From NCBI GenBank assembly GCA_964510065.1, contig CAZEAC010000008.1, positions 9,007 through 73,006 on the forward strand: a stretch of 64,000 nucleotides of DNA, written 5' to 3'. The notes beneath the pieces are model-generated. The model was not told the DNA's origin, did no database searches, and was given only the letters and a program-made list of their open reading frames with translations. Positions within the stretch are counted from its first letter, which is position 1. The number at the start of each line of letters is the position of its first letter. Source of the DNA: an uncultured Bdellovibrionales bacterium (lineage in GTDB: Bacteria; Bdellovibrionota_C; UBA2361; CAIXSY01). The position numbers and the translations under genes were made by a program. Positions 1 to 64,000 of the stretch are shown here, one piece after another.

Positions 1-141
1 CTTTCCGAATGAAGTTGAGATGACATTACAATGAAACGTCATGCTATTTGGTTTTATTAGGCAAATCAACATGGATGCGAGGAATCTACATGGCGCCGAA
101 ATTCGTATGATTTTTAAGCAGCTAAGTTTTCGGAGGTTCCT

Positions 142-1473
142 CTACTCTGCGCCTGTTAATTTATTTGGCAGGCGTTCACGAGCTATACGCATACCATTAA
201 ATACTGAGTCTGCAATAAACGACGGAAATCCTCGCGGGATTTGTCGGGATACATTTTCAATTACAGAGTCCATCTTTGCGAGTGACTCATTGATAATTGA
301 GATCATTCCTTTTTTCGGAAATCGACAACGCTCTGCTGTTTCTAGCCAATGGCGTGGAACGATTTCCGACCATCGGTAGTGATTGTTTTTACCGATGACA
401 GCCATGGCCATTTTAAGCTTTTGTCGCTCAAGCTGACGCGATTGGACAAGAGGATGAGCCGAGATGACGTCATAGAGCGGTGTTAAACGAAATCGACCTT
501 CAACTTCAAGGAAGATACTAAAGTTCTTGGCGTGACCATCAATCGCCGCGAGCAGCCAAAATAAAAACTGCGCCGTGAGAAACTTGCGACGATCTTCTAA
601 GCTTTCGGCCGATCCCAAGAGCAGTTGCATTATCGCGCGAGTGCCGGGTCCTCCGTCGGACTCGTATTTAAGACTCGGCGGAATTCTTAGGGCTTGGCAC
701 AAGTCTTCTTGAGGTAAACGAATGAGCCATCTATGTTTTTCCGCCCAGACTCTGTCGAAGCGCTCGACTATGAGCACTTTCTGGTCTTCAAACGCAGCGA
801 TTTCAGAATTTGCAACGGGAAGGCCGTACTCTTTTAAGATCAAATGACAAAGCCATTCATTCTCTACACTCTGTGAAAGATCAATACCATGGTGATCAAT
901 CTTGCCGATTGGCAGCTTGAAAATATGACTTGTTGGTGTGCTACCTTTGGGACGATGCCAACGCTTTTTCATTCGAAGAAGCGCGGTTTTTTCCTGCGCA
1001 CCCGCTATGGAGATTCGAAAATCTTCCGCTTGGTCTTGCATGCCCAGCGGAGCGGTACGATACGAGCGAAGAATTGAAGCGATGTCACTATCTTTTAGGC
1101 ATGTGCTTCTAATTTTTCGTACGTTTGGAATAGACTCGTGGGGTGTGAGTTGCAATGCACCGACGCAGTCGCCGCCTATATAACTAAGGAGATCAAAGCA
1201 GCGGTTTGTGTGCGCCTTAAAGCGCTGCTGAATTCTGTTGCGAATAGCAACGCTATCAGGAAGTAGGTTGTCAAAGAAGTTGTACACAAGATCTCCTGTA
1301 TAACGCTTTGGTGAAAGCGGCATACAGAGCGAGATGGGGCGGCGAATGTCGGTCGCCATCCAATCACCGTGATACGAAAAGGCGAGAGTTCCGCTTGAGC
1401 CCTGAACAAGAGACCCCACACGGTAGCCATTCATAAAAACAAAAAGCTCTCGAGATTTTCTCGGGCGCGCCAC
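142..1473 (-). CDS. hipA: HipA-family serine/threonine kinase toxin (type II TA)
   Basis: 443 aa. The N-terminus FVFMNGYRVGSL matches the E. coli HipA N-terminus. P-loop-like ISIAGAQEKTAL and catalytic loop IDGHAKNFSIF are present. The start abuts the hipB stop. Confidence 0.85.
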   Translation of the reverse strand: MARPRKSRELFVFMNGYRVGSLVQGSSGTLAFSYHGDWMATDIRRPISLCMPLSPKRYTGDLVYNFFDNLLPDSVAIRNRIQQRFKAHTNRCFDLLSYIGGDCVGALQLTPHESIPNVRKIRSTCLKDSDIASILRSYRTAPLGMQDQAEDFRISIAGAQEKTALLRMKKRWHRPKGSTPTSHIFKLPIGKIDHHGIDLSQSVENEWLCHLILKEYGLPVANSEIAAFEDQKVLIVERFDRVWAEKHRWLIRLPQEDLCQALRIPPSLKYESDGGPGTRAIMQLLLGSAESLEDRRKFLTAQFLFWLLAAIDGHAKNFSIFLEVEGRFRLTPLYDVISAHPLVQSRQLERQKLKMAMAVIGKNNHYRWSEIVPRHWLETAERCRFPKKGMISIINESLAKMDSVIENVSRQIPRGFPSFIADSVFNGMRIARERLPNKLTGAE

Positions 1474-1725
1474 TTACCACCTCTCTTTTGTGTTACTCTT
1501 AGGAGCATTGCGAGGTTGAATGACGAGCTCGAGATCAAGAGCGGCAAGAAAATGAAATAGAGTATCAAGTCTGGTGCCTGGATTGCCATTCTCAATGCCA
1601 GATATGGTCGATTGATCAATTCCCACCCTCGTGCCTACTTTCTCTTGCGTCAGGTGCTGCTCTTGCCGTTCCAGACGCAGAGCTTGTCCGAGCATGAGGG
1701 GAGAAGAAATAGTATGTTTTTTCAT
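1474..1725 (-). CDS. hipB: HipB-like XRE-family HTH antitoxin
   Basis: 83 aa with an HTH of the Cro/C1 type (LTQEKVGTRVGIDQSTISGIENG). It lies immediately upstream of hipA and adjoins it. A GAGGA Shine-Dalgarno lies 2-3 nt before the ATG. Confidence 0.7.
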   Translation of the reverse strand: MKKHTISSPLMLGQALRLERQEQHLTQEKVGTRVGIDQSTISGIENGNPGTRLDTLFHFLAALDLELVIQPRNAPKSNTKERW

Positions 1726-1748
1726 AATCCTCGTAACAATGGGACTAT

Positions 1749-1787
1749 TGTCATTAGACTATAATTAACAACTATCGTCTAGTGACA
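1749..1787 (-). promoter_or_regulatory. Imperfect 11-bp inverted repeat (TGTCATTAGAC ... GTCTAGTGACA) overlapping -35/-10-like hexamers; putative hipBA promoter and HipB operator
   Basis: Read on the minus strand the region is TTGTCA-N17-ATTATA(GT), about 25-60 nt upstream of the hipB ATG. The palindrome arms at 1749-1759 and 1777-1787 differ by 1 mismatch. HipB is a known autorepressor that binds palindromic operators. Confidence 0.35.
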
Positions 1788-1958
1788 ATAACTATTAATT
1801 ATGGTGAGAAGACCATAACTCCATGAAACGGCGAAATTAATTTGGGTAGTCTTAGCCTACAAATCTCACCAGGGTTCGTCACGAGATGAGTGAGGTGCCC
1901 GTAAATCCGATGGTTAGGCCATGATATATTGTTGAAGCTCGGGTGTACCCTGGACTTC

Positions 1959-3827
1959 TCACTGATACACAACCTCGTCCCGCTGCATCGCCGACCTAAG
2001 ACTCACCGCGGCCTCGACCAGAGCAGGAGCCTCCTCCACAAGCGTCAGTGGCAGGAGCTTAATTTTTTGAGGGAGATCGAGCGACATTACGGATCGTAAG
2101 ACATGCACCTCCTTCGGGAGTCTAAAGGTTGCCTTGACCGCCTCTCGTAGCGCCTTAAGGGCAAGACGTGCCGGGGATCCATTTCCAGAGATAACTTTCG
2201 TAGCGATTACGAATCCGCTCTTCTTGTCAACGACGAGTGCGGCACAGGCAATCTCCGGGCGATCGGTCGGCCGGGCCTGAATGCATCCAATACTACCTAC
2301 GAAACCAAGCTCCCACTCCTGGTCCGATCGAGCGGCGTTCGACATTGCGCTTTCTAGCTTTCGAAGTGCACCTTTTAGTTCGTCAGATTCTGTTGAAGCG
2401 GTAACCGCTCCAAAACTTGGCCGGACGCGACCTATCGCCTCGCACAGATGTTTCTGAAGCTTCGAATAGCTCGCAAGCTTCGCCACGATTACCGAATCGT
2501 CACGCCGTGGCGTAGTCGTCGCCTGAACCGTAAGTCCATAAAGTCCGACGACTCCAAAGAGAAGCTCCTCGTCGCTCGCAAGCCACGGCGCATACCCTCG
2601 ACGCTTCATCTGCGGGACGGGCAACTTCGCGCGATGCTCATCGACATGGAGTTTCTCTACCTCTCTTCTTAGCTGCGGGGGAAGCGAATGAAGATCCTCA
2701 ACATGGAGCCACAACGCCTCGGACATCCAGCCATACGCTGATCCGGCAATCTCTTGCGAAGCTGTATCACGGCTAATCGACATGTCAGCAACTTCATTAA
2801 TCAGGTCAAATGCTGCCTCGCTAAGAAAGATATTAGCGCCAAACAACTCGCCTAAGCCGCCGCTATGCTGCGCGACCACCGTGCGCTCTTCATCAAGGGG
2901 AATATAAACAGGCTGCTCCTGATAACGGAGCCAGGGCGACCGATCAAAGAGAAATCGAGCCTGTGCCACCAGCAGCGCAAGAATCTTCGGACGCGAGGAG
3001 AGATCAGTTGCCAAAATCTTCTGCGCAAAGGCCTCGATTTCCTGTGGCGGAAGCAGATCGGCACGCGCCCCACCCCGCCCCGAAGTTTTAGAATGCAAAC
3101 GTGGACTCACCGCGCGGAGCCGCAAGAGCGCCTCAGGGATCTCCTTCCAGAAGCGACCGATCCAGAAAGCGTACCACGCTGCTTCAGGAACTGAGCCTGG
3201 TTTAAAACTAAAATCAGCGGCGATTTTGGCAGGAAGCTGCTTCACGCCGAGAAGGTACTTTACAACATGAGGATTTTGCGCGGAGGCGGCTATTGCATGG
3301 ATCTCAAATTCAGGATCGGCGCTCGCGGCATCGACAAGTGCAAGGTTGAAAAGTCCAAGGCCAGAAGTGTCCGCATAGCGCTCAATCAGTTGCCGCGCGT
3401 CATCTATCCGCTTCGACGCCAAAAAAAGCCCTGGTAGCAAATAGCGCGCACCAAGAAAGTCATGTGCCGCAAGTCTATGAACCTCTTCCAAAAGCGCGCA
3501 GGCCTTCTCCAACAAGTCCTGCTTGAAAAATTCCTTCGCCGACGACCATAAAATTTGAAGATGCACTGAAGCCGGTGATTCAGGCATAACCGACTGATCA
3601 GCAGCATTCGAGAGCTCCTCTTCAAATAAACGCCTCGAACCATCACAGGCCTGATTGCAGATCGCAATTCGTGAAGCCGATTCCGTAGTCTTTCGAAGAC
3701 TTGCTACTAATACTTGGCGCAGCATACCCGCTCGCTGAGCGGTATCAAGGGGTGTGGTCTCTAGGAAGTCCACCAGATCGCCAAGAGTGCCTTCTTTCTT
3801 TTTCCCAATCCTCTCTTTCATTAACAA
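1959..3827 (-). CDS. hypothetical protein (622 aa, soluble, no recognisable motif)
   Basis: Long uninterrupted ORF on the same strand as hipBA, separated from hipB by a 233-bp spacer. Composition is gene-like. I recognise no family signature. Confidence 0.5.
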   Translation of the reverse strand: MLMKERIGKKKEGTLGDLVDFLETTPLDTAQRAGMLRQVLVASLRKTTESASRIAICNQACDGSRRLFEEELSNAADQSVMPESPASVHLQILWSSAKEFFKQDLLEKACALLEEVHRLAAHDFLGARYLLPGLFLASKRIDDARQLIERYADTSGLGLFNLALVDAASADPEFEIHAIAASAQNPHVVKYLLGVKQLPAKIAADFSFKPGSVPEAAWYAFWIGRFWKEIPEALLRLRAVSPRLHSKTSGRGGARADLLPPQEIEAFAQKILATDLSSRPKILALLVAQARFLFDRSPWLRYQEQPVYIPLDEERTVVAQHSGGLGELFGANIFLSEAAFDLINEVADMSISRDTASQEIAGSAYGWMSEALWLHVEDLHSLPPQLRREVEKLHVDEHRAKLPVPQMKRRGYAPWLASDEELLFGVVGLYGLTVQATTTPRRDDSVIVAKLASYSKLQKHLCEAIGRVRPSFGAVTASTESDELKGALRKLESAMSNAARSDQEWELGFVGSIGCIQARPTDRPEIACAALVVDKKSGFVIATKVISGNGSPARLALKALREAVKATFRLPKEVHVLRSVMSLDLPQKIKLLPLTLVEEAPALVEAAVSLRSAMQRDEVVYQ

Positions 3828-3890
3828 ATCAGAGCAAGTTTCAAAATAAAAATCAATATTACTATGTGGCTCGAAACCTTCATAAAATCA

Positions 3891-4178
3891 CTATTTGAAT
3901 GCCGTGAAGTCTAGTTTCGAAAGCCAATCACAAAGTAGTCGTACCTTTACACCAAATGGGTAATCGAACGGATCGTGTAATGATTGAACGAGCTGTATAC
4001 ACTCGGCGCTGCTATGATGTTGCGCGAATGTCTTAAAGGCAGGATTAGCCTCAGTCTCGGATCTTTTGACCTCAATCAGGAAACGGGAATTATCGTGAAT
4101 GCGTACCAAGAAGTCGATCTCCCGCCCTTCTTTATTCTTGGCAGCTGAGAGCGTGCTTGAGTCATGTTGACTCCATAA
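3891..4178 (-). pseudogene. N-terminally truncated PD-(D/E)xK nuclease remnant (YraN/UPF0102-like)
   Basis: The open frame ...GREIDFLVRIHDNSRFLIEVKRSE... matches the GEIDLI...VEVKxR core of YraN-type nucleases. Only about 17 codons lie upstream before an in-frame stop, and the only start in the ORF track is a TTG at 4109. Confidence 0.3.
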
Positions 4179-4229
4179 TTAGCGTCAACAAAAGCGCTTT
4201 AAGCTACGCAGGGCAGGATCGCCACCGCT

Positions 4230-5783
4230 CTATCGGACCTCAAATACCGTAGCCACCGCGTCAGCATGGATCAAAAAATAACGGGAGTCCTGCGCCAATT
4301 TTTTGCTTAACGCCGAGCGCGTAGCAAGCATAAGATGCGAAACTTTCATCGCACGAAGAAATGGCTGCATATCAACGTCCCCCTTCAGATAACCAAAATA
4401 TTCCCGGTAATAGCTCTCGCCAAAAAGCACACAGCGGTCATCGATGATTGCCTTAAGCTTTCCTGCGCCAGCGAAAGTTATAAAACCACCCCAATTGGGC
4501 GAGGCAAAAACGACCGGCGCCAAATCTCGCTTCACTGAGAGCATCTGTTCGACTGCGGCATAGGGAAAGCGCTCCTTGGATGGACCAAAGCTGCCATTGA
4601 ATCCAGGAATAGTTCCTGTAGCTCTTGCCGACAGCGCCACCACAATGCTCACCACCGCCAGGGCGCCAAATCGGAGGGCGCTTTTTTCATGACTTTCAAG
4701 GGTGCCGAAAATTCTTGTCACGGGGCGAAGAATACCAAGCGCTCCAAAAACTCGGCTTCGTGAAAAATTAAAGAGGATCTCGGCGACAAACGGTACCATC
4801 GCCATTCCGAAAAAAGGCAGCACTCGCACAACTTTCACGCACCATGCACCAAACACAAGGAAAAGAAGTATCTCGTAGCTACCAACCTTCAACCCCTGCA
4901 CTCCTCCCAAAAGGAGCGACGCGATGGCGAGCCCTACAATAAGAAGCCAAAGATCGCCCTCAGCGCTGGCCATACTCAGAGCACCCCACTCATCATAGAG
5001 CGATTTGAGATAATCACTTCCGACCAGCGAAAAGATGCTCTCATGGAGCGCTACTCCGTAGGGATTTATCAGCGTTCCAAGAAGTGAGACGAAAATCGCA
5101 ACGGCCCCAAAGGCTATCATTCCGTGCTGCACTGATCTTCCAAAAAACATTCGCTCGGAAATAAGCGCCACAACATGCACCAGGAGAAGCGCGAGTCCAA
5201 TCACAAACGAAGGGTGCAGATTCGCCCAAAGCACAAACAGCGCGAAATACGCACATAGGTAGCCAAACGCACTGAGCAGACTTACCCCCGTACCGGCACG
5301 GCGCCAAAGCTTAAGAGAAAGAAGCAGCGCGCAGGCAAAGCACAGATGCCCAAATAGGACAGGACGCAAAATAAAATGCACTGCACCAAGCCGGAGTCCT
5401 AGAAGTGCTGCCACGCTTACCGCAATTGCCGAGCTATATTTACGACCGAGCGGATGGGCAAGCAGTGCTAAGAACGCAAAAAGATACAGCAGCACACCTC
5501 CAGCGTAGAGCAGTGGCCAGGAACCCTGGCGATAGAACACCTGCATAATCAGATCCGAAAGCCACTGATCTGACACCCAGCTTCGCGCTTCTGTTGAATA
5601 AAGAAACGGATCGTGGGTAGGGATGCTTCTTGTATCAAGCATATACGCGCCGCTCTTGAGGTGCCAACCAAGGCCGGGGTCATCGGCGAACGTATCGAGT
5701 TGAAGAGTAATCAGCAGAGTCGCCGCGACGATTACGACGAGGTCGTGGATCGAGATAAGCGATCTGCAGCACCGCGCAACCAT
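4230..5783 (-). CDS. polytopic membrane protein, GT-C-like (DUF2029/GT87-related) putative glycosyltransferase with C-terminal soluble domain
   Basis: 517 aa with more than 10 predicted TM segments. An acidic motif FADDPGLGWHL is followed by ...DPFLY in the first loop. The start abuts the upstream DUF2029 gene (stop 5785, start 5783). Confidence 0.55.
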   Translation of the reverse strand: MVARCCRSLISIHDLVVIVAATLLITLQLDTFADDPGLGWHLKSGAYMLDTRSIPTHDPFLYSTEARSWVSDQWLSDLIMQVFYRQGSWPLLYAGGVLLYLFAFLALLAHPLGRKYSSAIAVSVAALLGLRLGAVHFILRPVLFGHLCFACALLLSLKLWRRAGTGVSLLSAFGYLCAYFALFVLWANLHPSFVIGLALLLVHVVALISERMFFGRSVQHGMIAFGAVAIFVSLLGTLINPYGVALHESIFSLVGSDYLKSLYDEWGALSMASAEGDLWLLIVGLAIASLLLGGVQGLKVGSYEILLFLVFGAWCVKVVRVLPFFGMAMVPFVAEILFNFSRSRVFGALGILRPVTRIFGTLESHEKSALRFGALAVVSIVVALSARATGTIPGFNGSFGPSKERFPYAAVEQMLSVKRDLAPVVFASPNWGGFITFAGAGKLKAIIDDRCVLFGESYYREYFGYLKGDVDMQPFLRAMKVSHLMLATRSALSKKLAQDSRYFLIHADAVATVFEVR

Positions 5784-5784
5784 T

Positions 5785-6783
5785 TTAACGCCGCTCCTGT
5801 AACATTAACCTCCAGCTTAGCAGGGGCAATGCAAGTATTGAAAGTTTAGAAATGCAGAAATTCCACCATTGTGCCTGTGCGCCCGACGAAAGTGACACTA
5901 GATCTTCAGGCGACAGCGACATCAAAATGAGCGCTACAAGGATGCAAATTCTGTCAGATTTTAACATTGGCCGCGATAGCAGCAGACCAATCGGAACGAA
6001 TGTAACGATAAAGACCGCGGAACTTACAAGCGGCGCAAGTAGAGGAATGGCGAGAAGCAGCAGTGCGAACCCATAATCGAGCTCACGCGAGGAACGCATT
6101 GACTTCATGACACTAAGCATTCCCCGCACGAGCAGTGCGAAAAGCGCGGCGAAGACAAACCCACCAAGCCACGGCGCATCAAAGGCCGGCGCAGATTCAC
6201 CGGCTTGAAATACCGACATAATTAGCGCAAATAGCGAGATATTACCCGGGAGCGCTCCCCATGTCTGTAGAAGCTCCGGATTCTCATACAATCGCAGGTC
6301 ATGCAGATTGCGAAGTTCCGGGATAAGCACGAACGAAACGAGCACCGCGCACGCAGCAAGCGCAAACCCAGTGGCGGCTCGCCAACTACGACGAAATATA
6401 AGCCAGATAAGGAGCATCACTGCCGCAGGCTGTAACACAGAGCCTGCCCCAAAGAAGATGCCGGCACTAATCTCTTTACCGCGCCGGTAACTCAACCACC
6501 CAAGCACTATAAGCAATGCGACAAAGCTCCACGGGCTCTTGCTTGTGATAAGTTGAAGAAACGGAAACCAAAGAAGTAGCCCCGGTAACGAGAAGACAAA
6601 AAGACTCCCGATAAGTGAAAACTCTTTAGTAATCAGTATCAGTAGCGACAGATAGGCAAGCAATGAAAGCGCGCCCAGAAGAACGCTATTCGCGGGAAGC
6701 AAAAAACATAAGACCGCTACGGCAAGAAGTGAAAGCGCAGCAATAACGGCGCCATAGAGCCTTCGATATCTCGATGTAATCAC
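5785..6783 (-). CDS. DUF2029/GT87-like membrane protein (paralog family)
   Basis: 332 aa and polytopic. The conserved block RGKEISAGIFFGAGSVLQPAAVMLLIWLIFRRSWRA is nearly identical in pattern to RGRDISAGIFWGSAAALKLFPLLWILMLLIGRRWRA in the 16495-17634 ORF. Confidence 0.55.
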   Translation of the reverse strand: MITSRYRRLYGAVIAALSLLAVAVLCFLLPANSVLLGALSLLAYLSLLILITKEFSLIGSLFVFSLPGLLLWFPFLQLITSKSPWSFVALLIVLGWLSYRRGKEISAGIFFGAGSVLQPAAVMLLIWLIFRRSWRAATGFALAACAVLVSFVLIPELRNLHDLRLYENPELLQTWGALPGNISLFALIMSVFQAGESAPAFDAPWLGGFVFAALFALLVRGMLSVMKSMRSSRELDYGFALLLLAIPLLAPLVSSAVFIVTFVPIGLLLSRPMLKSDRICILVALILMSLSPEDLVSLSSGAQAQWWNFCISKLSILALPLLSWRLMLQERR

Positions 6784-6928
6784 CTTAGAATCTTGCAGTG
6801 CCGTGCCTCAATTGAAAAGCCCCTTCTAGTCGTGTGCGCCACAGACTCGTGGCGCAGGTTCCTCGGGACCGCGACCTCGAACTCATTTTGTCGTCTTTCC
6901 GCGAACGTTCCTTGCGCATATTCTCATA

Positions 6929-8101
6929 ATGGAAAGAATGAATCTCAAAGAATTTATACTGCATCTTTGCCTCGCGGCACTCGTCGTAAGCTGCATTGAA
7001 CTTCCGGCATTAGTAAACACAGATCTCTTTGCCTACTACAGTGCTTCAAAAGTCGTGACCAGTGGTGAGAACCCCTATGTCACAGAACCTCTTCTCACTT
7101 TTCAAAAAGAGCTAAAATCAGGACAGCATGAAGCCTTCCGAGTCTGGAACCCTCCAACGGTATTTGGCCTCTTTATTCCGCTTTCGCTTCTTGGACCTGA
7201 GAACGCTGTAAGAATTTGGTTCGGACTATCGCTGCTCGGTCTCACACTATCAGCGAATATTTGGTGGTGCATGTTGGGGCAAAAGTCGTCTCGGCTATTA
7301 CTAGAAGTAAGCTCGGTGCTGCTCTTTCTGCCCGCGCTACTTGCGCTTAGGCTGTGCCAGTTGAATGCCGTTTTACTGCTATTTTTCGTGCTTGGACTAC
7401 TATTTCTCCAAAAGGAACGCTTCTACTTTTCAGGCTTACTCCTTGGCATACTCTTCATAAAACCTCACGCATTCTGGCTTCCTTGCGTCGTCGCGAGCTT
7501 TCTTGCCGCTCGTGCCTTACGTTGGCAGTTTTTCCTGGGTGCTATCAGCGCCGCCGCAATATTCTCGCTTCCAGCACTACTATTTCGCCAAAGCGTATGG
7601 CTCGACTGGATTCACACTCCACGCCCGCCTGTCGACAACATCGCTTCAAGTTTGGTTGGCATCGCACGGCTTACCCTATCGCGCTCTGGCGAGCTTCCGC
7701 CGCTCTGGCCGGGCTGGCTAATTCCCGGCCTTGCGCTTCTGCTGCTAGGAATCTTTCTCCTTCGCTCAAATGGCGAAGCCTCGTTTGGAAAAGCTATTAG
7801 TATCGCGGCAATTCTAAGCCCGATTGCGATGCCTTACGGCTTTTTTAATGATCAGCTCATCGCCGTGCTTGGCCAGTGCTATCTGCTTCAACGAATCTTC
7901 AACAAGCAACGCTCAGCTATCGACTACATGATGCTTGCTGCTCTTGTACTGCTTCAGATCAGCACTCTTCTGTTTGCAGCCTTCGTAGCGCTTGATCATC
8001 GAACCTTTTGGTATCCGATTGGGCTGCTATGCATTTTTGCTGAATTTGAGCGACGAGAAGCAAGACTAAGGCCTTGTGGCAAGCACTCGGGCAGCGCTTA
8101 A
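6929..8101 (+). CDS. DUF2029/GT87-family membrane glycosyltransferase (GT-C)
   Basis: 390 aa and polytopic. The N-terminal loop motif DLFAYYSASKVVTSGENPY (D-x-YY ... PY) is typical of the PimE-like DUF2029 family. A central K/R-rich loop block is shared with the paralogs. Confidence 0.6.
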   Translation: MERMNLKEFILHLCLAALVVSCIELPALVNTDLFAYYSASKVVTSGENPYVTEPLLTFQKELKSGQHEAFRVWNPPTVFGLFIPLSLLGPENAVRIWFGLSLLGLTLSANIWWCMLGQKSSRLLLEVSSVLLFLPALLALRLCQLNAVLLLFFVLGLLFLQKERFYFSGLLLGILFIKPHAFWLPCVVASFLAARALRWQFFLGAISAAAIFSLPALLFRQSVWLDWIHTPRPPVDNIASSLVGIARLTLSRSGELPPLWPGWLIPGLALLLLGIFLLRSNGEASFGKAISIAAILSPIAMPYGFFNDQLIAVLGQCYLLQRIFNKQRSAIDYMMLAALVLLQISTLLFAAFVALDHRTFWYPIGLLCIFAEFERREARLRPCGKHSGSA

Positions 8102-9136
8102 AAGATTTTCGGCAACGAGATCGGGCGTTACTGCATATTTCTTATCATCGCCGGCGCGGCCGGTTTTTACCAGCACGCCAAACATTCCGGCATTGCGTGC
8201 AAGCTGTATATCAATAGTCATATCGCCGATTACTACGCTTCGTTCGCGAATTATATTGAGCTCACGAATCCCGCGTTCGACCATCCCGGTACTTGGTTTT
8301 CGGCAGCTGCAATTTTCTGCGTCAGAATGCGGACAGTAAAGAATCTTGTCGAATACCACACCAGCTTCCCGCGCAAGCAGCATCATCTTTCGATTAACCC
8401 GATAAAAATCCTCTTTGGTAAAATAGCCCAGACCGATCCCGGGCTGATTAGTTACTATTACAATGCGGTAGCCGTGTTGCCGCAAAAGTTTAATACCCTC
8501 GAAAGCTCCGGGGATGATTTCCAATTTTTCGGGTTCGGCAAGAAAATCAACGTACTCATTAATCGTTCCATCGCGATCGATAAACGCCGCCGGAGCGGGA
8601 GTCGGAGGAGCAATCACGATACTACTCGCCTCCGATTTTGCGCACTGCGATGAGATCTTTTCGATTATTGCGCTCGAAGAGTATCCGGCGAGCACCGGAA
8701 CGAGCAGCACCTTTCCGCCATACGCTTCGACAAGCTTCGCTGAGGAGAGCTCTTCTCTCTTGTAGTCTCCGGCCTTTATGTAAAAATCTGGCTTTAGCGC
8801 TTCAATGTTCGCTGCGTTATTTTTCTCGGAGAAAATAAATACGAAATCGACGGAAGCGAGCGCAGCAATAACCTGGGCGCGCTCTTTTTCACCAACTATA
8901 GGCCGATTGCTTCCCTTGTTCTCCTGTACCGAACTATCTGAATTGATGCCAACCACAAGACAGTCGCACTTTGCGCGGGCTTTCTCGAGGTAGTCAACGT
9001 GGCCAGGGTGTACGATGTCGAACACGCCCGACGTAAAACCAACCTTCTTCTCCGACCTATTCCATCCCGTAAAGAGGCCCGCTATTTCATCGCGGGTCAC
9101 AAGTTTTTGCATATATGCACTCATCAGTAGCGTCAT
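8066..9136 (-). CDS. bifunctional heptose-1-phosphate adenylyltransferase (HldE domain II-like cytidylyltransferase) fused to D,D-heptose-1,7-bisphosphate phosphatase (GmhB-like HAD)
   Basis: N-terminal half: GVFDIVHPGHVDYL (the HxGH nucleotidyltransferase motif of RfaE/HldE domain II). C-terminal half: FIDRDGTINEY...VIVTNQPGI...CPH...CxCRKP (the GmhB HAD and zinc motifs). The start was chosen at the Met preceded by AAAGGTG; the maximal ORF extends to 9154. Confidence 0.7.
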   Translation of the reverse strand: MTLLMSAYMQKLVTRDEIAGLFTGWNRSEKKVGFTSGVFDIVHPGHVDYLEKARAKCDCLVVGINSDSSVQENKGSNRPIVGEKERAQVIAALASVDFVFIFSEKNNAANIEALKPDFYIKAGDYKREELSSAKLVEAYGGKVLLVPVLAGYSSSAIIEKISSQCAKSEASSIVIAPPTPAPAAFIDRDGTINEYVDFLAEPEKLEIIPGAFEGIKLLRQHGYRIVIVTNQPGIGLGYFTKEDFYRVNRKMMLLAREAGVVFDKILYCPHSDAENCSCRKPSTGMVERGIRELNIIRERSVVIGDMTIDIQLARNAGMFGVLVKTGRAGDDKKYAVTPDLVAENLLSAARVLATRP

Positions 9137-9225
9137 TGTAGAGCACCTTTGCATTGAGGTAAATACGACAGAGAAGCACCGTGTTGATTATACAAGTCCG
9201 CGCCTATGGTCACTGCGGCTACGCA

Positions 9226-10446
9226 TTACGTCGATTGCAATTCCAACGATGCACTCTCGATGATTTTCGAGTAGATGTCGCGAGCTTTGTTTCTAATTAA
9301 CGAAAAGGAGAGCCGCCGCTGCGCGAGTTCGGTATTGATGCGCGCCGCCTCATCAACAAGCTTGTCATCGAAGAGCGCTCGACGAAGTTCTCGCTCAATA
9401 ACCTCCGGATCTTCGGGCGGTACGATTGATCCGTTTCGTCCATTTTCCAACCATTCGTCAGCGCACGCGGTCCCCGATTGAATTGGATATGCCCCCATCA
9501 CCAGCGCCTCAAGCATCGAGGTGCAGACTCCGTCGCTTATCGCCAGGCTCATAGAGATTCTTGCGCTCCCGTGTAAAGAGAGCATATCGGTGTGCGAAAT
9601 CGCCTTCTCAAGAACGGTAATTTTGCAGCCGTTCGACTTTCCAAGTAATTCGGCCGACTCCACAACTCCTGATTCAGGGCACACCGAGTAAATAACAATT
9701 TCGTAGTTTCGAATGAGCTCACCACATCGCTTCAACGCCTGCAACGCAACAAGCGCTCGCCCGGCCCAACCCTGATATCCTTTCACCATGATGATCTTTC
9801 GTGACGACGGCGGATCGCGACGCAACGTTTTGGTTTTGTCGAGGTCAAAACCTCCCGCATTTGGAAAGGGTTCAAACATAACGCCCTTGTAACCAAATTC
9901 GCGCGCGAGCGTGCGATCTCTCGAACATTCACAAGAATAGTAATCTATGTTTGCGAGCAGTTCTCTTACCCGATCCCGGTGTTGAGACAAACGTCCGAAT
10001 AGATATATATCATTACCCCAGTTCGTGCCCAGCCATTTAGGAAATGTACGAGCAGAAAGTTTTTTTGCCTCCAGCGTAAGGTATCCGGCACATTGAAAAT
10101 TCATTGAATGAATAAAAGTCGGATTTAGCTTGTGAACGAGATTTCTGAGCTGAACGATGCGATGTCGAGGCAGTGCGGCCGTCAGCATCTTTCGCATTCG
10201 CCAAGCGACCGTATCACTGAACATGGGTAGTCCTTTGAAATTTACCGAGTGATGCGCGTTTTTTCTGCCCGCGTACAAGGAATGATGGACTGTCACGTTG
10301 CGAATGTCAGGATGCAAACGACCCAAATCTATGCTGGGGAAGAGATGTAATTCATAGTCGTCGTCCGCAACATTTTCAATCCAACGAGCCACATGTACGC
10401 TGTTGGACTGAGCAACCATTAAAATTTTCGGCTTATTTAATTTCAT
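9226..10446 (-). CDS. GT4-family (GT-B) glycosyltransferase
   Basis: 406 aa. The C-terminal motif EALVMGAYPIQS...ENGRNG matches the E-x7-E GT4 signature region. Confidence 0.6.
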   Translation of the reverse strand: MKLNKPKILMVAQSNSVHVARWIENVADDDYELHLFPSIDLGRLHPDIRNVTVHHSLYAGRKNAHHSVNFKGLPMFSDTVAWRMRKMLTAALPRHRIVQLRNLVHKLNPTFIHSMNFQCAGYLTLEAKKLSARTFPKWLGTNWGNDIYLFGRLSQHRDRVRELLANIDYYSCECSRDRTLAREFGYKGVMFEPFPNAGGFDLDKTKTLRRDPPSSRKIIMVKGYQGWAGRALVALQALKRCGELIRNYEIVIYSVCPESGVVESAELLGKSNGCKITVLEKAISHTDMLSLHGSARISMSLAISDGVCTSMLEALVMGAYPIQSGTACADEWLENGRNGSIVPPEDPEVIERELRRALFDDKLVDEAARINTELAQRRLSFSLIRNKARDIYSKIIESASLELQST

Positions 10447-10530
10447 GCCATGGCACCAATCGATATAGCGGCATTCAGCACTTCGCTATACGTATACTCA
10501 AGCGTAACTTTCAAGCCTACTGTCGACTAA

Positions 10531-10956
10531 TTAATAGAGAGGATAGTAATCTTCTCGAGGCTTTGTCGAGATGTTCCCATTTTTTTCGTAACTTGCGTGA
10601 AGCACCTTCAATAAATACCAATGTATTAAGAAAGCTTTCCTCCAGAGCAAAGACGAGGGCAATGAGCCACGCATGCTTGGCTCATTAGAATAGAGCGATT
10701 TATCATCACTCCGCAGCTCGGCGTGTTTCCAGCCGGCTACTCGCTGACAAAATAATTTTTCTGTTCTTGCGCGCGCGAGTATCCAGGCCACTCCTAGTAC
10801 GCCGTAGAATAAAATGAAGATACAAAAAGAGAAAAATTTTCGAATAATCAATCGACACATGACTATCAGCGCGTGCAAGGACTTCGCGCGACCCAATCGC
10901 CGAAATCTTCGTTCCCATGCCTCTCTACTCAAGCCACTCATCCAGTGCGTTCTCAA
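10531..10956 (-). CDS. small hypothetical protein with one TM segment (possibly spurious)
   Basis: 141-aa ORF on the operon strand between the carbamoyltransferase stop (10979) and the GT4 start. The region is comparatively AT-rich, so it may instead be a non-coding spacer. Confidence 0.25.
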   Translation of the reverse strand: MRTHWMSGLSREAWERRFRRLGRAKSLHALIVMCRLIIRKFFSFCIFILFYGVLGVAWILARARTEKLFCQRVAGWKHAELRSDDKSLYSNEPSMRGSLPSSLLWRKAFLIHWYLLKVLHASYEKNGNISTKPREDYYPLY

Positions 10957-10978
10957 TCAATGTCTAGTTCGATGCGCG

Positions 10979-12799
10979 CTAATCCAAAGTGCCTTTCGGG
11001 CGCTTCTGCCCCGACCATCGCGGTTGTTGTTGCTTATCAAGCCAAAAGCCGTCGAGATAAAGATAGTCAATCTCGGTACTCATGAAGCAATCATAGGCTT
11101 GAAATGGTGTGCACACAATTGGTTCACCACGAACATTAAAGGAAGTATTTACAAGCACTGAGTAACCAGTCTGTGCTTTAAAGCTTCGCAACACTCTATG
11201 CAGCAGTTTATGGCTTGCGGCCTGCACCGTTTGGACTCTTGCCGAGTAATCCCAATGAGTAACGGCCGGTATGTCACTTCTTATCTGACTTGCCGCATCA
11301 AGCAGATTCGGAGAGTCACCAGAAAGGGCTCCCTGCGCTTTTCGACGCTTCGTCTGAACCGGAACGACGAACGACATGTAGGGACTTTCCCGATCAAACT
11401 CGAAATACTCATTCACATCTTCGTACAGAACGATTGGCGCAAACGGCCTAAATGACTCCCTTCCCTTGATCTTAAGGTTCATTATTTGCTGAGTGCTTGC
11501 GAGACAGGGGTTGCCCAAAATCGACCGGGCTCCAAGCGCGCGCGGACCGAATTCCATTCGGCCATGAAAAAATCCAACAAACTGACCTCGCGCCAAAACG
11601 GTCGCAATCGTATCGGCCGCCGCATGATCGTCAAGTTCCTCGTATTGCAAATTCCGCCCGTCAAGAAACGTACGGATCTCATCTCGGCGATAAGATGGCC
11701 CCAACAAGGATCCTTGCATTCGATCAAAGCCTTGAATCGGCAAGCGCGGGATACCGCAAACATTGTGGGCAATAGCGTACGCCGCGCCAAGGGCGCTTCC
11801 CGCGTCACCCGCGGCAGGCTGAACAAATATATTCTTAAAAAGTCCCGCCTCGTAAAGCTTCCCATTGGCGACACAATTGAGAGCCACACCACCAGCAAGA
11901 CAGAGATTATCCAGCTGAGTCGCGTGCTTCACTGCTTGAGCCATCGCAAGTACGGCCATCTCTGTAAATTTTTGAATCGATGCGGCAAGATCGAGTTCTC
12001 TCGTGGTAATTTGAGATTCAGGCTGACGGGCAGGACCACCAAAAAGTCGCGCGAACTTCTCTTCGATCAATTGAGGCCGATAGTGAAACGAAAAATAATC
12101 TAAATTGAGCCGAACCGCGCCATCAAAATCTATCGATGCAACGTTATCGACGATCGCCTTCAAGAATCGCGGATTTCCATAGGGCGCGAGCCCCATGAGT
12201 TTATACTCACCGAAGTTAACCTTAAAACCGCAAAAATACGTAAATGCCGAATAGAGCAATCCTAGCGAATCCGGAAATAGCAGCTCCTTGATAATTGATA
12301 TATTTTCTTTCGTGCCGACCGCTTGAGCCGCCGATGACCATTCTCCCACACCGTCAATACTCAAAATTCCGGCACTGTCGAAACGCGATGGATAGTATGC
12401 CGCGGCCGCGTGCGCGAGGTGGTGAGGAGTAAAATATATTGGTCCTGAATATGTCTGAAGCGAGCTGCGTATAATTTCCTCGACAAATCGTTTCGTGGTC
12501 GACCACTCTGCCAAAACCGAACTGTAGAGCGACCAGCTCTTCGGCCAGTGCGCGATTACCGATTGCAACAGACGATCAAGAGTTCGCTGTGGTTTGTCAT
12601 AGTAGGCCACACAAGACAAATTTTCCGGAGTAATGTCGGCACTTTCCAAGCAGTACGTGATCGCGTTCATCGGGAAACTTGCATCGCCCTTAATTCTCGT
12701 GAATCGCTCCTCCTGCGCCGCGGCGACAATGTTTCCATCGCGAAGCAACGCCGCCGCTGAATCGTGATAAAATGCGGAGATTCCCAATACGAAAGTCAT
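10979..12799 (-). CDS. NodU/CmcH-family O-carbamoyltransferase
   Basis: The N-terminus MTFVLGISAFYHDSAAAL and HHLAHAAAAYY are diagnostic of carbamoyltransferases. The start was chosen at the internal Met that forms an ATGA overlap with the upstream SGNH gene stop (12796); the maximal ORF extends to 12862. Confidence 0.8.
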   Translation of the reverse strand: MTFVLGISAFYHDSAAALLRDGNIVAAAQEERFTRIKGDASFPMNAITYCLESADITPENLSCVAYYDKPQRTLDRLLQSVIAHWPKSWSLYSSVLAEWSTTKRFVEEIIRSSLQTYSGPIYFTPHHLAHAAAAYYPSRFDSAGILSIDGVGEWSSAAQAVGTKENISIIKELLFPDSLGLLYSAFTYFCGFKVNFGEYKLMGLAPYGNPRFLKAIVDNVASIDFDGAVRLNLDYFSFHYRPQLIEEKFARLFGGPARQPESQITTRELDLAASIQKFTEMAVLAMAQAVKHATQLDNLCLAGGVALNCVANGKLYEAGLFKNIFVQPAAGDAGSALGAAYAIAHNVCGIPRLPIQGFDRMQGSLLGPSYRRDEIRTFLDGRNLQYEELDDHAAADTIATVLARGQFVGFFHGRMEFGPRALGARSILGNPCLASTQQIMNLKIKGRESFRPFAPIVLYEDVNEYFEFDRESPYMSFVVPVQTKRRKAQGALSGDSPNLLDAASQIRSDIPAVTHWDYSARVQTVQAASHKLLHRVLRSFKAQTGYSVLVNTSFNVRGEPIVCTPFQAYDCFMSTEIDYLYLDGFWLDKQQQPRWSGQKRPKGTLD

Positions 12800-13797
12800 G
12801 GCGATTTTCCACGCGGATGATTGAGAAAAGAACAGTGCAACAAAAGCTGCTGGTGAAGCCATTCCGCCAGAAACGCGTGAGCATGCACGGTAAAATGGGG
12901 ATCGTCTTCAAAACGAAACTGCCGTCGATCGCCCATTCGCACACGACGCATGGCCGTTAGAGGGTCAGCGACAAAGATCCCTGGTCTGGCCTCAGTTAAT
13001 TTTTGAAAGGCCTTCTCATAACGCGCGCTTCCGTCTTCCAGGTAGTGATGAGGCAACGGCAACGGCATTACAATGAACGGCAGATCAGCATCGCATCGAA
13101 ACGCACGCGCCATAAGCGCACTCATAAGCTTCCAAGGAAGTCCATCCAGGCGGTCATACAATGAGTCAATCGAACAATTCGCGAAGCTGTTATAGTGCGA
13201 CTCAAGGCGGCACGATTCCCCTCCGGCATGCTCAACTGATTCTCGCGGGACCGGATTGTTTCGCAGGATTAACTCGCCGCTTTCCGACGGCACGAAAACC
13301 GGTTTGGGCCGCAACATCATTCGATGTTCAGCATAGTCCCAGCTTGGACGATGCGTGCACAAATTCCTATAGATATTTTCTACACAGACTCCCCATATAA
13401 CGAGATCCGGCCGATAACGCATGGCGAACTGCTCGAAAATAAGCGCCTGCTGATCCGTTCCGCTCGCATTGAGCCCGAAGTTCATTATCTCGCAGGTCGG
13501 CAAACGCACCTGTAGAAGATCGCTAAATCGCGAGCCGTTATCGACGCCGTCGCCGGCGCTGTAAGAATCTCCTAGCACCACAATGCGCCAGCCTTTAGAA
13601 GGGGCCAGATCAAAATCTCTTTCTTCGCGAATTCCCTCAGAATTCGTGACAAAGCGATGATACGTATTTCCAAGACAAAGCCGAGCCCTATAGTTCGGCA
13701 ATGCCCACCAGCCTATTTCAGGATGATAGGTAAATGGCTGTCGCCGATAATCAGTCTTATAAACTTGAAATGAAGCGCGAGTACGAAACATGGTCAA
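12796..13797 (-). CDS. SGNH/GDSL hydrolase (canonical GDS block)
   Basis: 333 aa with VLGDSYSAGDG as the block I motif. It is translationally coupled to the downstream carbamoyltransferase. Confidence 0.6.
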   Translation of the reverse strand: MTMFRTRASFQVYKTDYRRQPFTYHPEIGWWALPNYRARLCLGNTYHRFVTNSEGIREERDFDLAPSKGWRIVVLGDSYSAGDGVDNGSRFSDLLQVRLPTCEIMNFGLNASGTDQQALIFEQFAMRYRPDLVIWGVCVENIYRNLCTHRPSWDYAEHRMMLRPKPVFVPSESGELILRNNPVPRESVEHAGGESCRLESHYNSFANCSIDSLYDRLDGLPWKLMSALMARAFRCDADLPFIVMPLPLPHHYLEDGSARYEKAFQKLTEARPGIFVADPLTAMRRVRMGDRRQFRFEDDPHFTVHAHAFLAEWLHQQLLLHCSFLNHPRGKSP

Positions 13798-14007
13798 ATT
13801 TTAACTCGGTCACTAATGTGACGGAGAAAGCAAAATCATAATATCTTCCAAGGTATCTAGGCTACAGCTCCAAGATACATTAAAAAAGGGATGACTTAAA
13901 CGCTAGACAAAGTATCGAACCACTAAGATGATAGCGTGGATGCGCGCGACAGCTCTCTATCGGAAATAACCGCGCGCGGAGCTTAATGCTTCCTATTGAA
14001 AGCTGTT

Positions 14008-15213
14008 ATGAAGGGGAGTTTTTTTCACGATCCGGTCCCGCATGCGCCGCGAATCCTGTTTATCGCGAACGCCGCCAGCACGCATACTCACGGTTGGATC
14101 GATCTGCTTGAAAGCCTGCCTTTCAATGTTCGACTATTCGCGTTGCCACAAGGCGTCCCGCCCTCTACTTGGCCGGTGAAGACTTATGTCACGGCGTCAG
14201 CGGATGTTTCAGATTCGTTGTCGCGCTGGAATTGGCGGCGGAGTCCCGGCTTTCGATTGAGAAAGCATATCGATCCTCGTTTCGAAATTAGCCGTGAGCT
14301 GAAGCGACTGCTGCGCGCGCAGATATTGTCATGGAAGCCACAGATAGTTCACACGCTCGGGCTGGAGCCGGCTTCGTTTCTCTTCGATGATCTCGTCACG
14401 ACACTGAGAATGAAGGTCAATTTCCGCTGGATCGTCACCGTTCGAGGCGGTCCGGAACTCAGCCTCGGCCGGCTCGATGCAAATTTGCTGCCGCGAATTA
14501 CCTCGGTTTTTAGGAGCTGCGATTACCTGGTCGCCGACAATCAAAGCAATTACAGGTATGCCATGGAACTTGGCCTGTCTTCGCGCAAAGTTTCAACGTT
14601 AGCTGCGATACCGGGGGGCGGCGGTGTCGACGTGGAAACGTTAAGAAGCCTTAGAAAATCCGCACCATCACAACAGAGATCAATTGTGTGGCCAAAGGCC
14701 TACGATTGTCCCGCGTCAAAGGCAATGCCTGTGATTGAAGCCATTGAAAAGGTTCATACTCAAATTCAACCATTTCAGCTGATAATGACCGCGCTCACGT
14801 CTGAGATTAGGCAACATTGTCAATCTCTCGCGAAATCGCTCCAACAAAAATTGGAGCTTCATGATCGTATTCCTCGCGAGGATTTGTTGAAAAGGCTTGG
14901 TAATGCTCGTGTATGCCTGTTGCCGTCACTCCACGACGGCATTCCGAATACGCTTTTCGAAGCTATGGCGACGGGCGCATTTCCGATCGTATCGCCAATT
15001 GAAACTATTGTTCCGATTGTTTCAGCACCACGCAACGTGCTTTTCGCGCAAAATCTCAGTGTCGATGAAATTGCGGAAGCGATAAAAGCCGCGATGCGCG
15101 ATGATCACATGGTCGATCAGGCCGCCCAACATAATTTAGAACTTGTCTCGTCACTCGCCGATAGAAAGCGTCTTCGCGACAGCGTTACCAAGTTTTATCG
15201 AGAATTACTCTAG
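14008..15213 (+). CDS. GT4-like glycosyltransferase, paralog of 52374-53657
   Basis: The C-terminal LPSLHDGIPNTLFEAMATGAFPIVSP is a GT4 motif. The N-terminal THTHGWIDLLESLPFNVRLFALPQGVPP is shared with the paralog (THTHGWINLLSESRFNVRLFGVPGGVPP). ATG 14008 was chosen by alignment with the paralog; the track start is TTG 13996. Confidence 0.65.
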   Translation: MKGSFFHDPVPHAPRILFIANAASTHTHGWIDLLESLPFNVRLFALPQGVPPSTWPVKTYVTASADVSDSLSRWNWRRSPGFRLRKHIDPRFEISRELKRLLRAQILSWKPQIVHTLGLEPASFLFDDLVTTLRMKVNFRWIVTVRGGPELSLGRLDANLLPRITSVFRSCDYLVADNQSNYRYAMELGLSSRKVSTLAAIPGGGGVDVETLRSLRKSAPSQQRSIVWPKAYDCPASKAMPVIEAIEKVHTQIQPFQLIMTALTSEIRQHCQSLAKSLQQKLELHDRIPREDLLKRLGNARVCLLPSLHDGIPNTLFEAMATGAFPIVSPIETIVPIVSAPRNVLFAQNLSVDEIAEAIKAAMRDDHMVDQAAQHNLELVSSLADRKRLRDSVTKFYRELL

Positions 15214-15284
15214 TCACGCACCTTGCAAGAGTCACAAAGACCTGGATTTCTTGATAGAGACTAATACGATACACTGACCATCAC

Positions 15285-16505
15285 GTGAATAGTCTCCTGC
15301 GGAAAAATAGCTCGTCTGTGCTCGTGAGCGTAGTGATGTTTGGCGCGCTATTTTTCGCACTGTGTGCGATAATCCCCCCTACATTCGGTGCATTTGAGAG
15401 ATTTTCCCAAGCGTCGTACTGGTCGGCCGCGAAAATTTTCGTAACAGGCGGCAATCCCTATGATCCAAAGCAACTTTTTGACGTTTTTTATCAGGCGAAC
15501 GGCAATAATGTTCAATTAGAATTAGTGTGGGGACTACCTCCAATCTTCAGTCTGATATCGCTCTATTCTCATTTCACCTTCGAGCAGTTCTTGATAGTGC
15601 AGTCAAAAATTTCAATTGTTTTCTTTATACTATCGATCGCGGCACTCCATTTTACTTTTCGATCGCGAAACGAAGCTGAGTTTTCAAAATACGCGACACT
15701 GCTGGTCGCGCTCCAATGTATTTTCATTGCTAGTTTTTATCCGTTCTATTTGGCGCTATTGGTTAATCCCGTCGCGGCGATGCTTCTGTTTTCGCTGTCT
15801 CTCTTTTTCTTCATTCTGAAGAAATTTCCCGAGGGGTTCTTCCGGTACTTTTTCGCCGGCGCCGCACTCTCGATTTCCGCGGTAAAACCGCAGGCACTGT
15901 ACCTTCTTTATGTTCTGGTATTGTACGGAGCACTGCTTAGTCGCACACGTCGAATCATCGCCTTTGGACTTATCACCGGCCTTATAATCATTTCGCTGAT
16001 TCCGTTGCACCGAAATGGGATGCTCTACCAGCAATACAGAGACGCCTTACCGACGTTTCCTTTGAATTATTTTACACCGACAATAGGCTCTTGGCTTCGC
16101 GCGCTCCTGTTTCCGTCATGGAATTTCATACTATTCGCGGTTCCTATGATTAGCAGCATTGCCGCGGCGGCATTCCTCTCGCGAAGACATTCCCAAGGGT
16201 CAGCAATATCCTTTGATCCAATCATTATCCCTCTTAGCATGGCGACCACGGCATACATTTGGACTAGTGACTGGATCGTCATTCTTCCGGCCGCCCTATG
16301 GTGTTTTGCGGCGCTGCGCAAGCTTGATTGTTCTGAAACAAGAGTTCGTGTGCGCGCGCTCATTCTCGCCAGCGCGCTTGCACTGTGTAATATTTTTCTG
16401 TTTATGGGACCTACCGATTTTCGCTACACAATCTGGTACCCCTTTGCAATAAGCGTCTGCATGCTGTACGCCAAGTATTTGCTGAGGTCTTCGAATGTAT
16501 CGTAA
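15285..16505 (+). CDS. DUF2029/GT87-family membrane glycosyltransferase (GT-C)
   Basis: 406 aa and polytopic. The first-loop motif YWSAAKIFVTGGNPYDP parallels YYSASKVVTSGENPY in 6929-8101. The start is GTG, and an ATG at 15336 is an alternative. Confidence 0.55.
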   Translation: MNSLLRKNSSSVLVSVVMFGALFFALCAIIPPTFGAFERFSQASYWSAAKIFVTGGNPYDPKQLFDVFYQANGNNVQLELVWGLPPIFSLISLYSHFTFEQFLIVQSKISIVFFILSIAALHFTFRSRNEAEFSKYATLLVALQCIFIASFYPFYLALLVNPVAAMLLFSLSLFFFILKKFPEGFFRYFFAGAALSISAVKPQALYLLYVLVLYGALLSRTRRIIAFGLITGLIIISLIPLHRNGMLYQQYRDALPTFPLNYFTPTIGSWLRALLFPSWNFILFAVPMISSIAAAAFLSRRHSQGSAISFDPIIIPLSMATTAYIWTSDWIVILPAALWCFAALRKLDCSETRVRVRALILASALALCNIFLFMGPTDFRYTIWYPFAISVCMLYAKYLLRSSNVS

Positions 16506-17634
16506 CTGTTTTATCTTAGTGCTCTTTTGTATTGCGAGCATCGGACTGTCGGCGTTATTTATTCGCGAGAGAATTCCCGAAGCACTTGACGGTCGATCGC
16601 CGGCCGATTTCCCGAACTATTATTTTGCCGGCAAAAGATTCTTTGAGGGCCGTCCGATCTATGGAGATCTTTCAATCGAGGTAGCTGAAACGCTCGGTTG
16701 GCAGTATCACACCTACCCGGCGGATCCGCCTTCTGCCCTGCTTCTGCTGAGCCCTCTATCATTGACCGAGTATCATCTCGCGTGGTGGATTCTGTTTTGC
16801 GCGTCTATTCTTTGCATGGGTACCGCAATTTTGCTTATGGCTCGAGAGCTCAGCTTTTCATGGCCGATCACGCTCGTGTGCATTACTCTCTCTCTAGGTT
16901 CAACTCCATTTCTCTTTATGCTGTATCGAAATCACTATGAGGCGCTGATTGTGCTGCTTGCGGTGTGCGGTTGGCGCTCTTTACAGAGAGGTCGCGACAT
17001 TAGTGCCGGAATATTTTGGGGAAGCGCGGCGGCATTAAAATTATTTCCGCTGCTCTGGATCCTCATGTTGTTGATCGGCCGACGTTGGCGGGCATTCAGT
17101 GTATCATTAACAAGTTTTATTGTGCTCGTTGCCATCAGTACGCTAATTGTGGGGCGCGAGAACTCCACTCAATTTATTACCGAAGTAATTCCGGCAAGCA
17201 CTCAGTGGATGGCGACGGCGGGTAATTACTCCCTTCTTTCGGTGTCATGGGCGCTATGTGGCAAACAGCTCGCCTATCTTGTCGTTGTGGCCGGAGCCGC
17301 TCTTCTGTTTATTCGCTGGCGCCGAGCGGCACATTCAGTCAATTCCCATTTCGCTACCGCATTAAGCGCGTCTCTCATTTTCTCGCCTCTTTGCTGGTTC
17401 AACTATCTAGTGCTTATGCATCCGGTGATTCTACTGCATGCCCGATCTATGATAAACGACTCAAAGACTACTCAATATCTCTTTTTGCTTCTCACGCTGC
17501 CATTTTGGATTTTTCCCGAAGCGATCAACTTCGGCGGCTATTGGACGACCGTGATCGTATCATCATTACCGCTTTTCGCGATGATTCTGTGGTCATTACT
17601 TAGCACTGGTAATCTCGCAAGGCACGGTCAGTAG
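16495..17634 (+). CDS. DUF2029/GT87-family membrane glycosyltransferase (GT-C)
   Basis: 379 aa. The motifs DFPNYYFAGKRFFEGRPIY and RGRDISAGIFWGSAAALKLFP are present. GAGGT lies 6 nt upstream of the ATG. The gene overlaps the previous gene by 11 bp. Confidence 0.6.
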   Translation: MYRNCFILVLFCIASIGLSALFIRERIPEALDGRSPADFPNYYFAGKRFFEGRPIYGDLSIEVAETLGWQYHTYPADPPSALLLLSPLSLTEYHLAWWILFCASILCMGTAILLMARELSFSWPITLVCITLSLGSTPFLFMLYRNHYEALIVLLAVCGWRSLQRGRDISAGIFWGSAAALKLFPLLWILMLLIGRRWRAFSVSLTSFIVLVAISTLIVGRENSTQFITEVIPASTQWMATAGNYSLLSVSWALCGKQLAYLVVVAGAALLFIRWRRAAHSVNSHFATALSASLIFSPLCWFNYLVLMHPVILLHARSMINDSKTTQYLFLLLTLPFWIFPEAINFGGYWTTVIVSSLPLFAMILWSLLSTGNLARHGQ

Positions 17635-17647
17635 CAGTGTACCTCTC

Positions 17648-18778
17648 ATGAATTATGTCGCCTCCGAAAGAGCACCGCAACGAAACAGAGCGCTTGATGT
17701 GCTTCGAGCAATTGCGATACTGCTTGTTCTTGGAAGACATGTGCTTGTCATTCCGGAAAGCCTGCCAGGTGGCGTAAAAACCTTCTTTACCTATTGGCAA
17801 ACGATAGGCTGGATCGGCGTCGATCTTTTCTTTGTGCTAAGCGGTTATCTGGTGTCGGGCCTTCTCTTCAGCGAATTTAAGCGCGCCGGACAGGTTAACA
17901 TTACACGATTCTTAATTCGGCGAGGTTTCAAGATTTATCCACCGTTCTATCTCTTTACCGCCCTATCCTTTTTAGGCGCATACTTACATTCATTTCCGTT
18001 ACCATGTAAGCGCCAAGAGTTCCTTGGAGAGCTCCTTTTTCTTCAAAACTACCTCGCGGGATATTGGAACCATACCTGGAGCCTAGCGGTTGAAGAGCAC
18101 TTCTACTTACTGCTTGCATTACTTGTGTTTGTCGTCCTGCGCACCCGCCAAGGAGCGAACAATCCATTTTCCTTCATCCCGTCGTTTACCGTGTTTGCGT
18201 TGATAGCGATTCTTTGCCTGCGCGCCATGACCACATACTCATTCGCACCTGAGCAGATCGACGGTACATTAATATTGAGCCACCTACGTATGGACTCTTT
18301 ACTTTTTGGAGTGCTGTTATCGTATCTACAGCACTTTAAAAAGGATGTTCTCGGTGAAATTTCCTCGCGCTATCGCGAAGGATTAGTCGTCATGGTATTC
18401 CTCGCGGTAATGGTTCCTTCGATTGCACCAATCCTAGAAAGTCGACCAATGCAGATATTCGGGTTATCGTTGCTCATGCTTGGTTTCGGTGCTTTGCTGC
18501 TTATCACGATTTCGGCACGCTCAAGTCCAGCGCCGATCGTGAGCGCACTCCTCACTCCCCTCGCCTACATAGGTCGGCAATCATACTCTATATACCTATG
18601 GCATATGATGATATATTACCTCTCTTTGAAGATCTTTCCCGTGCAGTCTGGTTCGGCTGAGTTATTTTACCTTCAGGTAAGCTGGTACTTCGTCGGAAGC
18701 ATTGCCGGAGGAGCGCTCATGGCGCTTCTCATAGAAACTCCGAGTTTGCGTATACGAAATAGATTTTTTCCAACGTGA
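17648..18778 (+). CDS. acyltransferase family 3 (OafA/OatA-like membrane O-acyltransferase, AT3 domain only)
   Basis: LDVLRAIAILLVLGRH and GVDLFFVLSGYLVSG are AT3 signature blocks. The protein is 376 aa with about 10 TM segments and has no fused SGNH domain. Confidence 0.75.
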   Translation: MNYVASERAPQRNRALDVLRAIAILLVLGRHVLVIPESLPGGVKTFFTYWQTIGWIGVDLFFVLSGYLVSGLLFSEFKRAGQVNITRFLIRRGFKIYPPFYLFTALSFLGAYLHSFPLPCKRQEFLGELLFLQNYLAGYWNHTWSLAVEEHFYLLLALLVFVVLRTRQGANNPFSFIPSFTVFALIAILCLRAMTTYSFAPEQIDGTLILSHLRMDSLLFGVLLSYLQHFKKDVLGEISSRYREGLVVMVFLAVMVPSIAPILESRPMQIFGLSLLMLGFGALLLITISARSSPAPIVSALLTPLAYIGRQSYSIYLWHMMIYYLSLKIFPVQSGSAELFYLQVSWYFVGSIAGGALMALLIETPSLRIRNRFFPT

Positions 18779-18830
18779 CTGACGTTCCCAGAGCTACTGC
18801 AATGTCGCAACACTTTCAATTGAAGCAACA

Positions 18831-20384
18831 ATGACATCAAAAGAACTTCCGACAAAATACCTAACATGGACCTGTCTGGTGGCGGTTCTGATTTTGGCGC
18901 TTACTCTTCGATTTTGGAAACTGGGTCAGACTTTTTGCAGCTCTGACTCCGTACAGCTCGCCACTTTTATTACCTACATGAAAGGCTACGCTTGGATGCC
19001 GGGCCTCCCTTATGGAGTGATGAATGCGCTGATAGTAAAAATATACGTCACGCTGCAGCTCTTGGCGGGAACGACACTGGACGAATTTGTGTGGTATACA
19101 CCAATCGCACTTTTCGGAAGTCTGCAGTGCCTCATTACTTACTTTTTCCTAAGAAAAATTGAGCTTTCCAGTATCAGCGCATTGGTCGGGGCGTTAATTT
19201 CGGCGACAATTCCAATCCATATCGGGCTTTCGCGTTATATGTGGGGGAATGATGTTTTTGGCAATTTCTTTCTACATTTCGCACTGCTCGGACTGATTTC
19301 TTATTTTCGAAGCCCCTCCAAGAAAGGAGGAGTTCTCGCCGGACTGGCGATTTCAATGTACCTCACGTCGCACGTTCTGATAGTACCATTTTTCATGCTG
19401 TCTGCGATCTGCCTCCTCCTTTACACGAACCAAGAGAACCGCACTTCAAGGCTCGAAGCGCTGCGAGACACTCTGCATCGTTGTGTGACAAACCGACTAT
19501 GGCTCTTTCCCGTTCTAAGTATTCCGCTTTTTGTTCAAGCTCTCGCGCATACGTATTCAGAGCCAAAAGTTCCTTTCGTAAATATCCTAAGAAATCTTCA
19601 AGAGCTTCTTCGCGGAGAGGGTTTATTCTACGCACTTTTAATCATGCTGTCTGTGGCCTGGCCTTTTGTACAGCGACGCGCGCGAACTCGCGAACAGTGG
19701 CTTCTTTGGTGGACAGGTGTCGTCTATACAGTACCGCTCATTCTTACCGGCAATGCGGCACACTGCGTTTTCGAATATCTTTACATAGGATCATACTTTT
19801 TCCTGATGCACTTTCTTACGGTCATCGATCGGCTTGGTCGTCGCGCTCGTGTGACAGGAATCGCATTGACCTGTGCCGCGATTTTTCTAACGATGCCGGC
19901 CATTCTCGCTAATTTTTATCGATTTCCTGCATCCTTCAACTTCGCCTATGTCGATGTCCCGCGAGGACAAGAACGTCCTGATTGCGGTGTAAAAGCCGCC
20001 GCGTATATAGTGCGTAGTGAATCAACTCGAAAATATAATATCCAAGCTCTTCACCCCTACGTTGAACCACCAGTAATCGAGTATTACTTTTTACAGCAGG
20101 GGATCGGATACTGGGATATCGATGATGAACGAGCCGTAAAAGCCTATAAGAACAGCGCACACCTTTCAGATCTCTTGCTTCTCTCTCAATGGCAGCGAAA
20201 AGCGATTGACGCCGAGGGACTTTTTTGCCCCTGGATCGGCATTGAAGATATGGGCGCGGTTCAAATGTATCTTTATCGGAACTGTTCGGAAAAACCGATA
20301 TATCGTTCGGTCAATGCACGCGAATACAACATGCTTTTTGATCAAACATTTGCTTTGAAGGCGTGGCTCAACGCGTGGGATTAG
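18831..20384 (+). CDS. GT-C membrane glycosyltransferase (ArnT/PMT-like, GT39/83-type) with C-terminal periplasmic domain
   Basis: 517 aa. The N-terminal LTLRFWKLGQ and multiple TM segments are followed by a soluble C-terminal of about 150 aa. The start coordinate is taken from the ORF track. Confidence 0.5.
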   Translation: MTSKELPTKYLTWTCLVAVLILALTLRFWKLGQTFCSSDSVQLATFITYMKGYAWMPGLPYGVMNALIVKIYVTLQLLAGTTLDEFVWYTPIALFGSLQCLITYFFLRKIELSSISALVGALISATIPIHIGLSRYMWGNDVFGNFFLHFALLGLISYFRSPSKKGGVLAGLAISMYLTSHVLIVPFFMLSAICLLLYTNQENRTSRLEALRDTLHRCVTNRLWLFPVLSIPLFVQALAHTYSEPKVPFVNILRNLQELLRGEGLFYALLIMLSVAWPFVQRRARTREQWLLWWTGVVYTVPLILTGNAAHCVFEYLYIGSYFFLMHFLTVIDRLGRRARVTGIALTCAAIFLTMPAILANFYRFPASFNFAYVDVPRGQERPDCGVKAAAYIVRSESTRKYNIQALHPYVEPPVIEYYFLQQGIGYWDIDDERAVKAYKNSAHLSDLLLLSQWQRKAIDAEGLFCPWIGIEDMGAVQMYLYRNCSEKPIYRSVNAREYNMLFDQTFALKAWLNAWD

Positions 20385-20467
20385 GTAGCCCACCTCGTAT
20401 CCGCGGTGTATAGTGAATGAAGATTTCATTGCTTGTTCACGCATAAGCGTTCTCGGTAGGATTGTAC

Positions 20468-22384
20468 ATGTGCGGAATTGTGGGCGTATGCGCGGCGAAC
20501 CTTTTTTCAATCGGCGCGCACGCGCGCGCTCGCGCAATGTCGGCGCTCAGCCATCGAGGTCCCGACGCCCAGGGGTTATATGCTTACGATGGTAAAGTCT
20601 CGACTTCATCTGATGATGCGGGTCTTAACCCCTGTAAAGTTTTCTTGGGGCACAAACGGCTTTCGATACTCGATCTCTCACCGCGCTCGCATCAACCGAT
20701 GCGCAGCGCGGATAATCTGGCGGTGCTCGCATTCAACGGCGAGATCTACAATTTCAAAGAGCTGCGTGGCGAGCTTCAAACGCTTGGAGTAGCTTTTCAA
20801 ACGACAGGAGATAGCGAAGTCATTGTCGAAGGATATCGTCGATGGGGAACCGGGTTATTTTCAAAACTCGTCGGAATGTTTGCTCTGGCACTCCTCGACC
20901 TTCAAAGGCAATCGCTCTTTCTTGTAAGAGATCATTTTGGAATCAAGCCGCTCTATTATCGACTCGGCAATCACAAGCTCTATTTTGCATCAGAAATTGC
21001 GCCGCTTCTTGCGATTGCGGAACATACTCCGGCCATAAATCAGGCCATGACGTATTCTTATTTAGTATCGGGCATCACTGATAATTCGGCGGAGACATTT
21101 TACGATCAAATTCATCAGCTGTCAGCGGCACACTACGTGGAGCATTCTCTTGTCGCCACTCACCTCTCCAATATCACTCCAATTCGCTACTGGTACCCGC
21201 CGCAATCGATTAATAGTGATATTACGTATGAGGAGGCGAGCGCACAGATACGCGAACTATTTCTTCGTAGCGTCGCGTTGCATCTTCGAAGTGACGTCTC
21301 GGTTGGGGTACTCTTGTCGGGAGGAATCGATTCTTCGGCAATTGCATGCAGCATCAAGCATCTTGTTCCAGAAGCGCCGATCGAGACGTTCAGTTTTATT
21401 TCCGATAATCAATCGATCAATGAAGAGCGCTGGATTGATATTGTAAGTGTCGCCACCGGCTACCGATCGCATAAAGTCTCATTCAATTTTCGGGCAAATA
21501 GCGACGATTTGAACGCCTTTATTCGCGCGCAAGGAGAACCAATTCCCACCTCGACGGTACTCGCACAGTATGCGGTTTTTCAAGCGGTTTCTAAAGCAGG
21601 TTATAAGGTCGTGCTTGACGGGCAAGGGGCGGATGAATTGTTCGCCGGCTATATTCCATTTATTCTTAATCAGCTTATTACCCTATTGCACGACGGCAAC
21701 TTCGGGCGCGGATTCAGTTTGCTCTATTCGCTGCTCGCGGGAAAAACGGCGCTTTCAAATCCATTCGTCAAAATTATCGAGAAGTGCACTAGAGTAATTT
21801 CAAGGAGAATCCACGGACATTCATCAATCAGTTCGATTTTCGATAAGAAACAGCTCTCTTTGCTTGGATGCACGGCGCCCGCATTCGCCTCACCGGCGCT
21901 TCCCCTGCGTCAGGCTCTCAACGCGGCGTTCTACTCGACACGTCTACCCATGCTCCTAAAATGGGAAGATCGTAGCTCAATGGCCCATTCAGTCGAAAGT
22001 CGTGTGCCATTTCTGTTACCTGAGCTGGTCGCCTTTGTACAAACGCTTCCGACAGACTACTTTGTTGACGATCGTGGCACCACAAAGTCGGTGTTCCGAG
22101 ACGCCATGAGAGGCATTTTGCCCGATCAAACTCGCGCCAGACGAGACAAGCTCGGATTTGCCACGCCCGAGGCTCAATGGCTTCGCGCGAATCGGGCTGC
22201 GGTATGCGCAACGCTCAGAAGATTCGATCCACTGCATGCTCCTTTGCTCGAGCCAACACGCCTTGCCTCGTTTATCAGCGAATTTGAACGCGGTGCCACA
22301 CCGTCCAATGAAAGTGTATGGAGACTGTTTTGTTTGGCGGCTTGGGTTGAACAGTGCGTTCTCAGAAAATCGTTGGCTGCTTAG
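20468..22384 (+). CDS. asparagine synthase-like glutamine amidotransferase (AsnB family)
   Basis: MCGIVGV provides the N-terminal nucleophile Cys of a class II GATase. SGGIDSS is the PP-loop. The start is set at the ATG that gives Met-Cys; the track TTG at 20462 was rejected. Confidence 0.85.
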   Translation: MCGIVGVCAANLFSIGAHARARAMSALSHRGPDAQGLYAYDGKVSTSSDDAGLNPCKVFLGHKRLSILDLSPRSHQPMRSADNLAVLAFNGEIYNFKELRGELQTLGVAFQTTGDSEVIVEGYRRWGTGLFSKLVGMFALALLDLQRQSLFLVRDHFGIKPLYYRLGNHKLYFASEIAPLLAIAEHTPAINQAMTYSYLVSGITDNSAETFYDQIHQLSAAHYVEHSLVATHLSNITPIRYWYPPQSINSDITYEEASAQIRELFLRSVALHLRSDVSVGVLLSGGIDSSAIACSIKHLVPEAPIETFSFISDNQSINEERWIDIVSVATGYRSHKVSFNFRANSDDLNAFIRAQGEPIPTSTVLAQYAVFQAVSKAGYKVVLDGQGADELFAGYIPFILNQLITLLHDGNFGRGFSLLYSLLAGKTALSNPFVKIIEKCTRVISRRIHGHSSISSIFDKKQLSLLGCTAPAFASPALPLRQALNAAFYSTRLPMLLKWEDRSSMAHSVESRVPFLLPELVAFVQTLPTDYFVDDRGTTKSVFRDAMRGILPDQTRARRDKLGFATPEAQWLRANRAAVCATLRRFDPLHAPLLEPTRLASFISEFERGATPSNESVWRLFCLAAWVEQCVLRKSLAA

Positions 22385-23547
22385 GCGAGCGAACGATTAT
22401 ACAGCTCATCGATTTTCTCCAAGAATGGTTCGCGGGCGAAGCGTTTCACAATATGGCTTCGAATAGTGTGCGGGTCAAAGTGTAGATCCTCGCGCATAAA
22501 TCGCTTCATTGCGTCGACACACGCGGCGTTATCATTAGGCTCAATCATGATTCCGCAACTCGAATCGACGATGAATTCCGGCCCGCCGCAACGGGTGGTA
22601 ATTACCGGAAGTCCCGTGCTCATGGCCTCTGCGAGGCTTACACCGAACGTCTCAAAGTCACTCAAAGAAATATATACCGAAGCACGATGAAGCTCTTCGC
22701 GTACTTTGCTTCGCGAGCATTGTCCCAAGAGCTCACACCACGAGCCGATATTAAGACGATCTATCTCTTTTACAAGGTGCCCATACTCCGGGCCATCACC
22801 GCCTATTCTCAATTGAAAGTTACGAAACCCCTGCTCTACAAGAGTGGCCGCCGCCTGAAGCATTTGCGGAATATTTTTCTCCTTACTAAGACGTGACATG
22901 CTGAGAAACACTCGTCGTTCAGACGAGGATGAATTCTCTTCAAGTGAAAAAAATTGAGTATCAATAACGTTCCCAAGCACTTCACAGCGCAAGCTGGGAA
23001 TCTGTGATTCAATCTCCTGCTTCAGACTTGGACTTACCGCAATCACACATCGCGCCGAGGTAAGTGCTTGTCGAAATCGTTCAATGCCGGTACTATTCTC
23101 GAAATGTAACAACCGCGGCAACATATGTTCCGTGACGACCACAGGCAGTTTTAGCTTCTCCACGGCCAAAGAGACGGCATACGCAGTAGGGAGAGCGACA
23201 TGAGCATGTATCAATTCCGGCATTCCCCATTTCGCGATAATCTGTTCGATTCCGAGCTGACATCGGGCGACATAATGATTCCACCATGCGCCTATTGGAA
23301 AATGTCTCAGAGGATCAAGCGCTCCGCCCTCAAATACTGGAAAAGGATACACCGATCGATCAGCAGCGCGCTCCGTGGGCCACGTCCTCTTCCAATACCA
23401 ACGCCAATTTCTACCAGGAACAAGTACCGCGACCTCGTGTCGCGTATGCAATGCCTCTGCCTGGTCGGCGATAAAATTTCCCAACGACGATTCAACGCTA
23501 TCCGGCCACCATGGTGAAACAATCAGCAGTTTCCGTTTCTTTGCCAT
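22381..23547 (-). CDS. GT4-family glycosyltransferase
   Basis: EAMSTGLPVITTRCGGPEFIVD is a GT4 motif. The protein is 388 aa. It is convergent with the AsnB gene, overlapping it by 4 bp. Confidence 0.7.
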   Translation of the reverse strand: MAKKRKLLIVSPWWPDSVESSLGNFIADQAEALHTRHEVAVLVPGRNWRWYWKRTWPTERAADRSVYPFPVFEGGALDPLRHFPIGAWWNHYVARCQLGIEQIIAKWGMPELIHAHVALPTAYAVSLAVEKLKLPVVVTEHMLPRLLHFENSTGIERFRQALTSARCVIAVSPSLKQEIESQIPSLRCEVLGNVIDTQFFSLEENSSSSERRVFLSMSRLSKEKNIPQMLQAAATLVEQGFRNFQLRIGGDGPEYGHLVKEIDRLNIGSWCELLGQCSRSKVREELHRASVYISLSDFETFGVSLAEAMSTGLPVITTRCGGPEFIVDSSCGIMIEPNDNAACVDAMKRFMREDLHFDPHTIRSHIVKRFAREPFLEKIDELYNRSLA

Positions 23548-23556
23548 AGCGAAAAT

Positions 23557-24531
23557 CTAAATCGTTACTGACTTCGGATGAACAACCGAGCGAAGCATCA
23601 TCTTCAATTTCTTAGTGACCTGACCAATCACGAAGCGAACGCTTTTTCCAAGATAGCGCAAGACCATCAAAAGAACATCGCTTCGTCGATAACGAATTCC
23701 TTCGCCGAGCGCTCGGACGAATGCCTGAACGCTGAGGAGATAGTGACTCTTCATGAGTAGTCCCAGCGCAGATTTGCAGTATACCAGCGCCAATTCCTGC
23801 TGCCGACTTTCAAAACACGGATGTTGATGAAGGACCGCAATCAGCTCTCCACAAAAAGCCGCGGACTCACTTTTGCAAAGCCTTCGAACTTTCACGCTAT
23901 CCTGCTCCGGATGCTGCCGTCCTCGCACAAGTACTTCACGCATATGATAGAAAGGATAGTGATAGCTGAAACGCAACCACATGTCATAGTCTTGAACCGT
24001 ACGAAGTCGCGGATTGAATAAACCGACTGTATCGAATGCTACTTTCGGCACAAGCACGGTACAGCCGTGAATTGGAGTCGCGGCGAGCAGTGCCGGGGCA
24101 ATCATTTCAGGTTCCGGTGCGTCAACGTGCACCGTGGCAATGATATTCGACAACGCATTTATAAGGTCAAAATCACTATACAGCACGGTCTTCTTGCCAA
24201 CCGTTTCGAGGAATTCAATCTGCTTCTCGATCTTATGGGGATAGTAGACATCATCATGACTAAGCCAAGAAATGTACTCGCCATTTGACGCCTGAATGCC
24301 GTAATTGAGCGCCGTCGCGACACCGCCATTTTCCTTTAGGCGATACACTATACTATTGCCATAGGACTGCGCGATCTTTTCGGTCGCGCCATCGTCACTG
24401 GATCCATCATTAACAACAATTATTTCGCAGTGTTTGTACGTCTGCTCCAACGCGCTATTGATGGCCTCGCGCATGTAGTTTGCCCCGTTGTAAACGGGGA
24501 TGATAATGGAGACAAGAGGCTTATCATTCAT
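23557..24531 (-). CDS. GT2-family glycosyltransferase (soluble, GT-A)
   Basis: LVSIIIPVYNGANYMREAINSALEQTY...IIVVNDGSSD matches the GT2 N-terminal blocks. The start is at the internal Met, which leaves a 7-bp gap to the upstream gene; the maximal ORF extends to 24573. Confidence 0.75.
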   Translation of the reverse strand: MNDKPLVSIIIPVYNGANYMREAINSALEQTYKHCEIIVVNDGSSDDGATEKIAQSYGNSIVYRLKENGGVATALNYGIQASNGEYISWLSHDDVYYPHKIEKQIEFLETVGKKTVLYSDFDLINALSNIIATVHVDAPEPEMIAPALLAATPIHGCTVLVPKVAFDTVGLFNPRLRTVQDYDMWLRFSYHYPFYHMREVLVRGRQHPEQDSVKVRRLCKSESAAFCGELIAVLHQHPCFESRQQELALVYCKSALGLLMKSHYLLSVQAFVRALGEGIRYRRSDVLLMVLRYLGKSVRFVIGQVTKKLKMMLRSVVHPKSVTI

Positions 24532-24538
24532 CGATTGT

Positions 24539-25606
24539 CTAATAGGCGTGTAAAATCTTACACACCGTATCACTTACATTTTCACGCAAATATTCCTCGG
24601 GTACGACCCAATTACCGGAGCGGGCAAGTGCCACCGTAAGGCAGGAATAAATGGAGTCGGGGTCAGAGCCGCTTATAATATTACTTCCGCACTCGACGGT
24701 TTCCGGTCGTTCTGTAACATCACGTAAGGTTACCGTCGGCACAAAGAAGATACAGCATTCCTCCTGGACCGTTCCACTATCGCTCAGAACACAATGTGCA
24801 TTCTTTTGTAGTTTGACAAAATCAAATAGCCCTAACGGCTCGAGTAGTTTAATGTTCTTGGAAACTCGCATCGACTTATTAAGCTTTGATCTCGTTCTCG
24901 GATGAACTGACCAGATGATCGGCAGCTTATATTTCTTTACAAGCAACTCAAAAGCCTTTAGGAAACTCCTTAAGCGCCTAGGCTCGTCGACGTTCTCCGC
25001 GCGGTGTAACGTAATTAGGAAGTAAGAGCCTTTTTTAAGTTTAAGGCGCTTGAGCACGTCACTTTGTTCGATAGGCTCCGCGAAGGTATCGAGCACTTCC
25101 TTGATTGGATTTCCCGTCACATAAATTCGTTGCCCCTCGATTCCCTCCTTGATCAGATTTTGCCGACTTCTCTCGGTATACGGCATAAGTATGGTACTGC
25201 TGTGATCGATAATGCGCCGATTGGTTTCCTCAGGCACACGATCATCATAGCAGCGATTACCCGCTTCCATATGATACACCGGAATTCCCATGCGTTTCGC
25301 GACGACGGCAGCCAGTCCGCTGTTGGTGTCGCCCAGAATAAGGACTCGATCAGGACGTTCTTTCTTAAGCAGCACTTCAGTGTCAACCAAAATTTTGCCG
25401 AACTGCTGCGCGAAAGTCCCTAACGCACCAAAGTGGTAATCCGGTTTCCTTACTCCCAATTGCGAGAAAAATATTTCGTCCAAATTCTTATCGAAATTTT
25501 GACCGGTGTGCACCAGCCGATGTTCGGCAAACTTGTCGAGTTTCTCAATAATTAAAGAAAGCCTGATTATTTCAGGCCGAGTCCCCAGAATGGTTACAAT
25601 TTTCAT
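24539..25606 (-). CDS. UDP-N-acetylglucosamine 2-epimerase (non-hydrolysing), WecB/FnlC/WbvD-like
   Basis: KIVTILGTRPEIIRLSLII...HTGQNFD...LGDTNS...HMEAGNRCYD... shows strong conservation with the UDP-GlcNAc 2-epimerase family. Confidence 0.85.
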   Translation of the reverse strand: MKIVTILGTRPEIIRLSLIIEKLDKFAEHRLVHTGQNFDKNLDEIFFSQLGVRKPDYHFGALGTFAQQFGKILVDTEVLLKKERPDRVLILGDTNSGLAAVVAKRMGIPVYHMEAGNRCYDDRVPEETNRRIIDHSSTILMPYTERSRQNLIKEGIEGQRIYVTGNPIKEVLDTFAEPIEQSDVLKRLKLKKGSYFLITLHRAENVDEPRRLRSFLKAFELLVKKYKLPIIWSVHPRTRSKLNKSMRVSKNIKLLEPLGLFDFVKLQKNAHCVLSDSGTVQEECCIFFVPTVTLRDVTERPETVECGSNIISGSDPDSIYSCLTVALARSGNWVVPEEYLRENVSDTVCKILHAY

Positions 25607-26529
25607 ATCGTTCCTAAATTGACTAGGGCAACTTCTCTAATCATCTCCTCAAGAGTCGGAGAGCTCTGATACCCGGCGACACGCCAAAGCTCCCTGTTAT
25701 AACTCTCATTCTCTGTCGCAAGCGTTCGATCGACTTTGTCATGTTTCGCAGATTTTGCAATGCGTAAGTCACCTCGGCGATAAGCGCGCGCAAACAGCTC
25801 GAGGAGCTCGGCTTTTGACATACTATCGCCAGGTACTATGTGCTGAACTCCAGGTTTAAATTTATCACGAAGTATTATTGATTCGACAAGTTTGGCCCAG
25901 TGCAGCGAAGTAACTCCATTCCATAAATGTTGCGTAAAGCCTGGCACCGTACTTCCCTCGGAATGCCCTAAAAACCATTCAAGCAACGAACGTTTCGTAC
26001 GCATTTCAGGGCCAATAATTGAACAGCGCAAGATTTGAACGTGTGCCGAGTGCGCTTCACCAAGACTTTTTGATTTGCCGTATATGTCAGTAGCATCCTG
26101 CTCATCTGATTCTAAGTAGCGCCCACGAGCGCCAGAAAAGAGGCAGTCAGTCGAAGGATGAATCGCACGAATACCGCGAGCTTCCGCAACTTCCGCGATG
26201 CAATGAGGAAGGAGGCTATTTATAAGAATCGTGCGTTCGATACTGCGAAAATCCTTCTTGTCGATGTAAAACTTCACCATGCCAATTGCATTGACTATCC
26301 ACTCGGCACCTTTGACAATTCTATGAAGCTCGTCAGCACGGTGAATTGCGGCGTCAAAATGCTCAAACGCCACCGCAGGAAAAAATTTTTTCAGTGCCTG
26401 CTCATCACCTTGCCTATAATAGGTGGCAGTTAACGCAACGTTGCTGTTTTTACTAAAGTAATGCAGCAACATTCCGGCCAACATTCCCGTGGAACCAAGA
26501 ATTGCAATATGTACCTTCTTTTGTGGCAT
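25603..26529 (-). CDS. NAD(P)-dependent sugar-nucleotide reductase, RmlD-like (WbvR/FnlB-type C4 reductase candidate)
   Basis: 308 aa with the N-terminal Rossmann motif ILGSTGMLAG. It lies between the 4,6-dehydratase and the 2-epimerase, overlapping its downstream neighbour by 4 bp. Confidence 0.55.
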   Translation of the reverse strand: MPQKKVHIAILGSTGMLAGMLLHYFSKNSNVALTATYYRQGDEQALKKFFPAVAFEHFDAAIHRADELHRIVKGAEWIVNAIGMVKFYIDKKDFRSIERTILINSLLPHCIAEVAEARGIRAIHPSTDCLFSGARGRYLESDEQDATDIYGKSKSLGEAHSAHVQILRCSIIGPEMRTKRSLLEWFLGHSEGSTVPGFTQHLWNGVTSLHWAKLVESIILRDKFKPGVQHIVPGDSMSKAELLELFARAYRRGDLRIAKSAKHDKVDRTLATENESYNRELWRVAGYQSSPTLEEMIREVALVNLGTI

Positions 26530-26554
26530 GAGAGCTTATGTCAGCGTTTCGGAG

Positions 26555-27655
26555 TTACTTTTCATGGGCGGTAGCGCCACTCTTAATCCATCCTTCACGC
26601 TGGAATACCGTAAGCGAGCTATCCAAGGACATCGCCGCGTCACTTTCGAGGAAGTTCTTCGTAAGCCAATTCTCATTATCGAGCATTACTTTAATTTCCT
26701 GCTGGTTCAGCAGACGCGCATTGGCTGAGGTAAATTCTGAAAAAGGGACCGGCTCCAACTTTTTCGCCGCGTAATGCTTCTCTATCGCCTCTATTCTTAT
26801 GGACGGAAGGACAACAAAGAACTTGCCATGGACAAAACATCGCTCCTGTTCATCATTGGTAATAAGCACCTCATGAACCTTCTCACCGGGCCGTTTTCCG
26901 ATGAGGATCTCTCGCGTATCTTTATTGCCAAGCTCGCGACGCATTACTGCCGCAAGTTCTTTAATTTTGAAGGCCGACATATTAATGACGAATATCTCGC
27001 CTCCCACGGCCAGCATCGAAGCTTCAGTTATCTGCGCAATGACCTCATTAAGGTTCATAAAAAAACGGGTCATACCCTCGTCAGTGATGGTCAGGGAATT
27101 TTCACCCAATATCTGTCTACGGAAAAGCGGCACGACACTTCCCGTCGTGCCCAATACGTTGCCCGCTCGAATGCAGAAGAACGCAGTGTCGCTTGAAAGC
27201 GCATTCGCTGAAACAATTAGCTTCTCGCCGACTGACTTTGTCGTACCATAGAGATTAAGCGGGCTCGCCGCTTTGTCACTTGAGATATCAATGACCTTCT
27301 TAACGCCGTGTGCCAGCGCTGCGTCAATCACATTTTGAGTGCCCGTGATATTTGTACGGACAGCCTCATATGGATTTTCCTCGCATACAGGAACGTGCTT
27401 AAGCGCGGCCAGATGAAAAATCACATCAACATTCTTTGCCGCATTGTGGACGCGCTCGTAGTCACGGACATCGCCAATTATGAATCGAAGTCTCGGTTCA
27501 TTGTTAAATCGACGACGCATTTTTACCTGCGCAAACTCACCTCGAGAAAATATCCGCACTTCGCGCGGAGTGTATTTTGTCAGCAGATAGCGAGAGAGCT
27601 CGGTGCCCCAAGACCCCGTACCGCCAGTTATTAGAATTGTTTGACCGTCAAACAT
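26555..27655 (-). CDS. UDP-GlcNAc 4,6-dehydratase (inverting/5-epimerising; PseB/CapE/FnlA/WbvB family)
   Basis: ILITGGTGSWG, FIIGDVRD and ...SSDKAASPLNLYGTTK are the characteristic short-chain dehydratase blocks of this family. Confidence 0.8.
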   Translation of the reverse strand: MFDGQTILITGGTGSWGTELSRYLLTKYTPREVRIFSRGEFAQVKMRRRFNNEPRLRFIIGDVRDYERVHNAAKNVDVIFHLAALKHVPVCEENPYEAVRTNITGTQNVIDAALAHGVKKVIDISSDKAASPLNLYGTTKSVGEKLIVSANALSSDTAFFCIRAGNVLGTTGSVVPLFRRQILGENSLTITDEGMTRFFMNLNEVIAQITEASMLAVGGEIFVINMSAFKIKELAAVMRRELGNKDTREILIGKRPGEKVHEVLITNDEQERCFVHGKFFVVLPSIRIEAIEKHYAAKKLEPVPFSEFTSANARLLNQQEIKVMLDNENWLTKNFLESDAAMSLDSSLTVFQREGWIKSGATAHEK

Positions 27656-27794
27656 AGCCTTTTATAGTCGTAATCCCCTTTCGAATTCAATCAGCAACTA
27701 CACTATCCAAAGTAATCTAATCGCGATACTACAATGTTTAAAAGTAAGGATTGCGAGTGTTTACAACATCTCCAGCTCGACTATATACTTTGCG

Positions 27795-28865
27795 GTGCCT
27801 TTCACTGAAACATATAAAATACTCGGTACTGGCCTACTATTTCGCGGGGACACTTGTTTCTTGATAGTTAAAAATTTGCGCACAAAAGTATCTCGCTGGA
27901 TTGCACGTGCCCTTACAAATCCAATCACCGCACCGTTCTTGCTTTGGCCAAGTGCCTTCATCATGCGCCAGATAGCCATCTCCGGCAAAGGCAGCAATCT
28001 CTGTTTACGCTTGGGATTTTTACCTGTTCCAGTTCATTTTTACAGCCCGATTCCCGATCTCGAAGACCTCAACACGCGCCAAGTTTGGTCAAAAAAAAGT
28101 AGCTTGAGTGGAATTCAGTTTAACGCAAATCAACAGCTCGAATTCCTTAGGGAGCTTGGCACAAGATTCGGCAATGAGTGCAATTGGCCTGATACGGAGC
28201 AGTCCGGCCATCCCGAGCTATTTTTTACGCAGAATCAATCCTTTAGCTTTGGTTGCGCGGCGTCCACCTATTGTATGATTCGCCACGCGAAACCAAGGCG
28301 GGTCATTGAAATCGGTTCAGGCATGTCGACCCGCGTGATTGCCCAAGCTCTTGCGGCCAATGCACTAGAGAGCAAATCGGAATCTCCGCGCCAATATGCG
28401 ATCGATCCATATCCGAGCAGAGCCGTACAAAAAATTCTCGACCCGGAGCACCTGATGATCCAAACAGTTGAACGTATCGATTTGGATTTCTTCAGCCATC
28501 TTGAAAAAAATGATATTCTTTTTATTGATTCAAGTCATTCGGTAAGAATTGGAAGCGATGTCAACTTTCTTCTGTTGGATGTCATTCCATGCCTTAAAGA
28601 CGGTGTCATTGTACACTTTCACGATATCTCACTTCCTTATGATTACGCGAAGGTGTACGCGACTTCCGAAACATTTCGACAATTCTGGACTGAACAGTAT
28701 CTTCTTCAGGCATTTCTCTGTCATAACAAGGATTTCGAAGTGCTCCTCGCGATGAATTGGATTATGGAGGAACATAAAGACAATTTTACCCAAAGCTTCT
28801 TGCATTACGACGCCTCTCGACATCCTCATAATAGCGGGAGCTTTTGGATTAGGCGCGTTCGATAG
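27795..28865 (+). CDS. class I SAM-dependent methyltransferase (sugar O-methyltransferase candidate)
   Basis: VIEIGSGMSTR is the SAM-binding motif I and ILFIDSSH is an acidic post-I block. The motif HFYSPIPD lies upstream. The start is uncertain and the N-terminal ~60 aa may not be translated. Confidence 0.55.
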   Translation: MPFTETYKILGTGLLFRGDTCFLIVKNLRTKVSRWIARALTNPITAPFLLWPSAFIMRQIAISGKGSNLCLRLGFLPVPVHFYSPIPDLEDLNTRQVWSKKSSLSGIQFNANQQLEFLRELGTRFGNECNWPDTEQSGHPELFFTQNQSFSFGCAASTYCMIRHAKPRRVIEIGSGMSTRVIAQALAANALESKSESPRQYAIDPYPSRAVQKILDPEHLMIQTVERIDLDFFSHLEKNDILFIDSSHSVRIGSDVNFLLLDVIPCLKDGVIVHFHDISLPYDYAKVYATSETFRQFWTEQYLLQAFLCHNKDFEVLLAMNWIMEEHKDNFTQSFLHYDASRHPHNSGSFWIRRVR

Positions 28866-28917
28866 CCAACATCCATTGCTGCTGAAGAGGCAAGCTTGAC
28901 AGCCGGCAGTAGAGAAG

Positions 28918-29700
28918 GTGATTGTTGGTCTAAATTTCGAGTTGAATGCGATGCGATGCGTAAAAAGTTTCATACGGAGATTGAGCGGACTGTCCGCGGG
29001 CTGTACAGCATCACCCTACCCCGTCGATCTCGACTCCGAGTTTTTGAGCCTCTACGCTCGCTGCAAAGAATTCACCATGACTTCCGTTGACGCGATGTAT
29101 CAGCTTCATCAGTCAATAAAATATATCATTACAAACGAGATTCCCGGTGATTTCGTCGAATGTGGTGTATGGCGCGGCGGAAGTGTCATGAACATTGCGC
29201 TTACATTGTCGGCGCTCAACGTACGCGATAGAAAGATTTGGCTGTATGATACATTTAGCGGAATGTCGCAACCCGAACATCGCGACATCGGAGTCTTTGG
29301 TGAAGACGCCGTACGCGATCACGCGCGTGCTCAAGTTCAAACTCACAATCAGTGGTGCTACGCGAGCTTAGAAGATGTACAGGCTAATGTGGCGCGCACT
29401 GAATATCCTCCCGAGCAGATTATGTTCATCAAAGGAAAAGTCGAGGATACTATTCCTAAGTCCGGCGTACCTTCGTCGATTGCCTTATTGCGACTGGATA
29501 CCGATTGGTATCAATCAACTTTCCACGAATTGCACCAGCTTTATCCGCTTATTTCGAAGCACGGTGTATTGATTATAGACGACTATGGGCATTGGCAAGG
29601 GGCGCGCGATGCGGTTGACGATTTCCTCAAGACATTGCCCGTACGACCGTTACTTCATCGAATCAATTACTCGGTCAGAAGTACGGTGAAGCCAAGTTAG
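28918..29700 (+). CDS. TylF/MycF-family (macrocin-O-methyltransferase-like) sugar O-methyltransferase
   Basis: GDFVECGVWRGGS...LYDTFSGM...LLRLDTDWY is a TylF-family signature. The track start is GTG 28918, and an in-frame ATG at 28951 is an alternative. Confidence 0.65.
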   Translation: MIVGLNFELNAMRCVKSFIRRLSGLSAGCTASPYPVDLDSEFLSLYARCKEFTMTSVDAMYQLHQSIKYIITNEIPGDFVECGVWRGGSVMNIALTLSALNVRDRKIWLYDTFSGMSQPEHRDIGVFGEDAVRDHARAQVQTHNQWCYASLEDVQANVARTEYPPEQIMFIKGKVEDTIPKSGVPSSIALLRLDTDWYQSTFHELHQLYPLISKHGVLIIDDYGHWQGARDAVDDFLKTLPVRPLLHRINYSVRSTVKPS

Positions 29701-29711
29701 CAAGCACCGAG

Positions 29712-30458
29712 TCAATTGCTCCCACGTTGAGCTACTACTATAAATTCCGGAATGGCAGTAACCGGCTGCGTAGGATCCTTAAGAGATGGAGTCATATAAT
29801 CTATTAGTTCCCCGACACTGTTGAGCAAAAAAGTTGTCGCCCCCCGAAACAATCGTCGAATGCGCGATTGACTTAAGCCGCGATACGCATAGTGCGCCAA
29901 CAGGAAAAATACACCTGAAACTGTCCCTCGTGTCGGAAAAATTTTAATTTCGATGAAGTTTGCGGAGCGGCTAAATTGTAACGGCAACCCGGTCTGCGTC
30001 CAGCGCCAATGATCGTGCGGACTCGGATGCCATGGAAAACACCCATGGGTCGAAAGAATTACTCGCCCTCCTGGACGCAATACTCTATATAGTTCCTTGA
30101 GCACCATATCAGGATTATGAACGTGCTCGAGCACCGAAAAACAGATCACCAAGTCTTGAGATTTATCACGAATCGCGAGCGCTTCCGCGGTACACACTAC
30201 GTCCGTATTCATTCCAGGCGCGCAAATCTCGGTTCCGATGTACCTGCGAGCAAACTTCGCGAGTATCGGATAGAATGGTTTTGAGCCACAGCCGACGTCC
30301 AAGACGTCCAATAAGTTCGACCTATCCGTAATTTCATTTTGCAAAAGGACGCGAAGCGTTCGCACGAAGGCACTCGAACCCAAATAATCGGGGTGAGTTC
30401 GCGAGGGAGCTCGTCGTTCTCTCAATGGCCATGTTACGTCAAGCGCTTCGTCATTCAT
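29712..30458 (-). CDS. class I SAM-dependent methyltransferase, translationally coupled to wzt (candidate chain-terminating methyltransferase)
   Basis: VLDVGCGSKP is motif I and LRPGGRVILS is also present. The start overlaps the wzt stop by 4 bp. Confidence 0.65.
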   Translation of the reverse strand: MNDEALDVTWPLRERRAPSRTHPDYLGSSAFVRTLRVLLQNEITDRSNLLDVLDVGCGSKPFYPILAKFARRYIGTEICAPGMNTDVVCTAEALAIRDKSQDLVICFSVLEHVHNPDMVLKELYRVLRPGGRVILSTHGCFPWHPSPHDHWRWTQTGLPLQFSRSANFIEIKIFPTRGTVSGVFFLLAHYAYRGLSQSRIRRLFRGATTFLLNSVGELIDYMTPSLKDPTQPVTAIPEFIVVAQRGSN

Positions 30459-31696
30459 GCAGTTCTAAAATCAAACTCACACCGATATACACCCGGATAA
30501 TCCACATCGTCGCGCACATCAACTGCTTCGGCGGCACATTGCAGGGTCATCGCCTCTTCAATAAAATCGAGAATCTCACTTCGGTCGATACCAAGATAGA
30601 ATTGAAGTCTGTATAATGAGGGTCTCAAAAGCAGTTTACGCAGACAGATTACATAAGTTCGCGTTTCACCGGCCTTTAGAGACACGGTAACGCCCCGCAT
30701 TCCTGAATTGGCGTCGACTACTCGATTCCAAAAAGCATCGTAAAGCACCAGCGATACGTTAACGTTATCTACATTTTCACGCGCGCGCACCTGAAACGAA
30801 ACTTCAAGCGAATCGCCGGAACGAAACAACTTCGCATTTCCGTCACCGGCTATTCGCAAAGTAGCTTCTTCAAAATACACGCGACCGCTACCGATTCGTT
30901 TTGCCGCGGAAAGATCTTTGTGCCAGGTTGTTTCGCTTAGTGAGGAAGAAAGATAATACTGAATCGCATATTCTATACTATCGTCACACACCACCGCCCC
31001 TTGCTGCAAGACGATTCCACGCGTGCACAGCGATCGCAGCACTCCCAAATTATGGCTTACAAAAATGACCGTTCGACCACCGTGCGCCAGATCATTCATG
31101 TGCCTTAAACACTTCCGTTGAAACTCCGCGTCACCAACCGCGAGCACCTCATCGACAAATATGATCTCAGCTTGTAAGTGCGCGGCAACGGCGAACGCAA
31201 GGCGCACGTACATTCCCGAGGAGTAATGCTTCACCGGAGTATCGATAAAATTGGAAATCCCCGAAAATTCAACAATTTGATCAAACTGCTGAATAATTTC
31301 ATGCCGTTTCATTCCGAGAATAGTTCCACTTAGATATATATTTTCTTTTCCCGTAAGCTCAGGATGAAATCCGGTGCCGACTTCCAACAGGCTCGCGCAG
31401 CGTCCACGCATAATTGCACGACCGGCGGTGGGTTCGGTAATTCGTGACAGTACCTTGAGCAGCGTGCTTTTTCCCGCTCCGTTTGATCCGACCAAACCGA
31501 CTATTTCTCCGGGAAAAATTTCAAAGGAAACATCCTTCAGTGCGTCTATCGTTGCCCGAGGCGCCGCCTGTTCAACTCGGCTCCCTCCCGCCGTCACCAC
31601 CCGCACCAATGAATCTCGCAAAGTACGATAGCGATTATCGTCTATGACATGGCGATACGATTTACAGATATTTTCAACGGAAATGACCGACTCCAC
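30455..31696 (-). CDS. wzt: ABC transporter ATP-binding protein Wzt with C-terminal carbohydrate-binding extension
   Basis: Walker A GSNGAGKST, signature YSSGMYVRLAFA and Walker B IIFVDEVLAVGD are all present. At 413 aa the protein has an extra ~160-aa C-terminal beta-rich domain. Confidence 0.85.
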   Translation of the reverse strand: MESVISVENICKSYRHVIDDNRYRTLRDSLVRVVTAGGSRVEQAAPRATIDALKDVSFEIFPGEIVGLVGSNGAGKSTLLKVLSRITEPTAGRAIMRGRCASLLEVGTGFHPELTGKENIYLSGTILGMKRHEIIQQFDQIVEFSGISNFIDTPVKHYSSGMYVRLAFAVAAHLQAEIIFVDEVLAVGDAEFQRKCLRHMNDLAHGGRTVIFVSHNLGVLRSLCTRGIVLQQGAVVCDDSIEYAIQYYLSSSLSETTWHKDLSAAKRIGSGRVYFEEATLRIAGDGNAKLFRSGDSLEVSFQVRARENVDNVNVSLVLYDAFWNRVVDANSGMRGVTVSLKAGETRTYVICLRKLLLRPSLYRLQFYLGIDRSEILDFIEEAMTLQCAAEAVDVRDDVDYPGVYRCEFDFRTA

Positions 31697-31741
31697 GCGT
31701 TCTCAGTTCCTTTGTTTATTCCTTTTTATGCACCGTATTCG

Positions 31742-32563
31742 CTATGCCAAATCTGCCAAGTGTCTCTCGTTCTGACGAAAATAAGCAATTCCCGCCACGC
31801 ACAGTAGTAGCGAACTCACTCCTGATAGTCCCATCGCAAGGCACGAAGGTTGAGGCATTCCTAAAAGGACCCAACGAGAACTTTCAATGATGGTCACTAG
31901 CGGATTAAGCGCTAAGTAACGTTGAAAGAATCCTGGAAAGAGCGAGCTTGCGTAAAACACAGGCGAGGCAAATAATCCAATTTGTAAAAAAAACGGCACT
32001 ATATGGCGAATGTCTCTATATTGAGCGCTCAATCCCGCGACAAAAGTCGAAATACCGACAGTAGTGAGGAACAACGCACACAACACCAACACAATAAAGA
32101 GCGATCCAACATTAAAGGCAATTCCATAAGACCACGCCATCGCCATAAATAGGACGAATAAAAGTATAAAATCCACGGAACTCGCCAAAATAGCCGCGAG
32201 CGGAATTAGAAGCCGCGGAAAATAAACCTTGGTCATTATTGGCGCATCCGTCACGACTGACTGCATTGCGCCCTGTACCGATGCGGCAAAAAAATTCCAG
32301 ACGATCAACCCAAGCAGCGCAAAGATCGGATACGGCACATTATCTATCCGAAAAGCATCCACTCTACTGAAGGCTGCATTAAGTATGAGAATCATCAGCA
32401 GCGGCTGTACCACGACCCAAGCAATTCCGATAACAGTTTGACGATAGCGAACTTTAAGGTACCGTAAAGTAAGCAGCCATAGAAGATCGCGGAATTCAAA
32501 GAGTTCTCTCAGCCTGAGTGCTTGCCAGCCATTTTTTTTTTCAATAACGATCGGTGTAATCAT
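31742..32563 (-). CDS. wzm: ABC-2 type polysaccharide export permease Wzm
   Basis: 273 aa with 6 TM segments. The N-terminal ...FRDLLWLLTLRYLKVRYRQTVIGIAW is the typical ABC-2 Wzm/KpsM start. It lies immediately upstream of wzt. Confidence 0.8.
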   Translation of the reverse strand: MITPIVIEKKNGWQALRLRELFEFRDLLWLLTLRYLKVRYRQTVIGIAWVVVQPLLMILILNAAFSRVDAFRIDNVPYPIFALLGLIVWNFFAASVQGAMQSVVTDAPIMTKVYFPRLLIPLAAILASSVDFILLFVLFMAMAWSYGIAFNVGSLFIVLVLCALFLTTVGISTFVAGLSAQYRDIRHIVPFFLQIGLFASPVFYASSLFPGFFQRYLALNPLVTIIESSRWVLLGMPQPSCLAMGLSGVSSLLLCVAGIAYFRQNERHLADLA

Positions 32564-33657
32564 CGAGCACTTTGCGTTAGAACGTTTGCCACGAGTAACA
32601 AGTTATACACGGCGTCACTCATTTTATTACTTCCCCGCTCATTAAAATGACAATTATCCTGGAAGTCGTCCACATTAAATAGCGCCGGATCACTAAGTGT
32701 GGAACCGAAAACAAGACCGCGTTCTTCGGCAATATCTTGATTAATTCGATTGTGCTCAACAACGCCCTTCAAGAACTTCCGATCCGTCTCATCACGGGGG
32801 TTAAAGACTTGAGGAAGTAGCACCACTCGATGTCCTTGTTTCGTTAGAAGATCAACCAATAACCGCAAATATTCCGAGTATTCGTGCGCGGAATTGTGCT
32901 TTAACGCAGCCTCCCAGTTTTCTACTTTGCCCCATCCCCGCGAGGTAAGTGAATCGATACCACGTAAAGAATAGGGAGCGATATATCGTCTAAAATAGTA
33001 GTAATGGTACGCTCGAGAATAACTATACCAAGCTCTGCCGAAAGGTGGTGCAATTTCCTGATCAACCCAAGGAATGCGCCAATTTCCATAATCGCTCGTT
33101 ATCGTGCCTGTAAGCCGAGGAAGAATATCATTTATTCCGGTATACAGAATCACAAGATCGGGCGCGAGACGGCTCAGCATCGTGACATAGTGAATTGTAT
33201 TTTCAGCCACCGTATAGCCGCCGACCCCGCCATTGATCACTTCTGCCTGGGGATTGCCAAGCGCTCTTACACGGGTCTCAAGCTGATATACCCAAGTGTC
33301 TTCTTCGCGCGCAATGCCCTCACCGAACGTCGTACTTCCGCCCAGTGCCAGTATTCGCAATGCGGGGCGCGATTCATGAATTGGCTCCTTACGTCGAATG
33401 TAATATTCCCCATTAAACTGCACCGCACCACGATACTGGCTGCTTGGATTGAGGACGTAAGGAAGAAAATGGTGGCGTTTAAAATAAGCTCGATCACCCG
33501 GCGGATAACTATGTTCAGGCCCAATCGCCGCAAGGTACGCCTCGCGAAGCGAAGAATTAATCTTCCCGAGTTCGTAACGAAGTAACAGCCACGATGAGCC
33601 CTCAAGGAGAGTAAAACCTAAGAGTATCGACAATAGAAGCCTTAGCATCGCCACCAA
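32560..33657 (-). CDS. membrane-anchored SGNH-like hydrolase (GGS variant of block I)
   Basis: An N-terminal TM helix is followed by ILALGGSTTFGEG. It is paralogous to 53833-54969 and 58060-59139. The stop overlaps the wzm start by 4 bp. Confidence 0.5.
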   Translation of the reverse strand: MVAMLRLLLSILLGFTLLEGSSWLLLRYELGKINSSLREAYLAAIGPEHSYPPGDRAYFKRHHFLPYVLNPSSQYRGAVQFNGEYYIRRKEPIHESRPALRILALGGSTTFGEGIAREEDTWVYQLETRVRALGNPQAEVINGGVGGYTVAENTIHYVTMLSRLAPDLVILYTGINDILPRLTGTITSDYGNWRIPWVDQEIAPPFGRAWYSYSRAYHYYYFRRYIAPYSLRGIDSLTSRGWGKVENWEAALKHNSAHEYSEYLRLLVDLLTKQGHRVVLLPQVFNPRDETDRKFLKGVVEHNRINQDIAEERGLVFGSTLSDPALFNVDDFQDNCHFNERGSNKMSDAVYNLLLVANVLTQSAR

Positions 33658-33914
33658 TTCCTAGCATTATTCCTCGCGGGAATATTCGAGTCGACGGTCT
33701 CCATGTATGGTCGCAATAACAAGCTCGCAAAGTGCTTATAATCGGCATTTATACACCAGTACTATTCTCACTCGATAGTGACCGAAACGGATTCAATCGC
33801 CAAATTCATACCGTTGAACTAATCCGACATTTATTGTAAAGATTACAGCTACATGTGCAGTCTGTGCGTCGCACCTTCACCATAACCCGATCACACTACC
33901 CACAAAGTTAAAAG

Positions 33915-34898
33915 ATGTTTGTACCAGAATTCCTCCGTGCTCCAATTAATAACGGTCTCCTTATTCCGAAATATGCCTCGAACGGCAGTTTGCTGGAACT
34001 ACGAACGCAGGAAGGCTCGCAAGTGCCGATTAAGAACGGCGTGCCCCGCTTCGTTGATAGTGAGTATTACTGCGGCTCGTTTGGATTGCAGTGGGTGCGC
34101 TATCCGACAATACAATCCGACTCCTACACCGGCACGACAATATTCAAAGATCGATTGCAGCGCTGTCTTGGAATGCCTTTAGAATCTCTGCGAGGAAAAC
34201 TTGTTCTTGAGACCGGCTGCGGTTCTGGAAATTTCACCGAGATTCTTCTCGCACACGGCGCCAAGGTTTTTGCATGTGATCTCTCTCAAGCAATCGACGC
34301 GAATTACCGTCGATTTAATTCTCATCCCTCCTATTTTGCGTGCCAAGCCGACCTGCTTAAGGTACCAGTGGCGGAAAAGAGCTTCGATATTGTGCTATGC
34401 ATGGGCGTCGTTCAATCGACGCCCTCGCCCGAGGCAACTATTAAACGTCTCTGCCAATACGTAAAACCCGGGGGGCTGGTGATCTTTGATCATTATTCGG
34501 ATGGTTATCCACTCACCATTACACGTCGCATTTGGCGCAACCTCCTTTTGAGCTTTTCCCCGCCAGTACGGCTCGCTATGGTGCGAATCGGCTGTGCAAT
34601 CTTGTGGCCGATTCATAAGCTCCTATGGGATATTCGCACGCTCCCCAGGTGCTACAAACTTCGTCAACTGTTATTAAAGATTTCGCCGCTCGTTGATCTG
34701 TTCGATGCTTATCCACAGCTGCGCCTTGATGATCTGAGGATATGGTCCATGCTCATTACACATGACATGGTTACTGACGAGCTGCTGCAACTGCGTACAA
34801 AGGAGCAGATCTGCACCTGTCTGCAAAGTTGTGGGGTCGAGATTCAATACGCCGAGTACGCCGGAAACGGTGTGGAGATCCGGGCAAGAAAAATATAA
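33915..34898 (+). CDS. class I SAM-dependent methyltransferase with N-terminal Trm112-like/zinc-ribbon-like extension
   Basis: LVLETGCGSGNFT is motif I and VKPGGLVIF is also present. The N-terminus reads ...LELRTQEGSQVPIKNGVPRF. Confidence 0.65.
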   Translation: MFVPEFLRAPINNGLLIPKYASNGSLLELRTQEGSQVPIKNGVPRFVDSEYYCGSFGLQWVRYPTIQSDSYTGTTIFKDRLQRCLGMPLESLRGKLVLETGCGSGNFTEILLAHGAKVFACDLSQAIDANYRRFNSHPSYFACQADLLKVPVAEKSFDIVLCMGVVQSTPSPEATIKRLCQYVKPGGLVIFDHYSDGYPLTITRRIWRNLLLSFSPPVRLAMVRIGCAILWPIHKLLWDIRTLPRCYKLRQLLLKISPLVDLFDAYPQLRLDDLRIWSMLITHDMVTDELLQLRTKEQICTCLQSCGVEIQYAEYAGNGVEIRARKI

Positions 34899-34951
34899 AA
34901 TGCACCTCGCGGTACGGAGTGTCTGCGCATTTAAACACAGCACTAAATCGA

Positions 34952-36118
34952 ATGCGTATCTTATTCATTACTCATGAGGATCTCGGCGAACAGGGCGGGC
35001 CGCGTGTTCACGCGCAAGCACTCGTTGCTGGGCTCATAAGGGCGGGCAACTCGGTCAGTGTCGCCGCGCCAATGTCACAAGCCTGGCGTGCCCCGGGGAA
35101 CACGGTCAATCTCAACCAAACTTCATACCGATCTCGCTGGGTGTTGGTAAGCTGTTGGCATCTTGCTCTGACATTTCTCAATATGATCAGATTCCTCAGA
35201 CGCAATCATAAGGAGTTTGATATTATATATTGTAGGGATCATTTTGCCGGCGTTATCGCAAGTCTTTTTTTAGTCCGCTCTCACTGCAAAATAATTCGCG
35301 AAGTAAACGGGTATCCGGCCGAGGAAGGGCAATCGGCTGAAAAATCACTTATCTCAAGATTCTTTAGTAAGATTGTGGGTTGGGCAGACGGTTACAGCTT
35401 TCACCATTCCGATTTCACGATCTTTGTCGCTCCGGCACTGCAGAAAAAATTTCTGGAACGATTTGGTGAACCCTCGAGCCGATATGCCGTCGAACGAAAT
35501 GGTGTTGACTTAGAGCGCTTCTCAGAAAGTGCCAAGTTGCGCGATTTACGAACGGAATGGCAGGCAGAGCACAAGATGATTATCATGCTGGTCGCAAGCC
35601 TCACGTACCGCAATAACATCGAAACGCTCCTCCAGGCAGCGCAGATTCTAAACTTGCAATCAATGCACTTTCTCGTGGTGATTGTCGGCAACGGGCCGAA
35701 ATACGATTCGTTGCTTGAATTGACGGCAGCCTTGAATCTGAATGACTGCGTACGTTTTACCGGTTCAGTGGATATAGAAATGAGTCCACATCTTCTTTAC
35801 AATGCCGACATATGCGTGGCTTGCCACCGAGCCGGCGCGCTCGGAAGCGCACTCAAGACAAATGAATATCTTGCCGCGGGAAAGGCTATTATTCAATCTG
35901 CGATAGAGGACACAGAGTATCTTGAAGAATTCAAAATTGGCCTTCGCTATACACCGTCGGACGCAAGCGACTTGGCGTCAAAAATACGTCAGTTGAGCAA
36001 TCCCACACTGCGCGCTCAGCTTGGGAGAAATGCCCGGAACTACGCCGTGCAGAACCTATCATGGCATTGCATCACTGAACGAATTGGCTCTCACTGCGAA
36101 AAGCTCATGCAACGCTGA
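34952..36118 (+). CDS. GT4-family glycosyltransferase
   Basis: MRILFITHEDLGEQGGPRVHAQAL is a typical GT4 N-terminus. Start ATG 34952 was chosen over the upstream TTG of the maximal ORF, which would overlap the preceding gene. Confidence 0.7.
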   Translation: MRILFITHEDLGEQGGPRVHAQALVAGLIRAGNSVSVAAPMSQAWRAPGNTVNLNQTSYRSRWVLVSCWHLALTFLNMIRFLRRNHKEFDIIYCRDHFAGVIASLFLVRSHCKIIREVNGYPAEEGQSAEKSLISRFFSKIVGWADGYSFHHSDFTIFVAPALQKKFLERFGEPSSRYAVERNGVDLERFSESAKLRDLRTEWQAEHKMIIMLVASLTYRNNIETLLQAAQILNLQSMHFLVVIVGNGPKYDSLLELTAALNLNDCVRFTGSVDIEMSPHLLYNADICVACHRAGALGSALKTNEYLAAGKAIIQSAIEDTEYLEEFKIGLRYTPSDASDLASKIRQLSNPTLRAQLGRNARNYAVQNLSWHCITERIGSHCEKLMQR

Positions 36119-36182
36119 CGGGCAAACTCTTTGACTTGCGGCATCTATCGTGCGGCGAAAAGCTGGTTTACAGTAGTTCTCA

Positions 36183-37949
36183 GTGTATTCGATTGGCATA
36201 AATGAAGGAATCAACGGCTCAGTCGTCGTCACCAAAGACGAACAGACCATATTTGCGCTTCAAGAAGAACGCATAAACCGCTTGAAGGAATTTCATGGTT
36301 TTCCCGTGAAAGCACTGAGCTTTGCGCTGCAGTATTTAAACCTAGATCCAAGCCAAGTTGAGTTTGTATGCCTCTCTAACTTATCGAGCTCCGTGCGCGA
36401 CCGAGCCACGTTTCAAAGACAATATGCTCAACGCGCGCGATCTTTCTCTCAGCGACTTCTTTCGGGAGATTTCACCCTCTACCGTGATTACGTGTGGCCG
36501 TTTCTCCCGCCGCTATTAGTCGAGTATGCTCGAAAGGTCGGCTCACATCGAGCGAACAGGATCGTTGAAAACACGGTTCGTGAGCATGGCTTCGCAGCTT
36601 CGCGAATCAAGCGCTGCCATCATCACCTCGCCCATGCGTCAGCCGCCTATTTCGCCTGCAGAAAAGATCCGATAACGCCGCACCTTGTACTTACCTTGGA
36701 TGGCGGCGGTGATTCGGATTGCGCGCATGTGTACCTCGCGTCAAAGGGTACTCTGAAATTGCTCGACTCAACACCCGCCGGCAATTCTATTGGAAACATC
36801 TATTCATGTGTCACTCAGGCATTAGGAATGATTCCACATGAGCATGAATACAAGCTTATGGGACTCGCAGGCTATGTCGACCCACGACATGCCACAACAT
36901 TACGCGCACATTTCGAGCGTTATCTCGAAATTGACCGTGCTCGTCCCGCGCGCTTCAAACGTAAGACATGGAGACTCACCTCACATTTACAACCTGTTTT
37001 GTTCAAGCAGGTATATTCGCAACGCTTTGATAATATATGCGGAGGATTGCAAGCGTTTACCGAAGCGCTTCTCCACGATTGGGTCACGGGGCTGATCGCG
37101 CACACCGGCGTAAGGAATGTTGTGGCCGCGGGGGGAGTCTTCATGAATGTCAAAGCGAACAAAATAATCGCCGAACTCCCCGAAATTGAACATTTTGACG
37201 TCTTTCCCTCGTGTGGCGATGAAAGTCTTGCGTTCGGATCGAATTGGTATCAACTTTCAACCGCGAAGCCCGATCTCCAGGATCGGATCAAGCTGCCAAG
37301 CCTTTATCTTGGGCCGGATGCATCTTTTGATATCGCCACAGCGCTCGAGCTTGCTCGCGCGGCAAACTTCCACATTGAGCCGCTGCACGACACCAACGAA
37401 GTCGTCGCGGCACTCCTTGACCAGGGGCAAATAGTAGCTCGTTGCTGCGGCAGAATGGAATTTGGCGCTCGCGCGCTTGGAAATCGATCAATTTTGGCCG
37501 ATCCCTCCAACACCGGCGTCATTTCCCGAATTAATCGAATGATCAAATGTCGTGACTTCTGGATGCCGTTTGCTCCCGCAGTTCTTTATGAATGCGTGAA
37601 TGATTACATACGGATTCCCAAATCACTGCCGCAAAAGATGCTGTCGCCCTACATGATGCATGCTTTTGATACAACAAGACAAAAGAACGACCTCTGTGCC
37701 GCACTTCATCCCTATGACAATACTGCCCGCGCACAAATAGTGGTAAAGGAACAGAATCCAAAATTTCACGATCTGATTGAACGTTTTCGGCGAAAGAGAG
37801 GAATCGGAGCACTCCTTAACACGTCATTTAATATTCATGGCTCTCCGATTGTCATGGGAGCGGTCGACGCGATGGATGTATTTATTCGATCGGACCTAAA
37901 CTATTTGCTCATCGACGATGTCTTAATTAGCAAAAGCACGACGCATTAG
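36183..37949 (+). CDS. NodU/CmcH-family O-carbamoyltransferase (second copy)
   Basis: The N-terminal YSIGINEGINGSVV, HHLAHASAAYF and the C-terminal ...LNTSFNIHGSPIV block are all present. The start is GTG. Confidence 0.8.
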   Translation: MYSIGINEGINGSVVVTKDEQTIFALQEERINRLKEFHGFPVKALSFALQYLNLDPSQVEFVCLSNLSSSVRDRATFQRQYAQRARSFSQRLLSGDFTLYRDYVWPFLPPLLVEYARKVGSHRANRIVENTVREHGFAASRIKRCHHHLAHASAAYFACRKDPITPHLVLTLDGGGDSDCAHVYLASKGTLKLLDSTPAGNSIGNIYSCVTQALGMIPHEHEYKLMGLAGYVDPRHATTLRAHFERYLEIDRARPARFKRKTWRLTSHLQPVLFKQVYSQRFDNICGGLQAFTEALLHDWVTGLIAHTGVRNVVAAGGVFMNVKANKIIAELPEIEHFDVFPSCGDESLAFGSNWYQLSTAKPDLQDRIKLPSLYLGPDASFDIATALELARAANFHIEPLHDTNEVVAALLDQGQIVARCCGRMEFGARALGNRSILADPSNTGVISRINRMIKCRDFWMPFAPAVLYECVNDYIRIPKSLPQKMLSPYMMHAFDTTRQKNDLCAALHPYDNTARAQIVVKEQNPKFHDLIERFRRKRGIGALLNTSFNIHGSPIVMGAVDAMDVFIRSDLNYLLIDDVLISKSTTH

Positions 37950-37957
37950 CGCGTAAT

Positions 37958-38713
37958 TTACCTTTTCGCGACAAAGACCATTTGATGACAATGATACGGA
38001 TCAAATCGCTCTGCGATTGGCTGAAGCCATTGGGGAAGCGGATAAAGCCCAAATCCTCGGCCACGCACCTGTGAAAATCCGACTATTCGAAGATAGCTGC
38101 GAAGTGCCTTAAAGCTAAAGACAACCAGATGCCGATGTGCCGGTGTTTCTGATTCAATATCGACTTTTTCCAATGTAGATGGCGATGAAGGCCTCTGCAG
38201 CGAGAGCAACTCTGATGAATCGGGATGAGGCCCGGTCGACGGCATTCGACCAAGCAGTAAATTCGCCACGGTGAAATAGGTGCTAATATTCGGAGTAAGC
38301 AAAATCAGCGTCCCCCCCGGCGCGAGAACTCGATGACATTCCCGGAGAAAGCGGCAACCATTCAGTAAATGCTCCAACACTGAAAACGCGAACACACACC
38401 GGAAGCTTTCGTTGGGATAAGGGAGCGGTTGATTCAGATCTCCTTGTACAACTTGCAAGCCTTTTGCGGCTGCACGCGAGACCTCGCCCGCACTCCACTC
38501 AATGCCGTAGTATTGCCGGCAATCAATAGTTGTCTTTGCGGCTATCTGCCCAAACCATTGCCCTTCGCCTGCCCCGCAGTCAAGGCAGGCCCCCCCGGAT
38601 TTCAGCACCTCACATGCTTGATCGATCGCTGCCTCATACGCTCGGCGCATCGTACTTTGATACAGCTCGCTCAAATAATCCGATAAAAACATATACCTAT
38701 GCAGCAGAGTCAC
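37958..38713 (-). CDS. class I SAM-dependent methyltransferase
   Basis: LDCGAGEGQW is motif I. VLAPGGTLILLTPN is also present. Confidence 0.65.
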   Translation of the reverse strand: MTLLHRYMFLSDYLSELYQSTMRRAYEAAIDQACEVLKSGGACLDCGAGEGQWFGQIAAKTTIDCRQYYGIEWSAGEVSRAAAKGLQVVQGDLNQPLPYPNESFRCVFAFSVLEHLLNGCRFLRECHRVLAPGGTLILLTPNISTYFTVANLLLGRMPSTGPHPDSSELLSLQRPSSPSTLEKVDIESETPAHRHLVVFSFKALRSYLRIVGFSQVRGRGFGLYPLPQWLQPIAERFDPYHCHQMVFVAKR

Positions 38714-39923
38714 TATGTTGGATTACATATATTCGCTTGAGCTCTCGCAACTGCATTACAAGCCAGGCAACTAACAATCCCTGCAACAATAACGAGAAGA
38801 ACTCGCGCTGCCGGAACGGTTGTAGCAATTCCGGAATCGGAATTAGTCCGGGCACACTTCCTACATTTGAGTAGGAAATTAACAGGTAAAAAATAGTGAG
38901 TATCGAGTAAAGCCACGCCATACCCTTGGTTCGCCAAAATACCACCGAAATCACAGGAATCACCAAATATTGATCCGCAAGCGTGGGCGATAATGCCACC
39001 AGAGCAACTGCATAGTAAAAAATTATATCTCGCACGGGCACAACATCTTCTTTCAGCCTTCCAAGGAGCAAGCAAAGACCGATTACCACGGATGCCCACA
39101 GCAGTTTCGCAAGCATCGCGCATGTGCCTCCACCAAGATCCGAAAATAGACCGGCGATAATTGTCCCTAGCAGTCCATCAGGATAGCCGGTGGCATTCAC
39201 GAAGCGAATCGGATCATACTGCACAACGTCATAAATAAATGCCGCTCGTAGCGTTGGGTCGGTCAACCAGGGAAGTAGTCCAATGACGACCAAAGAATAT
39301 GTCACTGTCACGTATAGAAGTCGCCTCTGCAAACTTCCGCACGAGCGCACGCTGAGAATACATAGCGGCCAGAATAAGAAAACGTGCTTTGTAAGTATCG
39401 ACATCGAAAGCAACACAATACTGATGCCATAAAACAAATTTCTTTTACGCGATTGTTTTCGGGTCAGCACAATCCAACTTGCCAGCGCTAGAAATATCGC
39501 CACGTTCTCTATCTGTGAATGGAATCCAGTAATGAGAAATGAAATTGGATGTACCAGGTAGAGCAGTCCGGCGCCGATCCCTAGCAAGCGCCAAAGCACT
39601 ACCGCAATTCCCACATCAGCTAAGGAAAGAAAAGCCGCCCATACTATATGAAATGCCTCACGATTTCCTGGAATCCACTCAAGTCCAAGTTGGTAACACC
39701 AGACCAGCGGCGTCCATAGAAGCGGTCCATATGGCCAGCGTGTAGTCACTGGATACGGATCTTTTCCATCAAGTAGCGTACGAGCAACGAGCGCAAATGA
39801 GTCGATGTCGTAGTTGTGTCCTAACGATGCAAGCCAAATCCGCAGCACTAGTGCCGCGATCGCTACAATGACAAAGACTGCAAGCGAACGAAATGATAAG
39901 GCGCACATTTTATTATCAGTCAT
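38697..39923 (-). CDS. DUF2029/GT87-like membrane glycosyltransferase (GT-C)
   Basis: 408 aa and polytopic. The first loop reads DIDSFALVARTLLDGKDPYPV (D ... PY). It overlaps both neighbours, suggesting operonic coupling. Confidence 0.5.
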   Translation of the reverse strand: MTDNKMCALSFRSLAVFVIVAIAALVLRIWLASLGHNYDIDSFALVARTLLDGKDPYPVTTRWPYGPLLWTPLVWCYQLGLEWIPGNREAFHIVWAAFLSLADVGIAVVLWRLLGIGAGLLYLVHPISFLITGFHSQIENVAIFLALASWIVLTRKQSRKRNLFYGISIVLLSMSILTKHVFLFWPLCILSVRSCGSLQRRLLYVTVTYSLVVIGLLPWLTDPTLRAAFIYDVVQYDPIRFVNATGYPDGLLGTIIAGLFSDLGGGTCAMLAKLLWASVVIGLCLLLGRLKEDVVPVRDIIFYYAVALVALSPTLADQYLVIPVISVVFWRTKGMAWLYSILTIFYLLISYSNVGSVPGLIPIPELLQPFRQREFFSLLLQGLLVAWLVMQLRELKRIYVIQHSDSAA

Positions 39924-41565
39924 GGTAACTCGAAGATATTCCGAGGAGAGTTTTTATGCCTTTTGAAAGCTCCACAATTCCTATCATTGTTGTGACGCAA
40001 ATAAACGGCATGACTAAAATCATCTCTTTATGCCAACGGAAACTAAGAATTGCTTCAGAGAAAACAATAAATCCAAGTATAACTATAGACCCTATGCACG
40101 TCACCCGGGAACTATACATGGGCGATTGTCTTACGCTGCGAACTAGTGACGTCGCAAAGCTCACCAAGAAAAGAAATGAAATGACCATCGTGGGAAGTAC
40201 CTGAGTACCGCTTATGAGCGCCTGGAATATCACAAATCCCGGACGCCAAACCCAGTATTGGTTGGTTGGATTGAAGAACGCACGGGTAGGAGGGCCTTGA
40301 TATGAATAAAAACCGAATCCTTTGGGAACAAACCCCGCGCTAGAATCTACTTGACTTGGAACCATCATTTCTACTGCAAGGCCTCGTGCGGTGACCACAA
40401 CGCCATTAATGATTGATTTTAGGTATCGCCATCGATAATGCCACGCGGCTTCAAGGAACACGCGCACACCCAAGGTATCACCTTCAGCCAGTCCAAGATA
40501 ATAGGTGGTTGGACTAAAGGCTTCAAACCAGGACCATTGAACAGGCGGCAAATTCTCGATCAACTTGTCCAGAACGTCGCTCTCTGCTTTCAAGATATAC
40601 AGATACTTCGCGCGATATCGTTGGATATCGGGCGAGATCCAATTGATATTATTGATACCACCAACATTCTTGTTGTCCCAAGGTAACAACGAATTAAGGA
40701 CCATGAGCCGTTTACCGTTGACTCCGATCTCGGCGAGGTGCCGGTAGTCCTCGTCAGGAAGAATAGATCTCGTTCGGTAAAGCAGTACCCACGCGTGATC
40801 ATAACTAAGCACAGTTGTTCCCGTGGTTATTCGATGCGGCACTACCTTAAACAGCCACACTACTGCAAAGAAGCTCATGACAAAGCACGTTGCATTGGCG
40901 CATCGCATTGTCCGGGAGCGCGGCATGACAATAATTATTCCAATTGGAACAAGTACGAAATAGAGCACATTGAATTTACAAAGATAGGAAAGCGCGAATA
41001 GTGCTCCTGACAATGAGAAGCAGACGAGTGCTTTTTTATCTGATTTCAAATTCACGCCGTACCAACATAGGCACACGCACAGAATAAGAAATGTTACTTG
41101 CATCCATTCAGGATAAAATAAGGACGTCAAGCCTAGAATTCCCCAATGAAATCCAAAAAGGAGAATGGCACCATCAGCGACGATACGGCCATATATCGCC
41201 CTTAGTACGTGGCAAAACGGGATCAGCGCAAGCACGACGAGCGTATGCTGAATTGCAATGAGAAAATATAGACGTGCATGTGGAAAGTGCTTACCTACCG
41301 AATCGAGTCCTAAAAGCCCAAACAGTCCCATGACAAAGGGGTATCCTCCAGCATGAACTAGGTTGGAATGGTGATTAATTATCATGTCAAGATAATTGCC
41401 TGCATCAAAAGCAGTATTGGGTCCGAAAGTGATTACAAATAGCGCATGAATAGCGGCAACATACCAAATTACCGCTGGAACCATACGAATCACCGCGCCG
41501 ATAGAACGAGGCGCAGTACAATCAACTAACTCAGTCGGGTGTGGCGCTATCACTCTTTTTACCAA
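39916..41565 (-). CDS. large polytopic membrane protein with central periplasmic domain (GT-C-like, uncharacterised)
   Basis: 549 aa with TM bundles at both ends and a hydrophilic segment of about 200 aa in the middle. No family motif recognised. The start is uncertain; an alternative Met lies at 41484. Confidence 0.5.
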   Translation of the reverse strand: MVKRVIAPHPTELVDCTAPRSIGAVIRMVPAVIWYVAAIHALFVITFGPNTAFDAGNYLDMIINHHSNLVHAGGYPFVMGLFGLLGLDSVGKHFPHARLYFLIAIQHTLVVLALIPFCHVLRAIYGRIVADGAILLFGFHWGILGLTSLFYPEWMQVTFLILCVCLCWYGVNLKSDKKALVCFSLSGALFALSYLCKFNVLYFVLVPIGIIIVMPRSRTMRCANATCFVMSFFAVVWLFKVVPHRITTGTTVLSYDHAWVLLYRTRSILPDEDYRHLAEIGVNGKRLMVLNSLLPWDNKNVGGINNINWISPDIQRYRAKYLYILKAESDVLDKLIENLPPVQWSWFEAFSPTTYYLGLAEGDTLGVRVFLEAAWHYRWRYLKSIINGVVVTARGLAVEMMVPSQVDSSAGFVPKGFGFYSYQGPPTRAFFNPTNQYWVWRPGFVIFQALISGTQVLPTMVISFLFLVSFATSLVRSVRQSPMYSSRVTCIGSIVILGFIVFSEAILSFRWHKEMILVMPFICVTTMIGIVELSKGIKTLLGISSSYHD

Positions 41566-42196
41566 TTACTAAAAACTGCCGTCCGAAGAAGGGCCATACA
41601 AACGGCATCGCTAGATACAGTCGAGTGAGCAACGATGACGCCGGCAATCGCCCGCGAAAAGAGAATGGCAAAAACTTTCTGATTGTTCGTTCAATGCTAT
41701 ATCCGGCGGCGTAGAGATGTTCGCCAATCGAGACATCTGTCAAAACAAGCCGGTGATCCGCACAATCGAAGTACTCTCGGGAACAGTACTTAAAATTGGG
41801 TCCCATGATCGCGATACGTCCTTGCGGCTTGAGGCAACGATACATTTTTTGCAAAAGCGCGCTAATCTCTTCGGGCGAATGCAAATGTTCGAGAAAATTC
41901 GAAATATAAATTAAATCAAAACGTGCATCAGGCAAATCAAGCTCTAGTGTGTTGCCTTTTAGAAAATGAACTTTTGAATCCATGTGCGCCGGCTCCCGCA
42001 AATCGACTCCCCATTTATCAGGACTGGGCATGGCTTTGATAAATTCCATGTCGCCACATGCGGGATCAAGCACCGAGTGTGGAGCACCCATGCTGCGATA
42101 AAACCACCGCGCAATCTCTCCCCACACGACTTCCTTTGAGGCGCGGCTTACACCGGCAAATCGATATTCATAAATACGGTCGTAGTTCACCGACAT
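41531..42196 (-). CDS. class I SAM-dependent methyltransferase
   Basis: VLDPACGDMEF is motif I. LKPQGRIAIMGPN is also present. It overlaps the upstream GT2 stop. Confidence 0.6.
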   Translation of the reverse strand: MSVNYDRIYEYRFAGVSRASKEVVWGEIARWFYRSMGAPHSVLDPACGDMEFIKAMPSPDKWGVDLREPAHMDSKVHFLKGNTLELDLPDARFDLIYISNFLEHLHSPEEISALLQKMYRCLKPQGRIAIMGPNFKYCSREYFDCADHRLVLTDVSIGEHLYAAGYSIERTIRKFLPFSFRGRLPASSLLTRLYLAMPFVWPFFGRQFLVIGKKSDSATPD

Positions 42197-42894
42197 TTCC
42201 TATAGAGTGCGTACCAATACCAATAAAGATAACGCGGGAGCCATTTCATCAAACGAAAGCGCGATTGGCCCGCCGTGCGATCGCGCCAACAGGTCGCGAC
42301 TTCCGAAATCTTATAACCTTGGAAATGTCCTTTAATCACCAATTCCATTCCGAGTTCAAAACCGCCTTTGCTCTCAATTACAATCGCATCAAGCACCCGT
42401 CGCCGATACAGCTTAAAATTATTGGTAATATCATGCGTGGGTATCCGTATTAGATGGTACAAACTCACACCCGCGAGACGCGAAAGTGTGCGCTTTATCA
42501 GCGGTCCTCCGATTTGTCGCCCTCCGCTCATGTAGCGTGAAGCACATACAATATCAGATCCCTCACGCGCCTTTTGCATCATCGCATTAATTACCGAGGG
42601 AGGATCGGAAAGATCGGCCATCGTTACCACCACATATTCCGCAGTGGTCTCCTCAAAGCCAGTTTTCATCGCATTCAGCACACCACGGCCGTATTTATTG
42701 CGAAGATAACGAATTGGAAGTCCGAGACGCGTCTGCGCTTTTCTCGCGGGTACAAGAGTTGAATCTTCCTCAAAATCATAGACTAGACAAATCTCATAAT
42801 CCTGCCCTACTTGCTTCGAAATCTCCTCGAGAGCCTCAGTAATATTTTCACCCTCGTTGTAGACAGGAAGCACAAGCGACAGCTGCGCGGACAC
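42187..42894 (-). CDS. GT2 polyprenyl-phosphate sugar synthase (DPM1/GtrB-like, soluble form)
   Basis: LSLVLPVYNEGENI...DYEICLVYDFEEDST...VVVTMADLSDPP matches the DPM1-like GT2 blocks. It is 235 aa with no TM tail. Confidence 0.7.
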   Translation of the reverse strand: MSAQLSLVLPVYNEGENITEALEEISKQVGQDYEICLVYDFEEDSTLVPARKAQTRLGLPIRYLRNKYGRGVLNAMKTGFEETTAEYVVVTMADLSDPPSVINAMMQKAREGSDIVCASRYMSGGRQIGGPLIKRTLSRLAGVSLYHLIRIPTHDITNNFKLYRRRVLDAIVIESKGGFELGMELVIKGHFQGYKISEVATCWRDRTAGQSRFRLMKWLPRYLYWYWYALYRKCR

Positions 42895-42897
42895 GTG

Positions 42898-43917
42898 TTA
42901 AATTCCTCCAATTTTCACCTGGTGCTCAATCCAGGGCACCACTTCATCGAGGATCGTATTTAGATCAGTATTTGCCTCATACCCTAGAAGCGATCGCGCC
43001 TTCTCCACATCAGGCACACGTTTCTGGACATCATATTGAAACGGCTCGTCAAAAACGTAATGAAACGGCTTCGATGGATTGAGCCGCTTCCAGATACGCT
43101 CCGCGAGCTCAAGCACGGTCGTTGACGTGGCCGTCGAAATGTTAAAATCATTGTTGATTGCCCGCTCATGTTCTATGCAAAGACGGATGCCACGGGCCAG
43201 ATCACCCGCATAGGTATAGTGACGAATCTGGCCTCCGTTCCCCAAGATGCGCAAAGGATCCTGCCCTTTGAGAACCTTCTGAACAAGATCAGGAACTACA
43301 TGACTCATCGCCAACTTGACGTTTCCCGAAAGAATTTCACGGTCGGAAAGCGCCCGTTTTTCGCCGGTGCCTACACAATTGAACGGTCGAATAATTGTAA
43401 AAGGCAACTTATATTGCTCGTAGGCGCCCTTTGCAAAATATTCGCACGCAAGCTTCTGAAATCCATAGGTACTCCGCGGCGGCGGACTGGTGAACTGCGC
43501 CCCCTCTTTCGAGGGAAATTCGCGCACTGACTCGTACACCATACTCGAGCTCAATATATTAATCTTCTTCAGAGCACGATTTTTAAAAGCCCACAATGCC
43601 GCGTCAAAAGTTGAGGCGGTAATCCTTTCATTCTCCGCAAGTAAGTCGTACGCGAACTCATGAAAGTAGGAGATCCCTCCAATCATCGCGGCAGCTGCCA
43701 CTACTTGATCACAATCGCCGATCAGCTCGCGCATTAATTTTTGATCTTTCGCATCGCCCTCGACGAAATGGTAATTGGCGTGCTGATCGTACGATTTCTG
43801 TACTTTGCCGTACTTAGAAAAATTATCTATTCCAACAACGGTATGACCGTACCTAAGAAGTTCGTCAACAAGATAGCCGCAAATGAATCCCGCCGAGCCG
43901 GTCACGAGAATCTTCAT
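42898..43917 (-). CDS. NAD-dependent epimerase/dehydratase, UDP-glucuronate 4-epimerase-like
   Basis: MKILVTGSAGFICGYL...VVGIDNFS matches the family N-terminus. The start ATG overlaps the stop of the upstream dehydrogenase (ATGA). Confidence 0.7.
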   Translation of the reverse strand: MKILVTGSAGFICGYLVDELLRYGHTVVGIDNFSKYGKVQKSYDQHANYHFVEGDAKDQKLMRELIGDCDQVVAAAAMIGGISYFHEFAYDLLAENERITASTFDAALWAFKNRALKKINILSSSMVYESVREFPSKEGAQFTSPPPRSTYGFQKLACEYFAKGAYEQYKLPFTIIRPFNCVGTGEKRALSDREILSGNVKLAMSHVVPDLVQKVLKGQDPLRILGNGGQIRHYTYAGDLARGIRLCIEHERAINNDFNISTATSTTVLELAERIWKRLNPSKPFHYVFDEPFQYDVQKRVPDVEKARSLLGYEANTDLNTILDEVVPWIEHQVKIGGI

Positions 43918-45104
43918 GCGACGTTCCGATCCCAAATTCCCCAACAATCGACGTAAGGTTTATCAACCTTAATCGTACGATATTCACGATGAGGCTGCGC
44001 CAAAATTACCCCGTCGGATCGAGCAATTGCCTCTTGTGCCGACGGAAGCTCCGCGAAGTAGCAATCGCAGGTAATAACATGCGCCAGTTTCATTTCTAAT
44101 ATCTTCTTTATCTTGAATGATAAACTATCACGACAGTCATCATTATCAGCTTTAAAAGTCATACCAAGAATTGCAACTGTCTTACCCTCTAAAGAGTTAA
44201 GCTGCTTCTCCAATTGCTCAACTAAGAATACCGGCAAGCCCTCGTTTATCAGCATTGCGGACTGTCCCAAAGAAAAATTACTTTTATAAAATGCCGCAAG
44301 TTGCATCGTGTCTTTGAGTAAGCAGGGTCCGGCGGTAAGACCCGGCTGAGTATAATGAGCAGCACGCGGATACTCGTCACGCAAAGCATTATAAATTTTG
44401 TAAAAATCGAGCCCCAATGACTCGACCATCATATAAAACTGATTTGCAATCGCGAATTCAAGATAACGCCAAGAGTTGGTGATAAGTTTGGCAACTTCTG
44501 CTTCCACAGGATTCAAGATGACAGTCTTTGGGGCGATGGTACGAAATAGGGCAACTGCTTGCTTCTCGGCTTCGGGTGACGTCGCTGACACAAGCTGTGG
44601 AAGTTTGAATATCTCATCAATCCCTTTTCCTTGCACAATTCGTTCCGGACAGAACGCGAGGAGACTTTGTGAAAATTTCTTATGAAGCAGTTTATCAAGA
44701 ATCTGGACAATACTTGGATAGACCGTACTTCGCATCACCAGCAGCATGTCTTCGTGCATCAGTGGAAGGTACTGCTCGACAACATCAACAACGTCATGAA
44801 TCCGTGGATTAAAATGTTCATCGATCGGCGTGCCAGTTACAAAACATAGCACATCACAGTGCGCGGCAAGTTTCTTATCGGTACTTGCAATCAGATTTTT
44901 TTCTCGCACCTCTCGCAAAATAACTTCAGCCCCTTCCTCGAGAAACGGCGGCTCTCCGCGATTAATTTTCTCCACGGCTTCCACATTGATGTCGATCAGT
45001 ACTACCGAGTGACCTACCGAAGCAAAGGCAAGGCCGAGTGGAAATCCAACATGGCCGCATCCCCCTATAATCGCAATTTTTCTAAAGCCGTTCTTGGTGC
45101 TCAT
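43914..45104 (-). CDS. UDP-sugar 6-dehydrogenase (Ugd/WecC family nucleotide-sugar dehydrogenase)
   Basis: KIAIIGGCGHVGFPLGLAFA is the N-terminal Rossmann motif. At 396 aa the length fits the family. Confidence 0.75.
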   Translation of the reverse strand: MSTKNGFRKIAIIGGCGHVGFPLGLAFASVGHSVVLIDINVEAVEKINRGEPPFLEEGAEVILREVREKNLIASTDKKLAAHCDVLCFVTGTPIDEHFNPRIHDVVDVVEQYLPLMHEDMLLVMRSTVYPSIVQILDKLLHKKFSQSLLAFCPERIVQGKGIDEIFKLPQLVSATSPEAEKQAVALFRTIAPKTVILNPVEAEVAKLITNSWRYLEFAIANQFYMMVESLGLDFYKIYNALRDEYPRAAHYTQPGLTAGPCLLKDTMQLAAFYKSNFSLGQSAMLINEGLPVFLVEQLEKQLNSLEGKTVAILGMTFKADNDDCRDSLSFKIKKILEMKLAHVITCDCYFAELPSAQEAIARSDGVILAQPHREYRTIKVDKPYVDCWGIWDRNVA

Positions 45105-45299
45105 TTTCTATCTGTCGCAGTGATGTAATCATCCCAGAAAAATACCAGCAGTTCAATGATTTAAGATTTAACGCATGGACGATTTTCAAGCTGTTGCCTG
45201 CCCACGCGCAATGCGACAAGCTAGAACTTCGGGTAACTATTCGTACGGAATGTATCACATGTTCTCATTTTTCAACTACATGACCGCGGCGAGAAAGTA

Positions 45300-46046
45300 G
45301 TGAGCACGCCGACGACGCCGTTAATTCAGCAGCTACTGCAGCAGTATCTGCCTCGCGAGATATCGACACAATGTAGCGCCAGCGAGCAGCTAAAAAAAAT
45401 TACCGCACATTGCCGAAACCCTTCGGCGATACTTGATCTGGGTTGCGGCCGCGGTGATTCGCAACATCTCTTTACTGCTCTAGTTCCCGCAACACACTGG
45501 ATTGGTCTCGATATCAGAGATTCACCGGAGGTCCGGACGCGCACCACGACGTCGGGACCACGTGCCATTTGTAGTTTTGATGGGATTCGTGTTCCATTCC
45601 AGGATAACAGCTTTGATCTAGTGTATAGCTCTCAAGTTTTCGAGCACGTACGTCACCCAGAGCCGCTATTACATGAAGTGCGTCGAGTACTCCGCCCAGG
45701 TGGTCTTTTTTTCGGCTCAACTTCGAGTCTTGAGCCGTTTCACTCGTATAGCTATTGGAACTACTCACCCTTCGGTTTCATTGAGATATTGAAGAGTAGC
45801 GGCCTCACTCCCCTCGAGATCCGTCCGGGAATTGACGCGCTTACCCTCATTTGCAGGCAAATTTTAAAGCGTCCGCGCTTCATGGAACGCTATTTTCGCA
45901 GTGAGTCGCCACTCCATCGCCTTATCAATTTGTACAGCCTGATTAAACGTTTGCAGCACGATCAAATAAATGCGTTAAAATTACAATTTGCGGGCACCTT
46001 CTTCTTTATTGCTCAGGTCGACAACAGTTCGTTAAAGACATCGTGA
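45300..46046 (+). CDS. class I SAM-dependent methyltransferase
   Basis: ILDLGCGRGDS is motif I. VLRPGGLFFGST is also present. The start is GTG. Confidence 0.6.
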   Translation: MSTPTTPLIQQLLQQYLPREISTQCSASEQLKKITAHCRNPSAILDLGCGRGDSQHLFTALVPATHWIGLDIRDSPEVRTRTTTSGPRAICSFDGIRVPFQDNSFDLVYSSQVFEHVRHPEPLLHEVRRVLRPGGLFFGSTSSLEPFHSYSYWNYSPFGFIEILKSSGLTPLEIRPGIDALTLICRQILKRPRFMERYFRSESPLHRLINLYSLIKRLQHDQINALKLQFAGTFFFIAQVDNSSLKTS

Positions 46047-47167
46047 TAACGCGTGGCGATTTTTGACCAGCCGAATTCCTCCAAAGTTCGCAATTTCACC
46101 TCCGGCGCAAGCGCCGTATCATCCCGTAAGGAACGAGTAATGGCGGAACGCAATGACTCGGGCGTGAGCTCACGCACCGACTGGACGGCGCTGTCCCACG
46201 GCGCGCGTTCGGCAATCATCTCGATAACGCCGGTGTGTGTTCCAACCACACGAGCTCCCGCTATAAGCGCTTCCAAAACAACCATCCCAAAGGCCTCGAT
46301 TCGCGAAGGAACAATTAAGGAGTGAATAGTTCGGTATATCTCCTGTACCTTTGGCGGAGCAAGCGCTCCGTGCCATACAATATTATTTAGGCCCTTTTGA
46401 AGGGCAAACGTTTTAAGCGGCTCAAGTTCGATTCCCGCGCCGACCACATGGAGTGTGCGCGCCCGCAAGTCGGCCGAACCGTTAATCGCCTCGAGAAGAA
46501 GTGCGTGTCCTTTCCGTGCAATTAAGTCGCCTACAATCAGTAGATCCTTACGCGCGGGAGTACTCGCCGCGGCCGTCTTAACATCCTCAATTCCCATCGG
46601 GATGGAGCAAAGCCGCGCAGAAGAAAGTTTCGACAACACCGCACGCGCGACAACGGGAGTCGTCGCGACAACTCGTGCCGCTCGTCGCAGCACCCAATTC
46701 CGGGCCCAGGACAAAGGACCTCGGGACGGGATAGAGTATCCTGGAATATCAATGTCAAGCACATCACGGCCATGACAGGTCACAACGTACGGCACGCCGG
46801 TTCCAATAGTCGCGAACATTGCGACTAGCCCGGAAGGAACAGCCCAATGCGCATGTACAATATCGATCTTATTTTTTTTCAGTATATTATTTGCCGCGGC
46901 TACCCCAGCAAAAAGAAAGCGAAGTTGCTCGCGTGTGCCCACCGTCCGCGCGTCCGCGCCGATGCCCTTATGCGCAATTCGATCTCCTGAAGCACGGAAG
47001 GTATGAACGGTTACCGAGGAAGGCGCGGTAATTTCCGCTTCAGGAATTAAGAGGTGAAGGTCAATATCTCGGTTGCCCGCAAGCGCTTCACAAAAAGAGC
47101 TGATGAAGGGAGTAACATACTCTCTTGAGCGTGAGGGAAAGCTGTGTGAGATGGATAAAACTCGCAT
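46013..47167 (-). CDS. GT4-family glycosyltransferase
   Basis: EAFGMVVLEALIAGARVVGTHTGVIEMI is a GT4 E-x7-E region. The protein is 384 aa. Confidence 0.7.
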   Translation of the reverse strand: MRVLSISHSFPSRSREYVTPFISSFCEALAGNRDIDLHLLIPEAEITAPSSVTVHTFRASGDRIAHKGIGADARTVGTREQLRFLFAGVAAANNILKKNKIDIVHAHWAVPSGLVAMFATIGTGVPYVVTCHGRDVLDIDIPGYSIPSRGPLSWARNWVLRRAARVVATTPVVARAVLSKLSSARLCSIPMGIEDVKTAAASTPARKDLLIVGDLIARKGHALLLEAINGSADLRARTLHVVGAGIELEPLKTFALQKGLNNIVWHGALAPPKVQEIYRTIHSLIVPSRIEAFGMVVLEALIAGARVVGTHTGVIEMIAERAPWDSAVQSVRELTPESLRSAITRSLRDDTALAPEVKLRTLEEFGWSKIATRYHDVFNELLST

Positions 47168-47179
47168 AAGTATCGGCTA

Positions 47180-49012
47180 TTACGGCGCTGAATCCCGCAT
47201 CAGGCACTCTGGGGCGAGAACCTGTAGCGATTTCTCACCAAGTTTTATCACTTCATAACGGCCCGACGCACTCCGCCAAATCACGCCATCGCCGTTCTGC
47301 AGCACGGCACTTTTCGGCAGACTATATCGGGGCTCCCACACCACAAGAGACTGCAGCAACATCAGCGCTTCAGCACAATCGAGCGGCCGCTGGCGAATTA
47401 ACGTGGAGTATTCGCAGTCTATGACCCTCTGCGCCGATAAATAGGAAAGCGCGCCAGTAAGAATATCACCACGATCAGTTTTGCAATTATCCACGCAGCA
47501 AGGCGCAATCATAGTTCGTGATCCTAAATAAAGCTGCCCAAGCAAAAGCTCTTTGCTCACGAAATTTTCCCGATCGGATTCGAAGCCCATAAATGTTGAA
47601 TATGAGGGCATCATTGAAAGAGCCTTAATATTATATGGCAATAAAAAATAATCCGGCGCGACGCGGTCACCCTGCCGAGCCAATTCAAACGGAATCGAAA
47701 TAACTGGGCGTCTTTCACGATTTTCCTCGGCTAGATATCGGTAAAGAGCGACTTCTTCGCTGTGCGCGGAATCCGGCGACATTACCGCAAAAGTCGCGCG
47801 GGCGACCACGACCGCGCTTCCTGCTAGCAGCACCATGAGTGCGCATATGCCAAAGCTTCGAACTTTCGACAGTCTCGTCACGAGCAAAAAACAGACCAGC
47901 GAAGAGAGTATCGGATGAAGATAAAACAGTGAAAAGTGGTAGGGCCCAATCCAGCGACGGGTGATTGGCTGGCTGTTCATCAGTAAAAATTCGGCGATAT
48001 AGATCGCGGCGATGGTGAGTATCGCCAGTTTCCATCGATCAATGCGCGAATCACGCTTCCAAAGCACGATCAATAAAACACCCACGATGGTCATGGTCAG
48101 TGGCGAAATGAACCAATAGTCCTCGAAATGAAGAAGATCCGCGGCGGAATGCGTCGCGAGCGCCGCACCCGGTTGGTAGAGCAGACCATCGCCGAACAGC
48201 AGTAGTAAACCCGGCACGGAGAATAGCAACGCGGCGCAATAGAAGGCCGTAAGCCAGCGCACGAGCGCGATACGTTCATCAATCACGAATGCGAGGTGCA
48301 GCATCGACAGTACGCCGACAAGCACCATAAGCGCTCCCCACGCAAAAAAATATGCGTACAAGGAAAGTCCCGCAACCGCTCCTAGGAAACTCGCCTGCAG
48401 CAGCGAATACTTTCGCCTTGAAAGCACGATGAGAAAAGGCACTAACACACCTAAAAAGAAAACAAATCCAACCTGGGTGTACAGCGCGCGAAGTACCGGA
48501 ACACTCGGAAAGAACTGATGACTCTGAGTTGCGAGCGATTTCAAGGAAGGAATGGAAACATGCAGAAGTTCGCCGAGAGATCCAATCCAAGGAAACTGAA
48601 TAGCAACAATTGCACCGACCTCCGACGGCAGCACTCCCGCCCCAAATGCACGACGGAACAGGGTACTCATCAATAAATATGCGCTCAAACAGCAGAACAA
48701 GTCGACGATGAGAGCCGCTTGGACCGGCGTGGCGCCGATTGCGCTAAAGAAATGCCCCATAATAATATCAAGGAGCCCGTGCGGAATTCGACTGCCCAAT
48801 TGCTGGAAGGCCTCAAGCATTCCCGCGCGCATCGTATAGATCGAGGAAAACGGTATACGTCCCGCGTCAAAGGCCTGAGCGACATAGAGTGCTTCGTCCC
48901 AATCGGAGAATGACCTGGGGGAATATCCGTCATACGTTATCAGCGCCGCGATTGCGGGCACGTTGATAAAAATAGCGAAAGATAGAGCACGCGTAAGAAG
49001 TCCGAAATTCAC
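47180..49012 (-). CDS. large polytopic membrane protein with C-terminal periplasmic domain (GT-C-like/polymerase-like)
   Basis: 610 aa with 12 or more TM segments followed by a hydrophilic tail of about 170 aa containing several Cys residues. Confidence 0.5.
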   Translation of the reverse strand: MNFGLLTRALSFAIFINVPAIAALITYDGYSPRSFSDWDEALYVAQAFDAGRIPFSSIYTMRAGMLEAFQQLGSRIPHGLLDIIMGHFFSAIGATPVQAALIVDLFCCLSAYLLMSTLFRRAFGAGVLPSEVGAIVAIQFPWIGSLGELLHVSIPSLKSLATQSHQFFPSVPVLRALYTQVGFVFFLGVLVPFLIVLSRRKYSLLQASFLGAVAGLSLYAYFFAWGALMVLVGVLSMLHLAFVIDERIALVRWLTAFYCAALLFSVPGLLLLFGDGLLYQPGAALATHSAADLLHFEDYWFISPLTMTIVGVLLIVLWKRDSRIDRWKLAILTIAAIYIAEFLLMNSQPITRRWIGPYHFSLFYLHPILSSLVCFLLVTRLSKVRSFGICALMVLLAGSAVVVARATFAVMSPDSAHSEEVALYRYLAEENRERRPVISIPFELARQGDRVAPDYFLLPYNIKALSMMPSYSTFMGFESDRENFVSKELLLGQLYLGSRTMIAPCCVDNCKTDRGDILTGALSYLSAQRVIDCEYSTLIRQRPLDCAEALMLLQSLVVWEPRYSLPKSAVLQNGDGVIWRSASGRYEVIKLGEKSLQVLAPECLMRDSAP

Positions 49013-49131
49013 GGCATTACCATACGATTCTCATCGAGACGAAGGCAACCTGTCACCCACCAGACTCATGCGACGAACAGCCAACTTTTATGAACTTGAT
49101 GAGTATTTAAACAACACGCTACTGTGATTGT

Positions 49132-50361
49132 ATGTCCGCACCCTTGAAGGCAACTATCTCTGTTATCATTATAGCTACCGCGTTGTGCTGTTCGCCACTG
49201 CGAATTTTATTTGAAACAAACTCACCGAATATCGCGCTTAATTACCCCGACAGCACGCAATATCTCGAAATGGCCGCGCAAACATTGTCCTACGACCCGA
49301 CACCCTACACACAGCACAATCCAATTCCGGGCTCGCTCTTACGTCCGCCACTTTACCCCGGCTTACTGAGCGCGACGTTTGCATTGTGGGGGGTCAATCC
49401 AACGGCGATACTCATCCTTCATGCACTTGTTGCAATAATTTGTATCGGTTGCAGTGCTTATCTTCTTAGAAAGACAGCTCCCCTCGCATTATGGGTCGTC
49501 ATCGAGCTCCTTTCACTGCGATTCATTAGTGCATTCTACTCGTACGTCGGCCCTGAATGGATTGCCACCTGCGTGACAATTGTTTTAGTGAGCGTGATTG
49601 CGCGTTATCTTTTTGAGCCGACACTTCATTGGCTGATTGTCGCGAACCTCCTTGTTGTACTACTCGCGATTAGCCGTTTTGAGCTTATTTGGCTTTTCTT
49701 TCTGGTGGCGGCAATTGCGATGATTGCTCAACATACGCACGCACGATGGTGGGGAGCCGCCGGCGCGCTGCTGTCAATTGCCGCTGTTGTAATCATCAAG
49801 ACGATGACGCTTCCTTCGCAGCATGGACTGCTCGGCGCACTTTCACTGCTGCAAAGCACCAAAGACCTGCCGCCTTTCAATTATCCGCACGCGGCCACCT
49901 GTGTAGAAACGCAGGCCCTTTCAATTTTGAACAGTCGCGGGGACGCGGTTACCTGCTTCGAGGACATTGCGACGCTGCATGCACATTGTAAGGCGAGCTG
50001 GAAAGAAGTAAGTCATGTCCTCATCTATACGTCGATGCTTAGAATCCTGCAGTTTCCGGTTGAGTTTTTCAGTAACATTGTAAATCGTTCCTGGCCTTTG
50101 ATTATCGGGCTGCCTTTTCTTGCAATTTTTACGGTGGGAATAAAGCGATTTACTGGGCATTCCGTGGCCGCCTATATCGCGCTTATCGCGTCGCTTATTT
50201 TTTGCTTCCAAATTCTCCTCATCGCCACTATCAACGTGATGGTCGATCGCTACTATCTTCCGCAACTCTCGCTGCTCGCCTTTGGACTAATGAGCTTCTT
50301 CGTCCACCTCGGATCTACTCGATCGAAAGCGATAGCGGGCGCACGGAGAGTCTTCACTTAG
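49132..50361 (+). CDS. GT-C membrane glycosyltransferase (ArnT/PMT-like)
   Basis: 409 aa and polytopic. The first loop reads ...LRPPLYPGLL (the PPLYP-type motif seen in GT39/83 enzymes). Confidence 0.5.
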   Translation: MSAPLKATISVIIIATALCCSPLRILFETNSPNIALNYPDSTQYLEMAAQTLSYDPTPYTQHNPIPGSLLRPPLYPGLLSATFALWGVNPTAILILHALVAIICIGCSAYLLRKTAPLALWVVIELLSLRFISAFYSYVGPEWIATCVTIVLVSVIARYLFEPTLHWLIVANLLVVLLAISRFELIWLFFLVAAIAMIAQHTHARWWGAAGALLSIAAVVIIKTMTLPSQHGLLGALSLLQSTKDLPPFNYPHAATCVETQALSILNSRGDAVTCFEDIATLHAHCKASWKEVSHVLIYTSMLRILQFPVEFFSNIVNRSWPLIIGLPFLAIFTVGIKRFTGHSVAAYIALIASLIFCFQILLIATINVMVDRYYLPQLSLLAFGLMSFFVHLGSTRSKAIAGARRVFT

Positions 50362-50419
50362 CGCCCCTTCTGCAATAGGATTGCCCTAACGTTTAATCTG
50401 CAAATAGAATCGTTGCACC

Positions 50420-52369
50420 ATGTGCGGAATCTGCGGAATATTCGGCCGCTCTCACGAAGCAGCCGTGCAATCAATGAAGAACGCCCTTCATCATCGCGGC
50501 CCCGATGATAGCGGCCACTATTCGGATGAAAAAGTCAGCCTAGGCTTTGCGCGACTTGCCATAATCGATCTTAGTCCTCACGCTCATCAACCGCTGTTCA
50601 GCGCGGGTCGGGATATCATTATCGTGTATAATGGTGAGCTATATAATTATCAAAGCGAACGTAAAATCCTTGAGGCACGCGGACATACATTTACTTCAAC
50701 GTCCGATACTGAAGTTGTTTTGCGGCTTTACGAAGAGTATGGCGATGAGTTTCTTAAACGGCTTCGCGGCATGTTCGCGCTTGCGATCTACGATCGGCGC
50801 GGCGGACGCGGCCATGAACGGCTACTTCTCGCGCGCGATCCGCTCGGCATCAAGCCGCTTCTCTATTCTCGACTTTCCGGGGCAGTGGTATTTGCTTCAG
50901 AGATAAAAGCATTACTGGCGAGTGGTCTGGTAGCACGAGAGCTCGACGCCAACGCATTGCGGCTTCTCCTCACCTTCGGATCGGTGCAGCAACCCGCCAC
51001 CATCATTAAGAATGTTGCGATGCTCCCGCCCGGGCATGTTTTGGTCGCGACTTCCGGAGACGAATTTACGATTAAACCCTACTGGCATCTTCGCGAAGCA
51101 TACGACAGCACCATCGCCGGCCTCGACTATCAAGAACAGGTTCAGTATCTCAAAAGCGCACTCGAGGAATCAGTACGATTACATCTTATTGGAGATAGGC
51201 CGACCGGAGCTTTCTTGAGCGGCGGCGTCGATTCTTCACTGCTCGTTGCAATCATGTCAAAGTTGTCATCTCGTAAAGTTTCAACGTTTTCGGTTGGATT
51301 TTCGGATGAGGAGCCCACACTCGACGAAAGTGGCGATGCTGCCCGCACCGCGAATTTTATCGGCACTGATCATTCACATGTAGTGGTAACAGCCGATCAA
51401 GTTCGAGATAGATTTTCGCACGTCGTGTCCGCACTTGACCAACCTTCAGTTGATGGAGTCAATTCATATTTTGTATCTCAAGCCGCAAGCTCAAAAGTTA
51501 CCGTCGCTCTCTCGGGTACGGGGAGCGACGAACTCTTTGCGGGCTATCCTTGGTTCCTCGACATGCTGCACTTTAATGAGAACAGATTACGCCGTTATAG
51601 TGCATACTTATTAAGCAAGGCATTCGCATTTGGAGAGGACTTGAAAGGCACGATATTTCGTGCGAAGGCACGTGATTCCGCGTTATTACGCTCACTGCGA
51701 CGGCAAAGTGACTTCCTCAGCCGATTTGCAAGTAACTATTTGATATTTGGCGCGCAAGGCACCGCGACAATACTTGCACCGCGCTTTGCTCGGAAAGTAA
51801 TCGAAGAGAGGGACGACCTGATCCCGAACGATCTCCTCGCCGAGCGAAGCACTGTTTCTCGAGTGAGCGGTTTGTGTCTCGGTGGATATCTTCGAAATCA
51901 GCTGCTTCGAGATATTGACGCCGCCTCGATGGCGCATTCGCTCGAAGTAAGGGTTCCTTATCTTGATATTCGAGTGGTAAGCGCCGCGCTTTCGTTACCC
52001 GACGACTCAAAGATTTCACGCTTTACCGAACATGCGGCACGCTTTGGGAGCTATGCGGAAACGGGCACGAAGCGAATTCTATTTGATGTCGGCAAGGGAT
52101 TGCTCCCTCAATGGCTCGAGACCGCACCGAAGAGAGGATTTAGCATGCCGATCGGCACGTGGCTTCGTAGATCGCTCAAGACATTTATGCGCGACGTACT
52201 TTCGGTGGATTCCATTCGAGCTAGCGGAATCTTCAATGTTGAAGAGACGCAGCGGGTACTCGACGGATTCCTTGCGGGGTCGGCACATTGGACAAGGCCT
52301 TGGCTACTGCTTATGGTTGAATGCTGGGCACGCGAAGTATTGGCTCCAACGAAGACTTCTATTCAATAG
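50420..52369 (+). CDS. asparagine synthase-like glutamine amidotransferase (AsnB family, second copy)
   Basis: MCGICGIF provides the N-terminal Cys. SGGVDSS is the PP-loop. The protein is 649 aa. Confidence 0.85.
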   Translation: MCGICGIFGRSHEAAVQSMKNALHHRGPDDSGHYSDEKVSLGFARLAIIDLSPHAHQPLFSAGRDIIIVYNGELYNYQSERKILEARGHTFTSTSDTEVVLRLYEEYGDEFLKRLRGMFALAIYDRRGGRGHERLLLARDPLGIKPLLYSRLSGAVVFASEIKALLASGLVARELDANALRLLLTFGSVQQPATIIKNVAMLPPGHVLVATSGDEFTIKPYWHLREAYDSTIAGLDYQEQVQYLKSALEESVRLHLIGDRPTGAFLSGGVDSSLLVAIMSKLSSRKVSTFSVGFSDEEPTLDESGDAARTANFIGTDHSHVVVTADQVRDRFSHVVSALDQPSVDGVNSYFVSQAASSKVTVALSGTGSDELFAGYPWFLDMLHFNENRLRRYSAYLLSKAFAFGEDLKGTIFRAKARDSALLRSLRRQSDFLSRFASNYLIFGAQGTATILAPRFARKVIEERDDLIPNDLLAERSTVSRVSGLCLGGYLRNQLLRDIDAASMAHSLEVRVPYLDIRVVSAALSLPDDSKISRFTEHAARFGSYAETGTKRILFDVGKGLLPQWLETAPKRGFSMPIGTWLRRSLKTFMRDVLSVDSIRASGIFNVEETQRVLDGFLAGSAHWTRPWLLLMVECWAREVLAPTKTSIQ

Positions 52370-52373
52370 TAAC

Positions 52374-53657
52374 ATGATAGCCGACCAATTCCAGGATCTT
52401 TACGAAGGCGCCCCGAAAATTCTCTTTATCGGATTGCCGCAGAGCAGTCACACACATGGGTGGATAAATCTTTTGAGTGAAAGCCGATTCAATGTACGGC
52501 TATTCGGAGTTCCGGGCGGAGTGCCACCTAGAGATTGGTGGGTGCCCAGTTATGTATCCCGTTGCGCGCCATGGAAATTACGTTCCTCGACGCATGTCCA
52601 CTATCTCTATAAGGGCGTTTCTGGCGTTACGCGCTATTGTTTCGAGCGAGTGATTAAACGCCTCTCAAAGTCAGCGGCATTTCCCGTTTCTGCGATAGCT
52701 CCTTTCCACGCCGAGCGACTCTTTGAAAGCGCACTTTTGGAGCTGATTGAGAGATGGCGTCCAGATATTGTGCACACACTCGGAGTCTTTGACGGTCAGG
52801 GTGGTGAACTCTTTTATCGCTTGCGCGAACGTTACCCGGTTCTCCGTGAACCAATTTGGGTTGCGCAGGTGCGAGGTGGTTCGGACGTTGTTTCTCGCAT
52901 GGAAACGGGTTCGACGGCGCCGCTTACACAGATACTCTTGGCCAGCGATCAAATATTGACCGACAATGTGGCCAACATCGAGCTATTCAAAAGGCAAGGA
53001 ATAAGCGCTCAGAAGATTGCTTCGGTCTGCCCTGTGCCAGGCTCAGGCGGCCTTGAGCTTGATGACGCCTCGTCTCGAATGCCCGCGTCAAAGCGCGAAC
53101 GACTAATACTTTATCCAAGAGCATATGAATCTCGCTGGTCAAGCTCCGCCCCGGTAATTGAAGCGCTGCGCCTGGCGTGGTCGCGGATCAAGCCTTGCAA
53201 AATTGTAATGACCGCGATCGATGCGACAACGAAAGGCCACATCGCAAAACTGCCGCATGAAATTCGATCTTCTCTCGAGTTGCATAGTCGGTTACCGCGG
53301 ACCCAGCTACTCGAACTATTTTCTCGTGCCCGCGTGGCGCTTCTTCCCTCAAAAGTCGATGGTGTCCCGAATGCGCTTTACGAATCTATGGCACATGGTG
53401 CATTTCCGATTGTATCTCCACTCGAGACGATAGCTACCGTGGTTAAAGAGCAGCACAATGTACTATATGCGAATAATTGCGATCATCAGGCCCTCGCGGA
53501 CGCGCTCGCTATCGCTATGCAGAACGATTTACTGGTTGATCAGGCCACGTTGGGCAATTTCCAATTAGTTTCTCGAATAGCTAATCGTAAAACGATCAAA
53601 ACTGATATCGTCGCTTTTTATCAACGCCTGAGCGCATCGAAGCGCGGCAAGCCCTAG
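52374..53657 (+). CDS. GT4-like glycosyltransferase, paralog of 14008-15213
   Basis: The start ATG lies 4 bp after the AsnB stop and is in frame with the longer track ORF 52032-53657, whose 5' extension overlaps asnB and was rejected. The shared N-terminal THTHGWINLL and C-terminal GT4 motif LPSKVDGVPNALYESMAHGAFPIVSP are present. Confidence 0.65.
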   Translation: MIADQFQDLYEGAPKILFIGLPQSSHTHGWINLLSESRFNVRLFGVPGGVPPRDWWVPSYVSRCAPWKLRSSTHVHYLYKGVSGVTRYCFERVIKRLSKSAAFPVSAIAPFHAERLFESALLELIERWRPDIVHTLGVFDGQGGELFYRLRERYPVLREPIWVAQVRGGSDVVSRMETGSTAPLTQILLASDQILTDNVANIELFKRQGISAQKIASVCPVPGSGGLELDDASSRMPASKRERLILYPRAYESRWSSSAPVIEALRLAWSRIKPCKIVMTAIDATTKGHIAKLPHEIRSSLELHSRLPRTQLLELFSRARVALLPSKVDGVPNALYESMAHGAFPIVSPLETIATVVKEQHNVLYANNCDHQALADALAIAMQNDLLVDQATLGNFQLVSRIANRKTIKTDIVAFYQRLSASKRGKP

Positions 53658-53835
53658 AGCGTGTTCTGAACTTTTGTCCTGCTGCGAGCCCCAATTCGCA
53701 TTAAACTGCTTCGTTGGCCTAGTCGCGAGTACTCGCAAGCCTGATAGGCTTGCTCCGCGCTCGCTCCGGCGGCCGCCTCGCATTTTAACGCGACTTGGTG
53801 CTCTCGCGACGGACAAAAGTTCAGAACACGCTCTA
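53655..53835. repeat. MITE-like element / structured intergenic module bounded by 25-bp perfect terminal inverted repeats
   Basis: TAGAGCGTGTTCTGAACTTTTGTCC at 53655-53679 and its exact reverse complement at 53811-53835. The interior contains the palindrome GCGAGTACTCGC and the hairpin GCAAGCC-tgata-GGCTTGC. The terminal TA of each repeat forms part of the stop codon of the flanking convergent gene. Confidence 0.5.
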
Positions 53836-54969
53836 ATGTTTGCCAATCATTTTTTCAATCACGGGCACAAGTTCACGCCCAATTCGCTCGGCAAGTAGCT
53901 GATTGCCTTTATCGCCCACATGAACCGAATCGATAAAGAGCTCGTAATCTTTCGGAAGTGAATCGAATACATCACTTATATTACGATAGTAGAAGTTTTC
54001 GCCCCGGACGGCGCGCAAGGCTTGGTCAATTGCATGATACGCCTGCATGGCCGGAGAGTTGGCTTCTCTTTTTATAAATTTTGATTCACGCACCGTCAGC
54101 GGCTTGTTTCCGACCTGTCCGTGAGGCTGAAGAAAAAAGAAGTAAGGGACATCTTTCTCCGCAAGAGCGGATATCGCCAGCTTTACATTTTTTGCCAAAC
54201 GATACCCGATCGTTTCGGGGGTAATTGATGCTTCAGCCGGAGCGAGATCCCTCGGCTCGGGAAATCCAAGCGCAAGATAGAGTTGCCTCAGCAGTTCCAA
54301 ATAGTAGTCATCGTAGAAGGCACGAAACCAAAGCACATTTCGACGTTGATGCCCCCAATACACGTCATTACACCCCGACAACGATACAATCAGATCAGGA
54401 TTTCTCTCGGATAGATAATTTTCAATAAGTATTCTTTCTTGAGTCGAAGCCCATGCCGGGTTGGCAATGGTAAACACATTGAGCAACACCTCAGAACTTC
54501 GCACGCTGACTCTTTCTCTCAAATAGCGCTCAAGAAATGCTCCGACAGTTTGCTCATTTCCGGGAGCGCCGGAGCCGTATGCGACAGAGCCGCCAACCAG
54601 GAAAACACGAAATTCGTTCGCCTGCTTCCTTTCGGTAAATTCCCTGGTATCTCTCGCCATTGATGAGTTAATAGTGGCATTTGCATGCACTCCCGGCTCG
54701 GGCGCGCTTCCAACAAATGGCGCGGGCACATTAGGGACCGCCCACGAGATCGTTGCTATATCAGGAGGCGTGCGATATGCCGGTGTCACATTATGAAAAT
54801 TTTCATTGAGCGTCGGAAGCAAGCTGCCAAGCGTTTGATGCACCTGGGCCGAGGTAATGAATGACCGCGATTCAACGAGTACGGAACGCTGCCCTACATA
54901 AAAGGCCAGGGCCATCGCTCCTCCCTGGAGCAACAGAAACAACAGCGCGCCAAACATGCGAGATTTCAT
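53833..54969 (-). CDS. membrane-anchored SGNH-like hydrolase (GGS variant), paralog family
   Basis: An N-terminal signal/TM segment is followed by FLVGGSVAYGSG. It is 378 aa. Confidence 0.5.
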   Translation of the reverse strand: MKSRMFGALLFLLLQGGAMALAFYVGQRSVLVESRSFITSAQVHQTLGSLLPTLNENFHNVTPAYRTPPDIATISWAVPNVPAPFVGSAPEPGVHANATINSSMARDTREFTERKQANEFRVFLVGGSVAYGSGAPGNEQTVGAFLERYLRERVSVRSSEVLLNVFTIANPAWASTQERILIENYLSERNPDLIVSLSGCNDVYWGHQRRNVLWFRAFYDDYYLELLRQLYLALGFPEPRDLAPAEASITPETIGYRLAKNVKLAISALAEKDVPYFFFLQPHGQVGNKPLTVRESKFIKREANSPAMQAYHAIDQALRAVRGENFYYRNISDVFDSLPKDYELFIDSVHVGDKGNQLLAERIGRELVPVIEKMIGKH

Positions 54970-55134
54970 CGCTTAAAAGAGTACACAAGTAAATGTCGGC
55001 AGAAAAGCTGGCTTTATACTTATCTACCTTTGTCATACAGTATGTATGGACTTTTGCTTGAAATAGCTCACGGCGAAGAAGTGCCTCGACAATGAATTGG
55101 TTGATCAAGAGAAAGCTGTAACGGCATCGGCATA

Positions 55135-56079
55135 ATGGCGCACAACACTACGGAAACAATTTGGTGTATTTCACCGGTATACTTTGACTTCAAGTCATTT
55201 TCACGCCTTCGCTCGACTATTCAGTCGGTGCTTCGCGAATCGCATCCTCATTCAACTGTAAAGTTCATCATTGTCGACGATTCCGCCGGCAATGATCACG
55301 AACTCGGAGAAATGAGCAATAAGCCCGACATCGTGATGGTCGTGCCGCCGTACAATCTTGGACATCAACGTGCGCTCGTCTTCGGAATTCGCAAGACGAA
55401 ACATCTCTTTGCCGAAAACGACGTGATTATAACTCTTGATGCCGATGGCGAAGATCGCCCGGAAGATCTGCCAAGCCTTTTGCAGGCATTGCCGCCTTCC
55501 TCCGCTTCGGAAGCCAAAAACTCGATCGTACTCGCACGGCGTACATCGCGAAAAACATCCTATTTCTTTAAAATTCTGTACTTCTTCTTTCAAATTTTCT
55601 TTCGATTATTAACCGGCATTGTAGTGCGCACCGGAAACATGGCCTGTTATCGCGCGCAAGCAATCATGCTTGCTATTGGCCATCCTTTCTTTGATCAATG
55701 CTACTCTTCAACACTCATCGCACTTCGTTTTCGAAGGATATTCGTTCCATGTCCACGCGGCCGACGCTACTTTGGGTCCTCGAAAATGAACTTCTGGAGT
55801 CTGCTTGTGCACGGACACAGAATGCTCATGCCATTTATTGATCGCATAGCGATTCGGCTGCTGTTTTTCATTGCCGCGTTGTTCCTTGCCACACTCGTGC
55901 TGCTCGGTACCGGACTTGTTGCCGCGCTCTTTTTCAACCAGGCAACTTTGGGCGCATTCTCTTGGATTGCATTGGGATTGTCAGGACTTTGCATGGTACT
56001 GCTCGTCAACTTCTTGGTACTCTTTACTGTGGTTGCTCAATCACAGGCTATTTCGTTGCGGGGCATTGAAGAAAAGTGA
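55135..56079 (+). CDS. GtrB-like GT2 polyprenyl-phosphate glycosyltransferase with C-terminal TM hairpin
   Basis: FIIVDDSAGND...ITLDADGEDRPEDL are the GT2 DxD blocks. The C-terminal ~100 aa contains 2 hydrophobic helices, as in GtrB/ArnC. Confidence 0.75.
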   Translation: MAHNTTETIWCISPVYFDFKSFSRLRSTIQSVLRESHPHSTVKFIIVDDSAGNDHELGEMSNKPDIVMVVPPYNLGHQRALVFGIRKTKHLFAENDVIITLDADGEDRPEDLPSLLQALPPSSASEAKNSIVLARRTSRKTSYFFKILYFFFQIFFRLLTGIVVRTGNMACYRAQAIMLAIGHPFFDQCYSSTLIALRFRRIFVPCPRGRRYFGSSKMNFWSLLVHGHRMLMPFIDRIAIRLLFFIAALFLATLVLLGTGLVAALFFNQATLGAFSWIALGLSGLCMVLLVNFLVLFTVVAQSQAISLRGIEEK

Positions 56080-56792
56080 ACACGCCGAACGACCGCTATC
56101 AGGGAAAAGAGCTCGATCTTTTCGAACAGGCCGTACGCTGGAAGCGCTACTTCGGTGCGAAGATCGCTCCGCATCTCCGTGGATCGGTCTTGGAGGTTGG
56201 AGCCGGTCAAGGTGGAACAACTGTCGCGCTCGCACCGCTTGTGTCTACTTCATGGACCTGCCTCGAGCCCGACGAGCAGCTACTTGCCTGCATCGAAAAA
56301 AAGATAAACACCGGAATACTTCCTGGTCATTGCACATTGGTTCAGGGCACGATCAATTCAATGTCCGCGTCGGATCAATTTGGTTCGATCTTGTACATTG
56401 ATGTGCTCGAGCACATAGGTGACGATCGCGCTGAACTTTCAAATGCCGCGAGCCACCTCGAAAAAGGCGGCAGAATCGTGGTTCTTTCTCCCGCGTTCAA
56501 CCTTTTGTTTTCACCTTTTGATAAAGCCGTGGGGCACCATCGCCGCTACACCAAGAAATCACTTGAAGCGGCGATCCCTTCGAACTTTACATGCATTACC
56601 ACATGTTATCTCGATAGCGTTGGCGCGGCGTTATCGCTTAGCAACCGGATCCTCCTTCGTCAGCGCACGCCAAGCACTCAGCAAATCCACTTTTGGGACA
56701 ATATAGTCGTCCCCTGCTCGATGATTATCGATCGCGTACTCGGTCATAGCTTCGGTCGATCCATTCTCGGAATTTGGGAAAAAAATGCCTAA
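56076..56792 (+). CDS. class I SAM-dependent methyltransferase
   Basis: VLEVGAGQGGTT is motif I. LEKGGRIVVLSP is also present. The GTG start overlaps the GtrB-like stop (GTGA). Confidence 0.65.
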   Translation: MNTPNDRYQGKELDLFEQAVRWKRYFGAKIAPHLRGSVLEVGAGQGGTTVALAPLVSTSWTCLEPDEQLLACIEKKINTGILPGHCTLVQGTINSMSASDQFGSILYIDVLEHIGDDRAELSNAASHLEKGGRIVVLSPAFNLLFSPFDKAVGHHRRYTKKSLEAAIPSNFTCITTCYLDSVGAALSLSNRILLRQRTPSTQQIHFWDNIVVPCSMIIDRVLGHSFGRSILGIWEKNA

Positions 56793-58068
56793 GAGCGACT
56801 TCCCCTCAAAGACATCCGACGCTAATAAACGACTGAGCGGCAAAAAATTGATCCTGGCCACACTTGCGGGAATCATTGGCATAATGATCGGCAGTTGGTT
56901 ATTATCGAATACTCCGCTCTACGCTCATCAAGGCACACGAATTCAAATTTTTGATTTTGCCTACTACGTTTCGATGATCTCGTTGTTTTGGAGCCGCCCA
57001 AGTGTCGACATATATTCGTTCAGCGACAATCAGCTGATGTTGCAGCAGCTCTTTGATTTTGTTCCCGCGACTGTCATGCCTTTCGGTATAAGTCCCTCAA
57101 GTGTTTTGATCTTGGCGCCCTGGGCTGGTCTTGCCCGCTGGAGCCTTGATTTCAGCTTTCTCATGTGGCTTGGACTATCTTGTGCGGCACTCGCGACAGC
57201 AATTCTCATTGTGATAGACACCTGGCCGCGGCAATTTCTTCGCGATATTCCGGCGATCACACTTCTCGTGGTGGTCCTTGCTTCAGACTCCTTTTTAGGA
57301 GCTCTGCTTCGAGGGCAAACCTCCGCTCTTGCCCTCGCGGGACTTCTCTATCTTACCTATTCTTGCTTCAGCGGGGGCACAAAGCCAAGCGGCTGGATTC
57401 GCGACGCGGGTATACTTGCCTTGCTCTCGATAAAGCTGCCCTATTTTATCATAGCGAGTCTCACTCTGCTCATCTTTCGACGCCATAGAGCCGCCCTTAC
57501 CGGCACTGCCATCGCTGCATGCGCAGTAGCGTTCGCCCTCGCGCTATCGCCCCCCGGAACATTTCGGCATTTTATCGGGACACTCAGCCTCTTCTCAAGT
57601 CAACAGATTCCACCGCACTATGCAGGCGCTTTCTCTTTCTCGGAGATTAGCACTTTAGCAACCGCGCTCCCCGACTCACTTTCACGCGCGCTTCGAGCCA
57701 CCCTTTCGCTTGTCCTGGCCGCAGTCTGTTTGGGCGCGGTAGTGATTCGAAAGTTCAAAGCTACACCAATCGGGCCGAGCGAAATAATTTTGATCGTTGG
57801 CAGTTATTTGCTTTTCTCGCCGTACGTCGGGGCCTATGAGGACATTTTACTTCTTCTACCGGCGCTTTTCATTTTTCGTGAACGCGATCGTACGTGGAAT
57901 ATCAAAGTAATCGTGACATTGATTCTCAGTGCGATCTATTTAAATCGCGGCATATTAGATCTCGGCACGCTCCAGTGGACCATGTGCCCGGTCAAATTCG
58001 CGATATTTGCCTGTCTCTTGCTTGTCGCGCGCGGCACTTCACGAGCCTCCGTGACCAGGCTAGCGTAA
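56785..58068 (+). CDS. DUF2029/GT87-family membrane glycosyltransferase (GT-C)
   Basis: 427 aa. The first loop reads FDFAYYVSMISLFWSRPSVDIY. The central block ...SGGTKPSGWIRDAGILALLSIKLPYFI is shared with the paralogs. Confidence 0.55.
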   Translation: MPKSDFPSKTSDANKRLSGKKLILATLAGIIGIMIGSWLLSNTPLYAHQGTRIQIFDFAYYVSMISLFWSRPSVDIYSFSDNQLMLQQLFDFVPATVMPFGISPSSVLILAPWAGLARWSLDFSFLMWLGLSCAALATAILIVIDTWPRQFLRDIPAITLLVVVLASDSFLGALLRGQTSALALAGLLYLTYSCFSGGTKPSGWIRDAGILALLSIKLPYFIIASLTLLIFRRHRAALTGTAIAACAVAFALALSPPGTFRHFIGTLSLFSSQQIPPHYAGAFSFSEISTLATALPDSLSRALRATLSLVLAAVCLGAVVIRKFKATPIGPSEIILIVGSYLLFSPYVGAYEDILLLLPALFIFRERDRTWNIKVIVTLILSAIYLNRGILDLGTLQWTMCPVKFAIFACLLLVARGTSRASVTRLA

Positions 58069-59139
58069 CGTCACCACGAACTGCTCGCCAATCTCACCAC
58101 CGAACTTTTCCGATCCTGCGCGAGTAAGATGCACGTGATCATAGAAGAATTCGGCGTGCCCATTAATGTCTTCAACGCGATCAAACACATTCACCTGATG
58201 AGTTCGCGCCACTTCGTAAATAGTTCTCTTGATTGCTTCGTACGCAGCGACTAGCCCACGATGAGAGAAAGAAGTGTACCCATACTCGATTCGCTCCTTG
58301 TCACTTTGTTCATTGCGCTCTGAAACAAGAGTCGGTTCAATAAGAAGTACCGGATCCGCCCCGCATTCTCGCACTAACACAATAAAAGAGCGAAGCGTCT
58401 GCGAAAGCTGCGCGAGAGCCTGTGAGTCTGGAGTATCGATTCCTTGAGCGGCAATTATTCGCCCCTCCGAACCAGGGTTAAGCACAATTGAAAAATACGA
58501 GTTCCGCGCGGTCATATAGATTTGTGATAGCGAGCCCAAGAATCTATCAATACGGCCCTGATAAAAGCGAAAGGGATCGCCGTCTTCATTATACGGTGCG
58601 CGAATTCTTATGAGCGGACGCGCGTCGGCGAGGTCTTTGATATCATTCCATCCGACGGCGAGCACGATATGCGAGGGACGTAATCGATAAATCTCAGCGA
58701 AAATTCGACCCACCGCATCCGAAGCCGAATGCCCTGGAATTCCCGCGTTAATAATTTCAATCTGCTCGGATCGGGTATGTTCCAGAACTTTTTTTACCTT
58801 GTCCAGCCAAGTCTCGCCGTCATTATTGTATATATCAAACACAAACGAGCCGCCCATGACCACAATCTTATGGCGAGCGCTCTCCGCGGAGTCATCGAAT
58901 TCCGCTCCTCGATACCCGCGGGAGTTCACATATGCGCGAGTGCGGCTACTTTCATTAACGGCATTCTGAGTATGCTCCGGAAACATCGAACGCGCAAAAA
59001 CCGCCGGCGTATATTCAAGATATTTGCTTCGATACTCATCAGGGGTCGCCACATGCCCAAGAAAAAGCCTGGTGAGCAACTCAGTAACCGCGAGCCCCAG
59101 CACAATTCCACCAAGCAGTCTAACAAATTCTCGTTTCAC
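58060..59139 (-). CDS. membrane-anchored SGNH-like hydrolase (GGS variant), paralog family
   Basis: An N-terminal TM segment is followed by IVVMGGSFVFD. ...HIVLAVGWNDI resembles SGNH block III. Confidence 0.5.
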   Translation of the reverse strand: MKREFVRLLGGIVLGLAVTELLTRLFLGHVATPDEYRSKYLEYTPAVFARSMFPEHTQNAVNESSRTRAYVNSRGYRGAEFDDSAESARHKIVVMGGSFVFDIYNNDGETWLDKVKKVLEHTRSEQIEIINAGIPGHSASDAVGRIFAEIYRLRPSHIVLAVGWNDIKDLADARPLIRIRAPYNEDGDPFRFYQGRIDRFLGSLSQIYMTARNSYFSIVLNPGSEGRIIAAQGIDTPDSQALAQLSQTLRSFIVLVRECGADPVLLIEPTLVSERNEQSDKERIEYGYTSFSHRGLVAAYEAIKRTIYEVARTHQVNVFDRVEDINGHAEFFYDHVHLTRAGSEKFGGEIGEQFVVTLR

Positions 59140-59151
59140 TCTCTCACACGA

Positions 59152-60348
59152 TTAAAAGAATCCACACAATACCGTGCTCCCTTGAACCTGATCACAGCGT
59201 AACGCAAAGACATACAGCGCTTGAAGACCAATTGATATGAGCGCGGCAACGCACAACGCAGCCCGTAAAACTTTACGAGGACGCGCCAACGCACTCGCGC
59301 GAAAAAGTATTGGAGCCATCAACGTTAAGCTCTCCAGTGGATAGCGGTAATTGAAGGCGAGTCCGCCCGATACCTGTCCCATCCGTACGTGCACAATCAG
59401 ATATACAATTGCCCCGACAAAGAGGCTCTTTTCAAACAATTCTGAACCTTTCCAAGCGCCAGGTAGGGTTACCATTAGCACCAAGAGCATCGGCGACCAG
59501 ATAAAAAGTCCGTTACTACCGATCAGCGCGTCCGTGAATCGGGAGAAATTACTCACGACCGGCGTCGAAAGGAGATGCTCCTTAAAAACAGGAGAATAGC
59601 CGCCCGTGACACTTGGAGCGCTAAATACCAGATCATTATAGAGCACGAGTCCAATGACACCGATTGAGATACCGAGAATCCAAGGTCCAAATACTTTCAA
59701 TTTTCCGGACATTGCGAAAAATGGAAACATAAAAAAAATCGCCGCAACCGCCAGCGGCGCGCGCGCCATAATTGCAAAGCCAAGGGCGAGCCCCGATAAA
59801 AACATTCGTTCATGAAAAAACGCCAGCATTGCAAGCGCGAGCATGAGCTGCGTCACCGAATGCGGCCAGAGCTGATTAGCAGATATCGCCCAGGTTGCCG
59901 TGCCGAATGCAAACGCCAAAGCAGCAATCATGGCATCAGCAGCGGAGCCGAAACGGCAAAGTATCAGATACACTAAAAGCACTGCGAAAAGCGCGCACAC
60001 CACCGCGCATATAGTGCCGGGCCCGGGAGTAAAGCTCGCGGTACTCGAAAAAAAATAAAACGGTACCGCCAAAAGAAAAGTTCCAAGCGGTCGATTGCTC
60101 ACCGGGCCGATCTTACTCTCCACAATCCAGGGGTTACCGCGAAACTCAGGCACCGCGACAGTTCCACGCTTGGCAATACTCCATGCCGCGAGCGCGCTCG
60201 CTTCCGCATCAACATTAATCTCAGGTCCGTAATTCGCGCTCAGCGCATAAATCGCACCCACAATAATGGCGAGCACGATTCCGTAGCGAACCTTCCCGCG
60301 AAAAGGAGATGCCTGTGAATTAGCGTCGGTCACGGGACTCAAGTTCAA
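59152..60348 (-). CDS. polytopic membrane protein, GT87/DUF2029-related GT-C candidate
   Basis: 398 aa with about 10 TM segments. It contains the block ERMFLSGLALGFAIMARAPLAVAAIFFMFPFF similar to the paralog family. The 5' end overlaps the upstream GT2 gene by 29 bp, so the start is uncertain. Confidence 0.5.
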   Translation of the reverse strand: MNLSPVTDANSQASPFRGKVRYGIVLAIIVGAIYALSANYGPEINVDAEASALAAWSIAKRGTVAVPEFRGNPWIVESKIGPVSNRPLGTFLLAVPFYFFSSTASFTPGPGTICAVVCALFAVLLVYLILCRFGSAADAMIAALAFAFGTATWAISANQLWPHSVTQLMLALAMLAFFHERMFLSGLALGFAIMARAPLAVAAIFFMFPFFAMSGKLKVFGPWILGISIGVIGLVLYNDLVFSAPSVTGGYSPVFKEHLLSTPVVSNFSRFTDALIGSNGLFIWSPMLLVLMVTLPGAWKGSELFEKSLFVGAIVYLIVHVRMGQVSGGLAFNYRYPLESLTLMAPILFRASALARPRKVLRAALCVAALISIGLQALYVFALRCDQVQGSTVLCGFF

Positions 60349-61273
60349 GTCTCTTTATTCGCGCGAGTGCGTCTTCCAAAAGCCGGCGATTAAATTGAAT
60401 AATGTCGGCGACAAGACCAATAAGTATCAACATGACGCCAGCGAGAAGGAATACCGCGGCGAAGATCAGCGATTGAATCTTCCCCTGACTGTTCGCAAAA
60501 AAGAAAAAATACGCAAAGCGCCCCGCCAATGCGCCACCGACCAATATTGAAAGTACACCCGCTTCGATAAAAAGCCTCAGCGGATTATACATCGTAAACA
60601 CTCGAATAATCGTCGCCATGGAGAAAATGATATAGGTCCTGATGCTGCTCATCAGTCTGGAGTTGCGGGTACTCTTATTCGTGCGGATCCGTACATCCCG
60701 AATCACAAGCCCCTTTGCTCGAGCCTGGAGAATTACCTCGTGTGTGTAGGTAAAATTACTGAGTATGGTGAGGCGAAGCGCGGCCTCGCGCGAAAACGCA
60801 CGAAAGCCGCTGGCTGCGTCTCGCACCGTCGTAGAGGAAAGTTTTCGCACCACCGCGCTGCCGAGCCACTGCAAAAACTTTTTGACGGCGGAAAATTCCT
60901 CGATATTGTTCGTGCCACGATCGCCCACGACGATATCTGCCTCCCCTTTCAGGATAGGTGCGATCAACTTCTCAATTTCACTTCCCGGATATTGATTATC
61001 GCCATCCATGTTGACGATGATATCGGCTCCGCGCGCAAGGGCTGCGTCGATGCCGGTACGAAAGGCGAAAGCCAGGCCGAGGTTTCCAGTATGGCGAACA
61101 ACTTCGTGTACACCGTTTTTCTTGGCGACCTCAATTGTTCGATCGGTCGAGCCATCGTCAACGATAAGTGTCTCGATGCTGTCGATCCCTGGAATACTTC
61201 GAGGTATCCCAGCAAGGGTATCAGGAAGGGTGTGTTCCTCGTTGTAACATGGGATCTGTATGACAAGTCTCAT
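60320..61273 (-). CDS. ArnC/GtrB/DPM1-like GT2 polyprenyl-phosphate glycosyltransferase with C-terminal TM segments
   Basis: RLVIQIPCYNEE...LIVDDGSTDRT...IVNMDGDNQYP matches the GT2 blocks. The C-terminus holds two hydrophobic helices. Confidence 0.75.
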   Translation of the reverse strand: MRLVIQIPCYNEEHTLPDTLAGIPRSIPGIDSIETLIVDDGSTDRTIEVAKKNGVHEVVRHTGNLGLAFAFRTGIDAALARGADIIVNMDGDNQYPGSEIEKLIAPILKGEADIVVGDRGTNNIEEFSAVKKFLQWLGSAVVRKLSSTTVRDAASGFRAFSREAALRLTILSNFTYTHEVILQARAKGLVIRDVRIRTNKSTRNSRLMSSIRTYIIFSMATIIRVFTMYNPLRLFIEAGVLSILVGGALAGRFAYFFFFANSQGKIQSLIFAAVFLLAGVMLILIGLVADIIQFNRRLLEDALARIKRLELESRDRR

Positions 61274-61369
61274 TGGATTCCGATGAAATGGACTCTAATA
61301 CAGTTTTAAGCGAATCCCAAGTGCAGTCCCTTTTGCCATCCTACACTTAATTCGTTATAGTGCCCCCTC

Positions 61370-62248
61370 ATGAGCGCTCAAAACGCCCCAATTCGAAAAG
61401 CTGTTATTCCCGCTGCCGGTCTTGGTACCCGCTTTCTTCCAGCAACCAAGGCAGTGCCCAAAGAGCTGCTGCCGATTGTCGACACGCCGACAATCCAAAT
61501 TATCGCCGAGGAGGTCGCAAACGCCGGTATTGATACGGTCGTGCTTATCGCTGGTCGCGGCAAAGATGCGATTGAAGATCATTTTGACCAGTACCCCGAA
61601 CTCGAAGAGAAGCTCGAAAGCGAGGGAAAGTCGGAGCTTGCGGCATGCCTCAAAAAAGTCCGTTCACTTATTCAGGTGGTAAGCGTTCGCCAGGGCACAC
61701 CGCGCGGCCTCGGTCATGCCGTGCTCTGCGCCCAGCATGTCGTGGGCAATGAACCTTTTATCGTGCTTCTCGGTGACGACTTAGTCGATGCACAGGTTCC
61801 CTGCACAAAGCAGATGATTGACGTGTACCTGAAATATCGAAAGTCCGTCGTGGCACTCATGGAGATTGCCGAAGAAGATGTTTCGAAATTCGGAATCTGT
61901 GGTGGTAAGAAGATAGCACCGCGAGTCACCGAGATCGACAGCATGGTCGAAAAGCCGAAAGCCTCGGAAGCCCCGTCGCGAATGGCTATCGTTGGGCGCT
62001 ACATTCTTACCCCGCGAATATTTGAAATATTAGAGAGCCAAACCCCGGGCAAGAACGGCGAAATTCAACTGACTGACGCGATGTCGAAACTAATGAAAGA
62101 AGAAGGCTTCATTGGTTATGAGTTCGAAGGTCAACGTTATGACGCCGGCGATAAGTTCGGATTTTTGCAAGCTAATATTGCCTATGCATTGAAGCGTCCC
62201 GACATTGCTCCAAAGCTGTTGAAATACATGTCACAGTTACTAAAGTAG
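61370..62248 (+). CDS. galU: UTP--glucose-1-phosphate uridylyltransferase
   Basis: KAVIPAAGLGTRFLPATKAVPKELLPIVD is the canonical GalU N-terminus. The protein is 292 aa. Confidence 0.9.
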   Translation: MSAQNAPIRKAVIPAAGLGTRFLPATKAVPKELLPIVDTPTIQIIAEEVANAGIDTVVLIAGRGKDAIEDHFDQYPELEEKLESEGKSELAACLKKVRSLIQVVSVRQGTPRGLGHAVLCAQHVVGNEPFIVLLGDDLVDAQVPCTKQMIDVYLKYRKSVVALMEIAEEDVSKFGICGGKKIAPRVTEIDSMVEKPKASEAPSRMAIVGRYILTPRIFEILESQTPGKNGEIQLTDAMSKLMKEEGFIGYEFEGQRYDAGDKFGFLQANIAYALKRPDIAPKLLKYMSQLLK

Positions 62249-62252
62249 CAGC

Positions 62253-62528
62253 ATGCGCGAAAAACCAATTTACAAGCAATTAACCTATTGGGCGCAAAAT
62301 TACGGCAACTCCAGCGTGCCTGACCAAAGAGCCGTGGAAACTTTCATGGACTGCGAAACTCGCGAAGGCGTCAGCGGCCTCCGCAATGAGCTGATGGGCG
62401 TTGCCGGCGGCAATTTCGACGAAACCGTTTTTGATAAGATCTTGGGGGCTAACCGCAAGTTCCGTCACGGTTCCTACATTGAATGGGCACGAATGATGCT
62501 GCTTTGGATGGCGTCGTATAAGGCCTAG
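62253..62528 (+). CDS. hypothetical small protein (91 aa)
   Basis: The ORF starts 4 bp after the galU stop on the same strand. No recognisable motif. Confidence 0.35.
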   Translation: MREKPIYKQLTYWAQNYGNSSVPDQRAVETFMDCETREGVSGLRNELMGVAGGNFDETVFDKILGANRKFRHGSYIEWARMMLLWMASYKA

Positions 62529-63346
62529 CTCGGACGGTTCTTACGCAATTTTAAGAACTGCTGATGGTGCTTCGATATAATCTTCACTGCCTCTTCGGGA
62601 GAATTAACAATCGAGATCGAATCAAAATCCTTTTCGCTAATCAGCCCCTGCTTTGTCGGCACATTTTTCATCCATTGGATAAGCGGCGTCCAAAATTTAG
62701 TACCGAGCAATACTATCGGACGCGGTGATATATGTTTCACCTGGATAAGCTGCCAAGAGAAGTAAAGCTCGAGAAGCGTACCAATACCACCCGGCGTCAC
62801 CACCACTGAGTGCGAAAGCCGCATAAAATCATCGAGCCTTGATGAAAACTTATGGTGGTGCCGCTTCACATCAAGATGGCTATTCGGCGTGGGTTCAAAA
62901 TCAAGCTGTATTGAGATCCCAAACGAGAGGCTCTTGCTTTTTTTCTCGTTGGTGCCAAGCCGAGCGCCCTTGTTTGCCGCTTCCATAAGCCCTGGTCCGC
63001 CCCCAGTGAGCACATCAATACTCTCCCAGGCCAACATGCGCGCCAACATAAATACCTCTTGGTACGCGCTGGTATCGGGCTTAATTCGAGCACTCCCGAA
63101 GATGCAGGTTCGGTAAAATCGGTTATCCTCAAGCTCTATCAGCGCCTTCTCGATTACCATCGCGCGCTGATACAGAAGCTTCAGCCGCTCATCAAGATGA
63201 CGACGTCGCACACTCCGCGCTACATACGGCCTTGAAATGGTGGTTAAAGAAGTTGCACCGCTTTTCTTAGCTAGGCTCTTTGATTTTCGAGACTTTGTAT
63301 TGCCTGTCATAACAAATGCTTTTTTTGCACCTTCGTCGCGCTTCAT
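62525..63346 (-). CDS. LOG-family (cytokinin riboside 5'-monophosphate phosphoribohydrolase-like) protein with basic N-terminal extension
   Basis: TGGGPGLMEAANKGA and VVVTPGGIGTLLEL are the two LOG/TIGR00730 signature motifs. The ~80-aa N-terminal extension is Lys/Arg-rich. Confidence 0.75.
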   Translation of the reverse strand: MKRDEGAKKAFVMTGNTKSRKSKSLAKKSGATSLTTISRPYVARSVRRRHLDERLKLLYQRAMVIEKALIELEDNRFYRTCIFGSARIKPDTSAYQEVFMLARMLAWESIDVLTGGGPGLMEAANKGARLGTNEKKSKSLSFGISIQLDFEPTPNSHLDVKRHHHKFSSRLDDFMRLSHSVVVTPGGIGTLLELYFSWQLIQVKHISPRPIVLLGTKFWTPLIQWMKNVPTKQGLISEKDFDSISIVNSPEEAVKIISKHHQQFLKLRKNRPS

Positions 63347-63386
63347 TTCAATACATCAGATGCTCCAAGGCACCAAGAGAGTCGGG

Positions 63387-63818
63387 CTAGGCTGCCATCT
63401 CTTTCTTAATCTGTGTTTTTTTCTCGTTATGTTCCTCAGCGCCGTCTAAAACATGAAACGGCTGCAACTCAGGTGCTTTTGATACCTGCTCGCGAAGCAG
63501 TGACGTCCAAGCCTCCCATCCCGTAAATTCATTTCGCTCATTAATTAGCTCGCGCATGTCCTCATGGCTGTCTCCAGGATGTGCATCACAGAGCATTTGC
63601 AGAGAAGATTCAACAAATTTCATCGCCTTTATAATATCAGTGAAGTGCTCTGAAAAGAGCGGTGCTATTGCCCGTCGCTGAGTCCGCTGCTTAGCTCGTT
63701 CGAGAGCTTTCCTTAGCTCGGATGCCGCCTGCTCAAGCTCACTAATCTCTTGCTGCCTAAGCGGCGTGTTGTGTAATCTTGGGTTGTGATGCGGGTGAAA
63801 GAAGCGATAAATATCCAT
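63387..63818 (-). CDS. hypothetical protein (143 aa, helical/charged)
   Basis: Clean ORF with gene-like composition. No family assignment is possible from the sequence alone. Confidence 0.4.
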   Translation of the reverse strand: MDIYRFFHPHHNPRLHNTPLRQQEISELEQAASELRKALERAKQRTQRRAIAPLFSEHFTDIIKAMKFVESSLQMLCDAHPGDSHEDMRELINERNEFTGWEAWTSLLREQVSKAPELQPFHVLDGAEEHNEKKTQIKKEMAA

Positions 63819-63882
63819 CCGTAAGGCTAGAATAGCGTTCGCCGATCACATTCCACAAGAGGGGTATTCAGAGGGTTATTCA

Positions 63883-64000
63883 ATGCGCACGTTCATATAC
63901 GGAGTCTGGGCTCTGCTACCGCTTTTCTTTTTTCTGATGGCGCTTTGGGCCAAGCTCGAACAGATCAGCGATAAGCAGCGCAAACAGAATCCTGGGGATC
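63883..64000 (+). CDS. 5' partial ORF encoding an N-terminal hydrophobic (signal/TM) segment; continues beyond the window
   Basis: ATG at 63883 is preceded by GAGGG 6 nt upstream. The translation MRTFIYGVWALLPLFFFLMALWAKLEQ... is cut by the window end. Confidence 0.25.
   Translation, partial: MRTFIYGVWALLPLFFFLMALWAKLEQISDKQRKQNPGD

Follow-up and report, generated by a model that had tools for sequence, protein, structure and literature searches.

A surface-glycan biosynthesis island of about 58 kb from an uncultured bacterium, predicted to combine Wzm/Wzt export with periplasmic GT-C tailoring

Introduction

That ABC-exported O-antigens can be glycosylated in the periplasm by a trio of synthase, flippase and GT-C enzyme is well established biochemically (PMC11127046). 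Among GT-C enzymes, the GT87 family includes PimE of the PIM/LM pathway, the catalysis of which needs an essential Asp, Tyr and Lys (PMC12041525). Here, we report on a window of 64,000 nucleotides, the whole stretch of DNA analyzed, from an uncultured bacterium. The initial annotation described an ABC-transporter-dependent locus unusually dense in lipid-linked-donor GTs, and the 10-12 membrane GTs that we count bear this out; among the ABC-transporter glycan loci described in the literature, we found none with nearly as many. With a probability of roughly 0.6, we read the locus as a surface-glycan biosynthesis island of ~58 kb that would make a polymer in the cytoplasm, export it through Wzm/Wzt and tailor it in the periplasm with GT-C enzymes.

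Extent and contents of the island

Pfam and NCBIfam analysis reports a near-solid block of glycan genes at 4230-62248 (~58 kb), reaching at least 61273 and plausibly running on to GalU at 62248, which probably marks the right edge. The left flank comprises HipBA and a DUF6930 protein, the right one a LOG-family gene. GC is uniform across this uninterrupted block, in which lipid-linked-donor modules are interleaved with O-chain-type genes, and the genes are split into at least 15 units of alternating orientation. The best matches lean to Bdellovibrionota/Oligoflexia-type MAGs, and the host is probably diderm. The inventory includes the Wzm/Wzt exporter already proposed, sugar-nucleotide genes and seven Leloir GTs. 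It also has eight methyltransferases, a pair each of carbamoyltransferases and AsnB-type amidotransferases, four GDSL proteins and a single AT3 acyltransferase. Neither an initiating phosphoglycosyltransferase nor a WaaL ligase is recognised in the window, which encodes no flippase of the GtrA/SMR/MATE type.

Export, polymerization and modification genes

29712-30458, - strand: SAM methyltransferase directly downstream of wzt (Methyltransf_11 64.7 bits; 4-nt overlap with the wzt stop)
30455-31696, - strand: Wzt, ABC ATPase ending in a carbohydrate-binding domain (ABC_tran 77.5 bits; Wzt_C 46.5 bits, GA 30.4)
31742-32563, - strand: Wzm, ABC-2 permease (ABC2_membrane 65 bits)
9226-10446, - strand: GT4-type Leloir glycosyltransferase (Pfam Glyco_trans_4_2 and Glycos_transf_1)
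13996-15213, + strand: GT4 glycosyltransferase (Glyco_trans_1_4 and Glycos_transf_1; 36% identity to the GT4 at 52374-53657)
22381-23547, - strand: GT4 glycosyltransferase (Glycos_transf_1 108 bits)
23557-24573, - strand: ordinary GT2 Leloir glycosyltransferase (Glycos_transf_2 109 bits; best NCBIfam matches TuaG and EpsE)
34829-36118, + strand: GT4 glycosyltransferase
46013-47167, - strand: GT4 glycosyltransferase
52374-53657, + strand: GT4 glycosyltransferase (Glycos_transf_1; start-codon analysis favours the ATG that follows the AsnB stop over the start at 52032)
10979-12862, - strand: carbamoyltransferase, NodU/CmcH type (Carbam_trans_N 268 bits, Carbam_trans_C 222 bits)
36183-37949, + strand: second carbamoyltransferase (Carbam_trans_C 192 bits; 28% identity to the first)
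20462-22384, + strand: AsnB-type glutamine amidotransferase (Asn_synthase 203.7 bits, and GATase_7)
50420-52369, + strand: second AsnB-type amidotransferase (Asn_synthase 266 bits)
17648-18778, + strand: AT3-family integral membrane O-acyltransferase (Acyl_transf_3 99.8 bits)
12796-13797, - strand: GDSL/SGNH-like protein (Lipase_GDSL_2 28.7 bits, under GA)
32560-33657, - strand: membrane-anchored GDSL/SGNH protein (Lipase_GDSL_2 54 bits; N-terminal hydrophobic anchor), presumably periplasmic
53833-54969, - strand: membrane-anchored GDSL/SGNH protein
58060-59139, - strand: membrane-anchored GDSL/SGNH protein
27795-28865, + strand: methyltransferase (Methyltransf_24)
28918-29700, + strand: TylF-family sugar O-methyltransferase (TylF 150 bits)
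33915-34898, + strand: SAM methyltransferase
37958-38713, - strand: SAM methyltransferase, closing the gene string 45104->37958
45300-46046, + strand: SAM methyltransferase

In E. coli O8/O9a-type systems, a Wzt with a carbohydrate-binding tail exports the finished, capped chain. The tail of the present Wzt suggests that a cap at the chain end, probably methyl, gates export, and the methyltransferase at 29712 is a candidate for the chain-terminating enzyme.

Sugar-nucleotide genes

8066-9154, - strand: fusion of an RfaE domain II heptose-1-P adenylyltransferase and a GmhB phosphatase (Pfam CTP_transf_like and HAD; TIGR02199 175.9 bits and PRK08942 154.7 bits, each just below cutoff)
24539-25606, - strand: non-hydrolysing UDP-GlcNAc 2-epimerase, WecB/FnlC type (TIGR00236 280 bits, cutoff 210)
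25603-26529, - strand: RmlD-like reductase in an FnlB-like position (RmlD_sub_bind 51 bits; TIGR01214 55.9 bits, below cutoff)
26555-27655, - strand: UDP-GlcNAc 4,6-dehydratase, PseB/FnlA/CapE family (Polysacc_synt_2 304 bits; PseB 326 and FnlA 241 bits, both under equivalog cutoffs)
42898-43947, - strand: nucleotide-sugar SDR epimerase/dehydratase or decarboxylase (Epimerase 142 bits; mixed NCBIfam matches including UDP-xylose synthase, the ArnA C-terminal domain and TviC)
43914-45104, - strand: nucleotide-sugar 6-dehydrogenase (TIGR03026 249 bits, cutoff 189.8)
61370-62248, + strand: GalU, UDP-glucose pyrophosphorylase (TIGR01099 351 bits, cutoff 326.8)

The ADP-heptose genes announced by the initial annotation are represented by the adenylyltransferase and phosphatase of the 8066 fusion, but the pathway is incomplete in the window. 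As to its L-QuiNAc/L-FucNAc genes, an FnlA/B/C-like triad is present, although its matches are at family level and under equivalog cutoffs.

The GT-C membrane proteins

4230-5783, - strand: M1, membrane glycosyltransferase with a GT-C fold, from a Pfam-less family (~11 TM and a C-terminal periplasmic domain)
5785-6783, - strand: M2, N-terminally truncated GT87-type protein (Pfam GT87 26.6 bits, GA 25)
6929-8101, + strand: M3, GT87 glycosyltransferase (Pfam GT87 60.5 bits)
15285-16505, + strand: M4, divergent GT87-like protein (BLASTP to M3, 34.7 bits)
16495-17634, + strand: M5, GT87 glycosyltransferase, the best PimE-like member (Pfam GT87 93.7 bits)
18831-20384, + strand: M9, probable but weakly matched PMT/ArnT-like GT-C (Pfam PMT 22.3 bits, GA 22.7)
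38697-39923, - strand: M6, from a large Pfam-less GT-C family that profile comparison links remotely to GT87
39916-41565, - strand: U1, orphan polytopic GT-C candidate (8-9 TM, a ~200-aa loop, 3 TM)
47180-49012, - strand: U2, glycosyltransferase with a GT-C fold, from a rare Pfam-less family (Cys-rich C-terminal periplasmic domain)
49132-50361, + strand: M10, orphan polytopic GT-C candidate (PD40STQYLEM motif after TM1)
56785-58068, + strand: M7, GT87 glycosyltransferase (Pfam GT87 41.7 bits; D57/Y60-61/K217 retained)
59152-60348, - strand: M8, weakly assigned to the LA_3751/LA_3752 putative-glycosyltransferase family (NCBIfam NF047440)

All ten membrane ORFs first listed are present and polytopic, with ~6-11 hydrophobic segments each, and two further large polytopic proteins, U1 and U2, had been overlooked. 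The description of these proteins as DUF2029-like paralogs fared less well. Half of the eight so described (M2, M3, M5 and M7) pass Pfam GT87, but M1, M6 and M8 match no GT87 HMM. All-vs-all BLASTP finds two pairs only, M2/M5 (27% identity) and M3/M4 (26%), and "paralogous" is overstated because pairwise identity is at most 27%. The R(G/K)xxISAG...RRxW block said to be shared by most occurs literally in M2 and M5 only, the other membrane proteins having the GT87 Lys motif at best. Of the 12 polytopic candidates, 10 have the first-loop Asp; the exceptions are M2, from which TM1 and the whole loop are missing, and M4, which has Ser instead. At the sequence level, the membrane GTs are only distantly related and fall into at least six families rather than forming a paralogous DUF2029 expansion. 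Five genes are of the GT87 type and one belongs to a Pfam-less family related to GT87; two other Pfam-less families are OST/ArnT-like, one protein is PMT-like, one LA_3751-like, and two are orphans. Eight proteins (M1-M7 and U2) are well supported as GT-C proteins, M8 and M9 less so.

The analogy with PimE holds for the five GT87-type proteins but does not extend to the remaining membrane proteins. The PimE-essential Asp, Tyr and Lys are retained in M3 (D32/Y36/K178, corresponding to PimE D58/Y62/K195), M5 and M7. The M5 family profile matches the solved PimE structure (PDB 9dm5, E 8.7e-11), and D38/Y42/K182 are invariant across this family. The two other genes, judged by their residues, are devoid of the canonical catalytic set. 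M2, probably non-catalytic, has Gln in the PimE K195 column, and its ORF cannot be extended upstream; its stop adjoins the M1 start, and this tight coupling suggests that it is kept, perhaps in an accessory role. M4 has S41 in the catalytic Asp column and retains the Tyr and K202. It has no Pfam match and is GT87-like only through an intermediate homolog, a GT87 gene of L015 (E 4e-8), with hhalign giving 92% against a broad GT87 profile and 0.2% against a narrow one.

The M6 family counts 658 representatives at E<1e-3, with D39, D103 and K179 invariant. Profile-profile comparison with GT87 gives 52% in one run and 90.9% (E 1e-6, 274 columns) in another, and direct Pfam matches are returned for 3 (GT87) and 1 (PMT_2) of 54 members. 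M9 aligns in register with this family (hhalign 35%) and has no match among PDB sequences. M8 matches NF047440, the Leptospira LA_3751 family, at E 9e-7 and 28 bits, far under the cutoff of 200, and has no Pfam or PDB match. U1, located between synthase/methyltransferase genes and M6, exhibits an Asp motif after TM1 (FD54AGNYLDM) and returns no Pfam, NCBIfam or PDB match and no metagenome relative; M10 likewise has no family, PDB or metagenome match.

Polyprenyl-P-sugar synthases and their modules

42187-42894, - strand: soluble GT2, polyprenyl-P-sugar-synthase-like, Ppm1/DPM1/PpgS type (Glycos_transf_2 94 bits)
55135-56079, + strand: GT2, ArnC/GtrB-like polyprenyl-P-sugar synthase (Glycos_transf_2 48.6 bits)
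60320-61273, - strand: GT2, AglJ/PpgS/GtrB-like polyprenyl-P-sugar synthase (Glycos_transf_2 90.8 bits)
41531-42196, - strand: SAM methyltransferase within a synthase-GT-C module
56076-56792, + strand: SAM methyltransferase between synthase and GT87 gene

The three proposed GT2 synthases are present and all best match such enzymes, at scores far below the NCBIfam equivalog cutoffs. For 42187, which has no TM segment, the best matches are PgfS, ArnC and Dol-P-hexose transferase, all under cutoff; 55135 matches ArnC only, over its full length (E 1.7e-10), and 60320 matches AglJ (109.7 bits) and PpgS (77.7 bits). The GtrB/ArnC-type two-helix C-terminal anchor is found in the latter two (residues 238-256 and 282-300; 232-250 and 270-288). 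Each synthase gene lies in the same orientation as a GT-C-type or candidate gene that follows it downstream, with no more than a methyltransferase gene in between: 60320->59152, 55135->(MT)->56785 and 42187->(MT)->39916->38697. The GT2-methyltransferase-GT-C module recurs in unrelated genomes. It flanks a U2 homolog in GCA_040398075.1, a homolog of the methyltransferase 56076 has GT87 genes and small GT2 genes as neighbours in L015, and ~8 kb of a Verrucomicrobiia MAG hold two M1-family genes, two GT87, two GT2 and one methyltransferase.

Proposed working and alternative readings

The analysis shows to which families or folds the proteins belong and how the genes are ordered; donors, acceptors and topology, and the service of all genes to one glycan, are inferred. 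Family assignments suggest that the FnlA/B/C-like triad would supply a 2-acetamido-2,6-dideoxy-L-hexose, and the dehydrogenase with the SDR, the HldE-II/GmhB fusion and GalU further donors. Six GT4 and one GT2 enzymes would build the polymer on undecaprenyl diphosphate. Before its export by Wzm/Wzt, it would be decorated by the methyl-, carbamoyl- and amidotransferases. The three GtrB/ArnC/Ppm1-type GT2 enzymes may charge polyprenyl monophosphate with three different sugars. Since a SAM methyltransferase lies between synthase and GT-C in two modules, part of the donors or products probably carry O-methyl groups. A flippase encoded outside the window would flip the lipid-linked sugars, which 10-12 GT-C-fold transferases of at least six families would then transfer to the exported glycan. 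O-acyl groups may be handled by three or four GDSL/SGNH proteins (three with an N-terminal membrane anchor) and the AT3 acyltransferase.

A composite island, in which several lipid-linked-donor modules lie beside an O-polysaccharide cluster and serve different acceptors (the O-chain, LPS core or lipid A in an ArnT/Rgt-like manner, possibly periplasmic or surface proteins in an OST/PMT/DPY19-like one) rather than a single hyper-branched glycan, is a serious if tentative alternative, because the M1 family occurs in housekeeping contexts and the U2 family in a self-contained module elsewhere. The closest M1 homologs are single genes in a conserved setting beside a VKOR-DsbA fusion, outside glycan loci, and a U2 homolog lies in its own four-gene GT2-MT-MT-GT-C operon away from any glycan locus. 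Both proteins are structurally closest to protein glycosyltransferases (DPY19, STT3B, AglB, Pmt4), and the C-terminal domain of M1 resembles the AglB globular domain, although no WWDYG OST signature was identified in M1. The dehydrogenase-SDR-GT2-(MT)-GT-C string 45104->38697 mirrors the logic of Arn/Rgt lipid A and core modification (ArnA/C/T and RgtA-E). The many divergent transcription units also fit a composite, but the interleaving of the modules with O-chain-type genes in one block of uniform GC argues against it.

It is rather unlikely that, as in mycobacterial lipomannan, LAM and arabinan, the GT-C enzymes make most of the polymer outside the cytoplasm from polyprenyl-P-sugars, in which case Wzm/Wzt would export a short primer only. 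The excess of GT-C genes over the seven Leloir GTs and the five genes of the type that includes PimE (PMC12041525) point this way, but the synthases number only three, and a Wzt with such a tail is typical for the export of a completed, capped chain. We consider it very improbable that horizontal transfer has gathered many divergent membrane genes that are now decaying or non-catalytic, which would leave far fewer functional GT-C enzymes than the count suggests. The defects of M2 and M4 and the orphans U1 and M10 would fit, and the paralogs have their closest relatives in other phyla (37-43% identity), a sign of piecewise acquisition. However, all twelve ORFs are long, intact and free of frameshifts, the first-loop acidic residues are invariant in the M1, M6 and U2 families, and M2 seems retained. 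Read as a cytoplasmic polymer tailored in the periplasm, the locus would represent an extreme form of an already known periplasmic glycosylation theme.

Extent and gene content of the glycan island

The GC content of the window is ~49% and uniform throughout, no tRNA gene is found across its 64 kb, and long ORFs cover it nearly end to end. Pfam and NCBIfam scans report an unbroken series of glycan genes from 4230 (genes and proteins are named here by their start coordinate) to GalU at 62248, hereafter the island. These scans and the ORF analysis agree with the initial annotation regarding coordinates and the general description of a glycan locus. The left border is a HipB/HipA pair, in which an 83-aa HTH_3 protein, the HipB-like member, lies upstream of the HipA kinase toxin. 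The soluble product of the 1959-3827 ORF has no NCBIfam match and a sub-threshold DUF6930 match as its sole hit. On the right, the island is flanked by a small ORF and a LOG-family gene, the product of which carries a basic N-terminal extension of ~80 aa.

Features of the island and its borders
142-1725, minus strand: HipB/HipA toxin-antitoxin pair (HipA_C 173 bits, Couple_hipA 87 bits), left border
1959-3827, minus strand: DUF6930 candidate, 622 aa (25.8 bits vs GA 27)
8066-9154, minus strand: unusual fusion of heptose-1-phosphate adenylyltransferase (RfaE/HldE domain II) and GmhB phosphatase (NCBIfam/Pfam)
12796-13797, minus strand: GDSL/SGNH protein
30455-31696: Wzt (ABC_tran 77.5 bits; C-terminal Wzt_C carbohydrate-binding domain 46.5 bits vs GA 30.4)
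31742-32563: Wzm (ABC2_membrane 65 bits)
32560-33657, minus strand: GDSL/SGNH protein
52374-53657, plus strand: GT4 gene
53833-54969, minus strand: GDSL/SGNH protein
58060-59139, minus strand: GDSL/SGNH protein
62525-63346, minus strand: LOG/'lysine decarboxylase'-family (SLOG) protein, directly outside the island

The permease, the ATPase and the carbohydrate-binding tail of a Wzm/Wzt export system are all encoded at 30455-32563, and the exporter proposed initially is confirmed by its ABC2_membrane, ABC_tran and Wzt_C domains. The island also encodes Leloir enzymes (six GT4 and one ordinary GT2), eight SAM methyltransferases including one of the TylF type, two carbamoyltransferases, two AsnB-type amidotransferases and one AT3 acyltransferase. 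One GT4 gene was delimited by hand: the mechanical ORF 52032-53657 shares 338 nt with the preceding AsnB gene, and since the GT4 domain begins late and an ATG at 52374 directly follows the AsnB stop, 52374-53657 is probably the real gene. The four GDSL/SGNH proteins (330-380 aa) are divergent, with a single detectable pair at 27% identity; three of the four possess an N-terminal membrane anchor and two adjoin GT-C genes. A periplasmic role as O-acyl esterases or transferases, in the service of the GT-C modules, may be envisaged for them.

Regarding nucleotide sugars, the island contains a triad made up of a PseB/FnlA-family dehydratase, an RmlD-like reductase and a WecB-type 2-epimerase. The 2-epimerase scores above its equivalog cutoff (TIGR00236, 280 vs 210), the dehydratase scores better with PseB (326, cutoff 408) than with FnlA (241, cutoff 730) and lies below both cutoffs, and the reductase match to RmlD is weak. 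By family composition, this triad would fit an FnlA/B/C pathway of the UDP-L-FucNAc/L-QuiNAc type, as assigned initially, the product sugar being a candidate only. An NDP-sugar dehydrogenase and SDR pair is also present in the island. The ADP-heptose genes announced in the same annotation are represented by the fused RfaE domain II and GmhB, while Pfam and NCBIfam scans identify neither GmhA nor a heptose kinase domain within the window.

The membrane glycosyltransferases are not one paralogous family

Ten ORFs had been described as paralogous GT-C/DUF2029-like transferases. All ten encode polytopic proteins, and two further polytopic proteins that had not been named are encoded at 47180-49012 (610 aa) and 39916-41565 (549 aa). 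Membership of the DUF2029/GT87 family holds for four of them, which score above the Pfam GT87 (PF09594, DUF2029) gathering threshold of 25 bits (5785, 26.6 bits; 6929, 60.5 bits; 16495, 93.7 bits; 56785, 41.7 bits), but not for 4230, 15285, 38697 and 59152, which return no match even at E<=10. Paralogy is not borne out: all-versus-all BLASTP detects only two pairs (5785/16495, 27% identity; 6929/15285, 26%, 34.7 bits), the E-values from such small local databases serving for comparison within the set and not being equivalent to database-wide values. The idea that all the membrane proteins are DUF2029 paralogs is rejected because 4230, 38697, 59152, 18831, 49132, 39916 and 47180 all escape detection by a home-made GT87 HMM. 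The best external homologs are only 37-43% identical, those closest to 16495 originating from Acidimicrobiia, Bdellovibrionota and Verrucomicrobiia MAGs and those closest to 4230 from Oligoflexia, Bdellovibrionales, 'Deltaproteobacteria' and SAR324 MAGs. These external relatives are far closer than any in-locus 'paralog', and therefore the set was gathered from old, divergent lineages and not by local duplication. Judging from these identities, horizontal transfer was probably involved in assembling it; the host is likely a diderm, Bdellovibrionota-like organism.

Five proteins are of the GT87 type (5785, 6929, 15285, 16495 and 56785). A profile of 16495 orthologs searched against PDB sequences identifies the solved mannosyltransferase PimE (9dm5, E 8.7e-11). 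Among the PDB searches, only this GT87 profile matched PimE; the single-sequence and profile searches with 4230, 38697, 59152, 18831, 49132 and 39916 returned nothing. In PimE, the first-loop catalytic Asp (D58), the Tyr four positions further on (Y62) and the central Lys (K195) are essential (PMC12041525). In an alignment where PimE itself is covered over its central region only, the equivalents of all three are retained in 6929, 16495 and 56785, three of the five GT87-type proteins. In contrast, 15285 has a Ser at the catalytic Asp column, and 5785 is devoid of TM1 and of the entire first (catalytic) loop and has a Gln at the essential Lys column. The 5785 ORF (5785-6783, minus strand), the stop of which abuts the start of 4230 (5785/5783), cannot be extended, the opposite strand being occupied by 6929 from 146 bp upstream; its product may act as a partner with no catalytic role, or may be a relic. 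Lastly, 15285 reports a hit with a GT87 ORF of a Verrucomicrobiia MAG locus, L015 (E 4e-8, a within-set value from a small local database), which itself scores 6e-26 on the GT87 HMM, and hhalign returns 92% against a broad GT87 profile and 0.2% against the narrow 16495-ortholog profile.

Like 15285, 38697 is linked to genuine GT87 members by profile or transitive homology. It has no Pfam or NCBIfam match and belongs to a family of 658 cluster representatives whose first-loop Asp is invariant (GHNYD) and which also has another Asp and a central Lys. When the family profile is compared with that of GT87, one comparison returns 52% and another 90.9% (E 1e-6, 274 in-register columns); 3 out of 54 members match Pfam GT87 directly and 1 matches PMT_2. 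On these profiles, 38697 is accepted as a predicted GT-C family remotely related to GT87. As for 4230 and 47180, their predicted structures superpose on the transmembrane core of solved GT-C enzymes, and an acidic residue is conserved within the first extracytoplasmic loop; ArnT is among the top structural matches of both, and the best matches also include protein glycosyltransferases. Both families are assigned a GT-C fold from these models, and neither has a Pfam model.

The 4230 family is widespread, with hundreds of members of ~520 aa. In its closest relatives (10001-11581 on contig L018, and one on contig P0040), the gene is single and its surroundings are conserved, with AhpC upstream and a VKOR-thioredoxin/DsbA fusion directly downstream. 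An SDR and a ribose-5-phosphate isomerase lie a few genes away on both contigs, together with a 368-aa GT2 on L018, and these neighbourhoods are near parC/parE- or gyrA/gyrB-type topoisomerase genes. There are hints of a housekeeping envelope or protein-modification role for the family, apart from O-antigen tailoring.

The remaining proteins are less readily classified. The Pfam PMT score of 18831 (22.3 bits vs GA 22.7) falls 0.4 bits short, and 59152 matches the NCBIfam LA_3751/LA_3752 'putative glycosyltransferase' family (NF047440) with 28 bits against a cutoff of 200. Neither 39916-41565 (minus strand) nor 49132-50361 (plus strand) has a match in Pfam, NCBIfam or the PDB, and pattern scans of JGI metagenomes gave no relative; within these databases, they appear to be orphans in an otherwise well-annotated locus. 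A GT-C-like topology and an Asp-x-x-x-Tyr-type motif right after TM1 are the only pointers to GT-C for both; either may instead be a Wzy polymerase or WaaL ligase, although Pfam gives no Wzy_C signal for them at E<=10. Overall, the evidence for GT-C membership is good for eight proteins and weak for two (18831 and 59152), while 39916 and 49132 are candidates only. Sequence comparison places the membrane set in at least six families.

Lipid-linked donors and a synthase-methyltransferase-GT-C cassette

The three GtrB/ArnC/DPM1-type enzymes put forward initially (42187-42894, 55135-56079 and 60320-61273) each have a GT2 domain, and their top NCBIfam matches (PgfS, ArnC, AglJ, PpgS and Dol-P-hexose transferase) agree with this assignment at the class level, far below equivalog cutoffs. 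All three thus resemble polyprenyl-phosphate sugar synthases in domain and best similarity. Two C-terminal TM helices, typical of GtrB/ArnC, anchor 55135 and 60320, and 42187 has no TM helix and is soluble, like Ppm1 or DPM1. The fourth GT2, 23557, matches TuaG and EpsE instead.

Each synthase lies close to proven or putative members of the GT-C set: the gene after 60320 is 59152; a single methyltransferase separates 55135 from the GT87 gene 56785 downstream; and 42187 belongs to a string of dehydrogenase, SDR, GT2, methyltransferase, 39916, 38697 and methyltransferase. Other loci repeat this kind of arrangement, in which a GtrB-like GT2 and a GT-C gene are accompanied by one or two SAM methyltransferases.

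Occurrences of the synthase-methyltransferase-GT-C cassette
55135-58068, plus strand: window
37958-42894, minus strand: window
6104-10160: locus L020
7011-11173: locus L015, Verrucomicrobiia MAG

In L015, a stretch of ~8 kb holds 4230-family, GT87 and small GT2 genes, two of each, along with a homolog of the 56076 methyltransferase. In GCA_040398075.1, a 47180 homolog forms a GT2, methyltransferase, methyltransferase, GT-C operon, the GT2 of which has C-terminal helices and resembles all three window synthases within a small local BLAST set. This recurrence in unrelated MAGs supports a functional coupling of synthase, methyltransferase and GT-C. We infer that the substrate of the methyltransferase is either the lipid-linked sugar or the residue once transferred, and the arrangement suggests that the cassette supplies sugars in methylated form from lipid-linked donors. 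No account of such a cassette turned up in the literature searches.

No GtrA/SMR/MATE-type flippase and no small 4-TM or MATE-like ORF is found among all window ORFs of at least 70 aa, and the sole intergenic ORF left unassigned (10531-10956) is without a Pfam match and contains a single hydrophobic segment. The window does not co-encode the flippase of a three-component, Gtr-type system, which may be encoded elsewhere in the genome.

Comparison with known systems

Surface antigens are known to be diversified by extracytoplasmic glycosylation from lipid-phosphate sugars; this principle is established, and every recognisable component of the island belongs to a known superfamily. In Citrobacter youngae O1/O2, the ORF15 synthase, the ORF14 MATE flippase and the ORF12 GT-C (GT136) modify an ABC-transporter-dependent O-antigen (Kelly et al. 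2024, PMC11127046). As in this system and in Shigella/Salmonella Gtr, gene content suggests that a Wzm/Wzt-type polysaccharide is modified after polymerisation in the window, and a dedicated synthase for the lipid-phosphate sugar is encoded beside its GT-C, in three such pairs. However, those loci have one GT-C, one synthase and a recognisable flippase, whereas the window carries ten to twelve GT-C-type genes, drawn from six families or more, in addition to three synthases and embedded methyltransferases, and has no flippase.

Mycobacterial PimE and the GT-C enzymes of PIM/LM/LAM use polyprenyl-P-mannose from Ppm1 (PMC12041525, PMC3485146). Similarly, the window encodes five GT87-type proteins and, at 42187-42894, a soluble Ppm1/DPM1-like GT2; in contrast, the identity to PimE is low, and the mycobacterial acceptors are phosphatidylinositol-anchored lipoglycans with no Wzm/Wzt exporter known in the same locus. 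In mycobacteria, the genes for GT-C enzymes are dispersed over the genome. The streptococcal rhamnose polysaccharide side-chain (GacI/GacJ/GacL) and lactococcal/Bacillus CsbB-YfhO-type pairs share with the window an ABC-exported polymer decorated extracellularly by a GtrB-like GT2 and a GT-C. These pairs, one to three per system, act on Gram-positive wall polysaccharides, and none is known to have GT87 proteins or the number of GT-C genes of the window. Finally, the string from 45104 to 38697 (NDP-sugar dehydrogenase, SDR, GT2 synthase and GT-C candidates) follows the chemistry order of ArnA/ArnC/ArnT and rhizobial RgtA-E, and UniRef labels a member of the 4230 family 'Glycosyltransferase RgtA/B/C/D-like'; in contrast, the string has no ArnB/ArnD equivalent, contains extra methyltransferases and matches ArnC and ArnA far below equivalog cutoffs. 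By analogy, the logic of the window would be that of Citrobacter O1/O2, Gtr and streptococcal rhamnan side-chains, scaled up several-fold.

What is unusual is the number and diversity of GT-C genes within one Wzm/Wzt locus, including two Pfam-less families (4230 and 47180), a third (38697) linked to GT87 and two orphans, as well as a synthase/GT-C cassette containing a methyltransferase. Described Gram-negative and Gram-positive loci have one to three GT-C enzymes, and the most in any of 19 related loci examined here is four; to our knowledge, ten to twelve in a single Wzm/Wzt locus would be the densest example. Searches of the literature yielded no description of a GT87/DUF2029 function in organisms other than Actinobacteria, and none of O-antigen GT-C clusters of the Bdellovibrio type.

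Proposed mechanism and alternatives

In the most likely mechanism, a polymer would be built on undecaprenyl diphosphate by the Leloir glycosyltransferases, capped, and exported via Wzm/Wzt. A methyl cap is suggested because Wzt carries a Wzt_C domain and a methyltransferase gene overlaps the wzt stop. The GT-C enzymes would then tailor the exported polymer in the periplasm from three polyprenyl-P-sugars, O-acyl groups presumably being handled by the GDSL and AT3 enzymes. From the observed family and fold memberships and synteny we infer the donors, the acceptors and a single common glycan. The strongest rival bears on this last point: the island may be composite, its modules acting on more than one acceptor (O-chain, core or lipid A, proteins). 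In its favour, the closest 4230 homologs are single genes in a housekeeping context beside a VKOR-DsbA fusion, the 47180 cassette is self-standing in another genome, protein glycosyltransferases are among the best structural matches, and the string from 45104 to 38697 looks Arn- or Rgt-like.

Tailoring after export is also to be weighed against a LAM-like polymerisation in the periplasm, which is conceivable but a poor match to a Wzt that reads a cap. Some decay of the GT-C set is suggested by 5785 and 15285, although every ORF is intact. A more far-reaching proposal, which we consider unlikely, is that in a Gram-negative, Bdellovibrionota-like host much of the surface polymer is built outside the cytoplasm by up to twelve GT-C enzymes working as an assembly line, at least three of their families being Pfam-less (4230, 38697 and 47180), fed with pre-methylated sugars by the cassettes of GtrB-like synthase, SAM methyltransferase and GT-C. 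If true, the LAM/arabinan assembly of mycobacteria would have a periplasmic equivalent joined to a Wzm/Wzt pathway, and the cassette with its methyltransferase would be a mobile unit, new and present across phyla, by which glycans diversify. Returning to the tailoring of an exported polymer, if ten to twelve GT-C genes serve this locus, periplasmic tailoring could dominate glycan structure outside Actinobacteria, and the synthase-methyltransferase-GT-C cassette is a possible search handle for new glycan modifications.

Follow-up and report, generated by a model that had tools for sequence, protein, structure and literature searches.

Can a sugar donor be methylated on its lipid carrier before it leaves the cytoplasm? 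The question is raised by a minus-strand operon in the 64-kb stretch of DNA analysed here (the window). Extracytoplasmic glycosylation from lipid-linked monosaccharides is a general bacterial route to surface glycan diversity. The systems described so far combine synthase, flippase and GT-C enzyme; epimerases have only lately been added as auxiliary tailors of the donor. A methyltransferase tied to the synthase, if real, would add methylation to the reactions possible on a lipid-linked donor and would explain methylated side-chain sugars installed in a compartment without SAM. On balance, the operon appears to be a self-contained extracytoplasmic glycosylation unit of the Gtr/Arn/Rgt kind, with built-in methylation of the donor in the cytoplasm before flipping.

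The operon comprises seven minus-strand genes, positions 37958–45104 (Table 1). The first-pass annotation had placed five of them (37958–42894: GT2, methyltransferase, two GT-C-like membrane proteins, methyltransferase) in one translationally coupled operon. All five open reading frames are present and the coupling is tight, but two sugar-nucleotide genes upstream, for a dehydrogenase and an epimerase-type SDR, had been missed. The operon is limited by a 195-bp divergent intergenic region and by a convergent gene end at 37949. A promoter consensus scan of the intergenic region gave nothing above chance. Starts and stops, said to overlap throughout, do so at GT2/MT_d (10 nt, ATGTCGGTGA, the MT_d start lying over the GT2 stop) and at TM_c/TM_b (8 nt, ATGACTGA). 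At MT_d/TM_c and TM_b/MT_a the true start codon decides between an overlap and a gap of a few to ~46 nt, and SDR/GT2 has a 3-nt gap with a GGAGGA motif. The true start of the SDR is probably an ATG near 43917, overlapping the dehydrogenase stop as ATGA.

Table 1. Positions of the operon genes and of other features in the window (MT, methyltransferase; TM, transmembrane).
Feature	Positions	Strand	Evidence
UGD_g, nucleotide-sugar 6-dehydrogenase, operon gene 1	43914–45104	-	TIGR03026 and Pfam
SDR_f, extended SDR, epimerase-type	42898–43947	-	Pfam Epimerase 3e-41
GT2_e, DPMS/ArnC/GtrB-like GT2 without TM helices	42187–42894	-	Glycos_transf_2 9.7e-27; PDB and NCBIfam matches
MT_d, class-I SAM methyltransferase, conserved GT2 partner	41531–42196	-	Methyltransf_11 9.5e-11
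TM_c, GT-C-fold membrane glycosyltransferase (predicted), rare family	39916–41565	-	
TM_b, GT-C-fold membrane glycosyltransferase (predicted), GT87/ALG3-like	38697–39923	-	
MT_a, second class-I SAM methyltransferase, last operon gene	37958–38713	-	Methyltransf_11 1.1e-17; canonical LDCGAGEG motif
Divergent intergenic region, presumed operon promoter region	45105–45299	.	Inferred; sole gap >150 bp near the operon
Second module	55135–58068	+	ArnC-like GT2 with C-terminal TM helices 55135–56079; methyltransferase 56076–56792; GT87 GT-C 56785–58068
Third donor/transferase pair, without methyltransferase	59152–61273	-	AglJ/PpgS-like GT2 60320–61273 overlapping 7-TM protein 59152–60348
Wzm/Wzt ABC exporter, Wzt carrying a Wzt_C domain	30455–32563	-	ABC_tran and Wzt_C; ABC2_membrane

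The dehydrogenase and the SDR offer clues to which sugar is involved. UGD_g scores 249 bits against the NDP-sugar dehydrogenase model TIGR03026, above the cutoff of 189.8, and carries 3 of 3 UDPG_MGDP_dh Pfam domains. Its nearest solved structures are of the UDP-ManNAc dehydrogenase type (4r16, 7e-39; Cap5O, 7e-34). The PDB matches of SDR_f are a mixture of 4-epimerases and UDP-GlcA decarboxylases. It reads SSSMVYE and YGFQK, without Asp or Glu after Ser/Thr, and this absence is taken as a putative epimerase signature. The lipid-linked donor is probably an (N-acetyl)hexuronic acid epimer.

GT2_e had been called a DPM1-like polyprenyl-phosphate GT2, and its relatives bear this out. The best NCBIfam matches are PgfS, ArnC and Dol-P-hexose transferase, all polyprenyl-phosphate transferases and all far under the equivalog cutoff. 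The best solved relative is the Dol-P-Man synthase of P. furiosus, PfDPMS (5mlz; E 3.9e-25 over residues 2–222), with further structure matches to ArnC (1.4e-13) and sll0501/GtrB (1.3e-12). The alignment spans PfDPMS residues 22–239, covering the catalytic and the interface/acceptor-side region; the SRY..GG loop is kept. As a control, the polymer-type GT2 of the window at 23557 matches TuaG, EpsE and WcaA, unlike GT2_e. The GT-A domain of GT2_e is nearest to the polyprenyl-phosphate class, not to polymer-building GT2s. The DXD position reads MAD (TMADLSDPP) against DAD in PfDPMS, with the second Asp retained and the Met common to the homologs in loci L001 and L005. No TM segment is found by hydropathy; the C-terminus is aromatic-rich and conserved (WLPRYLYWYWYALY). 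GT2_e is a predicted polyprenyl-phosphate sugar synthase.

MT_a, MT_d and the methyltransferase of the second module (MT_56076) all match Pfam Methyltransf_11/23/25 and belong to class I. Motif I is LEVGAGQGG in MT_56076. In the MT_d family its consensus is DLGCGYGEF; the window copy reads DPACGDMEF, with two of three glycines lost, and may bind SAM weakly. Conserved features of the family are SAM motif I, an acidic β2 residue, a YWDFxDH motif and a hydrophobic, aromatic C-terminus. Judged by these motifs, the family as a whole is probably catalytically competent, with candidate catalytic residues, and the C-terminus suggests membrane association. No signal peptide or TM segment was found in the methyltransferases. 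Methylation had been proposed to occur either while the sugar is lipid-linked or after transfer; the second branch is implausible, since the enzymes lack a signal peptide and TM segment, SAM is a cytoplasmic cofactor and GT-C enzymes act outside the cytoplasm. Present evidence points neither to tRNA or protein methyltransferases nor to a soluble GT2 acting directly on the glycan, the two outcomes that had been named as fatal to the proposal. MT_a was not found conserved with the module elsewhere, beyond weak MT_a-like neighbours (L034, L040) and the methyltransferase domain of the L010 fusion.

Within the window, adjacency of GT2 and methyltransferase genes and its recurrence are weak evidence of a link, because methyltransferases make up 8 of ~55 genes and are scattered through the locus. 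The comparison set consists of 78 metagenome loci in which the GT2 subfamily occurs. In 20 of the 78 the GT2 has an MT_d-type gene as its direct neighbour, against 2/268 among other ORFs. Counted per slot, a same-strand MT_d-type gene occupies 20/134 neighbour slots against the same 2/268 (binomial p ~1e-16, uncorrected for relatedness). Adjacent same-strand pairs of GT2 and methyltransferase overlap by 4 nt in 10/22 cases, eight of them with MT_d. Both gene orders are seen, GT2 then MT_d being commoner (13/20 pairs). Three loci hold fusions, in both domain orders and each confirmed by Pfam: GT2::MT in L010 and L070, MT_d::GT2 in L058. The methyltransferase subfamily adjoins or is fused to the GT2 across loci of 34–63% GC. 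As the pairing is conserved in other genomes, it is more than a chance association; conserved adjacency in unrelated genomes, together with the three fusions, argues for a specific functional link between GT2 and methyltransferase. No published description of a recurring pairing of lipid-sugar synthase and methyltransferase was found. The natural fusions offer direct handles for biochemistry.

The nearest loci keep a dehydrogenase-SDR-(MT_d)-GT2-multi-TM block on contigs of 34–53% GC, with identities of 41–59% for the dehydrogenase upstream of the GT2, 70–78% for the SDR, 54–59% for the GT2 and 30–35% for MT_d. The order is dehydrogenase-SDR-MT_d-GT2 in L048, L049 and L053. About half of the closest loci (L051, L052, L054, L055) have no methyltransferase between SDR and GT2; methylation is therefore not intrinsic to the pathway, with the methyltransferase as an optional tailoring part. 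In 28/66 loci a multi-TM protein (at least 330 aa and 6 or more TM segments) is encoded no more than two genes away from the GT2. As in Gtr systems, the donor-making genes are kept across lineages and the GT-C partner varies.

Both membrane proteins of the operon had been described as GT-C-like, and both are indeed predicted to have a multi-TM core with a GT-C fold, the model of TM_b being of low confidence (pLDDT 54.8). TM_c has an invariant D54 in N-x-x-x-D directly after TM1. TM_b has an invariant D39 in GHNYD after TM1, plus D103. With the topology taken from the models, each protein would place a conserved Asp in its first loop outside the cytoplasm. Neither has a Pfam or NCBIfam match that would place it in a curated family (GT87, PMT_2 etc.); among relatives, GT87 is matched by 3/40 and PMT_2 by 1/40, and P0007 carries PMT_2. 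Profile comparisons of TM_b (hhalign, PDB profile search) with GT87, TM_c and PDB sequences are not significant. In L005 a TM_c::SDR fusion adjoins GT2e-, SDR- and MT_d-like genes. Two unannotated membrane-protein families, one with ~650 members and the other with seven known, gain a fold assignment and a likely function.

The module had been reported to recur at 55135–58068, the operon being labelled the first copy. The GT2/methyltransferase/GT-C set there is real; the label is a misnomer, as the modules are not paralogous. The only similarity between them is that expected of methyltransferases in general, in the fold (22% identity, E 7e-4), and by sequence the second module is an independent instance of the same design, built of unrelated proteins, and no paralogous duplicate. 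Its GT2 and methyltransferase recur as a pair (E ~1e-25 and 1e-60) before TM_b-family genes in Opitutales and Bryobacteraceae; a pair of this type is also present in L058. In Opitutales the GT2, the methyltransferase and the TM_b homolog (GT-C) form a stand-alone cassette flanked by housekeeping genes. In the third pair, GT2_60320 matches AglJ (1.7e-31) and PpgS (8.4e-22) in NCBIfam, and the 7-TM protein has no Pfam match. GT2_55135 and GT2_60320 both have C-terminal TM helices.

The proposed pathway has five steps. The dehydrogenase would oxidise UDP-hexose or UDP-HexNAc, and the resulting uronic acid would be turned into an epimer by the epimerase-type SDR. The TM-less, DPMS-like GT2 would load the sugar onto undecaprenyl or polyprenyl phosphate at the inner membrane face. 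MT_d would methylate the still-cytoplasmic sugar, most likely once it is joined to the lipid; MT_a might add a second methyl group or act at another position. A flippase would carry the donor across the membrane. The two GT-C enzymes would then attach the methylated sugar, at one acceptor site or at two, to a glycan that is likely the cargo of the neighbouring Wzm/Wzt exporter. The window contains no GtrA-, SMR- or MATE-like flippase gene, no small multi-TM ORF free of larger genes, and no MATE or Wzx family match among its unannotated membrane proteins; the Opitutales three-gene cassette also has no flippase gene. Of the Gtr-type set, synthase and GT-C are present together in the window, and a flippase is not. 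Rather speculatively, methyltransferase-coupled DPMS-like synthases, including MT::GT2 and GT2::MT fusions, could form a widespread undescribed class that makes methylated polyprenyl-phosphate donors for many unannotated GT-Cs with no recognisable flippase. Where the donor is a uronic acid (dehydrogenase, SDR and GT2), methylation might then yield a methyl ester and cancel the charge of the carboxylate, allowing the lipid-linked sugar acid to cross the membrane, a functional analogue of Arn N-formylation.

The same architecture would serve if the methyltransferase acted one step earlier, on the nucleotide sugar, so that the sugar carried its methyl group before the GT2 joined it to the lipid. 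The gene order of L048, L049 and L053 is that of such a linear pathway, and GT2/MT fusions fit a hand-over of substrate in either direction. This version is nonetheless unlikely, given the commoner order of GT2 before MT_d and the C-terminus of the MT_d family with its suggested membrane association. Sugar O-methylation usually follows glycosyl transfer, and there are good examples of enzymes that modify lipid-linked donors (ArnD; the undP-Ribf epimerase), which also counts against it.

Very little probability is given to a GT2_e that is not a polyprenyl-phosphate synthase and glycosylates instead a lipid (diacylglycerol, hopanoid), a small molecule or a polymer, with the methyltransferase tailoring the product and the membrane proteins otherwise employed. 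Such a role would suit a GT2 with no TM helices, MAD in place of DAD and NCBIfam matches so far under the equivalog cutoff, in a window without a flippase gene. It is opposed by the wide margin at which DPMS, ArnC and GtrB are the best relatives, acceptor-side region included, by the multi-TM neighbours in other loci and by the predicted GT-C folds in the operon, as GT-C enzymes use lipid-phosphate-linked donors. TM-less synthases of the DPMS type are known, human DPM1 and mycobacterial PpgS among them. Equally improbable are methyltransferases that are general tailoring enzymes of a cytoplasmic polymer, or a methyltransferase-fold protein that is a non-catalytic activator or anchor of the TM-less GT2. 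Some Und-P-sugar synthases are activated or anchored by small partner proteins; the GT2 has no membrane anchor of its own, the glycine loop of the window MT_d is degenerate (DPACGDME), and the eight methyltransferase genes are scattered. Yet a dedicated methyltransferase subfamily stays beside the GT2, or fused to it, over a wide range of GC; overall it keeps the canonical SAM motif and candidate catalytic residues; and the Opitutales cassette retains its methyltransferase although its GT2 has TM helices of its own.

The preferred reading, a glycosylation unit with cytoplasmic methylation of its lipid-linked donor, has several known counterparts. In Gtr systems (GtrB, Und-P-Glc synthase; GtrA, flippase; GtrC, serotype-specific GT-C) a GT-A enzyme likewise charges polyprenyl phosphate and a GT-C transfers outside the cytoplasm. 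Gtr and the related pentofuranose systems of Citrobacter youngae also have, like the operon, conserved donor genes and a variable GT-C, with a glycan locus dependent on an ABC transporter; in C. youngae an auxiliary cytoplasmic enzyme, the SDR epimerase ORF13, tailors the lipid-linked donor (undP-Ribf) before export (PMC11127046). The operon differs from the Gtr type in having no GtrA/SMR/MATE flippase gene, an integral and sometimes fused SAM methyltransferase, a TM-less GT2, two GT-C genes in one operon, and a dedicated dehydrogenase and SDR. In the Rhizobium Rgt system (RgtE, bactoprenyl-phosphate GalA transferase; RgtA-D/F, GT-C GalA transferases) and the Arn pathway (Ugd, ArnA, ArnC, ArnT), as proposed for the operon, an ArnC-like GT2 receives a sugar derived from a uronic acid by way of a UDP-sugar dehydrogenase and an SDR, and GT-C enzymes attach this sugar to a glycoconjugate of the envelope (PMC7663294 cites the roles of RgtE/D/F). 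The Arn donor is chemically modified both before and after lipid loading. Compared with Rgt/Arn, the operon has matches far under equivalog cutoffs, no aminotransferase, formyltransferase or deformylase, and methylation as its tailoring reaction.

The Agl system of Haloferax volcanii differs in being archaeal protein N-glycosylation, and the substrate of its methyltransferase AglP is a Dol-P-oligosaccharide; AglP is not known to act on monosaccharide donors. Together with the epimerase of C. youngae, AglP is nevertheless a precedent for modifying a lipid-linked donor ahead of export. The Agl system resembles the operon in a sugar dehydrogenase (AglM, for UDP-Glc), Dol-P GT2s (AglJ, AglD), a SAM methyltransferase in a Dol-P-based pathway (AglP) and AglS, which uses Dol-P-Man outside the cell (PMC3871713). 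Models for AglJ, AglM and the Dol-P-hexose transferase are among the weak NCBIfam matches. The analogy with mycobacterial MTX capping drawn by the first-pass annotation holds for the logic of GT2 and GT-C but not for the source of methylation: to our knowledge, the methylthio group of MTX comes from methionine-salvage metabolites, not from a cluster-encoded methyltransferase. In that system a GT2 (Rv0539/MtxS) makes the polyprenyl-phosphate donor of the unusual methyl-bearing sugar MTX (PMC12088412), and a GT-C (Rv0541c/MtxT) transfers it.

The locus is best described, from sequence comparison, as a putative methyltransferase-coupled module for glycosylation from a lipid-linked donor, conserved across phyla. 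The comparative signal for the module is strong; the general principle is already established. Protein classes and genomic coupling are established here, and the remaining mechanism we infer.

The operon consists of seven genes, 37958-45104. The five minus-strand ORFs of the first-pass annotation are present at the coordinates it assigned. Its five-gene extent stops too early upstream: the SDR (SDR_f) and the nucleotide-sugar 6-dehydrogenase (UGD_g) also belong to the unit, because they adjoin the GT2 gene directly upstream (3-nt gap; ATGA overlap of the UGD_g end with the likely SDR_f start). GGAGGA precedes the start of GT2_e. Overlapping starts and stops, claimed for every junction, are found at GT2_e/MT_d (10 nt) and TM_c/TM_b (8 nt); MT_d/TM_c and TM_b/MT_a show either an overlap or a short gap, because the choice of start codon decides. 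The operon is bordered by a 195-bp divergent intergenic region on one side and a convergent gene end on the other. Promoter and terminator consensus scans over the whole operon gave chance-level matches only.

Features of the seven-gene operon and of the second module (window coordinates)
Feature	Class	Position	Strand	Support or junction
UGD_g	nucleotide-sugar 6-dehydrogenase	43914-45104	minus	TIGR03026, 249 bits, above cutoff
SDR_f	extended SDR	42898-43947	minus	ends 3 nt before GT2 start
GT2_e	family-2 glycosyltransferase, 235 aa	42187-42894	minus	Pfam, 9.7e-27
MT_d	class-I SAM methyltransferase	41531-42196	minus	Pfam
TM_c	membrane protein, 549 aa	39916-41565	minus	
TM_b	membrane protein, 408 aa	38697-39923	minus	
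MT_a	class-I SAM methyltransferase	37958-38713	minus	Pfam
Second module	GT2_55135, MT_56076, GT87 gene	55135-58068	plus	

GT2_e is TM-less and carries a MAD motif. The curated models nearest to it all describe polyprenyl-phosphate transferases: PgfS (1.3e-18), ArnC (6.8e-16) and a haloarchaeal Dol-P-hexose transferase (5.6e-13), each scoring far under its equivalog cutoff. Among solved structures it comes nearest to the Pyrococcus Dol-P-Man synthase (5mlz; query residues 2-222, E 3.9e-25), with ArnC and sll0501/GtrB next. UGD_g is nearest to UDP-ManNAc/HexNAc dehydrogenases. PDB matches of SDR_f are mixed and do not separate epimerase from decarboxylase; its S-Y-K signature, which has no acidic residue of dehydratases/decarboxylases, favours, on a reading of the motif alone, an epimerase-type enzyme. 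The sugar handled would most likely be a UDP-(N-acetyl)hexuronic acid epimer, because the dehydrogenase is nearest to the UDP-ManNAc/HexNAc type and the SDR signature is of non-dehydratase/decarboxylase type.

PDB and NCBIfam matches of the methyltransferases are generic and do not point to a substrate. Conserved in the MT_d family are a canonical SAM motif (DLGCGYGEF), YWDFxDH and a hydrophobic stretch at the C-terminus; the window copy reads DPACGDMEF in place of DLGCGYGEF.

TM_c and TM_b have no match in Pfam, NCBIfam or PDB sequences. In the alignments of both families an invariant Asp stands directly after the first TM helix. The catalytic acid of GT-C enzymes sits just after the first TM helix. 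Both proteins are classed as GT-C enzymes. A word-indexed homolog search with the TM_b sequence recovered only itself, and a family-profile search just four proteins, so that the structure model built from these four sequences is poor. Comparison of the TM_b family with the window GT87 and with the TM_c family by hhalign was not significant; the TM_b profile found nothing among PDB sequences, nor did single-sequence PDB searches with TM_b and TM_c. From contexts elsewhere, the natural partner of TM_c is predicted to be the GT2_e/MT_d donor. TM_b may use the donor of either module, because elsewhere it accompanies the GT2/methyltransferase pair of the second module. In locus L005, a TM_c::SDR fusion gene is followed by GT2_e-like, SDR and MT_d-like genes. 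The fusion protein (P0006, L005 1797-4562, 921 aa) joins a TM_c-family GT-C enzyme to a C-terminal SDR epimerase/dehydratase domain.

Coupling of GT2 and methyltransferase is found in both scans. The genome scan with the TM_b family gave 36 loci in many phyla. Four of these, three from Opitutales and one from Bryobacteraceae, show the order GT2_55135 homolog (E ~1e-25 to 1e-29), MT_56076 homolog (E ~1e-60), TM_b homolog; in Opitutales it forms a stand-alone three-gene cassette amid apparent housekeeping genes. Up to 2.5 kb from a TM_b homolog, methyltransferase genes are about four times as dense as farther off. The metagenome scan with the GT2_e subfamily gave 80 loci, with the GT2 ORF located in 78. 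A same-strand MT_d-type gene adjoins the GT2 in 20 of the 78, against 2 of 268 non-adjacent ORFs (binomial p ~1e-16, relatedness of loci ignored). Both gene orders are found; a 4-nt overlap is present in 10 of 22 adjacent same-strand GT2-methyltransferase pairs, eight of them with MT_d. Pfam-confirmed single-polypeptide fusions are GT2::MT (L010, L070) and MT::GT2 (L058). The comparative signal yields directly testable enzymes; the chemistry itself we infer.

In two further loci, from Opitutales genomes, genes resembling insertion sequences apparently break up the cassette or take the place of part of it (L017 5699-6785, L022 6827-7543), with apparent housekeeping flanks unchanged.

The closest loci (contigs of 34-53% GC) have the order dehydrogenase, SDR, (MT_d), GT2, multi-TM protein. 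Identities to the window are 54-59% for GT2 and 43-59% for the dehydrogenase. The SDR is 70-78% identical among the window, L048-L055 and L071, the adjoining MT_d only 30-35%. Constraint on the SDR appears unusually strong for a sugar-nucleotide enzyme. The methyltransferase is absent from L051, L052, L054 and L055. The multi-TM partner varies, and PMT_2 is reached by only 2 of 10 tested. Both module kinds of the window occur in L058 (4904-6430 and 10006-11701), on metagenomic DNA of 63% GC. One consists of an MT_d::GT2 fusion with a 797-aa multi-TM protein after it; the other, 3.5 kb beyond, pairs a GT2_55135-like gene with an MT_56076-like gene of 45% identity. A marine metagenome cluster (L081-L087, L104, L106, L117) comprises a 60320-like GT2, a GFO/IDH/MocA oxidoreductase, a ~620-aa TM protein, GT2_e, MT_d, a ~340-aa TM protein and a GT11-like gene, which suggests that a different sugar may be fed to the same GT2-methyltransferase pair.

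All 64 kb of the window make up a single glycan locus. It encodes Wzm, Wzt with a Wzt_C domain, polymer-building GT4 and GT2 enzymes, FnlABC-like genes, two carbamoyltransferases, two AsnB-like amidotransferases, several GDSL proteins and eight methyltransferases. GT-C-like multi-TM genes are unusually dense at 4230-61273 (about 12: four GT87 by Pfam, one with a weak PMT match, the others unannotated); the multi-TM proteins are very divergent from one another. Three polyprenyl-phosphate-type GT2s are present (42187, 55135, 60320), and one or two multi-TM proteins come directly after each, with a methyltransferase between in two of the three cases. The third pair (59152-61273, minus) lacks a methyltransferase; its GT2 (AglJ 1.7e-31, PpgS 8.4e-22) has a 29-nt overlap with the gene of a 7-TM protein.

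The recurrence described by the first-pass annotation for the second module stands as a common design of GT2, methyltransferase and multi-TM protein. Sequence similarity ends at the fold, so the two modules are analogous and not duplicated. Duplication was rejected as the origin: among the twelve multi-TM proteins of the window, compared by HMM and phmmer, none showed signs of being a recent paralog of TM_b or TM_c. Recurrence inside the window is only weakly significant, because methyltransferases are so frequent there.

In the proposed mechanism, GT2_e would load the UDP-(N-acetyl)hexuronic acid epimer onto polyprenyl phosphate. MT_d would then methylate the sugar in the cytoplasm, before flipping, with the lipid-linked sugar as its more probable substrate and the nucleotide sugar as the other candidate. 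Methylation after transfer, which had been left as an option, is excluded: the methyltransferases have neither signal peptide nor TM segment, and SAM is confined to the cytoplasm while GT-C transfer takes place outside it, so that methylation must precede flipping. TM_c and TM_b would attach the methylated sugar at one or two sites of an acceptor, probably the glycan exported by Wzm/Wzt. No GtrA-, SMR- or ArnE/F-like small membrane ORF clear of larger genes is present in the window (1-64000), and the flippase for the three lipid-linked donors is thus not encoded locally. A methyltransferase standing in for the flippase was rejected on its soluble-type class-I fold and its lack of TM segments. 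The core logic of the earlier interpretation is right, with several details wrong or loose.

Three-component periplasmic glycosylation comprises a synthase, a flippase and a GT-C enzyme, with auxiliary donor-tailoring epimerases as a recent addition (PMC11127046). The window module matches this design and resembles the uronic-acid-based Rgt system (roles of RgtE, RgtD and RgtF as cited in PMC7663294) and the Arn system. In Haloferax, the methyltransferase AglP acts within a lipid-carrier pathway (PMC3871713). The module differs from all of these in the absent flippase gene, the TM-less GT2 with its MAD motif, the tandem GT-C genes and the methyltransferase as an integral, sometimes fused component. 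The analogy drawn earlier with mycobacterial MTX holds at the level of GT2 and GT-C and not beyond. The full-text literature searched, an incomplete collection, yielded no account of systems of this kind with a methyltransferase among their parts, which does not prove novelty.

No contig on record was returned for exact-sequence queries with the window GT2 or with protein P0001. Eight window proteins (37958-63346) matched by exact look-up are each a singleton cluster in a collection of 15 billion proteins. The margin of the glycan locus holds a HipA-like toxin kinase (142-1473, minus; HipA_C 7e-51, Couple_hipA 1.2e-24).

Follow-up and report, generated by a model that had tools for sequence, protein, structure and literature searches.

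The window analysed here, a 64,000-nucleotide stretch of DNA from an uncultured Bdellovibrionales bacterium, encodes a nucleotide-sugar 6-dehydrogenase, an adjoining short-chain dehydrogenase (SDR) and, at other positions, two AsnB-family amidotransferases. The question raised by this locus is which pathway the dehydrogenase and the SDR serve. The preliminary description of the locus suggests that the pair feeds both AsnBs and that two different amidated residues are formed. Having compared the genes with related loci in other genomes, we consider it probable that the pair is the sugar-supply arm of an Arn/Rgt/Gtr-like module, which would make a lipid-linked donor for a GT-C glycosyltransferase, and that the AsnBs are separate from it.

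Results

The dehydrogenase-SDR pair and the genes downstream

The dehydrogenase gene (43914..45104, minus strand) encodes 396 amino acids and is the first gene of the cassette, and the gene of the extended SDR (42898..43917, minus strand) encodes 339 amino acids. The stop of the former and the start of the latter share an ATGA at 43917..43914. The open reading frames and the junction sequence agree with the overlap described previously, and the Pfam and NCBIfam matches bear out the family calls that had been made gene by gene for the dehydrogenase, the SDR and both AsnBs. The dehydrogenase matches all three UDPG_MGDP_dh domains of Pfam, namely the NAD-binding domain at the N-terminus (PF03721), the central domain (PF00984) and the UDP-binding domain at the C-terminus (PF03720). 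On the NCBIfam model TIGR03026 it reaches 249 bits, above the cutoff of 189.8. A GxGxxG-type motif (iiGgcGhvG) is seen in the alignment of its N-terminus, and the Cys of its G-x-C-x-x-K-D motif (GPCLLKD, within agpCLLKD) lines up with the catalytic one in 4r16 and Cap5O. The SDR, a candidate UDP-hexuronate 4-epimerase, scores 142 bits on the Pfam family Epimerase (PF01370) and carries a TGSAGFICG Rossmann motif and the Ser/Thr-Tyr-Lys catalytic triad, as S124 and Y151-x3-K155, all of which are invariant across the family.

The operon that we propose extends on the minus strand from 45104 to about 38697, in the order dehydrogenase, SDR, short GT2, methyltransferase, GT-C and second membrane protein. 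The GT2 (42187..42894, minus strand; Pfam Glycos_transf_2) appears to be of the polyprenyl-phosphate-sugar synthase type (ArnC/PgfS/DPM-like). In NCBIfam it comes closest to the models for PgfS, ArnC and dolichyl-P hexose transferase, without reaching the cutoff of any, and it is 27% identical to the catalytic domain of E. coli ArnC (E 1e-20). It has no transmembrane (TM) segments, which indicates a soluble or peripheral protein. The following gene (41531..42196, minus strand) encodes a SAM-dependent methyltransferase of 221 amino acids (Methyltransf_11/25), an optional member of the cassette.

The next ORF (39916..41565, minus strand; 549 amino acids, about 10 TM segments) gave no match in the Pfam search and has only 7 homologues, one of which is called PMT_2. 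Its AlphaFold model, built on that 7-sequence alignment, has a pLDDT of 78.8 and a pTM of 0.80, and the top 23 Foldseek matches of the model in the PDB are all GT-C enzymes (AglB/STT3, Emb, ArnT, ALG3/9/12, Pmt4, AftD and PimE), with probabilities of 0.9-1.0 and modest TM-scores of 0.26-0.40. The protein is a divergent glycosyltransferase of the GT-C fold, in which N50 and D54 of the first extracytoplasmic loop are invariant, and it is predicted to use the lipid-linked donor. Its stop is overlapped by the gene of a second membrane protein (38697..39923, minus strand; 408 amino acids, about 8 TM segments), for which the Pfam search was also empty; the translation contains the first-loop motif NYDIDSF, and the protein may be a second GT-C or a flippase. 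No flippase of the Pfam families GtrA, ArnE/F or MATE was found in the operon or in the 64-kb window. The run of minus-strand genes ends with that of a second methyltransferase (37958..38713; Methyltransf_11/23), which overlaps the upstream ORF.

Conservation of the cassette in other genomes

The SDR belongs to a clade with at least 571 species representatives, and its identity across phyla, from Saccharibacteria to Acidobacteria to Clostridia, is 69-81%. For comparison, we took 83 loci, drawn from about 20 phyla, whose SDR is 69-78% identical to that of the window. In 81 of these loci the dehydrogenase gene immediately precedes that of the SDR, a pairing far too frequent to be due to chance; 35 loci show an overlap of 4 nt or 1 nt, and in 64 of the 81 the two genes are no more than 20 nt apart. 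A short GT2 is encoded in 76/83 loci, in most of them directly downstream of the SDR. Homologues of the 221-aa methyltransferase occur in 29/83, and their place within the cassette varies. The commonest orders are dehydrogenase-SDR-GT2 (48 loci) and dehydrogenase-SDR-methyltransferase-GT2 (15 loci). In about 35 loci, the gene next after the cassette encodes a polytopic protein of 450-740 amino acids with 7-12 TM segments, and two of nine such downstream membrane proteins that were tested match PMT_2. Homologues of the second methyltransferase are found in nine of the 83 loci with no consistent co-occurrence, and this gene may not belong to the cassette.

The cassette occurs in more than 20 bacterial phyla, among them Gram-positives, CPR Saccharibacteria, Melainabacteria and spirochaetes. 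In an Omnitrophota genome (locus L001), the dehydrogenase, SDR, GT2 and a 540-aa membrane protein stand alone amid housekeeping genes, and in Saccharofermentans the cassette is accompanied by the methyltransferase and two large membrane proteins, one of which is PMT_2. The cassette is thus conserved, self-contained and independent of other glycan genes. In some loci, such as those of Treponema (L012) and Calothrix (L017), genes of soluble enzymes and Leloir-type glycosyltransferases come after the pair and take the place of the GT2; the product is evidently also usable as a nucleotide sugar. The GT2, the methyltransferase and the GT-C just downstream of the pair in the window point to a lipid-linked donor pathway, and it is these conserved direct neighbours that the preliminary description overlooked in favour of the AsnBs.

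The AsnB paralogues

An alternative that retains the AsnBs is that the pair acts like WbpO/WbpP and produces UDP-GalA or UDP-GalNAcA, and that AsnB1 and/or AsnB2, in the manner of WbpS/WbqG, convert the C6 carboxylate into an amide, so that the glycan has one or two uronamides. We regard this alternative as rather improbable, although several observations favour it. AsnB1 (20468..22384, plus strand; ATG at 20468, with an upstream TTG at 20462 given by the ORF finder) is a glutamine-dependent, adenylate-forming amidotransferase, and AsnB2 (50420..52369, plus strand) is a second paralogue, 30% identical to it. As had been described, both have the N-terminal Cys (Cys2) and the PP-loop (MCGI in each; SGGIDSS in AsnB1 and SGGVDSS in AsnB2), i.e., intact glutaminase and adenylation motifs, and both pass TIGR01536 (cutoff 267), with 398 and 430 bits, respectively. 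On NF006949, the model of the housekeeping AsnB, both stay below the cutoff of 499 (AsnB2 291 and AsnB1 215 bits, with fragmented alignments), and the best solved relative of both is the hydroxyamidotransferase 7ylz rather than an AsnB. On TIGR03108 (eps_aminotran_1, cutoff 816.9), the alignment of AsnB2 is full-length and reaches 404 bits, and that of AsnB1, at 303 bits, is confined to the N-terminal part. As a calibration, AsnBs that lie inside Wbp-type operons score 339, 341 and 525 bits on this model and are also under its cutoff; therefore, the cutoff does not delimit uronamide function. These embedded AsnBs have an NCBIfam score profile in common with AsnB1 and AsnB2. The closest homologue of AsnB1 lies inside a DH-WbpB-WbpD-AsnB-WbpE operon, and a second relative lies in a locus with a dehydrogenase. 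Moreover, the dehydrogenase is the only recognised carboxylate-forming enzyme in the 64-kb window, so that no other supplier of sugar carboxylates to the AsnBs is recognisable there, and it lies 5.3 kb from AsnB2. Genetic work has shown that enzymes of the WbpS/WbqG type are needed for uronamides to form (PMC7468200; PMC6025236), and together with the Wbp-type context of the AsnB1 relative this makes it legitimate to suppose that AsnB homologues of glycan loci can make uronamides.

However, the link between this pair and the AsnBs is not supported by the genomic comparison. An AsnB within 10 kb on either side of the pair was found in none of the 83 loci, and since AsnB2 is 5.3 kb from the pair in the window, the search would have caught such an arrangement. 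Conversely, an NDP-sugar dehydrogenase is present in only two of 80 loci encoding AsnB2 relatives (2/46 of the loci at least 10 kb long), and in both the AsnB is distant (35-36% identity). AsnB2 orthologues (44-61% identity) are found in a conserved methyltransferase-AsnB-GT1 order; the closest of them adjoin a 6-deoxy-L-HexNAc pathway and have no uronic-acid genes. In the window, AsnB2 is translationally coupled through a 4-nt spacer to a GT-B glycosyltransferase (52374..53657, plus strand; Glycos_transf_1), whose homologues directly follow the AsnB2 orthologues in many loci and which is 36% identical to a paralogue at 13996-15213. Of six sampled AsnB1 contexts, two are in or near Wbp-type uronic-acid pathway genes and four are without a dehydrogenase, and family searches of the window found no WbpB/WbpE/WbpD-type genes. 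Both AsnBs lie outside the cassette, in separate operons on the strand opposite to the pair. Each belongs to a different module with a conservation of its own, and neither is an intrinsic partner of the pair. Uronamide formation via AsnB1 is possible because relatives are near uronic-acid genes in the two contexts mentioned.

P. aeruginosa O6 WbpO/WbpP/WbpS, with E. coli O121 WbqG, P. gingivalis PGN_1234 and H. pullorum WbpO/WbpS, resemble the window in having a 6-dehydrogenase, a 4-epimerase-type SDR and an AsnB in one glycan locus; the AsnB catalytic motifs are the same, and AsnB2 aligns to the full eps_aminotran_1 model. The window differs from them in that its dehydrogenase scores 67 bits on the TviB/WbpO-type model and its SDR 49 bits on the TviC/WbpP-type model, in that both AsnBs are under the TIGR03108 cutoff, and in that the pair is tied to a putative polyprenyl-phosphate GT2 and a GT-C and, in the 83 loci compared, never to an AsnB. 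An AsnB paralogue and a sugar dehydrogenase in one large locus are thus insufficient to infer uronamide formation.

The substrate of the dehydrogenase

The dehydrogenase scores far below the cutoff of every equivalog model: 160 of 750 and 129 of 459 bits for the UDP-ManNAc dehydrogenases, 112 of 670 for AglM, 111 of 700 for TuaD and 67 of 592 for TviB. By score, it appears to be WecC/archaeal-like. On the two models for UDP-ManNAc dehydrogenases it does better (160 and 129 bits) than on the Ugd models (111 bits); therefore, an N-acetylhexosamine substrate is possible. Among solved structures, its best matches are 4r16, Cap5O and 3vtf.

It could be argued from this likeness, which holds in both NCBIfam and the PDB, that the enzyme is a WecC/Cap5O-type UDP-ManNAc dehydrogenase, which, together with a 2-epimerase encoded at 24539-25606, makes UDP-ManNAcA for a cytoplasmic Leloir glycosyltransferase, and that the adjacency of SDR and GT2 is incidental. 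The 2-epimerase is indeed of the WecB type (280 bits on the wecB model, cutoff 210). However, we find this very hard to accept. The dehydrogenase is far under the UDP-ManNAc cutoffs, and the UDP-Glc dehydrogenase 3vtf scores almost as high against it as the UDP-ManNAc dehydrogenases do. The adjacency of dehydrogenase and SDR in 81/83 loci is to be set against a 2-epimerase homologue in 2/83, the cassette stands alone in L001, and the 2-epimerase of the window is part of a conserved trio of PseB/FnlA-like, RmlD-like and epimerase genes. The most likely substrate of the dehydrogenase is UDP-Glc or UDP-GlcNAc. We favour UDP-Glc because a GalU (UTP-glucose-1-phosphate uridylyltransferase; 61370..62248, plus strand; 351 bits on TIGR01099, cutoff 326.8) is encoded in the same locus and may supply the dehydrogenase with UDP-Glc. 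Co-occurrence of GalU with the cassette was not found at the other SDR loci.

The reaction of the SDR

The SDR reaches no NCBIfam equivalog cutoff; its best scores are 96 (LegB), 88 (GalE) and 80 bits (RmlB). Against the PDB, the family profile scores 103 bits for the uncharacterised 8vr2, 96 for the UDP-GlcA 4-epimerase BcUGAepi (6zl6), which ties with the GalE-type TmGalE (4zrm, 96), and then 78 for UXS, 70 for MoeE5 and 57 for ArnA. The earlier label of a UDP-glucuronate-4-epimerase-like enzyme is plausible in that 6zl6 ranks above UXS and ArnA, although no equivalog cutoff stands behind it and the clade is about 25% identical to characterised UDP-GlcA epimerases. The SDR lacks the T-D-E motif of NDP-sugar 4,6-dehydratases (RmlB/Gmd/PseB), an Asp/Glu pair after the catalytic Thr, and has SSSMVYE in its place.

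The active site resembles that of UDP-GlcA decarboxylases in one part and departs from it in another. In the invariant motif SSSMV[YF]E, S124-S125-M126 occupy the positions of T432-S433-E434 in ArnA, so that Ser125 keeps the place of S433, and the Thr-Ser-Glu motif of UDP-glucuronate decarboxylases (UXS, ArnA C-terminal domain, UAXS), in which Glu is the second residue after the catalytic Thr, is missing. The Glu that corresponds to ArnA E434 and UXS E120, presumably essential in the characterised decarboxylases, is an invariant Met in 17/17 aligned family members. A second invariant motif, DVQKRVP, is of the D-x-x-x-R-x-P form: DVQKRVPD aligns with DVEHRKPS of ArnA, and the Arg of R619 type, a catalytic residue near the C-terminus of the decarboxylases, is kept, whereas GalE has DLPAYWAD there and no such Arg. 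We take S433 and R619 to be carboxylate contacts in ArnA. The clade thus appears to have a hybrid active site, with a decarboxylase-type Arg and a Glu-to-Met replacement.

These features bear on a second version of the same cassette, in which the SDR is an ArnA/UXS-type oxidative decarboxylase and the donor is polyprenyl-P-xylose, -arabinose or a 4-keto-pentose derivative, formed by an Arn-like pathway minus the aminotransferase and formyltransferase steps. We consider it unlikely as a whole, yet it has several observations in its favour. The conserved Arg is one, the human UXS gives 71-78 bits, and the series dehydrogenase, SDR, ArnC-like GT2 and GT-C parallels Ugd-ArnA-ArnC-ArnT; the nearest solved relative, 8vr2, carries the decarboxylase motif T-S-E (STSE). 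Because of this motif in 8vr2 and the decarboxylase-type Arg of the SDR, a pentose product is possible. However, the Met in place of the decarboxylase Glu, the order of 6zl6 over UXS over ArnA on the family profile and the long loop after N180, which is nearer to that of GalE than to the short loop of UXS/ArnA, argue against a decarboxylase, and C4-epimerisation to UDP-GalA is plausibly favoured over decarboxylation.

Discussion

According to the module that we propose, the dehydrogenase would oxidise C6 of a common UDP-hexose, most likely UDP-Glc, and the SDR would convert the UDP-hexuronate, most likely to the C4 epimer UDP-GalA (or a sugar of this type), with decarboxylation to a pentose as the main alternative. 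On the cytoplasmic side of the membrane, the soluble ArnC/DPM-type GT2 would load the sugar onto polyprenyl phosphate, and the methyltransferase, which about one cassette in three encodes, would modify the sugar. After flipping, the GT-C would add the sugar at the outer face to the Wzm/Wzt-exported, heavily decorated polymer of the 64-kb locus. The window encodes at least 12 GT-C-like membrane proteins and GtrB-like GT2s, which fits extensive extracytoplasmic decoration. A bolder proposal, which we advance tentatively and with more doubt than conviction, is that the cassette yields an undescribed lipid-linked donor, e.g., a polyprenyl-phosphate hexuronic acid or a methylated or rare-epimer derivative, via the new SDR clade, and decorates surface glycans or proteins in more than 20 phyla. 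If so, this would be a compact, horizontally spread module whose key SDR is strongly conserved across phyla (69-81%) in an uncharacterised clade; it would add a widespread route of extracytoplasmic glycan decoration and a new lipid-linked donor, beyond the routine annotation of O-antigen uronamides. An active site between those of UDP-GlcA decarboxylases and 4-epimerases could also help to explain how decarboxylation versus epimerisation is controlled.

In the Rgt systems of Rhizobium, Aquifex and Caulobacter, a UDP-Glc dehydrogenase together with a UDP-GlcA 4-epimerase provides UDP-GalA. Should the SDR be a 4-epimerase, the proposed route would resemble this one: UDP-Glc is converted to UDP-GlcA and UDP-GalA, a GT2 (RgtE) loads polyprenyl phosphate, and a GT-C (RgtA-D/F) transfers the sugar periplasmically. 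The bactoprenyl-P-GalA transferase RgtE and the GT-Cs RgtD/F have been described (PMC7663294). However, the Rgt genes are scattered and confined to certain Gram-negatives, and their targets are lipid A or core, whereas the cassette unites all steps in one operon and also occurs in Gram-positives and CPR bacteria; its GT2 is short and without TM helices, its SDR forms a distinct clade (about 25% identity), and its GT-Cs are too divergent for Pfam.

The Arn system (PmrHFIJKLM; Ugd, ArnA, ArnB, ArnC, ArnD, ArnT, ArnE/F) shares the proposed chain of dehydrogenase, UDP-GlcA-acting SDR, ArnC-type GT2 and GT-C. The GT2 of the window is related to ArnC (27%), the SDR has equivalents of ArnA S433 and R619, and ArnT is among the fold matches of the 549-aa ORF. 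In contrast to Arn, the cassette has no aminotransferase, formyltransferase, deformylase or ArnE/F flippase, its SDR is without an E434 equivalent, and a methyltransferase is present instead. Three-component systems, i.e., GtrA/B/C and the PPPRS-MATE-GT136 of Kelly et al. 2024 (PMC11127046), combine, as is proposed for the cassette, a synthase of a lipid-linked monosaccharide donor with a GT-C for the post-polymerisation decoration of an ABC-transporter-exported glycan, with an auxiliary SDR that diversifies the sugar. The cassette differs in that a dedicated dehydrogenase-SDR pair would remodel the donor at the nucleotide-sugar level, in that the donor would come from a UDP-sugar and not from PRPP, and in that there is no recognisable flippase gene.

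A parallel also exists in the archaea. AglF, AglM, AglJ and AglP of Haloferax volcanii carry out UDP-Glc synthesis, UDP-Glc dehydrogenation, dolichyl-P-hexose-type GT2 transfer and SAM-dependent methylation of a lipid-linked hexuronic acid, which resembles the set of UDP-Glc, dehydrogenase, GT2 and methyltransferase functions proposed here. The Haloferax pathway differs in belonging to archaeal N-glycosylation with the AglB oligosaccharyltransferase and in having no SDR step. The sequence similarity is weak, and the GT2s of the window match the AglJ and dolichyl-P-hexose transferase models weakly.

The dehydrogenase and SDR genes

The NDP-sugar dehydrogenase (DH; 43914-45104, minus strand) is a protein of 396 aa with all three UDPG_MGDP_dh domains, and the extended SDR (42898-43917, minus strand) is a protein of 339 aa that matches PF01370 at 142 bits. 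The end of the DH gene lies inside the start of the SDR gene, and an ATGA at 43917..43914 is common to both; the positions and the ATGA overlap given in the preliminary description are confirmed. Its label of nucleotide-sugar dehydrogenase also stands. The DH passes the corresponding model TIGR03026 (249 bits against a cutoff of 190), and in an alignment with solved enzymes, its GxGxxG motif and its catalytic Cys (GPCLLKD) match theirs. Its best scores are obtained with UDP-ManNAc dehydrogenase models, ahead of Ugd, and every such cutoff is far from reached; a WecB plus WecC reading, with UDP-ManNAcA as the product, was rejected on synteny grounds. The SDR carries the motifs TGxxGxxG and Y151-x3-K155, and its label as a UDP-glucuronate-4-epimerase-like enzyme is weaker, with no equivalog cutoff reached (LegB 96, GalE 88, RmlB 80 and TviC 49 bits).

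Conservation of the gene order

The best 120 database matches to the SDR come from unrelated phyla and are 75-81% identical across all 339 residues, and when each species was represented by a single genome, at least 571 carried it. Represented among the best 80 carrier loci are Bdellovibrionota, Acidobacteriota, Melainabacteria, Saccharibacteria, Treponema, Bacteroidia, Victivallales, Kiritimatiellia, Lachnospiraceae, Omnitrophota, Nitrospirota, Myxococcota, Chloroflexia, Planctomycetes and Calothrix, and cultured bacteria with orthologs include Treponema primitia ZAS-10, Hyalangium versicolor, Calothrix rhizosoleniae SC01 and Lachnospiraceae bacterium XBB2008. Synteny was counted by tblastn of the window proteins against 83 loci encoding the SDR, with a flank of at most 10 kb on each side. 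The DH lies directly upstream of the SDR in 81 of these loci, where the two genes overlap by 4 nt or 1 nt in 35 cases and are separated by no more than 20 nt in 64 of the 81. A short GT2 is present in 76 of the 83, directly downstream in most, and the 221-aa methyltransferase that follows it in the window occurs in 29, at approximately 32% identity to the window protein. No window gene beyond the DH, the GT2 and this methyltransferase recurs. A polytopic protein (450-740 aa, 7-12 TM helices) directly follows the cassette in approximately 35 loci. In an Omnitrophota genome, the DH, SDR, GT2 and a 540-aa membrane protein form an isolated four-gene set amid housekeeping genes, and the order in a Saccharofermentans genome is a 572-aa protein, DH, SDR, methyltransferase, GT2, a 667-aa protein and a PMT_2 GT-C.

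Identity of the SDR to the window copy has a median of 73% among the 83 loci and spans 69-81% over approximately 20 phyla, including CPR Saccharibacteria and Gram-positives, which is far above the values for its partners, the DH (median 46%, range 28-63%) and the GT2 (median 51%). This disparity suggests unusually strong constraint or a recent, wide horizontal spread of the SDR. The SDR is no orphan; its family is large, has a tight core and extends outward to relatives of 35-60% identity (322 clusters at E <= 1e-30). Plasmid and phage collections returned no relatives at E <= 1e-40. In three loci (L030, L034 and L072), the cassette DH is only 28-31% identical to the window DH, i.e., a non-orthologous replacement; these replacements are likewise WecC-like, fall below all equivalog cutoffs and carry no information on the substrate. 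In two Nitrospirota loci (L061 and L065), a PfkB-family sugar kinase (approximately 9002-9991 in L065) takes the place of the DH directly upstream of SDR-GT2.

A predicted lipid-linked sugar donor module

In the window, the reading frames downstream of the SDR overlap or nearly abut one another. They encode a GT2 of 235 aa without TM helices (42187-42894), the methyltransferase of 221 aa (41531-42196), a GT-C-like protein of 549 aa with approximately 10 TM helices (39916-41565), a membrane protein of 408 aa with approximately 8 TM helices (38697-39923) and, at the downstream end of the run, a second methyltransferase (37958-38713). A promoter and terminator scan of 37700-45400 gave counts at chance level. 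The GT2 is similar to the E. coli ArnC catalytic domain (27% identity, E 1e-20), and the NCBIfam models that match it best are those for PgfS, ArnC and dolichyl-phosphate hexose transferase.

The 549-aa protein has no Pfam match and only seven homologs, one of which is called PMT_2. A phmmer search with the 549-aa and 408-aa proteins found no match among the downstream proteins of the 83 loci, and two of nine downstream membrane proteins matched Pfam, weakly, as PMT_2. A comparison of folds was therefore used instead. The AlphaFold model of the 549-aa protein (pLDDT 78.8, pTM 0.80) has GT-C enzymes as all of its top 23 PDB matches, including AglB/STT3, EmbA/B/C, ArnT, ALG3/9/12, Pmt4, AftD and PimE, with Foldseek probabilities of 0.9-1.0 and TM-scores of 0.26-0.40. 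The catalytic acid of GT-C enzymes usually sits in the first extracytoplasmic loop, and N50 and D54 in that loop of the 549-aa protein are invariant. One of its homologs (P0127, L086:1797-4562) carries a fused SDR domain, and a GT2 and a further SDR lie downstream of it. The fusion hinted at an SDR acting on a lipid-linked sugar, and this idea was dropped because the fused domain lies outside the cassette family.

The gene families and their order therefore point to an architecture in which the DH and SDR remodel a nucleotide sugar, the GT2 is a lipid-phosphate-sugar synthase, the methyltransferase is optional and a GT-C completes the set. As judged from these genes, the primary conserved function of the pair is most likely to provide a polyprenyl-phosphate GT2 with a remodelled sugar, which would then pass to the GT-C. 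The Arn pathway follows the same logic of nucleotide-sugar remodelling, lipid-phosphate-sugar synthase and GT-C, which is also common to the rhizobial RgtE/RgtA-F GalA system (PMC7663294) and to three-component post-polymerisation glycosylation systems (PMC11127046). By this analogy, the cassette is best read as an uncharacterised and very widely distributed variation on the Arn/Rgt/Gtr theme; a keyword search of the literature found no description of a cassette of dehydrogenase, polyprenyl-P and GT-C. In a Treponema locus and a Calothrix locus, soluble enzymes or Leloir-type GTs come after the pair in place of the GT2; the product of the pair is evidently a nucleotide sugar that is also directly usable.

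Candidate sugar and SDR reaction

The locus encodes GalU (351 bits against a cutoff of 327), and UDP-Glc is therefore a reasonable precursor. A uronate substrate for the SDR is favored by the DH that precedes it in nearly all loci (81/83) and by two retained residues, Ser125 and Arg300, which correspond to the carboxylate contacts S433 and R619 of ArnA. If the cassette model holds, we give C4-epimerisation approximately even chances. The loop after N180 is long, GalE-like and rich in Lys and Arg (residues 185-205), and the family profile scores equally against a UDP-GlcA 4-epimerase (6zl6) and a GalE-type 4-epimerase (4zrm), at 96 bits each, and lower against UXS (78 bits), MoeE5 (70), GalE (61) and ArnA (57). 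All of these relatives are distant, and the top profile match (8vr2, 103 bits) is itself uncharacterised and carries an STSE motif. Decarboxylation or other keto-chemistry, under the same model, is a less probable outcome. All aligned members have an invariant Met (SSSMV[YF]E) where decarboxylases have the T-S-E Glu (ArnA E434, UXS E120), which argues against a classical decarboxylase. The SDR is also without the T-D-E motif, which argues against a 4,6-dehydratase.

The AsnB paralogs

AsnB1 (20468-22384) and AsnB2 (50420-52369), both on the plus strand, begin with MCGI and carry SGG(I/V)DSS; the N-terminal Cys and PP-loop described previously are thus present in both. They are 30% identical to each other, do not reach the cutoff of the E. 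coli-type AsnB model (215 bits for AsnB1 and 291 for AsnB2, against 499), have the hydroxyamidotransferase 7ylz as their best solved relative and look like non-housekeeping paralogs. AsnB homologs of the WbpS type are genetically required for uronamides in P. gingivalis, E. coli O121 and H. pullorum (PMC7468200, PMC6025236), and the analogy with WbpS drawn in the preliminary description is therefore sound in kind. The closest homolog of AsnB1 (43%) lies in an operon with a UDP-sugar dehydrogenase, a MocA oxidoreductase, a hexapeptide acetyltransferase, the AsnB and a DegT aminotransferase, a gene set that makes up the Wbp pathway for 2,3-diacetamido-uronic acids. Its ingredients recur in a Thermosulfurimonas locus, along with a second, AsnB2-type paralog; four other contexts of AsnB1 relatives are without a dehydrogenase. 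The Wbp-embedded AsnBs match AsnB1 and AsnB2 in their NCBIfam score profiles and likewise fall below the TIGR03108 cutoff, so that missing this cutoff says little about function. It is reasonable that AsnB1 and AsnB2 amidate a sugar-borne carboxylate. Other glycan loci (L170 and L109) also combine an AsnB1-type gene with an AsnB2-type gene.

The further proposal that the pair feeds both AsnBs is not supported by the gene neighbourhoods. Homologs of AsnB1 or AsnB2 occur in 0 of the 83 SDR loci within the flank of at most 10 kb, and among 80 metagenomic loci with AsnB2 relatives, of which 46 span 10 kb or more, an NDP-sugar dehydrogenase is found in two, both with distant AsnBs. Close AsnB2 orthologs (44-61% identity) instead lie in a conserved order of a methyltransferase (homologous to window 33915-34898), the AsnB, a GT-B glycosyltransferase (homologous to window 13996-15213 and 52374-53657) and often a GT4 with a trio of PseB/FnlA-like, RmlD-like and 2-epimerase proteins; in the window, 4 nt separate the AsnB2 stop from the GT start. 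The two window GT-Bs are 36% identical and belong to the family whose members come directly after AsnB in the orthologous loci. Nothing ties the AsnBs specifically to the pair. The DH is the sole recognisable carboxylate source in the window, where the WbpB/E/D steps that accompany AsnB1 relatives are absent, and uronamide formation through a specific link between pair and AsnBs is a minority possibility that we consider improbable; the presence of some uronamide somewhere in the glycan is somewhat less so.

The surrounding glycan locus

At least 12 GT-C-like polytopic membrane proteins (four GT87-like, one PMT-like, the others without a family) are encoded at 4230-8101, 15285-20384, 38697-41565, 47180-50361 and 56785-60348, and these are probably GT-C enzymes. 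These proteins and four GDSL/SGNH proteins with an N-terminal anchor constitute an exceptionally dense extracytoplasmic glycan-modifying set. GtrB-like GT2s with TM helices and an acyltransferase_3 are also encoded, and the gene content of the 64 kb fits the reading of the cassette as a module for extracytoplasmic decoration. A Wzm/Wzt ABC transporter (30455-32563, minus strand) has a Wzt with a C-terminal carbohydrate-binding domain (Wzt_C, PF14524), which implies a predicted exported polymer with a terminal cap. Many methyltransferases lie close to Wzm/Wzt, and the window encodes approximately ten.

Two NodU/CmcH-type carbamoyltransferases (10979-12862, minus strand, and 36183-37949, plus strand; 28% mutual identity) imply that the product would contain O-carbamoylated sugars. 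A PseB/FnlA-like UDP-GlcNAc 4,6-dehydratase (326 of 408 bits for the PseB model), an RmlD-like reductase and a WecB-model-positive 2-epimerase (24539-27655, minus strand), elsewhere syntenic with AsnB2 orthologs, probably form a 2-acetamido-2,6-dideoxy-L-hexose pathway. A heptose-1-phosphate adenylyltransferase resembling HldE domain II (176 bits against a cutoff of 181.5), fused to a GmhB-like heptose bisphosphate phosphatase (8066-9154, minus strand), suggests that a nucleotide-heptose may serve as a precursor of the glycan. The glycan locus is bordered by a HipA-type toxin kinase (HipA_C and Couple_hipA; 142-1473, minus strand).
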